This document shows positions 1 to 55,500 of a stretch of DNA of 55,500 nucleotides, one piece after another (within the stretch, counting starts at the first letter, position 1; each line of letters opens with the position of its first letter). The DNA lies in contig NZ_CAMJRK010000001.1 of assembly GCF_946222815.1 (NCBI RefSeq), forward strand, positions 1 to 55,500, written 5' to 3'. Below the pieces are notes generated by a model. The model did no database searches. It was not told where the DNA came from and saw only the letters and a program-made list of their open reading frames with translations. The translations under genes and the position numbers were made by a program. The DNA comes from an uncultured Leuconostoc sp. GTDB taxonomy: Bacteria; Bacillota; Bacilli; Lactobacillales; Lactobacillaceae.

Positions 1-183
1 TAAAACTTTGGTAATACTAAGATTAACTACTTCACCAGGAATAGCATCAACTACGAAAATAGGAAAGTTATCAATCTTGACAACACCCATACCTTGGTAG
101 GTGATATCAATCACTTCCCCTTGGATTTCTTGATTCTTTTTTACTGGTACTGCTGTTTTGTAAACACGATTAGCTTTTGCCAT
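1..183 (-). CDS. rlmD: 23S rRNA (uracil-5)-methyltransferase RlmD/RumA, 5' part (runs off window)
   Basis: Hand translation MAKANRVYKTAVPVKKNQEIQGEVIDITYQGMGVVKIDNFPIFVVDAIPGEVV is a typical TRAM-domain N-terminus; usual position after gatB-dgkB. Confidence 0.85.
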   Translation of the reverse strand, partial: MAKANRVYKTAVPVKKNQEIQGEVIDITYQGMGVVKIDNFPIFVVDAIPGEVVNLSITKVL

Positions 184-261
184 ATGTTTTAACGATGTAC
201 ACTATTAATTATGGTACACCGTATCTCCTTTTCTTGGGTTTTTAGACACCCACTGTCAACC

Positions 262-1251
262 TTATTTAACGTCGAGTTTTTCGACGTCAGCCACAAATTT
301 TTTCTTAGTTGTATCTGAAATAGTCGCTGTTTCTTCCATACCCGAACGATTTGCAACAAATTCAATGTGCTGTTGCAAATCCGTAAACACCATCGGTGCA
401 TCTCCGCCATATTCGCCATCTAAATTGACTTTTAACTGATCTTGATCCAAAGGTATGATTGCCACTTTATTTGTTTTTTTATAAATCATGTGTGGGTTAT
501 CAATATGCTTGCCACCATTTAACATTTGAGCAACTATTTGTAAAACTTGAGCTAAATTAGATTCTTTGATAATGAGTAAGGTAAACTTACCATCATCTAA
601 TTTAGCATCAGGAACAATGGTCTCAAAACCACCCACAGAATTTGTTAATGCTAAAAAAATCATTGAAATTTTACCAGAATATTCACCAGTGTCATAGGTA
701 ACTTTAGCATTAACTGGTTTTATTCGTGTAATAAGCTCTGTGCCTTTAACAAGATAGGCCAAATAACCGTACAAGGACTTCATCAAAGATGGGACAGCAT
801 ATGTCACCTCACTAATTGTTCCAAGCGCTGCAATGTTCATAAAATACTTTGATATGCCTGCTTGATCAATTTTTCCAATATCCATTTTAATGGTTTCATG
901 CTGAAAAATAATTTTAGCTGCTTCCAGTGGCTCATCACGCGGTAACTTTAACGCACGTGCATAATCATTGGTTGTGCCGGCTGGAATAACAGCCATCATA
1001 GGACGTTTTGGTAATGGTGCTAACCCATTAACGACTTCGTTGATTGTCCCATCACCACCAGCTGCTACAATCAAGTCAAATCCTGCTTCGGCTGCACGTT
1101 GTGCTTCTTTGGCAGCAGACATCGGTTCTGGTGTTGTCGCAAATGCTGACGTTTCATAACCAGCAAGCTCATAGGTATGCAAAATCGCTAGCATTTCCCG
1201 TTTAATTGCCTCACGGCCAGATGTTGGGTTATAAATAATTCGTGCTCTCAT
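262..1251 (-). CDS. dgkB: Diacylglycerol kinase (YegS/DgkB family)
   Basis: NPTSG, GGDGTINEV, PAGTTND and DGE motifs; follows gatCAB. Confidence 0.9.
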   Translation of the reverse strand: MRARIIYNPTSGREAIKREMLAILHTYELAGYETSAFATTPEPMSAAKEAQRAAEAGFDLIVAAGGDGTINEVVNGLAPLPKRPMMAVIPAGTTNDYARALKLPRDEPLEAAKIIFQHETIKMDIGKIDQAGISKYFMNIAALGTISEVTYAVPSLMKSLYGYLAYLVKGTELITRIKPVNAKVTYDTGEYSGKISMIFLALTNSVGGFETIVPDAKLDDGKFTLLIIKESNLAQVLQIVAQMLNGGKHIDNPHMIYKKTNKVAIIPLDQDQLKVNLDGEYGGDAPMVFTDLQQHIEFVANRSGMEETATISDTTKKKFVADVEKLDVK

Positions 1252-1408
1252 TTTAAAGTGTAATATAGCTACTTATAGCTAACGATCACGTTACCGTGTC
1301 ACACTATCCTTTCATAAAACTATGTACACAGGTATAAACCTGTATGAAACATATGCCGTTTATTGTTTATCAACACATTATAAATTGTGACATTAAAATC
1401 ATCAGTAC

Positions 1409-2848
1409 TTAACGTTTAGCTAATTCTTCTAATAACATTTTATTCATGACACCAGGGTTTGCTTGCCCCTTTGACATTTTCATTAATTGACCAATCAGAT
1501 AACCAGTTGCACGATCTTTGCCACCCTTAAAATCCTCAATTGATTGTGGATTATTATCCAAAACCTCAGTAATCCAACCCAATAAGATTGCGGGATCACT
1601 AATTTGTACCAAACCATTCTTCTTAGCAAATGATTCTGGTTCTTCACCTGCCATGATTGCTTCAAAAACTTGCTTGGCTTGTTTTGTTGAAATTGTACCA
1701 GCTTCAATCAACTTAATCATACCAGCCAAGTGCACTGGTGTTAATTGCGTATCCTGTAATTCAATTTGATGCTTATTCATAAAGGCATTGACATCACCAA
1801 TTAAATAGTTTGCTGCACGTTTCGCATCAGCGCCTGCAGCAACTGTTGCATCATAAAAATCAGACATCGCAAGTGTTTGTGTCAATACTTCTGCATCATA
1901 TGCTTCAATACCTAAATCTGACACATAATCACGTTGACGATCCTCAGATGATTTTGGTAATTCATCGGCGACTTTTTGAATCCACGCGTCATCAATCGTG
2001 ATTGGTGCCAAGTCTGGTTCAGGGAAGTAACGATAATCATCCGCACCTTCTTTAACACGCATCAAAATAGTTGATTTAGTTGGTTCATTATATCGACGCG
2101 TTTCTTGTTGAATAACACCACCAGATCGTAACACTTCGGCTTGGCGCTTTTCTTCAAAAATTAAAGCATTACGCACGTAGTTAAATGAATTAATATTCTT
2201 CATTTCAACCTTTGTGCCATACTCAGATGAACCAAATGGCCGAATTGAGATGTTAACATCCGCACGCATTTGGCCTTCTTGCATTTTAGCTTCTGAAATA
2301 CCAGTAAACAAAATAGCTTGTCGTAATTGTTCTAAATAGGCATAAGCTTCCTCGGGAGAAGCAATATCTGGTTCAGAAACAATTTCGATTAAGGGTGTGC
2401 CCTGACGGTTTAAATCAACATAAGAATAGCCATCTGCACCGTGCGTATTCTTACCGGCATCTTCTTCCACGTGCATTTCTTTAATACGGACACGCTTAAC
2501 TGTGCCATCAATCAATGTCACATCTAAATAGCCATTTGTTCCAAGCGGTGTTTGCGATTGCGTTGTTTGATAGGCCTTAGGATTATCAGGATAAAAATAG
2601 TTTTTACGATCCCAACGAATAAATGGTGACACAGTTGCATGTAAAGCAAGTGCAGCACGCATGCCAAATTCTATTGCCCCTTTGTTAGCAACAGGCAAAA
2701 CCCCTGGATAACCAAAATCAATGACATTGGTATTCTCATTAGGTTTATCACCATAATGTACTGGTGACGGTGACATGAGCTTTGAGTTCGTTTGCATTTC
2801 AACGTGGACTTCAAGTCCTATAGTCGTTTCAAAATTTCCTGTTGCCAT
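1409..2848 (-). CDS. gatB: Asp/Glu-tRNA amidotransferase subunit B
   Basis: [31 protein letters not shown] motifs. Confidence 0.98.
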
Positions 2849-2912
2849 AATTTTAGAGCCCTTACTATAACATGATTATATATATTAGTAAAGACGTTTC
2901 CTCCCTCTTAGC

Positions 2913-4379
2913 TTAATATTTCTTAGCAATATTTGGTCGTTGTTCAAACAAACGACTAGCTTGTTCAAACGCATAACCCGTTTGATATACCGTTGCTTCA
3001 TCAAATGGTTTACCAATGATTTGCAAACCAACTGGTAGGCCATCAACAAATCCAGCATTTACGGATAAGCCTGGTAAGCCAGCCAAATTAACTGGAATTG
3101 TCAAGACATCCGCTAAATACATTGCCGTGGGATCATCAATTTCTTCACCCAAACCATAGGCCACAGTTGGTGCTGTCGGCCCAACAATCACATCATAATT
3201 AGCAAACACCTTGTTAAAATCTTCAATTAATAACGTTCTTATTTTTGCTGCTTTTTTAAAGAAGGCATCATAGGCCCCTGCTGACAATGAGAATGTACCA
3301 AGCATAATGCGGCGCTTAACTTCATCCCCAAATCCCTCAGAGCGTGTCTTAATATACAAATCTTCTAAGTTTTTGACATTATCTGCCCTAAAACCATAGC
3401 GGACACCATCATAACGTTGCAAGTTTGAAGAAGCTTCAGAAGACATGATAATATAATACGCAGCGACACCGTATTTGGTGTGTGGCAAGCTAACTTCGTC
3501 AACTGTTGCGCCCATTGCTTCAAGTTGGGCAATGGCTGCTTTAACTGTTGTAGCAACTTTAGGATCAATGCCTTCACCAAAATATTCTTTTGGTACAGCA
3601 ATTTTCAAACCTTTGACATCTCCTGTTAGCTTTGAAGTGAAATCAGGTACATCACGTTTTGATGACGTTGAGTCTTTTGCATCAAAACCAGCAATTGTAT
3701 TTAAAACCAAAGCATTATCTTTAACAGTTCGTGTAAAAGGACCTACTTGATCAAGAGATGAAGCCATTGCGAATAGGCCCCAGCGAGAAACCCGTCCGTA
3801 AGTCGGTTTTAAGCCCACGATACCATTGAATGCTGCTGGTTGACGAATTGAACCACCTGTATCCGATCCCAATGCAAAGGGAACTTGACCGCCAGCAACA
3901 GCTGCGGCTGAGCCACCAGATGACCCTCCGGGAACTTTGGTATGATCCCATGCATTTGCTGTTTTTTTATAGTATGACGTTTCTGTTGAACCCCCCATAG
4001 CAAATTCATCCATGTTAGTTTTACCAACAGAAATTGCGCCTACTGTACTTAGCTTATCAACAACAGTCGCATCATAAACTGGTTTAAAGCCTTCTAAAAT
4101 ATGTGAAGCCCCTGTTGTTTGAATACCATTTGTTGCCAAATTATCTTTTAAAGCTAATGGCAAACCAGACAATATGTTAGAAAAATCCTGTTGTTCATCA
4201 ATTTTTTTTGCTTGTATCAAAGCTTCATCCGAATTTGTTCGAAGGAAAGCTTGCAATTCATTGTCTGTTTGTTCAATATTTTCTATGGTTGCTTGCGTTA
4301 AATCAACAGCAGTAATATCTTTGTTAACTAATTTCTCATGCAAAGAAGTTAAGTCATTATCAAAAAAATTAATTGTCAT
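2913..4379 (-). CDS. gatA: Asp/Glu-tRNA amidotransferase subunit A
   Basis: Amidase signature [34 protein letters not shown]. Confidence 0.98.
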
Positions 4380-4381
4380 GA

Positions 4382-4690
4382 TTACTCTCCCTCACCATCT
4401 AAAATTGCTGGCACTTTAATCAAATCTGCTGCCTCTAGTGGTGCATTTTTTAATAGTGCTTGTTTTTGATGCCAATTATCTGCTACATCTTCACGCAAAT
4501 GATTTACGTTGTCAGTTACCGAATATGTTGGCGCCACACCATCTGTGTTGACTTCACCCAATGTATTAAAAATATTTAAAATATTATCTAATTGAGTTGT
4601 GAATTGCACTAATTCAGTATCATCAAATGCTAGTTTAGCTAAATTAGCAACGTGTGCAACTTCTGATTTTGAAATTGTTGTTTCAGACAT
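4382..4690 (-). CDS. gatC: Asp/Glu-tRNA amidotransferase subunit C
   Basis: [17 protein letters not shown] motifs; directly upstream of gatA. Confidence 0.95.
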
Positions 4691-4824
4691 TTACTTACTC
4701 CTTTAAGCGTGTTTGTTGTTTAACTACATGTACAACGCACGTAACATATATACTTATTTATTTTACCATAACTCTGACGCTCTCTACGCTTGCATTTTAA
4801 TGATATTCGCGTATAATTAAATTT

Positions 4825-4910
4825 GTTGTAAAAACAACATGACCAAGTACTTTGTTTAGCGTCTCACCGTCGCTTCACACAGTCTTTGGCGACATTTTAG
4901 AAAGGTGGAT
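4825..4910 (+). promoter_or_regulatory. rpsO 5' leader, probable S15 autoregulatory RNA
   Basis: Promoter TTGCAT(4789)-17 bp-TATAAT(4812), then ~90-nt leader with CCAAG..CTTTGG and AGCG..CGCT pairings; expected position for the Firmicutes S15 leader. Confidence 0.55.
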
Positions 4911-4916
4911 ATGATT

Positions 4917-5186
4917 ATGGCCCTTACACAAGAACGTAAGAACGAAATCATCAATGAATATGCTCGTCACGAAGGCGATACTGGTTCAGCTGAAGTACAA
5001 GTCGCAGTTTTAACTGCTGACATTAACGAGTTGAACACACACATGGCAATTCACAAGCATGATTTCCACTCACAACGTGGTTTGATGAAGAAGATTGGTA
5101 GCCGTCGTAACTTATTACGTTACCTCCGCAACACTGATATTCAACGTTACCGTGAATTAATCCAACGCTTAGGTTTGCGTCGTTAA
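4917..5186 (+). CDS. rpsO: 30S ribosomal protein S15
   Basis: [34 protein letters not shown] at 4901-4908 favours the ATG at 4917. Confidence 0.98.
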
Positions 5187-5235
5187 TCTTAGGATTACAT
5201 GAAAACCTCGTATCAAATTTAAGGAGAAAAGACAT

Positions 5236-5487
5236 ATGCCTGTTATTGAATCAGCAATTCAACGTGTTCGTCTAACGAAAAAGCAACACGATCGTAACGA
5301 ACCGCAACTCAGTGCTTACCGTACAGCTGTTAAGCGTTTTGAAAAAGCTTCAGCTGCTGGTGAAGACAATTTAGCAGAATTATACAAGACTGCTTCTTCT
5401 GCAATTGACCACGCCTATTCAAAGGGTTTGATTAAGAAGAACAAAGCTTCACGTGAAAAGTCACGTTTAGCTAAGTATGTTAAGTAA
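5236..5487 (+). CDS. rpsT: 30S ribosomal protein S20
   Basis: SAIQRVR..KGLIKKNKASREKSRL; SD AAGGAG. Confidence 0.95.
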   Translation: MPVIESAIQRVRLTKKQHDRNEPQLSAYRTAVKRFEKASAAGEDNLAELYKTASSAIDHAYSKGLIKKNKASREKSRLAKYVK

Positions 5488-5495
5488 CAACAAAT

Positions 5496-5551
5496 AAAAA
5501 ACGACTTTAACCGTCATTCCTACATTTGGTATGACAGTTAAGTCGTTTTTT
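5496..5551. terminator. Bidirectional intrinsic terminator between rpsT and holA
   Basis: AAAAAACGACTT..AAGTCGTTTTTT inverted repeat flanked by A and T tracts. Confidence 0.8.
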
Positions 5552-5557
5552 ATTTTC

Positions 5558-6559
5558 TTATAAAGTATTTTTTAATATAAAACGTTCAAATAATAGTGCT
5601 GGCTCTTGATTTGTTGATTTTAATTTCACCTCAATGTCGACCATACCAAGATAGCTATCTCTAAGTGATGACAATAGATACTTCTTTAACATTTGGCGTG
5701 CTAGTTTAATACGGTATGGATGGATGCCTAATTGCTTACTCATGTCTTGTTCTGTACCCTTTAAACCTGCAATTTGCAACAATAATCGAAATTGGCCCGT
5801 CAGTACTGCATTAATCCGTAAAGCAGGTTCACCATTCTGTAACAAGTCTCTATAAATTAACAACGCTTTTTTAGGTTGTCGTGTCATGACAGCATCGACG
5901 AGATCAAAAACGTTTGCTGTTAAGGTTTTAGGTACTAAATTCGCTACCGCCTCTGCTGAAATATTTTTAGTATGTGTTGCATACGCGATTAATTTAGGTA
6001 ATTCATTTTTCATTGCAGTATAATGCGCATTTGTTCGTAAAATTAATTCTTGTAAAGCATCTGGATCAATTTTATAGGCACGTTGTTGCAATTCTTGGGT
6101 AATTGCTTGTCTTGATTGTGATTCATTTAATGCTGGTAATTCAATATTTTCTGCATATTTTAACAGCATTTTAGTTATTTTTTTACGTTTATCAATTTTT
6201 AAGTCATTAATAAAAAAAACGACAATATTTTCAGAAATTGGTTTTTCTAATAATTGAATCAGTTGCTCCTGGTTTTGAACCGAAATTTTACCCTTGGCTG
6301 TCAAAAATTCAGGATTTTGAACAACCACAACACGGCGATCACCAAAAAAAGGCATCGACATAGCATCATTAATAACGTCATCTAAAGTCTGATCAACAAG
6401 GTCAAATTGTGCATAATTCATATCACGATCTGCCGGTTGAATCAGTTGCCTAAACGCCTGTTGGGCACGGCTAATAAGGATTTCTTCATTGCCAGTCACG
6501 ACATAAAAATTAGCTAACGCATTATTGTTAATTTGTTGTTGTAGTTGTTGCAAGTTCAT
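5558..6559 (-). CDS. holA: DNA polymerase III delta subunit
   Basis: SMPFFGDRRVVVV, DKRKKITK, LGIHPYRIKLA; follows comEC. Confidence 0.93.
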   Translation of the reverse strand: MNLQQLQQQINNNALANFYVVTGNEEILISRAQQAFRQLIQPADRDMNYAQFDLVDQTLDDVINDAMSMPFFGDRRVVVVQNPEFLTAKGKISVQNQEQLIQLLEKPISENIVVFFINDLKIDKRKKITKMLLKYAENIELPALNESQSRQAITQELQQRAYKIDPDALQELILRTNAHYTAMKNELPKLIAYATHTKNISAEAVANLVPKTLTANVFDLVDAVMTRQPKKALLIYRDLLQNGEPALRINAVLTGQFRLLLQIAGLKGTEQDMSKQLGIHPYRIKLARQMLKKYLLSSLRDSYLGMVDIEVKLKSTNQEPALLFERFILKNTL

Positions 6560-8816
6560 GATTTACTTTCACCTCGAATTGGCCTTTTTCCTTTGTATAA
6601 TTATATCTAATCATACCATGAGTTTGTGTACTAAACAGTGCCATCTGTTGCTCTTGAATTGTTTTTAGTGTCTCAATATGTGGATGATGATATCGATTAT
6701 TACGACCTGCTGACACAATTCCTACTTTAGGCTGCCATTGTTTTAGAACCATTGGGTTAGAGGACGTTTTAGAACCGTGATGCCCTAATTTTAAAATATC
6801 AACACGCATATTAGGATATTTAGTAGCAATTGCTACTTCGCCTGCCTGATCCAAATCACCTGCTGTAAAAATATTTTGACCGCCAATTTTACCATATAAT
6901 GCGATAGAGTCTTCGTTTTCTGCCTTACCAGATTGAAATGGATGCACAATTTCTAATGGCATTTTAGGTACTACCATACCTTGAGTAACCTCAACAACTT
7001 GCGTGTTTTTAAGATACGGCTTGATTTCTTTTGCAAATGACTCTTGCGTCAGCATACCTGCCGGAATGATAATATGATTAACTTTTATTTTTTGTAGAAT
7101 GATTTTGGCATCACCAATATGATCATAATCTTGATGCGTTAATACAAGATTGTCTATATGACCAATGCCTTGGCTATGCAAATAATTCACAATAACTGTC
7201 TCGCCTTTAGTTCGCTTAAAATTCTGTTCTTGCCACTGTTGTCTTGAACCAAACGTCACTTGTCCACCTGTATCAATTAAGGTTACAGAGCGATTAAAAG
7301 GCTCACGAATTAATGTCGCATCCCCCTGCCCAATATCAAAAATCGATAGTTCCCCATGCACTGGAAAGCGTATAGAAAGTAACACGATGCCTAGTAACGT
7401 TATCCACAGCAGCCTTGCCCATTGAGCAACCTTTTTTTCTGTTACAAATAATAACAATGCCATCATAAACAGAATAATCGCGACAAACCAAGACAATTTG
7501 CCAATAATTAAATTACCAGGTAGTGTCGCAACATAATCAACACTATGAGCAAATAATCCAATAACACTATTCATTAAATAAGTTACAAATGGTACTGTTT
7601 GTCCGATAAAACCAATCATCACTGCAGGTACAATAATGGCACTAAAGAGTGGTATTGCTGCAAAATTCACAAAAGTTTGCAAGACATGCCAGGTGTATTG
7701 TTGTCCAACAATAAGTGGCAAACTGACTGCACTTAATAATAAGTTAATTTGCCAAAAATTTAATGTCCTTGTAAATAATAAACAAAATGTCATAGCAAAA
7801 GAGAGTTGTCCACCGAGTGTCAGCAAAATACCTGGTTCATAAATCAGGCTGCCCAATAAACTAACTGCCCAAACACTTGCAGCTGGCATACGGCGACAAC
7901 CTGCCAAATGTGTCATCATAATTAGTCCAGCAATCAGAGCACGCACAAGCACTGCCGGTTCACCAGCAAACACAAAATAATTAATTAAAAGCAACGCCCC
8001 CAACCAAGCAGATACTTCTTGTGGTACATAAAGTCGCCGTAAGACCGCCATGAGCAACATTAATACATAAGATACATGAAACCCAGATACACTAAATAGA
8101 TGAATCAGTCCCAGTGTTTGTACCCCTGGATTATTGCCGTAAAGTGATTGCGGTGTTGTCCCTAAAATGAGTGCTTGTGCATAATCACTTAACGGTTGTG
8201 GCAGTTTTGCTGCATTTTGAATCCCTTGTGCATGCCATATGTGTAATTGATAACGGCAGTTTTGCCAAAATTTGTTGGACTTTATCGGTTTGACTTGCCA
8301 CGACTTAATTGTTACTTGATGTGTCATGTGTTTTGTTTCATAATATTTTTGTGCATCAAACTGATTAAAATTGGTTGGTGATTTAATACGTGATAAATCG
8401 CCTGTGGCGTCAAAATGAACAATATTTTTTTCAGATAACCACGCTTTTTTTTCAGATTCAGAAGTTAATTTAGCATACAATCGAACAATATGTTTATTAT
8501 CATCTAAACTTGCGTTGGTTGTTAAATTATCACCATCAATCGTAATTTCATCAGGTAAAATAACACCACTAATTTGAGCAGATTCTTGATCTGGTTGTAG
8601 AGACTGCGTTCTTAGTTCATGTGCATCATAGATAAAATATAACAAAAAAGGTGTCCCTAAAATCAGGGCAATCATCCCAAACCACTTAGTTAAATTAAAA
8701 CAAGAAATAACAATCACTACTACTAACAAAATAATGGTGACACCATTTAAACGATAAATACAACCACCCATAGCTGCAATGAGTAAACTGACTATTAACA
8801 AAGATCGATTAATCAT
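6528..8816 (-). CDS. comEC: DNA uptake channel ComEC
   Basis: HLFSVSGFHV, DIGQGDA, LTHQDYDHIG, GHHGSKTSS, NRYHHPH motifs; frame intact. Confidence 0.95.
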   Translation of the reverse strand: MINRSLLIVSLLIAAMGGCIYRLNGVTIILLVVVIVISCFNLTKWFGMIALILGTPFLLYFIYDAHELRTQSLQPDQESAQISGVILPDEITIDGDNLTTNASLDDNKHIVRLYAKLTSESEKKAWLSEKNIVHFDATGDLSRIKSPTNFNQFDAQKYYETKHMTHQVTIKSWQVKPIKSNKFWQNCRYQLHIWHAQGIQNAAKLPQPLSDYAQALILGTTPQSLYGNNPGVQTLGLIHLFSVSGFHVSYVLMLLMAVLRRLYVPQEVSAWLGALLLINYFVFAGEPAVLVRALIAGLIMMTHLAGCRRMPAASVWAVSLLGSLIYEPGILLTLGGQLSFAMTFCLLFTRTLNFWQINLLLSAVSLPLIVGQQYTWHVLQTFVNFAAIPLFSAIIVPAVMIGFIGQTVPFVTYLMNSVIGLFAHSVDYVATLPGNLIIGKLSWFVAIILFMMALLLFVTEKKVAQWARLLWITLLGIVLLSIRFPVHGELSIFDIGQGDATLIREPFNRSVTLIDTGGQVTFGSRQQWQEQNFKRTKGETVIVNYLHSQGIGHIDNLVLTHQDYDHIGDAKIILQKIKVNHIIIPAGMLTQESFAKEIKPYLKNTQVVEVTQGMVVPKMPLEIVHPFQSGKAENEDSIALYGKIGGQNIFTAGDLDQAGEVAIATKYPNMRVDILKLGHHGSKTSSNPMVLKQWQPKVGIVSAGRNNRYHHPHIETLKTIQEQQMALFSTQTHGMIRYNYTKEKGQFEVKVNHELATTTTTN

Positions 8817-9454
8817 TATATGGTTAGTTTATCCTGCAATGTTTCAAAGCGTTTTGCCCCTATACCTGAAACTTCCTTAATTTCATCTATTGTTTTAAAA
8901 TTATCATGCGCTTCACGATAAGCAATAATTTGCTCTGCTTTTTTTTCACCTATCCCCTCAAGTGTCTGTAATTCTGCAGCAGTCGCGGTATTTAAATTAA
9001 TTTTAGTCATTACTTGACTTGATTCAGTTGCTTGTTGACCAATAGCAACTTTATTTGACCTAACTTCACCAATCACCGGTACATAAAGCATTTGTCCGTC
9101 AGATAATTTTTCGGCTAAATTTAACTGTAAAGTATCCGCTTCCTGCGTCAATCCACCTGCTTTTGCAATTGCAGTTTGTGCACGTGGTGAGTTGGCAATA
9201 TCATACACACCAGGATTTTTCACAGCACCTTTGACATCAATCATAACAACTACGTCATTTACCTTGGCGCTAGTTACAGGTGATGCAGCCGAGTTACTTG
9301 TGCTACTCATACTATAAGCAGGTGGCACTTCTGCGTCTTTAGGTTGCTTAATGGCAATGATAGCAATGAGACCCATAAAAAAAACGCCACCTAACATCAA
9401 CCAAATTTTGTGACTTGCTAATTTGTCCTTGATTACATCAAATGTATCTATCAC
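8816..9454 (-). CDS. comEA: DNA receptor ComEA
   Basis: N-terminal TM, SLBB (DVKGAVKNPGVY) and HhH (INLNTATAAELQTLEGIG); probable GTG start at 9454 after SD GAGGTGA. Confidence 0.93.
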   Translation of the reverse strand: MIDTFDVIKDKLASHKIWLMLGGVFFMGLIAIIAIKQPKDAEVPPAYSMSSTSNSAASPVTSAKVNDVVVMIDVKGAVKNPGVYDIANSPRAQTAIAKAGGLTQEADTLQLNLAEKLSDGQMLYVPVIGEVRSNKVAIGQQATESSQVMTKINLNTATAAELQTLEGIGEKKAEQIIAYREAHDNFKTIDEIKEVSGIGAKRFETLQDKLTI

Positions 9455-9475
9455 ATGCATCACCTCTGATAACAT

Positions 9476-9500
9476 GATACGTTACACTATACCATGTCAC
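9476..9500 (-). promoter_or_regulatory. Candidate ComX (sigma-X) promoter box
   Basis: T-tract then GTGACAT-N9-TAACGTATC just upstream of comEA; resembles the lactococcal Com-box (GTTACA..CGTATA). Confidence 0.45.
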
Positions 9501-9501
9501 T

Positions 9502-9533
9502 AAAAAACACCTAACAAATTATTGTTAGGTGTT
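9502..9533 (-). terminator. Intrinsic terminator of the ncRNA
   Basis: AACACCTAACAA-loop-TTGTTAGGTGTT followed by T tract. Confidence 0.85.
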
Positions 9534-9534
9534 A

Positions 9535-9743
9535 GTTTGGCATGCAGGATTCGCTCCTGCGGGCGACTACTAGTTGTCACACTAATAGTAAAGTCGCGTC
9601 ACTGCAGTGCAAGCACTGTTAGTCATAGTGAGAAAAGGGGGTTCCACAACCACCATTAACACCTGCGTCTATACGAGACTTGTGATTTAACACGGCAGGC
9701 CGCGTTCGGCGCTAATTTTTCAAGCGCTTCGACTCATCGCATG
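9535..9743 (-). ncRNA. ssrS: Stand-alone structured ncRNA, probably 6S RNA (Lacto-usp-like)
   Basis: GC-rich and ORF-free; promoter TTGACT(9777-9772)-17 bp-TATACT(9754-9749) with TG extension; own terminator; segments CGUGUU..UCACAA, AGGU, GGUUGUGG and UGACGCGA recall lactobacillus 6S-like RNAs from memory. Confidence 0.6.
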
Positions 9744-9843
9744 TATTTAGTATACCAAATTTCTAAGTAATAGTCAAAACTAACTTCATCGTTTAAAATA
9801 TCATACCACTCATCCGTGTCTGATAACCTGTTATAATAGACAT

Positions 9844-10101
9844 ATGATAAAATTAACAAAGCTAGAAAAACATGATATTAGCCGAATGGCTAATCCTAAA
9901 TACTCTGATTTTGCTGACATTTATGTCCCAGATGCCAACGCCGCTTCTAAACAAATGATGGCAAAATACGTCATTGAAACCTATGATTTAGGTGAACTTT
10001 ATGGTGTCAAATCAACTGTATCACATCACATATTAGACTTTACTTATTTGAATGGTGAACAGCAATCACGGATTACTGGTAAAATTGAATACGATGCATA
10101 A
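9844..10101 (+). CDS. Hypothetical protein (85 aa)
   Basis: ORF with extended -10 immediately upstream and a terminator downstream. Confidence 0.7.
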   Translation: MIKLTKLEKHDISRMANPKYSDFADIYVPDANAASKQMMAKYVIETYDLGELYGVKSTVSHHILDFTYLNGEQQSRITGKIEYDA

Positions 10102-10133
10102 AACAAGCGATAATCTTAATTATCGCTTGTTTT
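10101..10133. terminator. Bidirectional terminator
   Basis: AAACAAGCGATAAT..ATTATCGCTTGTTT inverted repeat between convergent genes. Confidence 0.75.
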
Positions 10134-10613
10134 ATTGTTTGGCTCGTCATTTTCTTCAATTTTATTTTGGGCAACCACAATATTGGCTAGTTGTTCATCA
10201 AACCACTGCGACATTTTTAGTTTAACACTATCAGCATCATCTAAGTATGCCGCAACTGAACTTGCCAATGAAATTTTTAAATTTGATTGACTCACATCAA
10301 TATTTTCAATAATCATATATATATTAACTTGATTATCCTCTTTTTCCGGCCAAATCAATTTTTTTAATTGATTTGTGTAACGCAATGGCAAGTTAACAAT
10401 ATTAGTTTCTAAAGTTAGCGTTGTGCCACCTTCAGTTATGCCACCATTAATTTCACCGTCAATATGTATAAAATTGTCATCATGAATATGCTTGTCTAAC
10501 ATCGTAAAAAGATTATCCAAAGCAATATGATCACTATCTAAAATATTCTCTTTATAAGAGTAAATGGTATCTTCCGAAATGTTTTCTAATGCCTTTTCAC
10601 CTGTAATTTGCAT
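10116..10613 (-). CDS. Hypothetical acidic protein (165 aa)
   Basis: ORF with SD AAAGGA/GAGG; no recognised motif. Confidence 0.75.
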   Translation of the reverse strand: MQITGEKALENISEDTIYSYKENILDSDHIALDNLFTMLDKHIHDDNFIHIDGEINGGITEGGTTLTLETNIVNLPLRYTNQLKKLIWPEKEDNQVNIYMIIENIDVSQSNLKISLASSVAAYLDDADSVKLKMSQWFDEQLANIVVAQNKIEENDEPNNKTSDN

Positions 10614-10748
10614 AGCCTCATCCTTTTAAATTATGTCAATATTAGTTTACCATAGAATAATTATTGAATAAGGTGACAAACAACCATTCAATTGGCATGA
10701 TTATTAAGTTATCATACGAAAAAAGCACTATATTATGTTCAGATGACA

Positions 10749-10810
10749 TAAGAAAACCCAATAATTTCTGAACAGATTTTTATTCTGTCCAAGTTATCGG
10801 GTTCACTTCA
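10749..10810. mobile_element. IS3-family (IS150-like) terminal-repeat remnant / mini-element
   Basis: Minus strand 10810-10785 reads TGAAGTGAACCCGATAACTTGGACAG, like IS3-family ends; degenerate inverted copy TAAGAAAACCCAATAATTTCTGAACAG at 10749-10775; no transposase. Confidence 0.5.
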
Positions 10811-10854
10811 ATACAGTATGGGTGCTTCTTATTTTTAAAAATTATAGTTGCATA

Positions 10855-12228
10855 TTACTTATGTGGCATATGATCCCAAAAATTTTCTTTGTTAATTTGT
10901 CGCGCTCTAGCAATTGCCATAGCATGACCCGGTACATTATTTGTAATTGTTGATCCTGCTGCTGTGATTGCTTCACTAGCAATATTTACCGGCGCAACAA
11001 TTTTTGTATTTGAACCAATAAACGAACGATCACCAACTGTTGTATTGAATTTATTGACACCATCATAATTAACAAAAATTGTACCCGCGCCAATATTAAC
11101 ATCCGCGCCAATAGTTGCATTTCCGATATATGTCAAATGACCTGCCTTCGTGTTAGCAGCTATTGTTGCTTTCTTCACCTCAACAAAGTTACCAATGTGT
11201 ACGTTATCGCCAAGATCTGCTTGTGGCCGCAAATGTGCATAGGGCCCAACAGTTACACCATTAGCTAACTGCGCACTTTCTAGGTGTGATGAGCTAATCA
11301 CGTTATCATCACCAATGATACTATCAGAAATGCGTGATCCTTGAGTTATCACGTTATTTTTGCCAATCACTGTTTGTCCCAAAATGGTAACGCCACTTTC
11401 AATCAATGTGTCTTGGCCAATAACTACTGTGCCATCAATAAACGTACTAGCTGGATCCACCAATTCAACGCCCGAAATCATCAATTGCTGATTAATACGT
11501 TCATGCATGACACGATTTGCGACAGACAAAGCCACACGATCATTGACACCCTGTGATTCGGTGAAATTGTGTAAAGTGTATGCACCAATTTGATGACCAG
11601 CTTGACGCAAAATATCTAACGTATCTGGCAAATAATATTCACCTTGCGCATTGTTGTTTTTCACCTGTGATAATGACTTAAATAACAATTGATTATCAAA
11701 AATATACACACCTGTATTCACTTCTCGAATACGACGCTCTGTTATACTCGCATCTTTTTGTTCTACTATTTTGATCACAGTATCATCATCTGCACGCACG
11801 ATTCGACCGTAACCAGTTGGATCATCAGCAATAGCAGTCAAGACAGTTACTGCATTGTTAGACCTATTATGCTCGTCAATAAATTCTGACAGCGTTTCGG
11901 AACGAAACATTGGCGTATCACCTGACATAATAAGTGTCACACCCTGGCTTGACTCAAGTTGTGATTGTGCTTGCTGAACAGCATGACCAGTGCCGAGTTG
12001 TTCAGACTGTAAAACAAAATCACTACGTTTTCCAACATGTGCCTGAACACTTTCAGCACCAACACCAATGACTGTAATTGGTTTGTTTTTTGAGAGTGGT
12101 TCAACTGCATCCAAAACCCAATCAATCATCATTTGACCAGCAACATTATGTAATACTTTTGGCGCACTTGACTTCATACGCGATCCATTACCAGCTGCCA
12201 ATACTAAGACGTTTACTTCATCAATCAT
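10855..12228 (-). CDS. glmU: Bifunctional UDP-GlcNAc pyrophosphorylase / GlcN-1-P acetyltransferase
   Basis: LAAGNGSRMKS..PKVLH, QLGTGHAV, GYGRIVR, hexapeptide repeats. Confidence 0.97.
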   Translation of the reverse strand: MIDEVNVLVLAAGNGSRMKSSAPKVLHNVAGQMMIDWVLDAVEPLSKNKPITVIGVGAESVQAHVGKRSDFVLQSEQLGTGHAVQQAQSQLESSQGVTLIMSGDTPMFRSETLSEFIDEHNRSNNAVTVLTAIADDPTGYGRIVRADDDTVIKIVEQKDASITERRIREVNTGVYIFDNQLLFKSLSQVKNNNAQGEYYLPDTLDILRQAGHQIGAYTLHNFTESQGVNDRVALSVANRVMHERINQQLMISGVELVDPASTFIDGTVVIGQDTLIESGVTILGQTVIGKNNVITQGSRISDSIIGDDNVISSSHLESAQLANGVTVGPYAHLRPQADLGDNVHIGNFVEVKKATIAANTKAGHLTYIGNATIGADVNIGAGTIFVNYDGVNKFNTTVGDRSFIGSNTKIVAPVNIASEAITAAGSTITNNVPGHAMAIARARQINKENFWDHMPHK

Positions 12229-12234
12229 AATTGA

Positions 12235-13068
12235 CTATGCCTCGCGTTTATAAATTTCTTTTGCGTAATTACCAGCAGTGACTATAATTGGATCACCGTT
12301 TTTAAGATTTGTATCAACATGTAGCAAAGACGTAAAGCGATCAAGAAGACGTGTTGCTGATCTACCTTCAGCAAACACAGCTGTACCAACAACTGTCCCA
12401 TCAAATTCACTAACCAGTGTCTGCATACCTTGAATGGTCCCGCCAGCTTTCATAAAATCATCAACGATTAAGACACGAGATCCTGTACGTAACGAACGAC
12501 GAGATAATTCCATTTTTTCAACACGTTTTGAAGATCCTGTTAAATAGTTCACAGAGACTGTTGGTCCCTCTGTTACTTTAGCATCATCACGCACAATCAC
12601 AAAAGGAACATTTAATTGCTCGGCAACTGCTTGTGCTAGTGGCACACCTTTAGTAGCTGCCGTCATAACTGCATCAATGTTGTCACGTAAATACTGTGTG
12701 GCAATCAATCGACCCACTTGACGTAAAATATCTGGGCGACCTAACAAATCTGACAAATAAACATATCCGCCCGGTAAGACACGTGTTTCATCGTTGACAT
12801 ATTGACGTATTTCTTCAATAAAGCTTTTTGCTTCGTCCTCAGCCATAAATGGTATAAAACGTGCGCCACCCGCAGCGCCAGGGACAGTTTCTAGTAAACC
12901 TGTGCCGCGCTCTTGAAATGTTCTTTTTAAAATGGATAAATCCTCTGAAATAGAAGACTTGGCAGAATCATACCGTTTAGCAAAATAGGACAAAGAAATG
13001 AGTGTACGAGGGCGCTCAAGCATGTAGCGCGCCATATCAACAAGGCGATCCGAACGACGTGTTTTCAT
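12235..13068 (-). CDS. purR: Purine operon regulator PurR
   Basis: MKTRRSDRL, AKSSISEDL, PRPP motif VLIVDDFMKAGGT; purR-glmU synteny; conserved start at 13068. Confidence 0.96.
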   Translation of the reverse strand: MKTRRSDRLVDMARYMLERPRTLISLSYFAKRYDSAKSSISEDLSILKRTFQERGTGLLETVPGAAGGARFIPFMAEDEAKSFIEEIRQYVNDETRVLPGGYVYLSDLLGRPDILRQVGRLIATQYLRDNIDAVMTAATKGVPLAQAVAEQLNVPFVIVRDDAKVTEGPTVSVNYLTGSSKRVEKMELSRRSLRTGSRVLIVDDFMKAGGTIQGMQTLVSEFDGTVVGTAVFAEGRSATRLLDRFTSLLHVDTNLKNGDPIIVTAGNYAKEIYKREA

Positions 13069-13157
13069 GATGTATAAACGTGCGATAAACAAATCAGCAC
13101 GTATTCTCCTTTATAAATATTAATATTTAATATTAATTATAACATTTTTAAAACAGT

Positions 13158-13170
13158 AACGTTCGGTATT
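13158..13170 (-). promoter_or_regulatory. PurBox overlapping the -35 region of the purR promoter
   Basis: AATACCGAACGTT (consensus AWWWCCGAACWWT, 1 mismatch); TG-T-TATAAT -10 at 13144-13136. Confidence 0.7.
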
Positions 13171-13961
13171 TAAGCATTTTTTTGAAACTGCCAAACAGAG
13201 ACTAAATAAATTAAAACTTCAATTATTGCAATAAAAAAACTTGCTGGTAAATTTGTTAGATAGGCCAGTGCTAAGCCAGACCAAGTCCCAAATAAAGCAA
13301 ATATGACAGCTAGACCCATTAATCTTGTCGTAACTGTTACATAGTATTTAGCACTTGCAGCAGGTAAAGTCACCAATACAAAAATTAATAATGAGCCAAC
13401 CAGTTGCGAAGCAATACTAACAGACAAAGCAATCATAACCAAAAAAATATAGCGTACTGCTTTTTGCTGTCTATTTTGTAAAAAAATGCCAGCTTCATCA
13501 AATGACAACTGTCGCAATGAACGATAATTGATTAGCAACGTCACAATAACAAAAATTGCTAACACGATTAGCAATAACAAATTTTCTCGACTAATTCCTA
13601 ACACGGATCCAAATAAAATGCCAGTAGCTGCTGTCGTACTTGTATGTCCAAGTGCTAAAAATAAAATTCCTAATCCGATGGCCAATGCCGAGATTGCGCT
13701 AGTGACATTATCCCGTTTTGTATAACTGGATTCTAGTGCTCCAATCGCTAATGAAGCCCCGCTTGTTGCAACCATCATACCAAGTAATGCAGGCCAACCA
13801 GCAAATAAACCAAAAGCCGCACCAGCAAATCCAATCTCACTTAAAGTATGTGTTAAGAAAGTATAATTACGTGCGACCGCAAATGTGCCGACAATTCCCG
13901 CAACAATACTGACAATCGTTCCTGCCATAAAAGCATTTTGCATAAAGTCATAACTAAACAT
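13170..13961 (-). CDS. Metal (Zn/Mn) ABC transporter permease
   Basis: ABC-3 family: FMQNAF, HTLSEIGFAG, ILFGSVLGIS; start MFSYDF after GAGGT. Confidence 0.9.
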   Translation of the reverse strand: MFSYDFMQNAFMAGTIVSIVAGIVGTFAVARNYTFLTHTLSEIGFAGAAFGLFAGWPALLGMMVATSGASLAIGALESSYTKRDNVTSAISALAIGLGILFLALGHTSTTAATGILFGSVLGISRENLLLLIVLAIFVIVTLLINYRSLRQLSFDEAGIFLQNRQQKAVRYIFLVMIALSVSIASQLVGSLLIFVLVTLPAASAKYYVTVTTRLMGLAVIFALFGTWSGLALAYLTNLPASFFIAIIEVLIYLVSVWQFQKNA

Positions 13962-14658
13962 GATGTACCTCATCTTCTGCATGAATATGCGTCATTTGCG
14001 TTGTTAGAGACTGTAATTCAGCCATTTCCCCTTGAGTCACCTGACCATTTTCAAAAAATAAGTAGCCATCGGCAAACTGGGTCACTAATTCTAATTCATG
14101 TGTGATAAATAAAACGGTTAAATGCTGTGTTTCTTGTAACCGCTTAACAGTCTGTAATAATGTCACTTTATGCTCATGGTCTAAGCTTGATGTAGATTCA
14201 TCTAATATTAACAAATCAGGTTGCTGCACTAACGCTTGCGCGACAAATGCACGTTGCTTTTGTCCACCAGATGCTAATCCTAAACGTTTGTCGCTCATAT
14301 CTGCTAAATCCATTAATTTTAGTGCTGATCTTACCGCTGATTTTTCACGTTTATTCAGCCACAACCGCCACCCTTTATTATAATTTAAGGCCACAAATTC
14401 AGCTATGTTTAAAGGGAAGTCACGTGTGATATCACGAAATTGTGGTACAAAGCCAACACGATTTGTATTTAATTTTAATTCACCTTCAATTTGCTGATTT
14501 TGCCCAATCAGTGCTTTGACAAAACTTGTTTTCCCAGCACCATTCTCACCTAATAACGCAAAAAATCTCCCCGCTGGTATATCAATATTAGCGTGAGCTA
14601 GTATGCTTTTTTCACCATAGTGAATGCCAAAGTCCTTTGTTTGTATGATGCCCATCAT
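13954..14658 (-). CDS. Metal ABC transporter ATP-binding subunit
   Basis: GENGAGKT, SGGQKQR, LLILDES, ITHE. Confidence 0.92.
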   Translation of the reverse strand: MMGIIQTKDFGIHYGEKSILAHANIDIPAGRFFALLGENGAGKTSFVKALIGQNQQIEGELKLNTNRVGFVPQFRDITRDFPLNIAEFVALNYNKGWRLWLNKREKSAVRSALKLMDLADMSDKRLGLASGGQKQRAFVAQALVQQPDLLILDESTSSLDHEHKVTLLQTVKRLQETQHLTVLFITHELELVTQFADGYLFFENGQVTQGEMAELQSLTTQMTHIHAEDEVHHV

Positions 14659-15509
14659 TTACCACTTTCTACTGGTTTAAAAACTGCCTGCAACTGTTCA
14701 ACAAGCGTCAACTGCCATTGCCATACTTTTTGATTTGATGGTAGCACCTGATTAAAGGTAATTACTGGTATGTTCGCATTTTTTGCTAACGTCACCAAAT
14801 GTCGATCTCGATCAGATTGATCCTGACTTGCAGTCAATACAAAGCGAATTTTTTTGTCACCTATTCGCTCGGCTATTTCATCAAATTCTTCATTTGAAAT
14901 AGATTCAATATGCGCTATATCTGAAGTATAGTTTAGCTGTGTCATGAAAACCTGTTGCGCGTTATTTGTTGCAATATAATGCACATTTTTTTCTTGTTTT
15001 AAAGCTTGAATGCCATCAGATAGTGCTTGATTTTGATCTGTTAATTTCTGACTATTGCTTATATAATTATTGCGATTTCCAGGGTCTAAATCGCTTAGCA
15101 AGTCAGACAATCGTGAAATTGTTTTCAAAATAATTTCTGGACTTAACCAATAATTGGCATAAGTTTGATTTTTAACTACATCACTGGCTACTAACAATTT
15201 AGAATGTAACTTTAAATTACGACGTTGCGTTAATAACTGGCTTTGGTGGCTGTCGGTAACGAGTACTTCTGCGTTTTTAAAAATTGTTTTTTCATTATTT
15301 TGTGTTAAATTACCTGAAAATAATGATACATGCCCGTTTTTAGTCACTACCGCTTGTGCTATTTGTTGATAAGCAACATTATCTGTCACGATTTGAACAG
15401 GCACATGATCTGACGGACGCGATGTAACTGTCATTTTCATGCCAATTAAAAAAATGCCAATTGGTATCAGAGAAATCGTTAAAATAGCATAAAACACTTG
15501 TTTTTTCAT
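14655..15509 (-). CDS. Metal ABC substrate-binding protein (ZnuA/TroA-like, degenerate)
   Basis: Operon position, N-terminal TM, YWLSPE and LDPGNRNNY motifs, AKNANIPVI; canonical His ligands absent. Confidence 0.7.
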   Translation of the reverse strand: MKKQVFYAILTISLIPIGIFLIGMKMTVTSRPSDHVPVQIVTDNVAYQQIAQAVVTKNGHVSLFSGNLTQNNEKTIFKNAEVLVTDSHQSQLLTQRRNLKLHSKLLVASDVVKNQTYANYWLSPEIILKTISRLSDLLSDLDPGNRNNYISNSQKLTDQNQALSDGIQALKQEKNVHYIATNNAQQVFMTQLNYTSDIAHIESISNEEFDEIAERIGDKKIRFVLTASQDQSDRDRHLVTLAKNANIPVITFNQVLPSNQKVWQWQLTLVEQLQAVFKPVESGK

Positions 15510-15558
15510 AATTTAAATTATCTCACAACTACAAAAAAAGCCCAATAGGGCATTTTAG

Positions 15559-15792
15559 TTATTCAGCAAAAGTAATATCAATATTATTCGTTAAAATGTC
15601 GGTATAACTGTATGATGCACGTTCAAACTTAGCTTCCTCATCTAGTTCAACAACAAACAAAGAAGGAAATGTTGACCGCAATACACCAGTTCGCTCTGTA
15701 ATCTTTTTGCGACCAGCTTGTGCAACCACTGTAACGGCTTCGCCAACATGGGCGTCGAGTTTAATCTTAATGTCTTGCAAACTACTTGGCAT
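15559..15792 (-). CDS. veg: Veg family protein
   Basis: AGRKK..FPSLFVVELD..SYSYTDILT; start MPSSL after AAAGGTGG. Confidence 0.93.
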   Translation of the reverse strand: MPSSLQDIKIKLDAHVGEAVTVVAQAGRKKITERTGVLRSTFPSLFVVELDEEAKFERASYSYTDILTNNIDITFAE

Positions 15793-15895
15793 TTTTATAC
15801 CACCTTTCGTGAAAAACTTATTTAAGTATAACACAAATAAGCTTCAATTACAAATCAGGCTGTATAATCAGACCAAATCATGAAAAAATATACAG

Positions 15896-16783
15896 TTACT
15901 GCGTTAACTTTTGCTCACGTAAAGCCAGATATAATGTTGTCAGTTGTGTTAAATCTAAGCGCTCTGCACGTATAGAAGGATCAATATCTGCTTGCTTGAG
16001 CGCTGCTGTTATTTTTTCCTTAACATCTATATCTTTACCATACGTTTGCAACATGTTATTCCAAAGACTTTTGCGTCGGTGTGAAAAACTACCTTTAATA
16101 ACACCGAACAATCGCTCTGGTTGGTCAACCACAATTTGAGGAACTAACGGTGTCAGTTTGACTACCGCTGATTCAACCTTAGGCGCTGGATTAAACGCTG
16201 TTGCCGGTACTTCTATGGCTAACTGAGCATTTGCAAAATATTGAATCGTTAGCGTTAAGACACCATAAGCTTTTGTGCCAACATTAGCATTCAAACGATC
16301 AGCGACTTCACGTTGCATCATGACCACAATATTATCCCAAGTAATGTTAGTGCGCAGTAACTGCATCAAAATTGGTGTCGTTATGTAGTAAGGTAAGTTG
16401 GCCACTACTTTGACATGAGCATTGTCACCAAATTCTTCGGCAATAATTTGAGGCAAGTTCATCTCTAAAATGTCACCGGCAATGACCTTAACATTATCAT
16501 AATCTTGTAATGTTTCCCCTAACACGTTGACCATCTGTGTATCGATTTCAAAGGCTAGGACCTTTTTTGCTTCACGCGCTATTTGTTCTGTTAAAGAACC
16601 AATACCTGGCCCAATTTCGATAACATAATCTTCATTTGTAATATTTGCAGTATCCACAATACCGTGTAACACATCTAAATCAGTTAAAAAATTTTGTCCA
16701 AATTTTTTCTTAGCATGTAACCCATATGCGTTTAAAATCGCTTGTGTTCGCGTTGGATCTGCAATATCTATTTTCTCTACCAT
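15896..16783 (-). CDS. rsmA: 16S rRNA dimethyladenosine transferase
   Basis: KKFGQNFL, EIGPGIGSLT, ANLPYYITTP. Confidence 0.97.
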   Translation of the reverse strand: MVEKIDIADPTRTQAILNAYGLHAKKKFGQNFLTDLDVLHGIVDTANITNEDYVIEIGPGIGSLTEQIAREAKKVLAFEIDTQMVNVLGETLQDYDNVKVIAGDILEMNLPQIIAEEFGDNAHVKVVANLPYYITTPILMQLLRTNITWDNIVVMMQREVADRLNANVGTKAYGVLTLTIQYFANAQLAIEVPATAFNPAPKVESAVVKLTPLVPQIVVDQPERLFGVIKGSFSHRRKSLWNNMLQTYGKDIDVKEKITAALKQADIDPSIRAERLDLTQLTTLYLALREQKLTQ

Positions 16784-16787
16784 TTAG

Positions 16788-17348
16788 TCATTTACCTTTC
16801 AATACTGTCAAAATTTGTGCCTGTGTGATCCCGAATTGTTGCACACGCTTTAACAGCTGCTTGCCATTTGTATAACCAATATGCAATGATTCACCGACTA
16901 TTTCACGCCGCTTTCGAGCATTTTGACCATTTAATAAACCATTTTTTAATAAAAATTGTTGATCTATATCCGTCACTATATCAATTTTAGGTGTCATAAC
17001 CGCTGCTAATGATTGTCGTAATATACTGGGTTCCGCATGCTCCACACCAAGCGATTTATGCCAATTATCTTTCTGCGGGCGGCCTTCGCTTTGCGTAATA
17101 TATGCCTGCTTGGCTGAAGGTACAGCTGTTGTCATAATTTGACGAATCCGTTGACCATTAAAATCAGGATCCGTTAAAATAATAATGCCTCGTGTTTTGG
17201 CTGCATGTTGCGCACGCCTGATAGCATCATTATTAACAGCACTACCACCCGTTTCAATTGTGTCAGCAATCACTGCACGCGCTAAATTTTGTGTATCAGA
17301 TTTACCTTCAACAACAATCATTTCATTAATTTGTGGACGTTCAGTCAT
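16788..17348 (-). CDS. rnmV: Ribonuclease M5
   Basis: TOPRIM VVEGKSD, TDPDFNG, SLGVEHA, GYTNGKQL. Confidence 0.95.
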   Translation of the reverse strand: MTERPQINEMIVVEGKSDTQNLARAVIADTIETGGSAVNNDAIRRAQHAAKTRGIIILTDPDFNGQRIRQIMTTAVPSAKQAYITQSEGRPQKDNWHKSLGVEHAEPSILRQSLAAVMTPKIDIVTDIDQQFLLKNGLLNGQNARKRREIVGESLHIGYTNGKQLLKRVQQFGITQAQILTVLKGK

Positions 17349-18138
17349 GATTTAAGAAAAGGCGATGTGCATTTTGACGTGTGATAGATGATAGTTCTTC
17401 CGGTGTCATATTCAATGTATCCGCCAACGAATCAACGATATACTTGACAAGTGCCGGTTCATTATCTTTCCCTCTAAATGGTGTTGGTGCTAAATATGGT
17501 GCGTCAGTTTCAACTAATAAGCGATTTAATGGTACAGACTTGGCTGCTTCACGGACATCTTCAGCCTTTTTAAATGTGACTACACCACTAAACGAGATAT
17601 GCATGCCTAACGCAACAAATGCTGCTGCTTGTTCTGGCGTACCGGAAAAACTATGCATAACACCTTTAGTGACACCGCTATCTTTCAACATCGCATACAC
17701 ATCTTCAAACGCATCACGATTATGAATAATAACTGGTAAATTGTATTTTTTAGCTAGTGCTAGATGTGTTTGAAACGCTTTTTTTTGAACATCATGTGCT
17801 GTCGTTTCCCAATAATAATCTAACCCAGTTTCGCCGACACCAACAACTTTAGCTTGTTGCAGTTGCTTTTCAAGTTTTTCAGCGGCAACAGCATCAAAAT
17901 CGCCAGTGTCTTCTGGCTGAAATCCTAATACTGCATAAATATTATCATGTGCTTGTGCAATTTCTAAGGCGCGTTCATTGCCTTGTGCATCGTAACCGAC
18001 AATATTCATTTCCATTACGCGAAACTCATGCGCTCGACCAATATAAGCTGGCACATCATGAAATAATTTATTATCGTTTAAATGTGTATGTGTATCATAA
18101 CTATCTGCAGGTGTTTTTGTTAAATCGTAAATTGCCAT
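17341..18138 (-). CDS. tatD: TatD family deoxyribonuclease
   Basis: DTHTHL, GETGLDY, HSFSG, ETDAPYLAP; tatD-rnmV-rsmA synteny. Confidence 0.95.
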   Translation of the reverse strand: MAIYDLTKTPADSYDTHTHLNDNKLFHDVPAYIGRAHEFRVMEMNIVGYDAQGNERALEIAQAHDNIYAVLGFQPEDTGDFDAVAAEKLEKQLQQAKVVGVGETGLDYYWETTAHDVQKKAFQTHLALAKKYNLPVIIHNRDAFEDVYAMLKDSGVTKGVMHSFSGTPEQAAAFVALGMHISFSGVVTFKKAEDVREAAKSVPLNRLLVETDAPYLAPTPFRGKDNEPALVKYIVDSLADTLNMTPEELSSITRQNAHRLFLNHD

Positions 18139-18328
18139 ATTTTAAAATGTGCAAAGCACCTTATGCGTCAACGTTTTTCATAGAAAAATATTACTATTGT
18201 TACACAACGTCTGGCAAATAGTACTCTGAACTATTCCTCCATTTTTTAGATATTTAGGGTGCAATCAATAAATCATGCGATAAATGACTGTCATTAAGAA
18301 AAAAAGCCGCGACGCGACTTACAATGAA

Positions 18329-18745
18329 TTATTCTACTTTCGGTGCAGCCGCTGGCGTGAAGTTTTTCAACAAACCATTAACAAACTTACGACTTTCTTC
18401 ATCTGAGAAAGTCTTAGTTAATATCAAAGCTTCATCAATGGACACTTTATAAGGTACCAACTTATTTAATAACTCATATATCGCCAATCGTAAAATAATA
18501 AGATCAGCTTTATTAATACGATTAATTGCCCAGCCATTTGCTAAATGAGCAGAAATTTGTTCGTCTAATTCTGCTTTTGTACCCAAAACACCATTAACTA
18601 ATCGTGGCAAATAATCATCATAATCTTTGCCTTCCAAAACAATATCATACAGTTTATCGATGTTATTGCTTTTTGGATCTTTTTCTAACGCAAACAGCAC
18701 TTGAAAAGCTGCTTGACGTGATTCGTGCCGTGTCAAATTAGACAT
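18329..18745 (-). CDS. nusB: Transcription antitermination factor NusB
   Basis: RHESRQAAFQVLF, ILRLAIYEL, KFVNGLL. Confidence 0.95.
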   Translation of the reverse strand: MSNLTRHESRQAAFQVLFALEKDPKSNNIDKLYDIVLEGKDYDDYLPRLVNGVLGTKAELDEQISAHLANGWAINRINKADLIILRLAIYELLNKLVPYKVSIDEALILTKTFSDEESRKFVNGLLKNFTPAAAPKVE

Positions 18746-19209
18746 TACTTAACCACCTCAGTTATACCAGATTCACCAAATAAATTATCAGGATCAATGC
18801 TACTAGAAATTTTTTCTGGCACAATACCAGTCACGTGAACATTTATTTGTGTCACCTGCAAGTCCGTCATCGATGAAATCTGAGATTGAATTGCATGTTG
18901 GATTTCAAGCGCAACTTTTGGCACAACAACCCCATACTGCAAAAAGACATAGACATCAATTACCAAGCCTTCATCAGCATGTGATAACTCGACACCTTTT
19001 CCACGTGCGTTAGATCCAAATGCATTCGTAAAACGGTCTGACAATGTGCCTCGCATTGAATAAACACCATGTACCTCTTGCGTGGCAATTTGAGCAACTA
19101 CTTCAATGACTTCTGGTGTGACTTGTGTCGTACCACCAACATCTGAATTTTCAGTTGCCAATATAATGTTTTTTGCAGTCTGCTTATTACGCTTAATTTC
19201 TCTGGCCAT
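18745..19209 (-). CDS. Asp23/Gls24 family protein (YqhY-like)
   Basis: PEVIEVVAQIA, KGVEL, YGVVVPKVA..INVHV; efp-asp23-nusB synteny. Confidence 0.9.
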   Translation of the reverse strand: MAREIKRNKQTAKNIILATENSDVGGTTQVTPEVIEVVAQIATQEVHGVYSMRGTLSDRFTNAFGSNARGKGVELSHADEGLVIDVYVFLQYGVVVPKVALEIQHAIQSQISSMTDLQVTQINVHVTGIVPEKISSSIDPDNLFGESGITEVVK

Positions 19210-19342
19210 TATTTAATCCTCGAAAATATTCTTTAAAATAAAAAGTTCCACAGGGGGAACTTTTTGAAACGTGTTCCCTATTACTCAAACACTCACACTG
19301 TAAAATTAAAACACACGACATTTTAATGTCATGCTTGTTTGA

Positions 19343-19903
19343 TTAGGCACGGCCTTTATATGCACCGTCTTCTGTATTGACGATGATTGTTTCACCTTCG
19401 TTAATAAAATCAGGCACTGTTATAGTTGCCCCTGTTTCCAAAGTTGCTGGCTTGCCTGAACCTGTTGCTGTCGCACCTTTAATACCAGGCTGTGTTTCAG
19501 TGATTTTCAAAGGCACTGTTGATGGTAATTCAGCACCCAGAATTTCATTACCATACATCGTTATCTTAACTTCCATACCTTCAAGCAAAAACTTTAAGGC
19601 TGACGCAATTTTATCGTCTGGCAAATTGACTTGTTCATATGTTTCAACATCCATGAAAACACGACCATCATTTTCAGCATACAAATACGACATAGGACGT
19701 GTTGTAATGTCGGCCTGTTCAAACTTATCTCCAGGACGGAATGTGACTTCGTTAACAGCACCAGTCCGCAAGTTCTTCAACTTTGAGCGAACAAAGGCGC
19801 CACCTTTACCAGGCTTCACGTGTTGAAAATCTAAAACACGCCATAGTCCATTCGTATACTCAATTGTCAAACCATTTTTCAAATCATTCATGCCAATAGC
19901 CAT
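19343..19903 (-). CDS. efp: Elongation factor P
   Basis: [29 protein letters not shown]. Confidence 0.98.
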
Positions 19904-20007
19904 GATTAATATCCTCTTTTATTAATAATATAGTTTATTATAACAGAAAACTACTATATTTGCAGTCTTCACACAAGATAGAATTTTACCACAAACATGT
20001 TGTCATA

Positions 20008-20472
20008 TCAATGTTTCTCTTTATTTAATTCTGGTTGCACAATCAACATATCTAATCGACACAACATATTTAATAATGTTTGCCCTTCAAATAGACCATA
20101 AGTCTCTAGCCAACCATTAAAACGACTGTTCACACGTTGTGTAATCATTGATTCCACTCGCTGACCTTCGGATGTTAAATTTAATAAAATGCGTCTATGA
20201 TCCTGATCATCTTTTACTTGATTCAAATAGCCTTGTTCAAATAGCGGTTTAAGTTGGCGAGCAATTGCGCCCTTTGTCACACCACGTTCAGCGGCAATTC
20301 TTGTCAACGTTAGTGGCTGGTTCTGATTATTTTTCACCACTGCAGTCATGATTAACCACTGTTCAAATGACAGACCAAACTGACTTGTCGGTTGTGAAAT
20401 CAACTTCTCCAAATGTTTTAATGATGACATATAGACATGAATAAACTCAGTCATCAAATCAGAATTTGTCAT
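20008..20472 (-). CDS. MarR family transcriptional regulator
   Basis: wHTH IAAERGVTKGAIARQL, DHRRILLNLT. Confidence 0.88.
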   Translation of the reverse strand: MTNSDLMTEFIHVYMSSLKHLEKLISQPTSQFGLSFEQWLIMTAVVKNNQNQPLTLTRIAAERGVTKGAIARQLKPLFEQGYLNQVKDDQDHRRILLNLTSEGQRVESMITQRVNSRFNGWLETYGLFEGQTLLNMLCRLDMLIVQPELNKEKH

Positions 20473-20496
20473 TTTTCCTCCTAATCGTACACACGA

Positions 20497-21072
20497 TTAA
20501 TGCTCCTTTATCTCATGACTTGCTAGGTCAAACTGGTTAATATAGGTTAACGTATCGTCAATATTATCAAACAGCTGTACATGTTGCAATTCGTGTTCAG
20601 CTACAAAGCCATTGGTCACAGTCTCTTTTAGCCACTCCCACAAACTGTCATAAAAACCATTGATATTTAATAAGATCAGCGGTTTGTCGTGTAATCCTAT
20701 CTTTGCCCAACTAAGGACTTGTGCCAGTTCTTCTAAAGTACCAAAACCACCCGGAAGCACAACGAAAGCATCAGCATAGCGCATCATGAGATCTTTACGT
20801 TCTGACATGTTATCAACCTCAATTAATCGCGTTACTTGCTCTGGCGAAACAGCATCTTCAGCCAGATTATCAGGAGTTATACCAATAACTTCGCCACCGT
20901 GAGCCATCGTGCTCAGTGCTGTCGCTCCCATTAAGCCATCTCTACCACCACCATAAACTAGTTTTAGTTTTTTTTCAGCAATTATTTGGCCAAGTTTCTC
21001 TGCTATTTCAGTATATTTTGGATCATTTCCAAATTGTGCGCCCATGAATACGGCAATTGATTGAACTGTCAT
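20497..21072 (-). CDS. LOG family nucleotide phosphoribohydrolase
   Basis: LVYGGG, GLMGA, PGGFGTLEE; start MTVQ after GAAAGGA. Confidence 0.92.
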   Translation of the reverse strand: MTVQSIAVFMGAQFGNDPKYTEIAEKLGQIIAEKKLKLVYGGGRDGLMGATALSTMAHGGEVIGITPDNLAEDAVSPEQVTRLIEVDNMSERKDLMMRYADAFVVLPGGFGTLEELAQVLSWAKIGLHDKPLILLNINGFYDSLWEWLKETVTNGFVAEHELQHVQLFDNIDDTLTYINQFDLASHEIKEH

Positions 21073-21226
21073 TTGATTATTCCTTTCTATAAATTTAACA
21101 ATATTATACACAATAATCAAGCAATAATTTTGACAATTCCCCCGTTTGTATACGCTATGTGGTACACTATTATATAGGTTTTCGTTCGTGAAAAATTAAA
21201 TTAAACTACTATATTTTGGAGGCATT

Positions 21227-21439
21227 ATGATTTACAAAGTTTATTACCAAGAACATCCGGAACGCAATCCCAAGCGTGAAACAACAGTTTCACTCTACTT
21301 GACGGCAGACAGCTTGCCACAAGCACGGGAAATTATTGAAGAAAACACAACTTATAATGTGGAAGCTATCGAAGAATTAACAGATAAAGCATTGACTTAT
21401 GAAAAAGCCAATCCTAACTTCGACATTACAACATTCTAA
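21227..21439 (+). CDS. rpoY: RNA polymerase epsilon subunit
   Basis: MIYKVYYQE..PKRETT.SLY; precedes rnjA. Confidence 0.93.
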   Translation: MIYKVYYQEHPERNPKRETTVSLYLTADSLPQAREIIEENTTYNVEAIEELTDKALTYEKANPNFDITTF

Positions 21440-21441
21440 TT

Positions 21442-23124
21442 ATGACATATTCTGTAGATATTAAACCTAATGAAGTCGCAGTATATGCGCTAGGTGGATT
21501 AGGCGAGATCGGTAAGAATACATACGGTATTGAGTATCAAAATGAAATCATTGTCGTCGACGCGGGTATTAAGTTCCCGGAAGACGATTTACTCGGTATC
21601 GACTATGTTATTCCTGACTATACTTATTTAGTTGACAACATCGATCGCGTCAAGGCATTGGTTATTACGCACGGACACGAAGACCATATCGGTGCCATCT
21701 CCTATTTTTTACAATCAGTTAACGTGCCAGTCTATGCTGGCCCCTTAGCCATGGCTTTAATTAAAAATAAGCTTGAAGAAAAGCAAATGTTAAATCGTGT
21801 TGAATTACACGAAATTACAGATGGCTCAGTACTAGAGTTTGATAAGTTAAGCGTTGAATTTTTCCGAACAACACACTCAATACCTGATGTGTTTGGTGTC
21901 GCTGTTCACACGCCCGTTGGTACAATTGTTGAGACTGGTGACTTTAAGTTTGATCTGACACCCACAACTAAGCAGCCACCAAACCTCTGGTCAATGGCTC
22001 GTATTGGCGAAAACGGTGTCTTACTTATGATGAGTGATTCAACGAACGCTGAACGTCCTGAATGGACAAAATCAGAAGCTTGGGTCGCTAAATCCGTCAA
22101 TCGCATTTTTGATAAAATCGAACACGGTCGTATTATTTTTGCGACGTTCGCTTCTAATATGAATCGTGTTCGCATGGCAACTGATGCTGCTATTGCACAT
22201 GGTCGCAAAATTGCTGTTTTTGGCCGTTCAATGGAATCAGCTGTAACCAATGGACGCGCCCTAGGTTACTTAAATATTCCAGACAATATGCTTGTAGAAC
22301 AGTCTGAAATTAAACATATTCCAGATGACGAACTCTTAATTTTATCAACTGGCTCTCAAGGTGAACCAATGGCAGCTTTAGCACGAATCGCTGAAGGTAC
22401 TCATAAGCAAATTCGCCTAAAACCTAAAGATAATGTTATTTTCTCTTCTTCACCTATCCCTGGTAACACAGCTTCTGTCAATCAGGTAATCAATAAGTTA
22501 GAAGAAGGCGGCGCCAATGTTATTTATGGCAAAGTCAACAACATTCACACATCTGGTCACGGTGGTCAAGAAGAAGAGAAACTCATGATCGCCTTAATGA
22601 AGCCAAAATTCTTCATGCCTGTCCACGGTGAGTATCGTATGCTTAAGGTTCATGCCTCATTAGCACAAGAACTAGATGTTCCTAAAGATCACACTTTTAT
22701 TTTAGAAAATGGTGATGTTTTAGCTTTAGATGGTGAAAATGCCCGTGTTGCTGGTCATTTTCCTGGCGATGATACATACATTGATGGCTCTGGTATCGGA
22801 GATATCGGCTCAGTCGTATTACACGATCGTCAAAAATTGTCTCAGGACGGTTTAGTTGTTGTTACTGCAACAATTGATTTAAAAGAAAAAGAAATTTTGT
22901 CTGGCCCAGATATTTTATCTCGCGGATTCGTTTACATGCGTGAATCTGGTGATTTAATTAATGAAGGCCGACGTATTATTTTTGGAACAATGCGTCGGGT
23001 GATGAATAATCCTAATATCAGCGAAGCAGATATTCGTCAAGCTGTTATTGATGATCTTTCTAGATTTTTATACAAAGAAACTGCTCGTAAACCTATGGTC
23101 TTACCGATGTTAATTATGATTTAA
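21442..23124 (+). CDS. rnjA: Ribonuclease J1
   Basis: GGLGEIGKN, THGHEDHIG, HTSGHG, GPDILSRGFVY. Confidence 0.96.
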   Translation: MTYSVDIKPNEVAVYALGGLGEIGKNTYGIEYQNEIIVVDAGIKFPEDDLLGIDYVIPDYTYLVDNIDRVKALVITHGHEDHIGAISYFLQSVNVPVYAGPLAMALIKNKLEEKQMLNRVELHEITDGSVLEFDKLSVEFFRTTHSIPDVFGVAVHTPVGTIVETGDFKFDLTPTTKQPPNLWSMARIGENGVLLMMSDSTNAERPEWTKSEAWVAKSVNRIFDKIEHGRIIFATFASNMNRVRMATDAAIAHGRKIAVFGRSMESAVTNGRALGYLNIPDNMLVEQSEIKHIPDDELLILSTGSQGEPMAALARIAEGTHKQIRLKPKDNVIFSSSPIPGNTASVNQVINKLEEGGANVIYGKVNNIHTSGHGGQEEEKLMIALMKPKFFMPVHGEYRMLKVHASLAQELDVPKDHTFILENGDVLALDGENARVAGHFPGDDTYIDGSGIGDIGSVVLHDRQKLSQDGLVVVTATIDLKEKEILSGPDILSRGFVYMRESGDLINEGRRIIFGTMRRVMNNPNISEADIRQAVIDDLSRFLYKETARKPMVLPMLIMI

Positions 23125-23222
23125 ATAATATGTCAAGCAAGCTTCATTGTTGCTTGGCTTTTTTGTACATATTCTACTCAATGACACAATTAATTTCTAA
23201 CTGTAGCGCAACTAATGCTCTG

Positions 23223-23235
23223 ATTTCCGAACATT
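23223..23235 (+). promoter_or_regulatory. PurBox upstream of ppcA
   Basis: ATTTCCGAACATT is a perfect AWWWCCGAACWWT match; extended -10 TGCTAAAAT at 23301-23309. Confidence 0.7.
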
Positions 23236-23336
23236 AGTTTGATTTTTATACATTTTACTATATAAAAATTGAAATCCTCATTTTTAAACACCTATCAGTA
23301 TGCTAAAATGGTATAAGTACAAAAAAAGGAGCCGTC

Positions 23337-24854
23337 ATGACACAACGAAAAATTCCCACTATTATGGGTACACAACATCCTGATAATGCACATGCACCAT
23401 TTTGGGATGCTTCACAACAACCATTTATCAGCGCTTATCGCGAAATGAATGAAGCTTTTGAAAATTTTAGCGAATTAAACGTTGATGAGTATATGTGGGA
23501 CTGGGAAGGTAAGCATGCCGATGCAGCCGTCATCGATCGCTTATTTAGTACCGAATATGATTACTTCAAAACAAATCAAATTGGTCGCGATAAATTTCTA
23601 ACTTTTCGCTTCCCAAACATTTGGGAAGAAAAAGGCTACAGCTTAATGCAAGCAATGACCGCTATTTTAAGTTCAGAGGATTTTTCTCATGACCTTGGTT
23701 TTGATCAACGGCCTTTGTTTGAAGCAATATTACCAATGGCACAACGTGCAGATCAATTGCTTGAGATGCAGATATTGTTTGAAAAGTTAGCTAACTTTAA
23801 ATCAATTGAATTTACAAAAACTGATAAAAACACACCCTATATTGAAATGATTCCTCTGTTTGAGGATTTTAATACCCAGTTACATGCACCTGAAATTTTA
23901 AAAGAATATCTCAAGTTGCATGAGGAACACTTTGGTTTTCGACCAAAATATCTGCGTGTGTTCCTAGCAGGATCTGACTCTGCGTTAACTGCCGGGTTTA
24001 TGAGTTCAATCACAGGTAATAAACTGGCTATTGCAAGATTACATGAATTTGCAAAAGAAGAAAATATCGATATTTATCCTATCTCTGGTACAGGCTCAGC
24101 TATTTTCCGTGGTGGTTTGTCACCACATCGCATTGACCGTTACGTCACAGAATTTCCTGGCGTGCGCACTGCAACTGTACAGTCCGCTTTCCGTTATGAT
24201 TTCCCGTTAGAAGATGTCCAACAAGCTATCACAGAGTTAAAAGAAAAGCTGCCAAATGCCGAGCCATTAAAAATTTCTGCTGATGATCAAAAAATTCTAG
24301 CAGAAGTAGCTGAAGAGTCTGCTAAGTTTTATGCGAATACACTAGACCAATTAATTCCAGACATGCAGCCCATCTTCAAGGCATTTCCTAAGCGTCGTGA
24401 CCGCCGCCAGCACGTCGGTGTTCTTGGTTATTCACGGTCAGTTGATGGCATCGAACTCCCACGCGCTATTAATTTTACAGGGTCATTTTATTCAATCGGT
24501 GTACCGCCTGAATTTATTGGTTTCGGTCGCGCATTAGCCAATCTAAATGCTGATCATTTGTCAGTGTTTGTCCGAAATTACCCCAGCATGAAAAAAGATT
24601 TCCGTGAATTATCAGGGTATATTAATTTAGATGCTTTGGAAATCCTTAAAACTCAAAGCCCCGCTTGGGCAGAGGTAGAGCAAGATATTATGACGCTCAA
24701 AGCCATTTTTAATCTTGAAATTGGGCCTCATAATCGCGAACAGCAACAACACGCAGAAATTGCGTTGCAAGTCGTTCAAATCAAAGATGGTTCACCAGTT
24801 GCTACCACAGCTTTAATTAATCGCATGGCACAACTCAGACACTTCTTAGGTTAA
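23337..24854 (+). CDS. ppcA: Archaeal-type phosphoenolpyruvate carboxylase
   Basis: KIPTIMGTQHPDN, MWDWEGK, FRGGL, TVQSAFRYD, LPRAINFTGSFYSIGVPPE, terminal RHFLG; ~500 aa. Confidence 0.93.
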   Translation: MTQRKIPTIMGTQHPDNAHAPFWDASQQPFISAYREMNEAFENFSELNVDEYMWDWEGKHADAAVIDRLFSTEYDYFKTNQIGRDKFLTFRFPNIWEEKGYSLMQAMTAILSSEDFSHDLGFDQRPLFEAILPMAQRADQLLEMQILFEKLANFKSIEFTKTDKNTPYIEMIPLFEDFNTQLHAPEILKEYLKLHEEHFGFRPKYLRVFLAGSDSALTAGFMSSITGNKLAIARLHEFAKEENIDIYPISGTGSAIFRGGLSPHRIDRYVTEFPGVRTATVQSAFRYDFPLEDVQQAITELKEKLPNAEPLKISADDQKILAEVAEESAKFYANTLDQLIPDMQPIFKAFPKRRDRRQHVGVLGYSRSVDGIELPRAINFTGSFYSIGVPPEFIGFGRALANLNADHLSVFVRNYPSMKKDFRELSGYINLDALEILKTQSPAWAEVEQDIMTLKAIFNLEIGPHNREQQQHAEIALQVVQIKDGSPVATTALINRMAQLRHFLG

Positions 24855-24932
24855 TATCATATTGTTCATAGCCCTTAGGGGCTTTTTTTGATACAATGAA
24901 ACTAATTTGTTTTTTGAAAGAAACCACAAACC

Positions 24933-25862
24933 ATGCCTAATTATTTTGTCATTAACAACCCTACCGCTGGTAATGGCGTTCACTCAAATATTGTCATCAA
25001 CATCAAAAGCACGTTAAATATTGTAGCATGGCATGATACCAATTATACTGGACATGCGCTATATTTAGCCAAAAAACTAGCCAAAACCATTGATGATCCA
25101 AAAGCCGTTGTTCTCGTTATCGGTGGTGATGGCACGTTAAATGACGTGCTAAATGGGTTACTGCAATTTAAGCGTGATACTCAGCTACCTATTGCCTATA
25201 TACCAACAGGTTCAGGTAATGACTTTGCTCGTGGTGTGAATCTCGGAACAGCTGAACAAGCGTCTAATCACCTTAAAAGTGTCACTCACTCTCAAATGCT
25301 TACAATAGGCAAAATTGATGGTGATGCCCCACATCATACAACTAAATACTTTATGAACAGTATTGGCATCGGATTTGATGCTGCGGTTGTTGCGCAGACA
25401 AACCAAACAACTTTAAAACATCGTTTAAATAAATTAGGGCTTGGTTCACTCAGTTATCTGCTGTCTGTCTTAAACGTTTTTTTCAAACAGCATGATTTTC
25501 AAATGACAATAATGAACGGTGAAGATTATATTCAAATACCTCACGCATTTCTTGTAACATTAACAAATCAAGCCTACTTTGGTGGTGGCATTGCCATTTT
25601 ACCAGGTGCAGATGTTCATGAAAATGAACTTGATATGGTGGTTGCTGAAAAAATGTCATTCATTCAGTTTTTATTAATGTTTGCCGCCCTAAAAAAAGAT
25701 GGTGGTCATTTGCAATTCAAATCTGTTCATAAAATACCATTAGCTCGCGGTGCCAAAATTCACGTTCGTGACATTCAACCTGGTCAAATAGATGGCGAAG
25801 AGTTAGGGAATGGCACATTTTCGTTTAACATTGATTATCAAACTTATCCATTTTGGTTATAA
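24933..25862 (+). CDS. Lipid kinase (YegS/BmrU/DAGK family)
   Basis: NPTAG, GGDGTLND, PTGSGNDFAR, YFGGG, DGE. Confidence 0.9.
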   Translation: MPNYFVINNPTAGNGVHSNIVINIKSTLNIVAWHDTNYTGHALYLAKKLAKTIDDPKAVVLVIGGDGTLNDVLNGLLQFKRDTQLPIAYIPTGSGNDFARGVNLGTAEQASNHLKSVTHSQMLTIGKIDGDAPHHTTKYFMNSIGIGFDAAVVAQTNQTTLKHRLNKLGLGSLSYLLSVLNVFFKQHDFQMTIMNGEDYIQIPHAFLVTLTNQAYFGGGIAILPGADVHENELDMVVAEKMSFIQFLLMFAALKKDGGHLQFKSVHKIPLARGAKIHVRDIQPGQIDGEELGNGTFSFNIDYQTYPFWL

Positions 25863-25866
25863 CAAT

Positions 25867-25913
25867 AAAAAAGGTTTAGTCATCATGCAATAGCTGATGG
25901 CTAAACCCTTTTT
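25867..25913. terminator. Bidirectional terminator
   Basis: AAAAAAGGTTTAGTCATCA..TGATGGCTAAACCCTTTTT. Confidence 0.8.
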
Positions 25914-26851
25914 CAATTAAAACGTCCTAATCTTTCTGCTTGATGCGTAACACTCAAAATCAACTTGCGTGAAATTAAATGCTGACTAGCCTGTAAAACT
26001 AACTCATCCTCATAACAAACGGCTGCAATAGCGCTTACTGCTGTTGGAATAACACTATTGGCATGACCATGTAAAAAAGCATTTTCCATGGCTTGCATAT
26101 AACTATCACTATTAAGTAATGACCAAATAATCGCTTCCAAAGTGCTTGCACTACGACCATCTAATTTAATATGATTAACTGGAATATTAGCAAAATCAGG
26201 TAAATTTAATTTTTCAAATGCCACTAGTTCTGATTCAAACACCTTATGCCGTGAATAATATTCAAAACCAAAGGCCAAACCATTTTCTACAGCGTCACGC
26301 AGGTGTTGTCCGTCGAGTATTTGGCTAATAATGATACTAAGCATGCCCACACTAACCAACGCGCCTTCATCATTATGCGTCAAACCAGCAATACGATGCA
26401 ATGTCAACATGGCTGTTTCATCATTAATAAATGATACACCATATTCGTGATGTAAATACAGTGCTACTGGCAACATTCGAACCAATATATTTTCACTATC
26501 TGCTATATCTTCAAGGACCCCAGAGGCTAATGTATCTCTGTTTTTAGTATAGTTGTCCATTGCTTGTTTCGTGACTGCGTCAACATGTTGTACTGTATTT
26601 TCCGGTACAAACTGACGCCTCTTATACCAATTTTGAAAATGATTCATGACATCAGTTAACTGATAGCCACGTGACAAACTGGCAATTGTTGTTAAAGAAA
26701 GGCTTGTTTGTGATCCCCAGCTTAGCTCATTAGTAAATTTAACCGGTGCTTGTAATAACTCATCCTGCTGGCTGTTAGACAGTTGCGTCATACTTTCACC
26801 TATTGCCATACCAAACATTAAAAGTTGTATTGTTGATTGCTTTTTTACCAT
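25913..26851 (-). CDS. ADP-ribosylglycohydrolase-fold protein (catalytic Asp residues apparently lost)
   Basis: GMAIGE, F..WY, LVRMLPVAL, LTHN, TLEAIIWSLL..SY..A pattern of the DraG/ARH family. Confidence 0.75.
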   Translation of the reverse strand: MVKKQSTIQLLMFGMAIGESMTQLSNSQQDELLQAPVKFTNELSWGSQTSLSLTTIASLSRGYQLTDVMNHFQNWYKRRQFVPENTVQHVDAVTKQAMDNYTKNRDTLASGVLEDIADSENILVRMLPVALYLHHEYGVSFINDETAMLTLHRIAGLTHNDEGALVSVGMLSIIISQILDGQHLRDAVENGLAFGFEYYSRHKVFESELVAFEKLNLPDFANIPVNHIKLDGRSASTLEAIIWSLLNSDSYMQAMENAFLHGHANSVIPTAVSAIAAVCYEDELVLQASQHLISRKLILSVTHQAERLGRFN

Positions 26852-26883
26852 ATCTTATTTTAACATACACGCTATTTTAAAAA

Positions 26884-28050
26884 TTACAATAGCGCCTTAA
26901 TTTCATCAATTTTGTCTAATGCTTCCCATGGCAAATCGATATCTGTTCGACCAAAATGACCAAACGCAGCTGTTTGCTTATATATTGGGCGACGTAAGTT
27001 TAAATGGTTAATAATTGCTAATGGTCGGAAATCAAATAATTGTGATGTCATGTCGCGAATTTTTGATTCAGCAATTTTTGCCGTACCAAAAGTGTCGATA
27101 TTTAATGACACTGGTTGTGCGACACCAATAGCGTACGCAACTTGTAATTCTAATTTATCAGCCACACCAGCTGCAACTAAGTTTTTTGCCACATATCGTG
27201 CAAAATAGGCAGCTGAACGGTCAACCTTGGTTGCATCCTTACCTGAAAATGCGCCACCACCATGATGCGCAGCACCACCATATGTGTCAACAATTATTTT
27301 TCGGCCAGTTAAGCCAGAATCAGCCTGTGGTCCGCCTAATACAAAACGTCCTGAAGGATTAATATAATAGATTGTGTTCTCATCAACTAAATCTTGTGGC
27401 AGTACTTTATCAATGACCAATTTTCGGACATCATCACGCAATTGACTAAGCGTGACCTCTTCGTCATGCTGCGTTGACAAAACAACTGCTGCAATGCGCG
27501 TAATTTGGTCATTATCATCCAATTCAACGCTCACTTCAGCTTTAGCATCCGGACGTAAATAAGAAACTGTTTCTGCTTCGCGTACATCGCGAATTTTACG
27601 CATCAAACGATGTGACAAAGCTAATGTCAAAGGAATATAGCTTTCAGTTTCATTTGTAGCATATCCGAAAACCATGCCTTGATCACCCGCGCCCAATTGT
27701 TCAGGATCATCATCAGCATTATCAACTGCTTGGGAAATATCATCTGATTGTTCAACAATTTTATTTGAAACATTAACAGAGTCCGCTGTGAAACCGAGTT
27801 CAGCTTTATTATAACCAATCTCACGAATTGTATCCGTTGCAATTTGTCGTACGTTAACATATGCTGATGTTGATAATTCGCCAAAAATAGATACATCACC
27901 AGTTGACGTTGTTACTTCAACGGCTGAGCGTGCATGTGGGTCTTGTTCAAGCACTGCATCTAAAATAGCATCGGCTATTTGATCGGCTATTTTGTCAGGG
28001 TGCCCTGCGGAAACTGATTCTGATGTAAAATACTTTGTCATGTGAAACAT
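26884..28050 (-). CDS. metK: S-adenosylmethionine synthetase
   Basis: [33 protein letters not shown]. Confidence 0.98.
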
Positions 28051-28093
28051 GACCTCCTTAAAAATTCAAAATAAAAAGCTACTGGTCGTAAAT

Positions 28094-28238
28094 AAAAAGC
28101 GCGTCCCAACGATTAGTCGGTACGCGCTAACGTGACGACTATCTGTACAGATGGACCACCGTGCTGAAATATGTTACCATATTTGACCGGTTGGTGTAGG
28201 GTTATCGTGCTGTATCACTCGCCTACTCTTGATAGCTG
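28094..28238 (-). promoter_or_regulatory. SAM-I (S-box) riboswitch lacking P4, with intrinsic terminator
   Basis: CUAUCAAGAG; P2 UAGG/CCUA with GAGUG..CACGAU; ACCAACC/GGUGGU P3; GAUAG closes P1; terminator at 28094-28129; promoter TTGCAT-17-TATTCT. Confidence 0.85.
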
Positions 28239-28404
28239 TTTTAAATTGTATCTTTAGAATAGCAGACGTATAAACAAAATGCAAACCCAATTAAACGTTA
28301 TTTATTTTCAACAGGCATACGACGCTCATTTGAAAATTATAATTCATGTATTTGTGTCCATAAAATAATACGCAACACTATCAAATTAGGGTACAATATT
28401 AATT

Positions 28405-29235
28405 ATGGATAGTCATAATAATCAACAACAACAACAATCGCACCGTCTACCTGATGGCCGGCCTATTCCCCGGCGTATCACGACTGACCCGCAAGAAAAG
28501 CGCAGCTATGAAAACTTTACGCCGGCTGGCTTTTTTGATTGGCGTCGTTGGGTGCCATTATCGGTTATTGTTATCAGTTTAACTATTATTTGGTGGCGTC
28601 AACCGTTACTACACACAAAAGCATTATCAGGTGCTGGCATTACTTGGCAACTGATCCCGCTATTTGGTTATACCGTTACAGTTGCGATTGCGATGGCACT
28701 GATGATGACCCAAAATCTTCGTAGTATCTCAAGCTATCTCTTCTTAGCGTTTAGTACCCTGTTTACATTTAGCTCGCTGATTCAAACACGGCATGAAGTA
28801 TTTATCTTACTCCTTTTGCTTATTATGTTCTTCATTGTCATACAACAAGCTTGGTTGGGTCTACAAAATTTCCTCGGATTACTGTTGCTAAGTGTTTTAG
28901 CAACTTTTGCAATTCCGATTAGCATTTTCTATATCACAAATAATTTCTTAACCCAACGTTTCATCTGGCAACTTTTACCAATGTTGTTTGGCTTTGGATT
29001 CTACTTTACCCCAATTTTAATACCAAACCCCGATGGTCGTAAACTAAGTATTTTAACATTAGGCCTATTCTGGGTCGCAATACTGAGCCATACCGTTGGC
29101 ATCAGCACAGTATTTATTATTATTTTCAGCTTAATTGCTTTCATTTTACAATTTGTTAAAGCAAAAATTGGCAATTGGCAGCATATGGGCTATGTACTTT
29201 TAATGGCGTTGTCTATGCTACTAATCTATCATTAA
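28405..29235 (+). CDS. Multi-pass membrane protein, unknown function
   Basis: About 8 hydrophobic segments after a polar N-terminus. Confidence 0.8.
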   Translation: MDSHNNQQQQQSHRLPDGRPIPRRITTDPQEKRSYENFTPAGFFDWRRWVPLSVIVISLTIIWWRQPLLHTKALSGAGITWQLIPLFGYTVTVAIAMALMMTQNLRSISSYLFLAFSTLFTFSSLIQTRHEVFILLLLLIMFFIVIQQAWLGLQNFLGLLLLSVLATFAIPISIFYITNNFLTQRFIWQLLPMLFGFGFYFTPILIPNPDGRKLSILTLGLFWVAILSHTVGISTVFIIIFSLIAFILQFVKAKIGNWQHMGYVLLMALSMLLIYH

Positions 29236-29269
29236 AAAAGTTCGCTACATGATCATGTAGCGAACTTTT
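29236..29269. terminator. Bidirectional terminator
   Basis: AAAAGTTCGCTACATGATCATGTAGCGAACTTTT perfect palindrome. Confidence 0.85.
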
Positions 29270-29867
29270 ATTTTAGCTTATTATACAGCGGTAACAATGA
29301 TGATATGGCCTCTGTTATTTGAGATAAGTCTGTGTCGTCTTTAAACTGTTTGTCGCCGCGTAACAACTTAATACCGACCAATACCTCACTATGCTTTATA
29401 TTTGCAAAACGCTGCACAGCGGCATCATACGTTGTCAAAGTCAATGCAGTTGAACCATTGACCATATGGTCGGTACTTAACACAAAATTATTGGCTAATT
29501 TTGCAATCATTTCTCTGGTCGACATCATTTTAGAAACAATCGTTGCTGTCTCCTTTGGCTTCATGTTCTCCTCTACTGCAAGATAAAGATAGACATGGTC
29601 AGCCCAAATACCGAGTTCAAAGTGTGGCATCATTTTATAACCACGTTTATTTGGTGCAAAAGCTACCCATGTGTTGTCCGGTGCATTCGTTGTGCGACGC
29701 AAATGTTTGGCAATATGTGCATACCATTGTTGCCCATTTGTATTTAATATTGGTAAAATCATTTCAGCAGACTGTTCAAATTTTGGATCAATAATAGTCC
29801 TAATAAGTGCCATTCTATCAGTCAACGTTGCCACATCAAATATCTCAAAATCACTATCTTTAAACAT
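29268..29867 (-). CDS. DUF1054 / YktB family protein
   Basis: HIAKHLRRTTNAPDNTWVAF, RGYKMMPHFELG. Confidence 0.9.
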   Translation of the reverse strand: MFKDSDFEIFDVATLTDRMALIRTIIDPKFEQSAEMILPILNTNGQQWYAHIAKHLRRTTNAPDNTWVAFAPNKRGYKMMPHFELGIWADHVYLYLAVEENMKPKETATIVSKMMSTREMIAKLANNFVLSTDHMVNGSTALTLTTYDAAVQRFANIKHSEVLVGIKLLRGDKQFKDDTDLSQITEAISSLLPLYNKLK

Positions 29868-29887
29868 TATTTATACCCTAAAACTTT

Positions 29888-30742
29888 CTAAATCTTGCTG
29901 ACGCTGACTTGCTTTAGCACGGTCAACCATTGAATTAAAACATAACCAATCACTAGGATGGTTGCAATTAAATTTAACCAAATGAGTAGCACAATAATAG
30001 CGCTCATTGATTGATAGAAATTATACTGTTTGACAGCCAAATTAGTGTACCATGTAAAACCACTATTCAAAACGTTTAGCGCAACAACTTCTATAAGACT
30101 GCCAATAGCAACAAATCTCAACGGCGCACGGCCTTCCTTTGTTGGTAATAAATAATTCATCATGATCAACGCTAACCACATACCAAACCAAATTAACCAT
30201 CTTGTTTGATGCTGTAAAAAAGGCGTCCATGTATTACTCGGTATTTGTTGTAAGACGATTATTAATATATTACTGCCAATCATTAGCAGACCAAAAGCAG
30301 CAATAATAATCAACAACCAAATAAACGACCAGAACCGAGACAATAAATTACTAATACGATCTTCGACATCAGCAATACGATTAAATGATATTCGAAAAAC
30401 GGCAATCACTCTTGAAACTGTCCACAAAGTAAATAGTACAGAAAAAGATAGTAACGAGGTGCTCTTAGAAGATAGCACTGACTGTAAAATTGGTAAGACA
30501 ATTTTTTCAATATCTCTTGGTAACATATTTTGTATCAATGATATGATGTTTGTTTGACTAACATTCGTCATTGAGATAATGATCGCAGTGGCTATTAACA
30601 TAGGAAAAACAGTTAATAACGCAAAATAGGCAAAAGTTGGGCCAACATAACCAACTTGCGCACGTAAAAACAACGTCCCCAAAGTTGCTAATTGTAACTT
30701 TTTATCCAATTTTTGCCAAACTTGTTTCAATTGATTTAACAT
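29888..30742 (-). CDS. YihY/BrkB family membrane protein
   Basis: AYFALLTVFP, LWTVSRV..FNRI, LLIWLNL. Confidence 0.85.
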   Translation of the reverse strand: MLNQLKQVWQKLDKKLQLATLGTLFLRAQVGYVGPTFAYFALLTVFPMLIATAIIISMTNVSQTNIISLIQNMLPRDIEKIVLPILQSVLSSKSTSLLSFSVLFTLWTVSRVIAVFRISFNRIADVEDRISNLLSRFWSFIWLLIIIAAFGLLMIGSNILIIVLQQIPSNTWTPFLQHQTRWLIWFGMWLALIMMNYLLPTKEGRAPLRFVAIGSLIEVVALNVLNSGFTWYTNLAVKQYNFYQSMSAIIVLLIWLNLIATILVIGYVLIQWLTVLKQVSVSKI

Positions 30743-30789
30743 AACTCCATTATGCCAAATTTTTACGATGTGCGTCTTACAAAATTATT

Positions 30790-31494
30790 TTAGAATAGTT
30801 TTCCAATGCCATAATGTATTGCAATCGTAAGCAAACCAATAATAATATTACGAAGCATTGCACGCTTGACCAAACCATTAGACATTTTAGCACTCAACAA
30901 ACCTGTTAAACCAACAGCCACTACCGTAGCTGCTATCGTGGCAATAAATTGGTAACGTGTCGGTGACAAAATTAATGCTGCTAATGGAAATACACCCCCA
31001 ATTGCTGCACTAAATAGTGATGCCCAAGCCGCAGACCAAGGATTCATATAATGACCTAAAGTGATATCATACTTAGTACTCAACATTGTTTCCAAGGGTT
31101 TTTTATTCAGTAATTCATCTGCAATGGCTTTAGCCGTTGATCGTGTTACCCCACGGTCAACATAAAAATTTTCAACTGACTGATGTTGTCTAGCAAAATC
31201 TGTTCTTAATAGTTCACGCTCTTGTTCAACAACAACCTTTTCGCTGTCTGACTGCGAACTCACCGAAGCATATTCACCCGAAGCCATTGATAAGGCGCAG
31301 GCCATTAAATCAGCTAAACCTGCAATGAAAATAGCAAAATTGTTTGTTGTTGCCGCTGCAACCGAAAATAGCACACCAACAACTGTTAAAATACCATCAT
31401 TTGAACCCAAAACGCCAGCACGAATAGCATTTAACCGTTCATCCATTGTCGCTTGTTCTTTTTTGACGTGTTCTTTTTTAAGCTTTATATCCAT
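30790..31494 (-). CDS. VIT1/CCC1 family Fe/Mn transporter (copy 2)
   Basis: RAGVLGSNDG, SMASGEYASVSSQ. Confidence 0.92.
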   Translation of the reverse strand: MDIKLKKEHVKKEQATMDERLNAIRAGVLGSNDGILTVVGVLFSVAAATTNNFAIFIAGLADLMACALSMASGEYASVSSQSDSEKVVVEQERELLRTDFARQHQSVENFYVDRGVTRSTAKAIADELLNKKPLETMLSTKYDITLGHYMNPWSAAWASLFSAAIGGVFPLAALILSPTRYQFIATIAATVVAVGLTGLLSAKMSNGLVKRAMLRNIIIGLLTIAIHYGIGKLF

Positions 31495-31542
31495 GTTTTT
31501 AACTGTGCTTATAATTTTTAATTAACTAAAAGCACCCTCCTC

Positions 31543-32220
31543 TCATCTAAATAATGTCCCAATTGCATAAGTGACAATCATTGTAAATATACCAGCGACA
31601 ACATTTCTTAGCGCCACACGTTTTTTATTAGCACCATTTAGAGATGCTGATGCATATCCTGTTATAGCTAATGCAATAATGACTGCAATAAAAGTTGCTA
31701 CTTCACGCATATTCTTTGGCGTTAATGAAATAGCTACCATTGGCAAAATAGAACCAATTGGGAAGCTAATTAACGACGCTAAGGCCGCCCCACCTGCACT
31801 TAATTCATGATCTAATGAAAAGCCGTAACGTTCACGTACAGTGGTTGTTAAAGCGTCTTTTGTCATCATTTCTTCAGTAGCTTGTTGCGCTAAATGTGGT
31901 GAAATGCCATCAGCCACATATTTTTTTGTCACATAAGAAAATTCGCCGTTATAATCTGTTGCAAGCGCGTCTGTTTGAACCCGCCTTACCTTCTCTTGTG
32001 CATCATGCTGTGAGCTGACTGACACATACTCACCCATTGCCATCGATACCGTACCTGCTAGCATCCCTGCAAATCCTGCTAATAAAATCGTATCAGTATG
32101 GCTTGTAGCCCCAGCTACACCTAAAACAATACCAGACACTGATAAAATACCATCGTTTGCACCCATAACTGCAGCTCTAATTAAATTGTTACGTTGCATT
32201 AAACTTTGTTTATCCATCAT
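31543..32220 (-). CDS. VIT1/CCC1 family Fe/Mn transporter (copy 1)
   Basis: RAAVMGANDG, SMAMGEYVSVSSQ. Confidence 0.92.
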   Translation of the reverse strand: MMDKQSLMQRNNLIRAAVMGANDGILSVSGIVLGVAGATSHTDTILLAGFAGMLAGTVSMAMGEYVSVSSQHDAQEKVRRVQTDALATDYNGEFSYVTKKYVADGISPHLAQQATEEMMTKDALTTTVRERYGFSLDHELSAGGAALASLISFPIGSILPMVAISLTPKNMREVATFIAVIIALAITGYASASLNGANKKRVALRNVVAGIFTMIVTYAIGTLFR

Positions 32221-32229
32221 TTCCCTCTT

Positions 32230-32297
32230 TTAGAATTATTCTAACTTATTTATACCAAATTTTAAAGAAAAAATCAAGTTAATTAGAAACATTCTAT
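32230..32297. promoter_or_regulatory. Two Per/Fur-type boxes in the VIT-perR divergent promoter
   Basis: TTAGAATTATTCTAA (32230-32244, perfect 7-1-7) and TTAGAAACATTCTAT (32283-32297). Confidence 0.8.
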
Positions 32298-32337
32298 AGT
32301 ACGTGGTATAATATTTTATAACATAGGAGGCTATATT

Positions 32338-32745
32338 ATGGCAGACAAAACGCTACGTGACATACTACAGGCTCACGGTTTAAAAGCAACTTTTCAACGA
32401 TTGTCAATTTTAGACTACCTAATGACACATGAAACACATCCAACAGCAGAGATGATTCATGCTGATCTTAGTGACATTAGTCTAGCAACCATATATAACA
32501 CACTTGATAAATTAGTCGATGTTGGTATTATTATTGTAATTGATACACTTAAAGATGATAAACGCCATTATGATTACTATGGTGAGCCACATTATCATAT
32601 TATTAACAGCAACACAAACGAAATTATCGACGCAGATAATTTCGATGTCGCGCCACTGTTTGAAGCTGCCCGTCAAGTCAGTGGGTTAAACATTACTGGA
32701 TTTCATATTGAAATCTACGGTGTTGATCCTGATCAAGCAAAATAA
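32338..32745 (+). CDS. perR: Fur-family regulator, PerR-like
   Basis: HPTAE, SLATIYNTL, RHYD, PHYH, IID; no cysteines. Confidence 0.8.
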   Translation: MADKTLRDILQAHGLKATFQRLSILDYLMTHETHPTAEMIHADLSDISLATIYNTLDKLVDVGIIIVIDTLKDDKRHYDYYGEPHYHIINSNTNEIIDADNFDVAPLFEAARQVSGLNITGFHIEIYGVDPDQAK

Positions 32746-32757
32746 TGACAATCACAT

Positions 32758-32796
32758 AAAAAACGTCAACAGCATTAGATGCTGTTGACGTTTTTA
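32758..32796. terminator. Bidirectional terminator
   Basis: AAAAAACGTCAACAGCAT..ATGCTGTTGACGTTTTT. Confidence 0.85.
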
Positions 32797-32843
32797 TAAT
32801 TATTCTTAATACAACATAACTCATTTTCAAAATGCACTCAAAT

Positions 32844-33287
32844 TTACATACCTGAGTTCATAATTTTAGCGACTGCTGTATGAATTTTTTCAAGATATAC
32901 TGATTGATCTTGTTCTGATTTTTCGTATTTTTGTGCATCAATTGTTTGATCAGCAACGATCACAGCATCAGCCATTAATTGTGTGGCTTCAGCATATTTC
33001 ACGTAAGCTGATGTTAATGATTTGTGCACGCCAAGTAAACGAATAGGTGCTGATGCAGCGGTAAGCTGTGTTGCATTATTTTTGTAATTTTCTACCGTAT
33101 CTTCAAACTCCGCTTTAATTTCAGCGAACTCTGCCGTTGGTATTTCTGCAACTTTATCAGCTTGTTTCGCATCGTCTAACTTTGTAAAGAATGGCGTCAC
33201 ACGCGTTGCCGTTTCTTCAGTATTTGTTAGCACGTTTTGTAACGTCTGAATGTACATTTGTGCTTGCTTTGGGTTGAATTTTGCCAA
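32844..33287 (-). CDS. Hypothetical helical protein
   Basis: 147-aa ORF 8 bp downstream of the ATPase; TTG start. Confidence 0.75.
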   Translation of the reverse strand: MAKFNPKQAQMYIQTLQNVLTNTEETATRVTPFFTKLDDAKQADKVAEIPTAEFAEIKAEFEDTVENYKNNATQLTAASAPIRLLGVHKSLTSAYVKYAEATQLMADAVIVADQTIDAQKYEKSEQDQSVYLEKIHTAVAKIMNSGM

Positions 33288-33295
33288 TGTCTTAA

Positions 33296-35959
33296 TTATC
33301 CTTTTTTAAATATACGTCGTTGAATTAATTTCACGAGTTCCACTATAAGTATAATACTTATTCCCGCAAATAGCACGATTGCCCACTGGTAACTATCCAA
33401 ATGCGATACATGGAATACAGGGTTTAGTGCTGGAATGACAACAACTGCTGCCATAACAACCAGTGACCCAAGTAATGCCAAATTAAATAGTTTGTTTTGG
33501 AATGCCTGTTTTCCAAGCATTGAGCCATAAACTGACTTGACGTTAATAGCATTAAACATCTGCATGAGACCTAATGTCATAAATGACATTGTCAATGCAT
33601 CGCGATGTGCTTCTGCGTCAGCTAGATGCACTGGGTAGGCTAATGCAAAGCCGTAAACTGATAATACAATCACTGCTTGCAGGATGCCTTGCCAGACAAT
33701 TGCTGCCCCAACACCACCTGATAAGAAGCTTGCGCTACGTCCTCGTGGTTTTTGTGTCATCACATCTTTTTGTGCCGGCTCAACGCCTAAAGCAATAGCG
33801 GGCAACGTATCTGTGACTAAATTAATCCATAAAATCATGATTGGTGCTAAGATATTCCAACCCAACAGTGTCATCACAAAGATCGAAATGACTTCAGCCA
33901 AATTCGATGCTAGTAGATACTGTAGTGCCTTTTGTATGTTAGCAAAAACTTTTCGTCCTTCTTCAACAGCATGGACAATTGTTGCAAAGTTATCATCAGC
34001 CAAAACCATGTCTGAAGCACCCTTTGATACTTCTGTACCTGTGATACCCATGGCGATACCAATGTCTGCTGTTTTCAGTGCGGGTGCATCATTGACACCA
34101 TCACCAGTCATGGCTACAACTTTGCCCTTCTTTTGCCAAGCACTGACAATTTTAACTTTATGCTCTGGTGCAACACGTGCATAGACACTGTACTTATGAA
34201 CATTTGCCGCGAACTCATCTTCTGTCATATTGTCTAAGTCAGAACCGGAAATGACAGCAGTTTCTTTATCTTTTTCATCCAATATACCAAGACGAATCGC
34301 AATGGCGGCAGCCGTATCACGATGATCACCTGTGATCATCATTGAGCGAATGCCTGCTTTTTTAGCCTCAGCCACAGCTTGTGCAACTTCTGGACGTTCT
34401 GGATCAATCAAACCAGTAAATCCAGTAAAGACTAAGTCATTTTCGACTGCTTCTGATGTCATCTCTTCTGGTAATGCATCAGACAATTTATAAGCAAATC
34501 CTAATACTCGTAAAGCTTGAGTTGCTAATTCTGAATTAATTGATAATAATTTAGCGCGAATATCATCTGAAAGGGGCACAATATTGCCAGCCATTTCAAT
34601 CTTTGTGGCCCGCTTCAATAGTTCATCTGGTGCACCTTTAACAGTTATAATATAACCATTTGGCGCCGGATGAACTGTAGACATTAACTTACGCTCTGAA
34701 TCAAACGGTATCTCTGCTAAACGTGGCATTTCACTAAATAATGTATCAATGTCACGATGATGGTTTTCGTTGAAGGCGATTAAAGCTGTTTCTGTAGGAT
34801 CACCAATATAACCATTTTCCGTACGTTTCGTATCATTATTTAAAGCTAAAATATCTGCCAAACGGCCGACTGTACCTGTTAGAGGTTCCGTTGTAGCCGC
34901 ATCGGATATTTCGGCATTAACAACAATCTTTTCAACCGTCATTTTGTTCTGGGTTAATGTCCCTGTTTTGTCAGAACCAATAATATCAGTGGAACCTAAT
35001 GTTTCAACAGCAGGTAGTTTACGTATCAAAGCATGACGTGCTGCCATACGAGTTGTGCCAAGTGCTAATGTAATTGTCACAATAGCAGGTAATCCTTCAG
35101 GAATAGCTGCCACAGCTAATGAAATCGATGTCAACAGCATATCAATAATTGTCTCTCGACCACGTGCTAAGCCAACAACGAAGGTAATAGCAGCAATGAC
35201 CAAAATCAAGTAAGTTAATATACGACCTAATTTAATCAGGTTTTCTTGTAATGGTGTCTTAGTGTCATCTGCAGATTCCAACATGCCTGCAATATGGCCC
35301 ATTTCCGTTGCCATACCTACGCCAACAACAACCCCAATACCACGGCCATAAGTGACATTTGTATTCATAAAGCCAAGATTTGTACGATCTCCCAATGGCA
35401 AATCAGTATCTGATAAGGTTGTCGCCACTTTATCAACTGGGACAGATTCGCCTGTTAATGACGCTTCTTCTATTTGTAATGAGGCAGATTCGATAATACG
35501 AATATCAGCAGGTACAATGTCACCAGCTTCTAAACGGACCACATCCCCTGTTACTAATTCTGTTGATTTGACAGACATTTCTTTGCCATCACGAATCACA
35601 TTAGCATTAGGCGTGGACATTTCTTTTAAGGCATTAATCGCATCTTCTGCCTTTGCTTCTTGAAAGACACCAAAAACAGCATTGATAATCACGATCGCTA
35701 AAATAAAGATGGCATCCACTAATTCACCAGTAAAAGCTGCCACAACAGCTGCTACTAATAAAATTGCAATCATAAAATCTTTAAATTGATTAATGAATTT
35801 TTGAAAAAGTGTGGTTGAAACGGCTTCTTTCAGTTGATTCGGACCATCTGCCAGAAAGCGTTTGGTGGCCTCGGCCTGTGTCAAACCCTTTTTTTCATCT
35901 GTTCGTAAATCAGACAGTACTTTCGTGATCTCTTGATTATATAATGGCTGTTCTGCCAT
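33296..35959 (-). CDS. P-type (IIA, Ca2+/Mn2+) cation-transporting ATPase
   Basis: TGES, IPEGL, DKTGTLT, GDGVNDAP, WINLVTD. Confidence 0.95.
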   Translation of the reverse strand: MAEQPLYNQEITKVLSDLRTDEKKGLTQAEATKRFLADGPNQLKEAVSTTLFQKFINQFKDFMIAILLVAAVVAAFTGELVDAIFILAIVIINAVFGVFQEAKAEDAINALKEMSTPNANVIRDGKEMSVKSTELVTGDVVRLEAGDIVPADIRIIESASLQIEEASLTGESVPVDKVATTLSDTDLPLGDRTNLGFMNTNVTYGRGIGVVVGVGMATEMGHIAGMLESADDTKTPLQENLIKLGRILTYLILVIAAITFVVGLARGRETIIDMLLTSISLAVAAIPEGLPAIVTITLALGTTRMAARHALIRKLPAVETLGSTDIIGSDKTGTLTQNKMTVEKIVVNAEISDAATTEPLTGTVGRLADILALNNDTKRTENGYIGDPTETALIAFNENHHRDIDTLFSEMPRLAEIPFDSERKLMSTVHPAPNGYIITVKGAPDELLKRATKIEMAGNIVPLSDDIRAKLLSINSELATQALRVLGFAYKLSDALPEEMTSEAVENDLVFTGFTGLIDPERPEVAQAVAEAKKAGIRSMMITGDHRDTAAAIAIRLGILDEKDKETAVISGSDLDNMTEDEFAANVHKYSVYARVAPEHKVKIVSAWQKKGKVVAMTGDGVNDAPALKTADIGIAMGITGTEVSKGASDMVLADDNFATIVHAVEEGRKVFANIQKALQYLLASNLAEVISIFVMTLLGWNILAPIMILWINLVTDTLPAIALGVEPAQKDVMTQKPRGRSASFLSGGVGAAIVWQGILQAVIVLSVYGFALAYPVHLADAEAHRDALTMSFMTLGLMQMFNAINVKSVYGSMLGKQAFQNKLFNLALLGSLVVMAAVVVIPALNPVFHVSHLDSYQWAIVLFAGISIILIVELVKLIQRRIFKKG

Positions 35960-36009
35960 AACTTCCTCCTACGCACACTGCGCCCTATACTCTGTGGGTT
36001 ACTTCAAAT

Positions 36010-36168
36010 AAAAAAACTCTTGCAAATGTAGCTGGCACAAATTTGTGCCAACCATTTACATGAGTCTCACCATTTAAGATAATACCGGAACTAATTGTTC
36101 GATATAAGCAACAAAAAGTTGCTCGCTTTGACGGTATTATCGCGGAAAATCCGCCAGTTACTCCCTCA
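36010..36168 (-). promoter_or_regulatory. yybP-ykoY Mn2+ riboswitch with terminator
   Basis: GAGGGAGUAAC..GAUAAUACCGUCAA..CCGGUAUUAUC..GGUGAGACUC, then a long hairpin and U7; classic position before a P-type ATPase. Confidence 0.9.
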
Positions 36169-36256
36169 GGAATTTATTATAAGCCCATTGTACCAAAACA
36201 CACAGTTCGACGCAAGTTTTGAATGGTCGCTATTCTGATAATATAGCTGATCAGTC

Positions 36257-38101
36257 TCAAAAAGCGCCGCCACCGCCACCACCGCCGCCGCCAGAATAGC
36301 CACCAGAAAAACTACCGCCATTACCGGAAACATTGCTTTCAAAACTAGCATTTGTTTGAATGTTATTCGCCAAATTCACTGACCAATTGGCACCAAAACT
36401 ACTATATATCATATATACTGGCAAATTGATTCCTGACATATTCTCATTTTCAGCCCAAAGTTTGAGTGTTTTTGCTACCTGATTTGCCTCACCAAAAATA
36501 ACGGCATAAGCCAATAATTTATCCCATAACTGTACATCAAGTACTGTTTTGTCATCAAGATTTGCAATATCGTGCAACATAGCTGCAAAACCTGTCCACT
36601 GCCATTTTTCAGTGACACCATCGGGCACAGTGAAGAATGTCGTTGATTGTTGCCCTATAATCAGCAATCCTACAAGTCCTATGATAAACATACTACCCGC
36701 CACTAACCATAATTGCCAAATATCACTATAGTTAGCCATAAAAAGCAGTCCAATGATGGCACTGCCACCAACAATGCTTAGTAATGCCATTATCAAAATT
36801 TTAGTACACGTTATTTTATTTGTCATCACTGAATCAATTATGCTGTTTTTAGCTTCATCAGCGCTAATTTCGCGTTGAAACTTATTGATACCCTGATGAA
36901 TGCGTTTTGACACACGTGATTCTTGTTCTTGAAATTCATGTTGATACACAACCGCTCTTTTTTTGCCAAAAATCATATCAATCAGCACGACTTCAAATTG
37001 ACGTAAGCCGCTTTCGTCAACGACACAATAAGTTGCATTATCTATATCACTAATATTTTGATAAGTGATCGTCACTTTTTTGCGAGCAATCAAGTCCATC
37101 AGAGTAGCTACTATAACTTTAGAGACATCAGCTTGCTGTCTAATACGCGCATTAATTACTGCTGGGCCTATGTCATTTGGTATGTCATAAATGTGAACAG
37201 TGTCCATATTGATACCACTCTTTTGCTGTGCGTGTAGTAAATGATGACGAATTCGAAATTTGTACCAAATGGTTACTATAACCATAGCTATGAAAACAAT
37301 CGGTAGCACAATAAAGCCAAAAATAGCAATCAAACGCAGTGTCTTGTTATGCTTAATTGTTCGCTCTGCTTCTGTTTGCGATATGATTTTTGCACGGTGA
37401 CCAGATTGTATATTTGTATTCAACGGCGTTTGTGATTTATCAAAATAGGTATGTAATTCTAGTATCTGATTTGCTTTAACCCGCGCTGTTGTCACACGTA
37501 ATTGCGCACGCTTTTTATCGACAGTCAGGTGGCCATTTGAACTACCATGCACCCAACCTTTGAGTGTTTTTGCCGATTGATTAGGTAGGAATACAGTAAT
37601 TTTGACATTTTCTAATGTTTGATCCCAATTTGAAATAATTCGCCAATTGAGTTCAGAGACATCGTCCCAATTTATGATGAGATTTTGTAGTTGATAGGTA
37701 TATTTGACCGTTATATCGTCGTCTGCTTTAATTGGATAGTAGACCTTTTCTTGCACACTTGCGTTTGTTTTTGATGTCACGTACCCAATAGTTGCGTTGC
37801 CAACTCGCGGCGTAATTGGTTGCGCTTTTTCACCATTACGAGCAACAGTAATTGTTTGCAAACCACCCCACTGGTATGGTTTATTACCATTAACAGGTTT
37901 AGTTAAACTTTCTTTCAAATATACCCCATTCATATCATCATCAAACTTGTAAGTCACAGTCTTATCAATAGTGGCCGTACCATTTTCTGCAATGTGGACA
38001 TCTTGTTGGTAGTTTGTCACGCGATAATCAGCTTGCACGGTTTCCAAGCCAATTAATACTGTCAGTACTGCGGCAATTATAAATTTAATAAATGTCTTCA
38101 T
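36257..38101 (-). CDS. DUF2207 family membrane protein
   Basis: Signal peptide, ELNW, ATLMDLIARK, W..F, WDKLLAYAVIFG, C-terminal GGGGGGAF. Confidence 0.9.
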   Translation of the reverse strand: MKTFIKFIIAAVLTVLIGLETVQADYRVTNYQQDVHIAENGTATIDKTVTYKFDDDMNGVYLKESLTKPVNGNKPYQWGGLQTITVARNGEKAQPITPRVGNATIGYVTSKTNASVQEKVYYPIKADDDITVKYTYQLQNLIINWDDVSELNWRIISNWDQTLENVKITVFLPNQSAKTLKGWVHGSSNGHLTVDKKRAQLRVTTARVKANQILELHTYFDKSQTPLNTNIQSGHRAKIISQTEAERTIKHNKTLRLIAIFGFIVLPIVFIAMVIVTIWYKFRIRHHLLHAQQKSGINMDTVHIYDIPNDIGPAVINARIRQQADVSKVIVATLMDLIARKKVTITYQNISDIDNATYCVVDESGLRQFEVVLIDMIFGKKRAVVYQHEFQEQESRVSKRIHQGINKFQREISADEAKNSIIDSVMTNKITCTKILIMALLSIVGGSAIIGLLFMANYSDIWQLWLVAGSMFIIGLVGLLIIGQQSTTFFTVPDGVTEKWQWTGFAAMLHDIANLDDKTVLDVQLWDKLLAYAVIFGEANQVAKTLKLWAENENMSGINLPVYMIYSSFGANWSVNLANNIQTNASFESNVSGNGGSFSGGYSGGGGGGGGGAF

Positions 38102-38305
38102 ATTATCCCCTTATTGCTCATATTATAACAAAAACCAGCTTTCAAACCAATTAATTTACCTGTCTAACCATTGCTTTATTTAAAAAAATGTTACTTACCC
38201 AAAAAAAGCTACGCCATTAATCAAAATAGCGTAAAATAAGATAGTAAAATTTATTTGAAAGGAACAACAAAATCAACAGTGATGATTTTGTTTACACTTT
38301 TTATC

Positions 38306-38974
38306 ATGTCTGAAATCAGCACACATCCGATTCAAGAACGCCTGCCAATTGCCTTACTATTGGCTACCAATTCTGGTTTCGTTGATGCCTATACTTTTCA
38401 GTATCACGGCGAACGCTTTGCCAGCCTGCAGACGGGTAATATTATTCAAGCAGGTATCTCACTCGCCAGAGGCCAATTTAGTTATTCTACAAGTTTTCTC
38501 ATGCCAATCTTGTTTTTTTTGTTAGGGGCAGCCTTTAACAATGTTCTAAAACACACAGTCAAAGCCAAAAGATTATCCACACAACAGCATAGTTTGATGA
38601 TAGAAATAATTGGTATTAGCCTCGTTGTCTTTATTCGTACACAGATATCTAGTACCACATTCATTACCTTATTATCTTTTTTCTTAGCTATGCAACTAGA
38701 TGCCTTTCCAAAAGTGAAAGGTTTACCGTTTACTAGTGTCATGTCAACAGGTAATTTACGTAATGTCGGTGCTAATTTAATCACTTATTTTTATACAAAA
38801 AATAGAACAAATTTACACAATGCTAATTTATTTTCATTAATTATTCTAGCATTTTTATTTGGCGCCTTTTTATCAGCGCTAATGTCAACTTATCTTAATC
38901 ACTTCACATTACTTGGTTCGAGTGTTATTTTAATCACTATTTTCGGTTTACTTTTTGATTATTCAAAAAAGTAG
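38306..38974 (+). CDS. YoaK / DUF1275 family membrane protein
   Basis: SGFVDAYTF, ASLQTGN, TSVMSTGNLR; probable start MSEIS at 38306. Confidence 0.88.
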   Translation: MSEISTHPIQERLPIALLLATNSGFVDAYTFQYHGERFASLQTGNIIQAGISLARGQFSYSTSFLMPILFFLLGAAFNNVLKHTVKAKRLSTQQHSLMIEIIGISLVVFIRTQISSTTFITLLSFFLAMQLDAFPKVKGLPFTSVMSTGNLRNVGANLITYFYTKNRTNLHNANLFSLIILAFLFGAFLSALMSTYLNHFTLLGSSVILITIFGLLFDYSKK

Positions 38975-39029
38975 TTGACAAATCTTAAGCTTATGAGTAT
39001 TATAGAGTTTAACGATTTTAGAAATAAAC

Positions 39030-39318
39030 AAGTTGAACAGAAAAGTAACAATTAAGCAAAGCCTAGAAAGCTAATGGTTGATGTAAATTAGCGTGCGTGC
39101 AATTGTGAAAATGACCTGTGATTGGTGTTAACGAATTGGTTTACCATTTAGTTAACAACGGTTTGGCCCACGTTACTGGGCACACCATTCGGCTAGGATC
39201 ATCTCCCGATGCCCGATGGTTAGTGAGCAAGCTTCTAGTAATATTAGCTGACAACTCAGAATGGTAACGCGCTTTTTTAGCCGCTTCTGTATTTAAGTAT
39301 ACAGTAGCGGCTTTTTTG
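39030..39318 (+). promoter_or_regulatory. Met-specific T-box riboswitch
   Basis: Stem I with GAAAG/GGUUGAUG, specifier AUG at 39111-39113, T-box AGAAUGGUAACGCG (39258-39271) pairing with CGCUUCU, terminator at 39279-39318; promoter TTGACA-17-TATTAT. Confidence 0.9.
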
Positions 39319-39397
39319 TGCCACATTACTGTATGTGACTTGTTTATTTTTAAAATCTATCGTGCATCATTACAAAAAAATATTTGGGAGAAAAATT

Positions 39398-40249
39398 ATG
39401 AGTAAATTAACAAATTGGGTTATTGGTGGCGTAACTGTCGTTGTCATTGGTGGCATCGCCTATGCTACCTTTGGCCACAAATCTGCTACAAAATCAGATA
39501 ACAAAACCGTCACAGTCGGTATTATGTCAGGTTCAAAACAAGATACTGCCATCTGGGATTCAGTATCTAAAACAGCCAAAGATACGTATGGCATTACCTT
39601 GAAATTCAAACAATTTTCAGACTACAATCAACCAAACAAATCCTTAGCTGCGGGCGATATTGATATTAACGCGTTCCAGCACTATGCCTTCTTAGACGCA
39701 TCAAACAAGGCAACTGGCGATAAGATTGTTTCAATAGGCGACACTGTTATCTCACCTATTCGTTTATATTCAAACACCTACAAGAAAGTATCAGAATACA
39801 AGACAGGTGATACCATTGTTGTACCAAATGACACGTCAAATGAAAGTCGATCATTGTATGTTTTGAAGGCTGCTGGACTAATTGACTTGAAATCTGGTTT
39901 AACCACAGCAACGGTTAAAGATATTACTAAAAATCCAAAAGCATTAAAAATTAAAGAATTAGCTGCTGATCAAACTGCACGATCATTATCAGATGTGCAG
40001 GGGGCAGTCGTTAACGGCACGTACGCAGATACTGCTGGCTTAGACTATAAAAAAGCAATATTTGTTGAACCAATTAATAAAAATTCTCATCAATGGGTTA
40101 ATATTATAGCGGCTAAAAATTCTGACAAGGATAAGCAAGTCTTGAAAGATGTTGTTAAGTCATATCATACACAAACAACTAAAGATGCTATAAACAAGGC
40201 CTATGATGGTGTTGAACTTGCTGCTTGGGACACCGATTTTAGTAAATAA
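39398..40249 (+). CDS. metQ: MetQ/NlpA methionine-binding protein 1
   Basis: FSDYNQPN, DINAFQH, PNDTSNESR, WVNIIA; start after GGGAG. Confidence 0.9.
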   Translation: MSKLTNWVIGGVTVVVIGGIAYATFGHKSATKSDNKTVTVGIMSGSKQDTAIWDSVSKTAKDTYGITLKFKQFSDYNQPNKSLAAGDIDINAFQHYAFLDASNKATGDKIVSIGDTVISPIRLYSNTYKKVSEYKTGDTIVVPNDTSNESRSLYVLKAAGLIDLKSGLTTATVKDITKNPKALKIKELAADQTARSLSDVQGAVVNGTYADTAGLDYKKAIFVEPINKNSHQWVNIIAAKNSDKDKQVLKDVVKSYHTQTTKDAINKAYDGVELAAWDTDFSK

Positions 40250-40285
40250 TCGTACCCTACCTACACATTAAAATGGAGACTAATT

Positions 40286-41131
40286 ATGAGTAAAAAAACA
40301 AATTGGCTTATCGGCGGTATCGCCGTCGTTGTTATTGCTGCTGGTGCCTATCTAAGTTTTGGTCATCAAAGTAGTCAATCTTCTGAAAAAACTGTGACCA
40401 TTGGTGTTATGGCTGGTGATAAAAATGAAGATGAAATTTGGAAATCTGTCAGTAAAACTGCTAAAGATAAGTATGGCATTACCTTAAAAACAAAAAAGTT
40501 TACTGACTATCTTCAGCCAAACAAAGCCCTTTCTGCTGGCGATATTGATTTAAATGCCTTCCAAAACTACCCCTATTTAGCTAATTGGAATGACCAATAT
40601 AAAACAAATATTGTCGCTATTGGCGATACATGGACGACACCACTTCGAATTTATTCAGACAAATATAAAAATGTTTCAGATATCAAATCAGGTGATAAAA
40701 TCACAATTGCTAATGACCCGACTAACGAAAATCGTGGTCTACATCTCTTAGCCGAAGCTGGTTTAATTAAAGTTAAAAACACAACAAAAGCAACACCAAA
40801 AGATATTACTGAAAATCCAAAAAATCTGAAGATAACGCCCGTTGATGGTTCACAAACTGCATCTTCTCTAAAAGACCCAACTATTGGCGCATCTGTTATT
40901 AACACTAACTTTGCAAAATCAGCTAAACTAGATGTTGACTCAGCCATTTATATTGAGAAGTTAAATAAAGAGTCTCAACAATACTTTAACTTTATTGCAG
41001 CTAACAAAAAAGACAAAGATAAGCAAGTTTATAAGGATGTTGTCAAGTCATTACAAACTGACAAAACAAAGTCACTTGTTAAAAAGTTTTATGGTACCGC
41101 CCAAATTACTGTTTGGGATTATAAAAAATAA
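40286..41131 (+). CDS. metQ: MetQ/NlpA methionine-binding protein 2
   Basis: FTDYLQPN, DLNAFQN, NDPTNENRGL; tandem paralog. Confidence 0.88.
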   Translation: MSKKTNWLIGGIAVVVIAAGAYLSFGHQSSQSSEKTVTIGVMAGDKNEDEIWKSVSKTAKDKYGITLKTKKFTDYLQPNKALSAGDIDLNAFQNYPYLANWNDQYKTNIVAIGDTWTTPLRIYSDKYKNVSDIKSGDKITIANDPTNENRGLHLLAEAGLIKVKNTTKATPKDITENPKNLKITPVDGSQTASSLKDPTIGASVINTNFAKSAKLDVDSAIYIEKLNKESQQYFNFIAANKKDKDKQVYKDVVKSLQTDKTKSLVKKFYGTAQITVWDYKK

Positions 41132-41195
41132 CGACATGAACGATCAATCTGCAAGTTACTTTGCAGGTACATAACGTTTTATAGGAGAAAATGCG

Positions 41196-42527
41196 ATGAA
41201 TATTCGTCAACAATATATGACACTCCTGGAACAACTTGTTGCAATACCTAGTGTCTCGGCACTCGAGACAAATTTGCCAGAAACTGCAACTATTATTGCA
41301 AATGAGTTTCGTAAACTCGGCGCGCAAGTGATTTATGATGATACTTACTTTGCACCTTTTGTTATCGCTAAGTTCTCAAGCCATAATCCCAATGCCAAAA
41401 CGCTCGTTATTTACAATCATTATGATGTTCAACCAGCTGAACCACTGAATTTATGGCAATCTAACCCTTGGACTTTGACTGCGCACGATGGCAAACTGTA
41501 TGGACGTGGTGTTGATGATGATAAGGGTAATCTCACTGCAAGGTTAGCGGCTATAGCAGAATATTTAGCTGAAAATAACCAAGAATTACCCATAAATATC
41601 ACTTTTATTGTCGAAGGCTCAGAAGAAACTGCCTCACGTTATTTAACAGAATATCTTGCTAAGCACAAAGATCAGTTACAAGCCGACCTCGTGATTTGGG
41701 AGTCAGGTGGTAAAAATGCAGATGACATTATTGACATATTTGGTGGCAACAAAGGTATCGTTACTTTTGATTTGTCTGTAACAACTGCAGCCAACGATTT
41801 GCACTCATCTCTGGCTGCAGTTGTAGATTCTGCCCCAATGCGTTTATCTCGTGCCATTGCTAGTTTATTCGATTCACTTGGAAACATTACTGTGCCACAC
41901 TTTTACGATAATGTTGTGGCACCAAATGATCGCGAAAAAGCACTTGTGCAGGCATTACCATTAACCAGAGAATCACTCATTGCACAGCATGGTTTAACCG
42001 CACCACTCTATTCTGATCGCAATGGCAACGACCTTAAAGAAACATTATATTTTAAACCAACAATTAACATTGAGGGCATCACATCAGGTTATAATGGTAA
42101 TGGTGTTAAAACAGTGTTACCTGCCAAAGCTACTGCTAAACTAGAATCACGTTTAGTGCCTAATATGTCGCCAGACTTAACCTTACAACATATAGCTGAT
42201 CACTTAAAGACAGTTGGTTTATCTGATATTGTGATTACTAAAACACTCGGTCAACCTGGCTATCGTAGTGACATGTCTGATCCCGAAATATTACGTGTTA
42301 TAAACATCGCCGCTAAGTATTACCATGTCTCACCAGTAGTTATGCCCACATCACCTGGTACAGGTCCTATGGCCATTATTCACCACACGCTACAGGCGCC
42401 CATCGCAAGTTTTGGCGTTGGTTATGCTGATACAAAAGATCATGCACCTAACGAAAACATCCGGTTATCGGATTATAACCAACACATTGATGTGATCAAG
42501 GCGCTTATCGAAAGTTATGAGCCATAG
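41196..42527 (+). CDS. M20 family metallopeptidase/amidohydrolase
   Basis: HYDVQP, GRGVDDDKG, EGSEE, HAPNE. Confidence 0.9.
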   Translation: MNIRQQYMTLLEQLVAIPSVSALETNLPETATIIANEFRKLGAQVIYDDTYFAPFVIAKFSSHNPNAKTLVIYNHYDVQPAEPLNLWQSNPWTLTAHDGKLYGRGVDDDKGNLTARLAAIAEYLAENNQELPINITFIVEGSEETASRYLTEYLAKHKDQLQADLVIWESGGKNADDIIDIFGGNKGIVTFDLSVTTAANDLHSSLAAVVDSAPMRLSRAIASLFDSLGNITVPHFYDNVVAPNDREKALVQALPLTRESLIAQHGLTAPLYSDRNGNDLKETLYFKPTINIEGITSGYNGNGVKTVLPAKATAKLESRLVPNMSPDLTLQHIADHLKTVGLSDIVITKTLGQPGYRSDMSDPEILRVINIAAKYYHVSPVVMPTSPGTGPMAIIHHTLQAPIASFGVGYADTKDHAPNENIRLSDYNQHIDVIKALIESYEP

Positions 42528-42567
42528 TCAACCACCATATCTATTGGTTTAAAGAAGGAGTCAATAA

Positions 42568-43647
42568 ATGAGTAACCCCATAATTTCACTAAATCATATC
42601 GATGTCACTTTTTATCAAAAAAAGCGTACCATTGAAGCTGTCAAAGACGTTTCCATCACAATCAATCGTGGCGATGTTTACGGTATTGTCGGTTATTCCG
42701 GTGCCGGCAAATCAACATTAGTACGTGTCATTAACTTATTACAAGAACCAACTAATGGTTCTGTTGTGGTTAATGATGAAACTTTTTTTCAAGCCGATAA
42801 AGAAACAAATAAAAACATACGCATTAAACCAACCGCTCTACGTCATCGTCGTCGTAAAATTGGTATGATTTTTCAACATTTTAATTTATTAAATGAACGC
42901 ACCGTAACTGAAAACGTGGCTTTTGCTTTACAACATAGTAAGTTAACTCAAGATCAAAAAAAGGTTAAAGTCACAGAACTACTACAATTAGTTGATTTAA
43001 CAGACCGTGCTGAACAATTTCCGTCACAACTATCAGGTGGTCAAAAGCAACGTGTTGCCATTGCACGTGCACTAGCAAATGATCCTGAAATTTTAATTTC
43101 TGACGAAGCAACTTCTGCATTAGATCCTAAAACAACCAACCAAATTCTAAGTTTATTAAAAAAACTCAATGAAGAACTTGGCTTAACAATTGTTTTAATC
43201 ACACATGAAATGCAAGCCGTTAAAGAAATTGCCAATAAAGTTGCTGTCATGCAAGATGGTGAAATTATTGAACGTGGCTCATTGCTTGATATATTTGCTC
43301 AGCCAACGCAACAGCTAACTAAAGAATTTATTGAAACAGCAACAAATATTGACAAAGCTATTGCAACGATTTCTTCTCAACCCTTGGTAAAAAATCTTAA
43401 TGATAACGAACTATTTATCCGTTTGTCTTATGTCGGTGCTACAACAGATGAGCCCTTAATTGCTGGTTTATTTCGTGATTTCCAAGTCACGGCTAATATT
43501 TTATATGGCAATGTTGAAATTTTACAAAATACGCCCGTTGGTTCATTACTTGTTATTCTATCGGGTACAGATGAGCAAATTAAGGCAGCAACATCAACTT
43601 TAGCCGATCATCATGTTGAAATTGAAATATTAAAAGGCGGTAAATAA
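42568..43647 (+). CDS. metN: Methionine ABC transporter ATP-binding protein
   Basis: [27 protein letters not shown]-terminal NIL domain. Confidence 0.95.
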
Positions 43648-43649
43648 TT

Positions 43650-44345
43650 ATGATAAAATGGTTTTCAGATACATTCCCAAACGTCGTTTATCAAGGCTGG
43701 ACTGGTGATACAGGCTGGTGGACTTCTATTGTTCAGACATTTTATATGACTTTTTGGTCTGCCATTTTTGGTGGCATTCTTGGTTTAGTCTTTGGTATTG
43801 GTTTAATTATTACAGCCCCAAATGGCATTGCACCAAATAAACTGCTATTCTGGTTCTTTGATAAAGTTGTGTCAGTTTTTCGTGCAGTACCCTTCATCAT
43901 TTTATTAGCGTTCATCGCACCTTTTACGAAATTAATTGTTGGCACTCAAATTGGAACAACCGCAGCTTTGGTTCCGCTAGCGCTTGGTGTCTTCCCATTT
44001 TACGCACGTCAAATACAAGTTGCGTTAGCTGAAGTGGACAGTGGTATTGTTGAGGCTGCTCAGTCGGTAGGTGCCTCATTTTGGGATATTGTCTTTGGCG
44101 TTTATTTACGTGAAGGCCGTTCTGAGATTGTCCGCGTGTCAACCGTTACTTTGATTAGTTTAATCGGTTTAACAGCTATGGCTGGTGCTATAGGGGCTGG
44201 TGGACTAGGTAACATGGCCATTGCTTATGGTTACAATCGCTTTGCCACAGATACAACACTTGTCGCAACATTACTCGTTTTAATTTTTGTCCTTGTTGTT
44301 CAACTTATTGGTGATTATTTGGCCAAGAAACTCAGCCATAAATAG
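43650..44345 (+). CDS. metI: Methionine ABC transporter permease
   Basis: FRAVPFIILL, EAAQSVGA, GAIGAGGLG. Confidence 0.93.
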   Translation: MIKWFSDTFPNVVYQGWTGDTGWWTSIVQTFYMTFWSAIFGGILGLVFGIGLIITAPNGIAPNKLLFWFFDKVVSVFRAVPFIILLAFIAPFTKLIVGTQIGTTAALVPLALGVFPFYARQIQVALAEVDSGIVEAAQSVGASFWDIVFGVYLREGRSEIVRVSTVTLISLIGLTAMAGAIGAGGLGNMAIAYGYNRFATDTTLVATLLVLIFVLVVQLIGDYLAKKLSHK

Positions 44346-44365
44346 CCAATCCCATCTTTTATAAA

Positions 44366-44412
44366 TAAAAATACCTCGAAAATCTAGTGTCATAGATTTT
44401 CGAGGTATTTAT
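44366..44412. terminator. Terminator after the met operon
   Basis: AAAATACCTCGAAAATCTA..TAGATTTTCGAGGTATTT. Confidence 0.85.
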
Positions 44413-44535
44413 TTAGGCTAAATAATTCATTATTCACTCAATGTCACACCAAAAAGCGTATCAATATTCCGATTAACAACACGCTATGCCATCAAATCAT
44501 TCGTTTTTTCAATACAAACACAATCGTATGTGAAT

Positions 44536-45243
44536 TTACCGTTCTAATGTAAATTCAAAACGTTCGCCAACATAATATGAATGCACATATTCAAATGGTC
44601 GTTCATTTTGGTCAAATGATACTTGGCGCACATTCAAAATAGCATCCCCACGTCTAATTTGCAAAAGTTCTGACAAACGTTCATTCGCCAACGTAGCTGA
44701 AATTGTCTGTTCTGCACGTCCTGGTTGAATACCTGCTTTTTCTAAGGTCACATACAAAGATTCTGTTAAATCATGGCGTTCAAAGCCACTAATTAATCTT
44801 GCCGGCAATGTTGTTCTCTCAAGTAAGATAGGTTCATTATTACCCATCCGTAAACGTTCCATAATCAAAACATCATCATCATCTGCTAATTGCAAGTGCG
44901 TAATTTCAGAGGCAGATGGTGATGTTATTTTATAACTGACTGTTTGCGTTTTTGAAACGCGACCTGTATTAGCCATTAGCTCTGTAAAACTTGTCATGCC
45001 TAATGCACGCTCAGATACTTTTTTCTCCGCAACATAAGTCCCAGAACCAATTTTCCGTTCTAATAAGCCCTCATCAACAAGTGTTTGAATCGCTTGTCGT
45101 AACGTCATACGCGACACATTAAAAGTTTCTGACAACTCACGTTCAGCAGGTAAACGCTTCTGAGATTGCCACTCTCCGGCTTCAATACGCGCTTTTATTT
45201 GATTATGAATTTGAATGTAACGTGGTATTGCGGGTTTTGTCAT
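44536..45243 (-). CDS. GntR/HutC (UTRA) regulator, NagR-like
   Basis: LPAERELSETFNVSRMTLRQA, GSGTYV, UTRA domain; follows nagA. Confidence 0.9.
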   Translation of the reverse strand: MTKPAIPRYIQIHNQIKARIEAGEWQSQKRLPAERELSETFNVSRMTLRQAIQTLVDEGLLERKIGSGTYVAEKKVSERALGMTSFTELMANTGRVSKTQTVSYKITSPSASEITHLQLADDDDVLIMERLRMGNNEPILLERTTLPARLISGFERHDLTESLYVTLEKAGIQPGRAEQTISATLANERLSELLQIRRGDAILNVRQVSFDQNERPFEYVHSYYVGERFEFTLER

Positions 45244-46388
45244 TAATTTTTCCGTGCAAAACGACGTCCAAATGAATAAGTCGCCTGTAATTGCATATCT
45301 TCCTTGTTAAATATATTAAAGTCGGCGTCTTTACCAGCTGATAAATCACCTTTTTGGGTTAAACCAAACTCACGTGCCTGATTGACCGAAGTCATTTGCA
45401 CAGCATCATGAATGTCAGCCGATGTGAACTGTTGTATATTACGAAATGCATCATCATACGCTAAAACTGAACCAGCTAAATGGCCATTTTCAAGACGTGC
45501 CTGTTTATCCTGAACCATCACCTTTTGTCCACCAAGTTCGGACACACCGTTGCCTAAACCTTCAGCACGCATAGAATCTGTTACGAGTTCTAACTGATGT
45601 GCACCCTTTAGACGAAAAGCAATTTCCAACATGTCAGGTACAATATGAAAACCATCAGCGATTAACTCACCCGTTATTGACTCTTCTAGCATACCATGTC
45701 CAGTTACTCCTGGTTCGCGATGATGTAGTGGCCTTTGTGCATTGTATAGATGCGTTATATGTGTTGCTCGTGAATGTAGTAATTGTGCACGCGTGGCATT
45801 TGAATGACCAATTGAAGGGATAATATGGTGCTGTAACATAAATTCTTCAAAGTCTGGTATCCCACCATTTTCGGGTGCATAAGTCACTAATCGAATGCGC
45901 TCACCAGATAATGCATACCACTTTTTAAGCAATTCTGTGTTAGGGTCAATAATATATTCTTCTGGTTGTGCACCCATAAATACTTTGTTGATAAATGGCC
46001 CTTCCAAATGAATACCCTGAATCACCGGATTAATTTTAGCTACTTCGTTGATAGTCACCAAAGCCCGTTCGATGTTTTCAGGTGATTGCGTCATTGTTGT
46101 TGGAAATAACGATGTAATCCCTTCAGTAACCATTTTGTTGACCATATCATTGAGCTTTTCGGCATCACCATCCATGGTATCCAGACCATATCCACCATGT
46201 TTATGAACATCAATAAAACCTGGTACAACAATTTTTCCTGTTGCCTCTGCAATCAATTCATCATCGTCTTGTGGCGTCAAATCAACCATATAGCCAACAT
46301 CACAAATCACATCTGTGAAGCGTATATACGCTTCTGCCATATGTTTTGAACCTGTGTAAAGATCAATATTTTTTAATAATTTAGCCAT
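45243..46388 (-). CDS. nagA: N-acetylglucosamine-6-phosphate deacetylase
   Basis: PGFIDVHKHG, HLEGPF, THLYNAQ, ADGFH, LAGS; homology suggests start MAKLL at 46388 rather than 46499. Confidence 0.95.
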   Translation of the reverse strand: MAKLLKNIDLYTGSKHMAEAYIRFTDVICDVGYMVDLTPQDDDELIAEATGKIVVPGFIDVHKHGGYGLDTMDGDAEKLNDMVNKMVTEGITSLFPTTMTQSPENIERALVTINEVAKINPVIQGIHLEGPFINKVFMGAQPEEYIIDPNTELLKKWYALSGERIRLVTYAPENGGIPDFEEFMLQHHIIPSIGHSNATRAQLLHSRATHITHLYNAQRPLHHREPGVTGHGMLEESITGELIADGFHIVPDMLEIAFRLKGAHQLELVTDSMRAEGLGNGVSELGGQKVMVQDKQARLENGHLAGSVLAYDDAFRNIQQFTSADIHDAVQMTSVNQAREFGLTQKGDLSAGKDADFNIFNKEDMQLQATYSFGRRFARKN

Positions 46389-46529
46389 GATATAAATATT
46401 AGCAATCACGTGCCACTCATCGTGAGTCACAAAACAGTGGTTACCATTCCTCCTATTTATTCTTAACCTCATTATAATTGGTATAGACCGATTGTGCAAA
46501 TTTAATCTTCATCAAACTATTAGCACTTA

Positions 46530-47048
46530 TTATTCACCTAAGTTACTATCTGCATGCTGAGTACCAGCCGCATATTTATGAGCAACCTTTGAAGCTGCGG
46601 CTGCAGCTAAAGCACCAACGATATCATCTGCAAATGTGGTCACTGCTTCTGTTGTCTTTCCCTTACGATCCAATTCACCAACTAATCCGACTTTTATTTT
46701 ATCAATATAGCCATAGTTGGTAACGCCAATTGTATCAAAAGACATTGCAATCGCTGTACCTAATGTTTCGTCCACGCCAAATAACGTGTCATCGTTTTCA
46801 ACCAAATCCTGTAATGGTGATTCTAACAAGTGCGCTTCCGCCAAACGATCTAATTCCAAAGCAACCCAGATTTGATGCTGAACGACGCGTTTATGTAAGA
46901 TACTAATGACAGCTTCCTCAACTTGTTCAATCGTCAATCCTGGTAAATAAGATTGTTCACTGTCATAGCCAATTATGGCAATTTCATGAAGCGTAATATG
47001 GTGCCTGTTTAGTTTTTCAACTGTGTTTTCATAAGTTGCATATTGCAT
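46530..47048 (-). CDS. pgpA: Phosphatidylglycerophosphatase A family (YutG-like)
   Basis: FGVDETL, IGVTNYGYIDK, FADDIVGALAAAA; start MQYAT after GGGGG. Confidence 0.85.
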   Translation of the reverse strand: MQYATYENTVEKLNRHHITLHEIAIIGYDSEQSYLPGLTIEQVEEAVISILHKRVVQHQIWVALELDRLAEAHLLESPLQDLVENDDTLFGVDETLGTAIAMSFDTIGVTNYGYIDKIKVGLVGELDRKGKTTEAVTTFADDIVGALAAAAASKVAHKYAAGTQHADSNLGE

Positions 47049-47158
47049 AATTTTTCCCCCTACTGTTTCATCTAGTATATCCAAAAAACGAATATTTAAC
47101 AAAGGTCATTTTTAGACTTGCAAAAATGATTAAACTTCTGTAAAATAGTTAGAGTAAT

Positions 47159-47229
47159 TGCCCCTTGGCCAAGCGGTAAGGCGGTGGCTTCTGGTGCCAC
47201 TATCGTTGGTTCGAATCCAGCAGGGGCAA
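47159..47229 (+). tRNA. tRNA-Gln(CUG)
   Basis: Cloverleaf TGCCCCT/AGGGGCA, anticodon loop TTCTGGT, T-loop TTCGAAT; CCA not encoded; promoter TTGCAA-17-TAAAAT. Confidence 0.95.
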
Positions 47230-47315
47230 TAACTAAGCGATCAATGTGATCGCTTTTTTTGTTCACTTTTTCTGATAATATACGCGTATAATAACCTTTA
47301 TCAGGAGGAATATTT

Positions 47316-47423
47316 ATGTTCACTTTTTCAAGATTTACGGTTGGTGCACATGAGGTTACGCTCAATTTTCCAGAAGAAAGCCATGCAAAACGTATACGTG
47401 CGCTTCAACAACAATACAAATAA
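47316..47423 (+). pseudogene. 35-aa ORF, probable truncated RimJ/RimL-type GNAT N-terminus (or a small protein)
   Basis: MFTFSRFTVGAHEVTLNFPEESHAKRIRALQQQYK*; TATAAT at 47287 and SD AGGAGG. Confidence 0.5.
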
Positions 47424-47435
47424 CTAGGAGACGCT

Positions 47436-47963
47436 ATGGACATTAAGCTTGAACCTTTTTCAGAATCAGATATGCAATACGTTTACGACGTTGAATATGG
47501 TAACTTAGCGGATCACACTTGGATGGCCTTTAATGGCCCCTATTTTCAAGACCCTATCCCAACATGGCCTGAATTTCAACAACAAGCAGATGGACTAATT
47601 GATCATGCACACCATCGTTTAATTTGGTATAACCATCGAATTGTCGGTGAAGTTTCTGCACATTGGGCTGATGGCCCTCTTCAACACTGGTTAGAAATTG
47701 GTATTGTCATCTATCAAAAAAGTGATTGGGGTAAAGGTATTGCCACCGCCTCTGTAAAAATTTGGATTGCAGAACTATTTTCACAACATACAGAACTACC
47801 ACACATTGGCTTAACAACTTGGTCTGGTAATACCGGCATGATGCGTGCTAGTGAAAAAATTGGACTTTTACATGAAGGAACGATTCGACAAGTACGCTAC
47901 TGGCAAGGCGTTTATTATGATTCCGTCAAGTATGGTATTTTGCGTACTGAATTTACGGCTTAA
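47436..47963 (+). CDS. GNAT (RimJ/RimL-like) N-acetyltransferase
   Basis: WGKGIAT, GLTTWSGN..M, IRQVRYW..YYDSVKYGILR. Confidence 0.9.
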   Translation: MDIKLEPFSESDMQYVYDVEYGNLADHTWMAFNGPYFQDPIPTWPEFQQQADGLIDHAHHRLIWYNHRIVGEVSAHWADGPLQHWLEIGIVIYQKSDWGKGIATASVKIWIAELFSQHTELPHIGLTTWSGNTGMMRASEKIGLLHEGTIRQVRYWQGVYYDSVKYGILRTEFTA

Positions 47964-48043
47964 TACACTTTTTCAGTAAATTGATTACATATTTGCATTA
48001 ATATAGAATCTATGTTAAATTAAATTTGTAGTTTAATATTTAA

Positions 48044-48174
48044 CAATCTGGGGTGCCATTGGCTGAGAAACACCCATTGAACCTGATCTGGTTAATACCA
48101 GCGAAGGGAGAATTGCTTTTTTGATGTTGTACTTAGGCAAACTCTTGGCTCATAAATGAACCAAGAGTTTTTTA
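48044..48174 (+). promoter_or_regulatory. TPP riboswitch with terminator
   Basis: GGGGUGC..GCUGAGA..ACCC..GAACCUGAUCUGGUUAAUACCAGCGAAGGGA; terminator at 48139-48174. Confidence 0.95.
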
Positions 48175-48276
48175 TTTGTCTAGAAAACATCATATAAAGA
48201 GAGATTTAAATTTTAAAGCATTTGTATACCAGACATGAAATAATAACTACAAAAAAATTATTGGAGGCATAATCTT

Positions 48277-48858
48277 ATGCAAACTATTTCAAAGTCAAAA
48301 TCAACACGTTGGGCACTCCGTGATGTGTTGTTACTGGCATTCGTCGCTGTTTTTATCGGTTTTATTTTTTGGGTACTTGGCCCAATTTATAATTTATTAT
48401 CAGCTGCCTTAACCCCATTGGGCTTAGCTCCTTTTGCCAATGAACTACTCATTGGTGGCTGGATGATGGCTGCGCCACTTGCCAGTATTTTAATCCGTCA
48501 AGCAGGCGCTGGTGTTTTGGGTGAATTCTTTGCTGCTGCCGTTGAAATGTTACTCGGCGGTCAATGGGGGGTCGCAACTTTGTTGTCTGGCCTTGTACAA
48601 GGTATCGGTAGTGAAGCAGGCTTTGCTGTCTTAGGATACAAAAACTGGGGTTGGCGTGGTATCTTTTCGTCAGCAATTACTGGAACAATTGTGACATTTA
48701 TCTGGTCTGCATTCCGTGATGGTTACAGTTCTTATCATATCGGATTGTTAATCGCCTTATTCATCACACGTTTTATCTCACTTTTGTTCTTTGGTGGCGT
48801 CTTGGTTGTTGCTATCCAAAAACTAATTGAAAAGGCTGGTGTCTTGCATCGTGACTGA
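48277..48858 (+). CDS. ykoE: ECF transporter S component (thiamine/HMP precursor)
   Basis: W.LRDVLL, GVLGEFFAAAVE, GLVQGIGSEAGF; TPP-regulated. Confidence 0.88.
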   Translation: MQTISKSKSTRWALRDVLLLAFVAVFIGFIFWVLGPIYNLLSAALTPLGLAPFANELLIGGWMMAAPLASILIRQAGAGVLGEFFAAAVEMLLGGQWGVATLLSGLVQGIGSEAGFAVLGYKNWGWRGIFSSAITGTIVTFIWSAFRDGYSSYHIGLLIALFITRFISLLFFGGVLVVAIQKLIEKAGVLHRD

Positions 48859-50260
48859 TTTAGTGGTTGACCATGTGAATTTTGCTTATCGCGAAACACC
48901 AGTGTTAACCGATATTTCACTCAAATTACGACCTAACAGTTTTAATTTACTCGTTGGCCCAAGTGGCAGTGGTAAATCTACGCTGCTTAAATTACTATCC
49001 GGTCTCTATCCAACATTTAGTGATGGCTCATTGACTGGTAAGTTAACTCTTGATGATTATGACATTCATGACATTGTGCCTTATCAACGTGTCGCACATA
49101 TTGGCTATCTGTTTCAAAATCCAACCCGGCAATTTGTCATGAGAACACCTTTTGAAGAATTACGATTTAGCCTAGAAAATTTACAGATTAAGCCTGAAGA
49201 TATTGAAAAGCGGATCACTGATGCTATGGAAAGTGTGGGTATGACAGCTTACATGCATCATGATTTATTGCACTTATCTGGTGGCGAAAAACAAAAAGTG
49301 GCACTAGCGACTGTTTTAGCTGCAGATAGTGAGTATTTATTGTTAGATGAACCGTTTGCAAACGTTGATCCCATTGCCAGATTACAACTAATCGACGTGA
49401 TCAAAGCTTATCAAGATCAAGGCAAAACTATTTTAATTACAGATCACGATTGGAGTGGTTATACGGACGCCATTGATACTATCTTTGTAATGGATTCTGG
49501 TCATTTACACAACGCCTTAACAGACGAACGTGAACATATTTTGGCTAAGTTACCAAATCAACCAGCTATCCATACCAGCCTACCGGCCGAAAAAGAAGGT
49601 ATTATTACACTTGACTCTGTGACTTTAAACAGTGGTGCGCGCACGCTGTTGTCGGCCACAACCCGACTATTACCCAAAGAAAAACGAATTCTCATCACTG
49701 GCCCAAATGGTGTGGGTAAATCAACGCTGTTATCTGCCCTTGTTAAGTTATATCCCTATGGCGGTACAATTACCTATCATAAAGAAAATATTGCTAAGCG
49801 TAAAATAGCCAAACATGTGCAGGATATTGCACTGGTTTTTCAAAATGCTGAGCAACAATTTGTTGCCATGACAGTTCAAGAAGAACTTACGCAAGCGCAG
49901 ACGTTAAGTCATTTCCCAGAGTTTTGGTCTGATGATGCAATCACACGTGTCTTAACACAATTAAATCTGCATGACCTTCGTGACCATATTGTTTATCAAT
50001 TGTCTGGCGGTCAACAGAAAAAGTTACAGGTGCTATTAATGTTAATCATTGGCACCCAAACGTTATTGTTTGATGAACCTTTGGCAGGACTTGATAGTAT
50101 CTCACAGCAACATTTACTTGATATCATTTCCGATTTGACAACACGGCAACATCAAACAGTGATCATGATTAGCCATCAGTTACATGCGGTAACCGATTGG
50201 TTTGATTACCATCTACAATTCGATAATCAAGAACTCAATTACGTTGGTGGTGCCTCATGA
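48851..50260 (+). CDS. ykoD: ECF transporter duplicated ATPase
   Basis: Two ABC domains (GPSGSGKST, GPNGVGKST, LSGG twice); probable GTG start overlapping ykoE. Confidence 0.88.
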   Translation: MTDLVVDHVNFAYRETPVLTDISLKLRPNSFNLLVGPSGSGKSTLLKLLSGLYPTFSDGSLTGKLTLDDYDIHDIVPYQRVAHIGYLFQNPTRQFVMRTPFEELRFSLENLQIKPEDIEKRITDAMESVGMTAYMHHDLLHLSGGEKQKVALATVLAADSEYLLLDEPFANVDPIARLQLIDVIKAYQDQGKTILITDHDWSGYTDAIDTIFVMDSGHLHNALTDEREHILAKLPNQPAIHTSLPAEKEGIITLDSVTLNSGARTLLSATTRLLPKEKRILITGPNGVGKSTLLSALVKLYPYGGTITYHKENIAKRKIAKHVQDIALVFQNAEQQFVAMTVQEELTQAQTLSHFPEFWSDDAITRVLTQLNLHDLRDHIVYQLSGGQQKKLQVLLMLIIGTQTLLFDEPLAGLDSISQQHLLDIISDLTTRQHQTVIMISHQLHAVTDWFDYHLQFDNQELNYVGGAS

Positions 50261-50919
50261 ACCCATTGATAAAATTTGCAACCGTTATGGTTATTGCTTT
50301 GGAACTTACTTTTATAAAAAGCGTGACACTCAATATTATTATCATTGGCGTTAGTGCCTTTTTATATTTATTTCTTAAACTTAATTGGCGGCAATGGTTA
50401 TGGTTATTTATATTGCCGTTATTACCTGGACTAGGCTCTTGGTTTTCATTGATGTACTTTGGTACTGGGGATCACGAGCATATGGCTTGGGTCATGTTAT
50501 CTCGTGTCTTCGCCTATCTATGGTTAGGTAGTCTATTCACATTAAAGCTCAACGATGAACGTGACATTTTCTTAGCCACTTTGGAGCAAAAAGCTAAACT
50601 CAGCGCAACATTTGTTTACGCATTAGTTGGCGTTTTGAACTTTATGCCCGCAGTTAGCCAAGAAATGAAAACCATTCGCGTTGCGTCACAAATGCGCGGT
50701 CAAACACTGCACATTTGGCAACCGCAGCTTTATTTTAAAGCCATTTTAGCGGCCATTCGTTGGTCACAAAATCTGGCTGAAGGTATGGTTAGCCATGGCT
50801 TTACTGAGGGTGCAACCCGAACACACTTACAAGTCGTTACCATTAAACGACGCGAGTGGTTCTTATTGGTCATTATTTTAATTGCTTTTCAACTATTATT
50901 ACTACCTAACTGGTACTGA
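50257..50919 (+). CDS. ykoC: ECF transporter T component
   Basis: CbiQ-like ASQMRG and LAEGMVSHGF motifs. Confidence 0.85.
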   Translation: MNPLIKFATVMVIALELTFIKSVTLNIIIIGVSAFLYLFLKLNWRQWLWLFILPLLPGLGSWFSLMYFGTGDHEHMAWVMLSRVFAYLWLGSLFTLKLNDERDIFLATLEQKAKLSATFVYALVGVLNFMPAVSQEMKTIRVASQMRGQTLHIWQPQLYFKAILAAIRWSQNLAEGMVSHGFTEGATRTHLQVVTIKRREWFLLVIILIAFQLLLLPNWY

Positions 50920-50931
50920 GAGGATAACTTT

Positions 50932-51600
50932 ATGACTTTTTCAGAAGATGTATTAAAACGTGCACAGCCAATGATGGCCGCCATTATGGTGCATCCGTTT
51001 GTTCAAGGTATTGCAGGTGGGACTGTCCCCGATGCCGTTTTAAATTATTACGTGGAACAAGACGAACATTATTTAAAAGACTATTTGCAAGTTACTGCAC
51101 TGACAGTAACAAAAACAACTGATGCAGACGATATTGCGCGCCTCTTAGAAACAGCACAATTCGTCAGTAACGAATCCAAAGCCCATGAAGTGATGTTAGC
51201 TATTACTGGTCATCAGGTTGAAGATTGGCGCCGTAGTCCTGATACACAGCTGTATACGGACCACATGTACACTTCCGCCTACCATGGTACTTATGCTGAT
51301 GCAATCGCTGTTTTGTTACCATGTGCTTGGAGTTATGGTGTTATTGGCAGTAAACTTGTGTCGCAAGGTGCCAATAACGAGGCCAATCCATTGAAAGAAT
51401 GGATCGAACTCTATGCACCACAAGAAGATGATACCATCGATTACAATGCTTGGCGTTTTGACGCCTTAGATCGTGCTGTTGCTAATCTTAATGATAGCCA
51501 AAAAGAACATGTTGCTCAAACTTTTTTGAAAAGTTTAGAAATGGAGTGGCGTTTCTGGGAAGCTGCTTGGAAACAGACACAATGGCAGTTTGAATTTTAA
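50932..51600 (+). CDS. tenA: Thiaminase II / aminopyrimidine aminohydrolase
   Basis: HPFVQGIA, YVEQDEHYL, LPCAWSY, EWRFWE. Confidence 0.93.
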   Translation: MTFSEDVLKRAQPMMAAIMVHPFVQGIAGGTVPDAVLNYYVEQDEHYLKDYLQVTALTVTKTTDADDIARLLETAQFVSNESKAHEVMLAITGHQVEDWRRSPDTQLYTDHMYTSAYHGTYADAIAVLLPCAWSYGVIGSKLVSQGANNEANPLKEWIELYAPQEDDTIDYNAWRFDALDRAVANLNDSQKEHVAQTFLKSLEMEWRFWEAAWKQTQWQFEF

Positions 51601-51692
51601 ATGAATCAGAAAAAATGATTAACAGTCTTAGAGAGTAACTATCTCAAAAGTGTATTAATCATTTTTTGTTTGTCACATGATAAACTCACTAT

Positions 51693-52394
51693 TTACCTCT
51701 CAGCTTGTTCAATAGCTGCCCGAATATCACTAATATCTGGTTGATGATTTAAAAATTCTTCATTATTGATAGGCAATACAATATTAAGTTGATTAAAAAT
51801 ATCTATTACACCATCCATATCGCTCGCTTCAAAATCCAGCACATGACCGCCAATATTAAAATCATCACTCACAAAATGTAAATGCCAACCGTTAGCCATA
51901 ATACCTGTGTACAAATCGGGTCCGTAATCACCGACTAACGTTCCTGTAATATTTTTATAGTCGTAAATTGGTTGCGTTTCACTAACGGTCACAAAATCTG
52001 GATACGGCTTACTTTGCTTTGGAGCTACTCGAACTTTCAATGTTTGAAATGTACCATGTATTTTAATACTAGCGGGGACATTTTTGATTGCGCTTAACGA
52101 TGCACTCATTTTTTTTAAAGTCCAGTCAGTTTGTTCAATCTGAACTTGATTCTCTGAGTCAAAATGAACTGATATAAACGGTGTTTCTAAACTCAAATCA
52201 ACAATCTTTTTCGTTTGTCCATCAGAGGTAGTTTGGTAAACATTCCCGTCTAGTACTGTCACTTCACCATCTAATTTATCCATGGTTCCAACACCAGTAT
52301 GTCCATGTTCTAAGACATCTTTTATCGTGGTTGTACCATCATATAAACCTGCCATAATCAATTCTAGTGTGCCATGTTGATATAATTTACTCAT
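51693..52394 (-). CDS. alsD: Alpha-acetolactate decarboxylase
   Basis: LYQHGTL, GTMDKLDGE, GWHLHF, GGHVLDF. Confidence 0.93.
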   Translation of the reverse strand: MSKLYQHGTLELIMAGLYDGTTTIKDVLEHGHTGVGTMDKLDGEVTVLDGNVYQTTSDGQTKKIVDLSLETPFISVHFDSENQVQIEQTDWTLKKMSASLSAIKNVPASIKIHGTFQTLKVRVAPKQSKPYPDFVTVSETQPIYDYKNITGTLVGDYGPDLYTGIMANGWHLHFVSDDFNIGGHVLDFEASDMDGVIDIFNQLNIVLPINNEEFLNHQPDISDIRAAIEQAER

Positions 52395-52615
52395 ATATAA
52401 CTGCTCCTTACGTGATCAACTTTATATCATATTATTGCTTACTTAAAGTAAACAACATTTAAATTAAATACACATTAACCACTAGTCAGTACCTCTAATT
52501 TGACTGAATAACAGCTATTCATATTATCGCTAAAAAATCATTTCTCGCGCGCACAAGAATTGCGTACTACATAGATAGTAGGATTATTAATTTTAAAGAA
52601 CGCTTGATCATATGG

Positions 52616-54697
52616 TCAAGCGTTTTCTGGCTTAGGATTCAACTTAAACCCATAAAACACACTGCCTTTAAATGTTTGCTTTGACATTTTACCACTCGCA
52701 GTATAGGTCTTACCGCGTTTTGATTTTGCATCAAAACTGATATCATCCCCATTTAATAGCTTGACCAGTTCATCAGCTGTAAAAGTATGCCCGCTCCATG
52801 ATTTGGCAAAGGTAATTTCTTCACCTTTAAATATACCAGTCGTTTTTTCGGTAACTTGTCTTTTTGGCGCAGGTTTTGGCTTGCCTAATAAGGATTCGAG
52901 GTCATCAGCATTCGACAGCATAATCGGCATGTCATGTTCAACGACTTGTGTAATCGAATCAAGTAATTTAGGCATCGTGATTTCAAATTGACCGACCTGG
53001 TCCATCATTTCAAATAAGCGCTTGGTAATTTTAGGCGACGCAATCCATGTATCTTTCACCATTACTGCCGACACATTCCCTGTTTCAGTTAACGTTAACT
53101 TGCCACGTGTTTCTTTGATCATCGATTTTGTGCCGCGACTCATGTCAGATAACGTTGATACTCGTGTGGCACCAGTCCCGACATGGTGCTTTTCTAGGAA
53201 TGCCATAATCCATTTAGTAGTCGGTGTTTGTGGCTTTTTGTTCGCCCCTTCATACAAATAAGGTTGCGCAATTGGTCCTAACTGCCCAGTATTATCATCT
53301 TCGCTGTCTTCTTCAACCTTAATCGCCCGCTGAGAATCGTAAACCGCTTTGAAGTTCATTTCAATTGGTATATTAAAAGCTGTTTTGAATAGTGGATAAT
53401 CTTCCAAATCGGCTGTCACATGATCATAAACATAGTCTTCAGCGAGCATGGCTAGATAGTTTTTAGCTAAAATATCATAAATTGCTTGTGCACTTGGTCC
53501 AAATTTGGTTAAACTTGCTAAGCTTGTTGGTAGGTTTTCGCCAGGTCGGTTGGCACCGTGAGCACCTTCCTTTTTGACATGTGTTGGACGCGGTTGGCGG
53601 TGCGTTAACAAGCTTGTATCAACATGAACGAGCTGTGCAATCTGGTCAATTTTAGGTAGTAAGTCATTAAATTGTTCCGGCGTCACAGTTTTATCTTCTG
53701 TACGTGGATAAGACACCACTTGTGCTTCGTACATTTTTTGATAAGTGCTCAAAACTTCCTTTGATGAAAAACCACGTGGCGCTAGAATAGAAGCTAAGCC
53801 TGCTAAATCAAGCAATTTTCCAGGCGCCTGCGTACGTGTTTGGTGTTTTTCATTAGCAACTGCACTCTCATGATATTGCGCCATATCCTTTTGCGCATCA
53901 GCTTTTGTTGAAAAACGCCAAGGTATAACATCACCATCTGGTGTCACGCGACCAAAAATATGACCAGCTGGGTCCTTAAATTTGACTTCAAAGTAAGGTT
54001 TCTTTACATAATTTTTAATAGCTAGTAGTTGGGCATATATTTGCCAAACAATGACCGATTTCAAACGACCTTCACGCGCAACCACTTTAAACCCCTGCTT
54101 TTTGGCAGCAGTCGTCGCAATTCGTGTGAGTTGCATTGACGCAAAATCCCAACGGTTACGACTCTCGCCTTTAATATACTCTCCGTCTTGCTGCTTGTCT
54201 GAGACGTCACGCAAATTCATCATGGCTGTTTTAATGCCTGTTGCGGACTCATCCATAAAATTGACTCGTAGCACTTGACCACGCCATTTAATCGCGTCTA
54301 ATGCCTCCCATGCCAATAATTCGCCTTCACCTGATGGATCCGTGTCAGTCGCAATCACAATGGCATCATAACCTGTCTTGGCTTCTTTTTTAAGCTCATC
54401 AATTAATTTTTTAGTCGATTCAACCCTACCAGTACGCATGTTACGCTGACGAATATACGTGCGTTCCCAAGAAAAATCATTTAAATCCCATGGTAAATGC
54501 TTGACTAACCAAGATTTATATTGTTTTTTCAAATCTTCTGCAACCATTTCTTCGGGGTCTTTGAGTGTCATAACGTGTCCGCGAAGATTGGCAATTTTGT
54601 AGGTGAAATTGTTAAATGTCCCTGTTTTTCCGCCCAATGCTTTGCCAAAATTGGCCGCTGCTGAGGGCTTTTCAGTTAAAATAAGGTAGTTAGGCAT
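52616..54697 (-). CDS. Type IA DNA topoisomerase (TopB-like, conjugative-element type)
   Basis: TEKPS, ATDTDPSGEGE, active-site SYPRTED, AHGANRP, VGTGATR; C-terminal WSGHTF repeat. Confidence 0.88.
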   Translation of the reverse strand: MPNYLILTEKPSAAANFGKALGGKTGTFNNFTYKIANLRGHVMTLKDPEEMVAEDLKKQYKSWLVKHLPWDLNDFSWERTYIRQRNMRTGRVESTKKLIDELKKEAKTGYDAIVIATDTDPSGEGELLAWEALDAIKWRGQVLRVNFMDESATGIKTAMMNLRDVSDKQQDGEYIKGESRNRWDFASMQLTRIATTAAKKQGFKVVAREGRLKSVIVWQIYAQLLAIKNYVKKPYFEVKFKDPAGHIFGRVTPDGDVIPWRFSTKADAQKDMAQYHESAVANEKHQTRTQAPGKLLDLAGLASILAPRGFSSKEVLSTYQKMYEAQVVSYPRTEDKTVTPEQFNDLLPKIDQIAQLVHVDTSLLTHRQPRPTHVKKEGAHGANRPGENLPTSLASLTKFGPSAQAIYDILAKNYLAMLAEDYVYDHVTADLEDYPLFKTAFNIPIEMNFKAVYDSQRAIKVEEDSEDDNTGQLGPIAQPYLYEGANKKPQTPTTKWIMAFLEKHHVGTGATRVSTLSDMSRGTKSMIKETRGKLTLTETGNVSAVMVKDTWIASPKITKRLFEMMDQVGQFEITMPKLLDSITQVVEHDMPIMLSNADDLESLLGKPKPAPKRQVTEKTTGIFKGEEITFAKSWSGHTFTADELVKLLNGDDISFDAKSKRGKTYTASGKMSKQTFKGSVFYGFKLNPKPENA

Positions 54698-54829
54698 AAG
54701 TTATGTTGTCATATCTTTCTTGAATTATCTCTCTTAATTTTAACAGATTACGGGCATGTTCGGGTAAGTTGTACGTTGTTGATTTGTCATGTATACTTGT
54801 TAATATAACTATTAATAAAAGGATATCTC

Positions 54830-55072
54830 ATGCCAACAACACTCATCATTGTACTAATTTTTATCGCACTTTGTTCAACATCCGTTTACCGCAACTCAAA
54901 ATTTGCGCTTGCAATTAAACCCTATCGTGGCTATGTTGTCACATTAGTAGGCATCGGTTTATTGCTATATGGGGTTTTAAATTCAGCGATTCCTAACTTT
55001 TTTATGTTTCCGGTTGCGTTTATTATGATTGGTCTATTTTACATGGTTAAAGATCATAAAAGGACCAATTAG
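54830..55072 (+). CDS. Small membrane protein (80 aa)
   Basis: Three hydrophobic segments; SD AAAGGA; TATAAC upstream. Confidence 0.7.
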   Translation: MPTTLIIVLIFIALCSTSVYRNSKFALAIKPYRGYVVTLVGIGLLLYGVLNSAIPNFFMFPVAFIMIGLFYMVKDHKRTN

Positions 55073-55117
55073 GCATTTTAACGCGATAATTCGAACCACA
55101 TAAAAGTGATATGATTT

Positions 55118-55500
55118 TCAAATATAGGCATTATTGTCGCTTGTCGTGGCTAAGTTTATGGGAGAAAGCGTTCTGGTTTTATAAAAAATATTTGTTATCT
55201 CCTCAACACTTCTTGGTTCTGTTTCAAAAACCCATATTTTTATAATAGCAACCGTCGAGTTCAATAGTAATGTTTGACTATATTCATTGGGTATTGATGG
55301 ATTAAAGCAATTATATTTTTTAATAAATACTGTCATTGCCCCTTCAAATTGCTTCAAAAATAAGTCATCTAGCAGGACTATTTTAAAAGTCAACATATTA
55401 TCATCAATATATTTGAATATATTTGCTATGCCTTCACCCAATCCACAGGCTACAAAATCATAAATAAGTTTCTTTTTAAAGCCATCTAACAGTTCTTGCT
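55118..55500 (-). CDS. TetR/AcrR-like regulator, C-terminal part (start outside window)
   Basis: Frame is open to the window end (QELLDGFKKK..); IIKIW..PRSVEEI..SPINL resembles TetR_C_8 domains. Confidence 0.6.
   Translation of the reverse strand, partial: QELLDGFKKKLIYDFVACGLGEGIANIFKYIDDNMLTFKIVLLDDLFLKQFEGAMTVFIKKYNCFNPSIPNEYSQTLLLNSTVAIIKIWVFETEPRSVEEITNIFYKTRTLSPINLATTSDNNAYI

Follow-up and report, generated by a model that had tools for sequence, protein, structure and literature searches.

Probable hairpin-split ribosome-binding sites at ordinary chromosomal genes of Leuconostoc

In the genome of an uncultured Leuconostoc species, we found dozens of ordinary genes in which a folded RNA hairpin separates the Shine-Dalgarno sequence (SD) from a start codon 35-100 bases farther downstream. 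Here, we demonstrate the anatomy of this layout, show that it exceeds chance and is conserved although its stems change, and document that in other species these genes carry a normal SD. On balance, these are probably hairpin-bridged ("split") ribosome-binding sites (RBSs) of the kind described for phage T4 genes 25 and 38, used chromosome-wide. The first-pass annotation of a 55,500-nt window (the whole stretch of DNA analysed) had proposed such sites at eight genes; the layout was confirmed for all eight, and the interpretation built on it was partly supported.

Anatomy of the eight modules

All modules lie on the minus strand except that of yoaK (Table 1). As had been claimed, a strong SD is located 37-97 nt upstream of each gene and no start-proximal SD is present at any of the eight ATGs. 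A closed stem structure begins 0-4 nt past the SD and is followed by a G-poor linker of 5-13 nt, so that the unpaired nucleotides sum to 6-15, again as first described. It had also been suggested that spacer folding be compared with shuffled controls, and in all eight cases the native spacer is more stably folded than its dinucleotide shuffles (z -1.9 to -4.4, with 0-8 of 200 shuffles as good).

Table 1. Putative split RBS modules in the window (window coordinates; dG and z refer to the spacer)
Gene	Strand	Span	SD	Hairpin or structure	Linker	ATG	SD end to ATG (nt)	dG	z
rlmD	-	181..231	AAAGGAG 225-231	hairpin 192-222	TAAAACAT 184-191	181-183	41	-10.0	-2.5
dgkB	-	1249..1313	GAAAGGA 1307-1313	structure 1257-1305	1252-1256	1249-1251	55	-14.1	-2.1
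gatB	-	2846..2905	GGGAGG 2900-2905	hairpin 2858-2895	TCTAAAATT 2849-2857	2846-2848	51	-11.8	-4.4
purR	-	13066..13112	AAAGGAG 13106-13112	hairpin 13078-13102	UUAUACAUC 13069-13077	13066-13068	37		-3.0
tatD	-	18136..18240	GGAGG 18236-18240	structure 18149-18231	AUUUUAAAAU 18139-18148	18136-18138	97	-21.2	-2.6
VIT2	-	31492..31542	GAGGAGG 31536-31542	hairpin 31505-31535	AGUUAAAAAC 31495-31504	31492-31494	41		-3.1
yoaK/DUF1275	+	38257..38308	GAAAGGA 38257-38263	hairpin 38266-38292	UACACUUUUUAUC 38293-38305	38306-38308	42		-2.3
nagA	-	46386..46454	AGGAGG 46449-46454	structure 46400-46446	AUAUUUAUAUC 46389-46399	46386-46388	60		-1.9

Profile alignments open at or near the module ATGs, and protein N-termini are conserved from these ATGs in all orthologs displayed. 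The expectation that such starts are often mis-assigned is borne out by public collections, which disagree on the lengths of PurR (277/285 aa), NagA (381/388/407/409), YoaK (222/230/231), DgkB (329/334/335) and VIT2 (234/242/218). The names PurR, TatD, NagA and DgkB come from NCBIfam, and DUF1275/YoaK and VIT from Pfam. GatB is the label of the first-pass annotation, and its N-terminus is identical in all same-genus orthologs. The name rlmD likewise stays an earlier label, because a Pfam scan of the 61-codon fragment gave no match; this gene runs off the window edge.

Individual modules differ in their setting. Two are intercistronic: the gatB module occupies the gatA-gatB junction, with 9 nt separating its SD from the gatA stop, and the SD of VIT2, the second VIT-family gene, directly follows the stop of the first. 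RNA-library contigs of relatives span the gatB junction, a weak observation that shows only occurrence in RNA libraries; an AAGG is also paired within the 3' stem arm of gatB. Three modules follow conserved -10 boxes: TGTTATAAT about 23 nt upstream of the purR SD, with a PurBox-like CCGAAC site farther upstream; TAAAAT about 19 nt upstream of the yoaK SD; and TATAAT at ~46471-46476 before nagA, with an operator-like site, GGTCTATACC, just upstream of it. The purR stem is ACGUGC/GCACGU, and the dgkB structure consists of two hairpins, an outer stem GUGUG/CACAC around CACG-GUAA-CGUG plus a variable hairpin. When the fold includes the SD, the yoaK SD is able to base-pair with a portion of the linker (GAAAG/CUUUU), and the tatD SD is partly paired. 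The tatD module, which has the longest closed structure (83 nt), also holds a promoter-like TTGCCA-18-TAATAT (18217..18188) between SD and ATG, and it is the weakest and least certain of the eight cases.

Genome-wide excess over chance

In the studied genome (G000), 212 of the 311 genes without a proximal SD carry a closed hairpin whose 3' end is 5-16 nt upstream of the first ATG. A genome-wide scan of SD positions, along the lines proposed in the first-pass annotation, revealed a sharp peak at these genes: 34 SD matches of at least 5 nt fall in the 0-4 nt bin upstream of the hairpin's 5' base, against 3, 6, 7, 1, 2, 1, 8 and 3 in the other eight 5-nt bins. The profile of proximal-SD genes was flat, with 9 matches at 0-4 nt and 0-11 in the other bins. 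Clean SD-hairpin-ATG modules numbered 56 at the true SD position, compared with a mean of 17.3 in controls in which this position was moved by 8-16 nt (16, 18, 19, 23, 17 and 11 modules). Distal SDs of at least 6 nt were present in 56 of 319 no-SD genes vs 70 of 979 proximal-SD genes. The architecture is non-random and exceeds chance.

Candidate split starts amount to 53 among 1375 called genes, ~39 above the shifted-control level. Since the scan, with its crude gene and start calls, detects 4 out of 7 cases accessible to it in the window, the genome-wide rate is about 3-6%; the proposed frequency of one gene in seven holds within the window (8 of ~57 genes) and not for the genome. The module structures span 13-109 nt with folding energies of -6 to -33 kcal/mol, and the linker to the AUG is mostly 8-12 nt. 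The unpaired sum has a median of 12, above the normal spacing of 7, and the width of the helix has to be added, so geometry alone is no proof of productive bridging. The 16S 3' end reads ...GGATCACCTCCTTTCT in all five relatives searched.

The inserts are unrelated, as had been noticed at the outset: 38 of 40 hairpins had no other match in the genome, and repeat elements were rejected on this ground. Sequestration of the SD was also rejected, since predicted pairing of SD and AUG (0.38 and 0.43) equals that in canonical genes (0.37 and 0.45). These data bear on the possibility that the hairpins are regulatory switches (responding to protein, small RNA, ligand or temperature) placed on a split RBS or an SD-free start, with the shared layout marking only where such a site avoids blocking the ribosome. 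Several of the genes are indeed regulators or regulated (purR, nagA), the inner dgkB hairpin CACGG(U/C)AACGUG is, unlike other inserts, nearly invariant in most species, and the range of folding energies means that temperature responses would vary by gene. However, no leader matches an Rfam family at the gathering score, SD and AUG are no more hidden than in normal genes, and the inserts have no common sequence within the genome and change between species at one locus, which makes specific ligand or protein partners doubtful for most inserts. We therefore regard a switch function as the general explanation as quite unlikely.

Conservation with changing stems

Across seven loci in 21 Leuconostoc species (gatB was counted apart), 105 of 140 ortholog instances are clean bridged, i.e., they keep the geometry of SD, hairpin and linker. 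All 21 species are bridged at purR and at nagA (15 different stem starts in the latter). Elsewhere the layout is partial: 10 of 19 loci for rlmD (8 different stem starts); 15 of 19 for dgkB, with 1 borderline and 3 having a plain 12-13 nt spacing; 14 of 21 for tatD (total distance 31-99 nt), with a normal close SD by eye in 6; 11 of 18 for VIT2, the other 7 with a close SD by eye; and 13 of 21 for yoaK, with 6 canonical, 1 borderline and 1 in which no SD was found. At gatB, 11 of 18 same-genus loci have the SD, a variable hairpin and a conserved linker, and 7 have a normal SD. The SD is kept in all bridged orthologs whereas the stems vary: at each locus, the closing helix begins in 7-15 different ways. 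In most of the more distant species, identity to the studied genome at four-fold sites amounts to 0.26-0.5; these sites are saturated, and unconstrained sequence would therefore be randomised.

At these genes, other Leuconostoc species and other families place a normal SD at 4-9 nt (aligned) from the same ATG. All 9 Fructobacillus records, Convivina and Eupransor have a bridged purR with unrelated stems; the gene is canonical in Weissella, Oenococcus, Lacticaseibacillus, Bacillus and Listeria. The proposal that architecture is conserved across a lineage is thus upheld within Leuconostoc and, for purR, in further genera.

RNAalifold on a MAFFT alignment of the 21 purR leaders predicted no consensus pairs, because the two clades are one column out of register. 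With a named structure imposed, 74.1% of cells pair, compared with 57.4% at slide +1. Two-sided changes are limited to 2 pairs, which is not above shuffles (388 of 500 reach 2).

It is exceedingly improbable that the modules are products of chance or artefact, i.e., frequent SD-like words, foldable AT-rich spacers and wrong start calls. SD-like 5-mers do occur 14-130 nt upstream in 24-39% of genes, the fold criteria are lenient (background 17.3 of 56), and the inclusive scan also picked up internal ATGs. This reading is disfavoured by the positional peak at 0-4 nt together with the shift controls, the shuffle results for all eight spacers, the retention of SD, structure and linker in the 105 bridged instances despite saturated silent sites, and N-termini conserved from the ATG.

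The leaders also allowed us to examine whether the SD serves a short upstream ORF, from which finishing ribosomes reinitiate at the nearby ATG (leader-peptide coupling). In the studied genome, the purR leader has a GTG with a frame ending in a TGA that overlaps the ATG, and the rlmD leader holds GTG UAC CAU AAU UAA; 15 of 21 purR leaders have an upstream ORF ending no more than 15 nt from the ATG. On the other hand, the purR GTG belongs to the conserved stem, and the purR ORF is absent from the other clade (six species) and different in other genera. We rejected this explanation, which appears very unlikely, because a start codon at an aligned spacing of 4-12 occurs in 42 of 107 bridged leaders, no more than in shuffles (expectation 0.29-0.42). 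No such start codon was present in 15 dgkB leaders or in the 2 scored gatB leaders.

Comparison with known systems and biological meaning

Split initiation regions of phage T4 (Nivinskas et al., 1999; Malys and Nivinskas, 2009, as described in PMC3014915) offer the closest precedent, and the first-pass annotation cited it correctly. According to that description, mutation and probing established that a hairpin reduces SD-AUG spacing from 22 to 5 nt in gene 38 and from 27 to 11 nt in gene 25. As in Leuconostoc, the SD is too distant from the AUG (37-97 nt here), a stem-loop restores a usable spacing (6-15 nt from the SD end here), and the structure is present in close relatives and missing in distant ones; the T4 26-25 junction is intercistronic, as are gatA-gatB and the VIT pair. 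The differences are that T4 has two isolated phage genes whereas Leuconostoc has tens of chromosomal housekeeping genes per genome, that the Leuconostoc inserts are longer (13-109 nt) and sometimes branched, and that stem sequences turn over completely while the layout persists across species and, at purR, across genera. Function in T4 was established experimentally, while the Leuconostoc modules are known here from sequence.

By analogy, the mRNA would bear an ordinary SD for the canonical 16S tail, followed after 0-4 nt by a locally closed structure and then by an unpaired A/U-rich linker, mostly of 8-12 nt. Folding would bring the ends of the structure together and place the SD ~10-14 unpaired nt from the AUG (aligned count; normal median 7). 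A single 30S subunit could then engage both elements at once, the SD through its anti-SD tail and the AUG in its P site, while the hairpin sits at the platform, in which case initiation at these genes would depend on the folded hairpin. Conservation and geometry point to the distal SD as the one serving these AUGs. In Escherichia coli thrS, which has a split RBS, and in structured mRNAs docked on the 30S platform, a hairpin is tolerated and the flanking single strands are bound. The thrS hairpin, a repressor operator, likewise lies within the ribosome-binding region, but its SD stays beside the AUG, whereas in Leuconostoc the SD itself is displaced.

Another candidate is a stability or insulation module resembling STAB-SD, in which an SD-bound 30S and a stable stem block 5'-to-3' decay by RNase J1 or shield the downstream cistron, with the open A/U-rich linker aiding SD-free use of the AUG. 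This mechanism is established in Bacillus thuringiensis cry3A (Agaisse and Lereclus, 1996; Mathy et al., 2007, via PMC4113751) and, in the account of PMC4113751, it does not direct initiation, has been proposed for other Gram-positives and is, as here, a Firmicute orphan SD far 5' of the start that is conserved through 16S rRNA pairing. Such a role would also account for the strong SD conservation, and the SDs of purR, nagA and yoaK lie ~10-25 nt past a conserved -10 box, i.e., near the predicted 5' end. Moreover, an SD match is lacking altogether in 371 of the 1375 called genes, so SD-free initiation is available to this organism and a distal SD need not be the element that initiates. However, cry3A keeps its own start-proximal RBS besides STAB-SD, whereas the Leuconostoc genes have none. 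Of the 53 candidate SDs, 16 follow an upstream same-strand stop by no more than 30 nt and are therefore internal to operons, gatB and VIT2 being plainly intercistronic. A decay block needs neither tight coupling of SD to hairpin nor of hairpin to AUG, and STAB-SD does not require a hairpin that clamps it to the AUG. Canonical orthologs use this SD as their working RBS. A stability role of this kind is therefore unlikely as the main explanation.

Under the preferred reading of hairpin-bridged RBSs, the trait seems to be commoner in the part of the genus that contains the studied genome, as judged from 400-kb samples with small counts, and its greater reach among near relatives is in part an ascertainment effect because the eight loci were chosen in that genome. 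To our knowledge, the SD-hairpin-AUG layout was previously known only from two phage T4 genes. In Leuconostoc, its distribution suggests that the trait is old at nagA, being present throughout the genus, and at purR, where it would date to the Leuconostoc-Fructobacillus-Convivina-Eupransor group.

Putative split ribosome-binding sites in the window

For every large ORF in the window the region upstream was inspected, gene identities were fixed, and each module, consisting of a Shine-Dalgarno sequence (SD), a hairpin, an A/U-rich linker and the ATG, was measured. In eight of eight genes the SD lies too far from the start for direct use (more than about 15 nt) and within the range of 37-97 nt given by the first-pass annotation; the other dimensions reported there, namely a stem beginning 0-4 nt after the SD, a linker of 5-13 nt and an unpaired sum of 6-15 nt, were the same on measurement. 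None of these starts has a usable adjacent SD. Their linkers are A/U-rich with G nearly absent, and the sole 4-nt SD match near an ATG (AAGG in gatB) is paired within the stem. The predicted folds are self-closing and leave a workable 6-15 nt unpaired. All eight spacers fold better than their dinucleotide shuffles, with z values from -1.9 to -4.4 and 0-8 of 200 shuffles equalling the native sequence. Closed structures between SD and AUG are predicted for all eight leaders.

PurR, TatD, NagA and DgkB are NCBIfam names (the alignments start at residue 12 of the 285-aa purR ORF, 14 of tatD and 39 of the 418-aa nagA ORF), and the DUF1275/YoaK protein and the two VIT-family proteins are named by Pfam. 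The names gatB and rlmD are those of the first-pass annotation; the GatB N-terminus is identical across orthologs of the same genus, and a Pfam scan of the 61-codon rlmD fragment gave no match. Public protein lengths within the same 90% clusters conflict for PurR (277 and 285 aa), NagA (381, 388, 407 and 409), YoaK (222, 230 and 231), DgkB (329, 334 and 335) and VIT2 (234, 242 and 218), which fits the earlier suggestion that ORF callers mis-assign these starts. For these five proteins, the RefSeq-named entries are the short forms that start at the ATGs used here. TatD is 265 aa long in public collections, apart from shorter fragment-like entries. Start prediction that seeks an SD adjoining the start gives conflicting calls at these genes.

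Two leaders contain additional elements. Beside the inner hairpin of the dgkB leader lies a variable second hairpin, and GUGUG/CACAC encloses both. The inner hairpin is near-invariant in sequence in most Leuconostoc species, unlike the other inserts, and may be a specific recognition element. The small hairpin upstream of the rlmD SD is kept with altered stem letters (GCG.../...CGC), even where the hairpin between SD and ATG is absent.

Features of the window with their coordinates
Feature	Position	Strand	Description
rlmD, extra small hairpin	~236-251	-	GGGUgucuaaaaACCC, 4 nt upstream of the SD
dgkB leader, inner hairpin	~1284-1305	-	CACGG(U/C)AACGUG, GNRA-like loop
Leaderless-like start	9844	+	Example of the class
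purR, promoter and operator motifs	~13136-13171	-	Conserved -10 box TGTTATAAT upstream of the SD, preceded by PurBox-like AAATACCGAACGTT
Leaderless-like start	15509	-	Similar by eye
tatD leader, promoter-like words	18188-18217	-	TTGCCA-18-TAATAT, inside the structure, between SD and ATG
Leaderless-like start	28405	+	Similar by eye
Leaderless-like start	30742	-	Similar by eye
GntR/UTRA regulator gene	44536-45243		Neighbours nagA; its ATG overlaps the nagA stop
nagA, promoter and operator motifs	~46471-46493	-	Conserved TATAAT upstream of the SD, preceded by AATCGGTCTATACCAAT; GGTCTATACC site there
tRNA gene	47159-47229	+	Rfam match
TPP riboswitch	48039-48127	+	Rfam match, 75.8 bits; upstream of gene cluster 48277..
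yoaK, -10 box		+	Conserved -10 box TAAAAT upstream of the SD

Frequency of the layout in the genome

The whole assembly of the window's own genome (G000; 1.52 Mb, 145 contigs) was analyzed using 1375 genes from a crude custom codon-usage caller. The normal aligned SD spacing in this genome is 4-10 nt (median 7), and 371 of the 1375 called genes have no SD match of at least 4 nt at any candidate start. Distal SDs of at least 6 nt, located 14-130 nt upstream, were found for 56 of 319 no-SD genes; among the 979 genes that have a proximal SD, 70 carry one. A self-closing spacer (4-16 nt unpaired, dG <= -6) follows the distal SD in 71% of 48 no-SD cases. At random positions matched for distance the share is 28% (of 673), and for distal SD-like words belonging to genes that also have a proximal SD it is 38% (of 42).

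The cleanest test was hairpin-first, with the hairpin chosen blind to the SD. A closed hairpin ending 5-16 nt upstream of the first ATG was present in 212 of 311 no-SD genes. SD words numbered 34 in the 0-4 nt before the 5' base of the hairpin; the remaining 5-nt bins held 3, 6, 7, 1, 2, 1, 8 and 3, and the corresponding profile was flat for genes with a proximal SD. Linkers in this set are rich in A/U, and 31 of 40 have A at -3.

A strict SD-first scan, which demands a strong intergenic SD with no long-ORF start codon directly after it, returned 56 modules at 53 starts. Position-shifted controls, in which the assumed SD was moved by 8-16 nt, returned 16, 18, 19, 23, 17 and 11 modules, and the scan recovered four of the seven visible window cases. 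From these counts, controls and recovery, the genome-wide rate is put at about 3-6% of genes, instead of the one gene in seven proposed by the first-pass annotation. The strict scan replaced a first SD-first scan in which AGGTG and AAAGG words within coding sequence raised the background; a first inclusive scan had been dropped as unspecific, since many of its 173 hits fell on internal ATGs in genes whose own SD is good.

At the 53 starts, 0-4 nt separate the aligned SD end from the stem, the linker measures 6-14 nt (mostly 8-12), the structured span is 13-109 nt (median 42) and dG ranges from -6.4 to -33.3 kcal/mol. The aligned unpaired sum has a median of 12 nt, versus 7 nt in normal genes. 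The candidate split-RBS genes are not decaying, and their median codon score is slightly higher, at 0.248 versus 0.217 for genes with a strong normal SD.

It was also considered whether the hairpins belong to a repeat family of the REP or MITE type. This was rejected, because a second genomic match is lacking for 38 of 40 hairpins and the other two have a single 17-nt match; the same result upholds the earlier description of the insert sequences as unrelated. When the hairpins are compared with one another, most matches are 8-10 nt long; the 20 shown include a single 12-nt match at 92%.

Conservation and phylogenetic distribution

Orthologous leaders were compared in 21 Leuconostoc species genomes, with one rule for clean modules at seven loci. 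In total, 105 of 140 instances are cleanly bridged; most of the others show a plain SD at an aligned distance of 4-9 nt from the same ATG, apart from a few borderline instances and several rlmD loci whose SD is weak or missing. Protein N-termini are conserved from the ATG onward at every locus compared, and the in-frame TTG used by some callers for purR is absent from other species.

Distance from SD to start in the window and occurrence of the bridged layout in Leuconostoc species
Locus	SD end to ATG (nt)	Clean bridged modules
rlmD	41	10/19
dgkB	55	15/19
gatB	51	11/18 bridged, 7/18 normal (by eye, outside the common rule)
purR	37	21/21
tatD	97	14/21
VIT2	41	11/18
yoaK	42	13/21
nagA	60	21/21

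The SD is retained in every bridged instance, and 7-15 different closing-helix starts occur per locus. The view that architecture rather than sequence is conserved holds in that most orthologs are bridged while their stems differ, but column-wise covariation at purR is only modest. RNAalifold on a MAFFT alignment of the 21 purR leaders predicted zero pairs, owing to a one-column register shift between the purR clades. When the purR stem was named by hand, 74.1% of cells pair, compared with a shuffle mean of 67.0% (0 of 500 shuffles are as high) and 57.4% at a slide of +1, and the covariation score is 0.208 versus 0.128. Only two pairs changed on both sides, a number equalled in 388 of 500 shuffles. 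The count anchored at the stem base is more telling, because the other, six-species clade is one column out of register.

At four-fold sites, most of the more distant species show an identity to G000 of 0.26-0.5, about the level of saturation, and hairpin identity is equal to or higher than this in most comparisons. For this reason the idea of a hypervariable insert was dropped: ordinary divergence with structure and geometry constrained suffices to explain the turnover of the stems, and a dedicated mechanism of variability need not be invoked.

A midpoint-rooted tree of PurR, TatD and NagA placed the species in clades of different module content. A clade of six species (G015, G016, G017, G018, G031 and G032) has hairpins at just two of the loci, purR and nagA, with dgkB as a third in one species, and plain SDs at gatB, tatD, VIT2 and yoaK. 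A clade of fifteen species has hairpins at most of the eight loci, and in the inner subclade around G000 all eight are bridged in seven of eight species, with yoaK borderline in G009. This gradient is partly due to ascertainment, since the loci were chosen in G000.

Outside the eight loci, the strict scan was applied to 400-kb samples of other genomes and found 10 modules versus 3.0 in the control for G013, 9 versus 5.5 for G032, 6 versus 3.2 for G088 and 1 versus 2.0 for G071. These small numbers are suggestive of an enrichment in Leuconostoc. A hairpin-first scan of the samples was abandoned because of too few counts and wrong start calls (e.g. VIT2 and yoaK of G013). G032, a member of the six-species clade, has its own split-RBS candidates elsewhere in its genome.

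Beyond Leuconostoc, purR is bridged with unrelated stems in five further genera of the family and canonical in ten others. Among named records, the bridged form is present in 10/10 Leuconostoc, 9/9 Fructobacillus, Convivina and Eupransor, and the canonical form in Weissella, Oenococcus, Lacticaseibacillus, Bacillus and Listeria.

Initiation, transcript context and implications

The best-supported reading of these leaders is that they would act as hairpin-bridged RBSs of the type found at genes 25 and 38 of phage T4. According to a T4 review, structure shortens the spacing from 22 to 5 nt at gene 38 and from 27 to 11 nt at gene 25, and destabilising mutations reduce initiation (PMC3014915). The 3' tail of 16S rRNA is canonical in five of five relatives, where it was read because the G000 assembly lacks the 16S 3' end. 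Use of the distal SD in initiation is favoured by its absolute conservation, by its coupling to the hairpin base and the coupling of the hairpin to the AUG, and by the fact that the same SD is a normal RBS in other species. Caution is advised by the unpaired sum, which is longer than normal, and by the many G000 genes without an SD, some of which look leaderless.

With regard to the latter, a TATAAT-like box ends 5-9 nt before the start in 43 of 355 no-SD genes versus 2 of 663 SD genes. These genes look leaderless and would form a class of considerable size in G000, with candidate starts also in the window.

Other roles for the distal SD or the hairpin were examined. Coupling to an upstream ORF was rejected: of the 107 bridged leaders, 42 have a start codon at a usable distance downstream of the SD, as in shuffles (0.29-0.42), and the candidate start codon is not conserved between clades. 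A thermometer or riboswitch that hides the SD was rejected as well, with predicted pairing of 0.38 for the SD and 0.43 for the AUG versus 0.37 and 0.45 in canonical genes. Terminators were dismissed by eye, the 3' flank being A-rich and not a U run. At the gathering score no Rfam family matched any of the eight leaders; within the window, Rfam matches only the tRNA gene and the TPP riboswitch.

The main rival is an mRNA stability module similar to STAB-SD. A STAB-SD gene has its own start-proximal RBS, and its SD-like site is located at or near the 5' end of a stable transcript, where it blocks RNase J1. No proximal SD is present in the eight cases; the 53 genome-wide candidates also lack one, but were selected for that. 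The SD-like site of STAB-SD does not direct initiation (PMC4113751). Such a module fits the promoter-proximal cases, as the promoter-based reading places the SD close to the expected 5' end of the purR, nagA and yoaK transcripts. It does not fit the tight geometry of SD, hairpin and AUG, nor the intercistronic modules: 16 of the 53 SDs lie within 30 nt downstream of an upstream same-strand stop, internal to operons, and the gatB and VIT2 modules are intercistronic by sequence. RNA-library contigs of relatives (90-99% likeness) cross the gatA-gatB leader, although such contigs show no 5' ends or single transcripts. The RNA-library index gave small shares only, 0.13 or less; contigs of four runs were compared, and in one run they also span 100-4736.

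The tatD gene is the weak case among the eight; words resembling the promoter-like ones in its leader are found by eye in close species sharing the long leader. A consensus promoter scan of 12900-18500 gave no excess over shuffles (26 sites versus 20.6) and failed to pick up purR's conserved extended -10 box.

Our literature search met this layout only in the T4 review; subscription journals were mostly outside the search, and an earlier description is possible. None of the listed Leuconostoc papers describes it in the text covered, mostly titles and abstract openings. The mechanism is known from T4, and what would be new is the same mechanism as a chromosome-wide, lineage-conserved habit.

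A more far-reaching proposal, which we regard as rather improbable in its entirety, is that the hairpin-split RBS would be a regular, heritable initiation mode in Leuconostoc, extending at some old loci to the wider Leuconostoc-Fructobacillus group, and would serve some 50-90 genes per genome. The hairpin would dock next to the SD-anti-SD helix on the platform of the 30S subunit, its stability would raise translation, and the hairpins would be gene-specific, fast-evolving expression dials, possibly "inverse thermometers" that, in these cold-tolerant food bacteria, enhance translation when the temperature is low.

Split RBSs have so far been treated as two phage curiosities. Their lineage-wide use at tens of housekeeping genes, despite full turnover of the hairpin sequence, would show a general and evolvable way of starting translation. 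More than 100 natural sequence variants would become available for learning the rules of distance, stability and linker, and expression design in Leuconostoc could employ such modules. If the hairpins do act as expression dials, this lineage would commonly tune expression by gaining a hairpin between an existing SD and the AUG.
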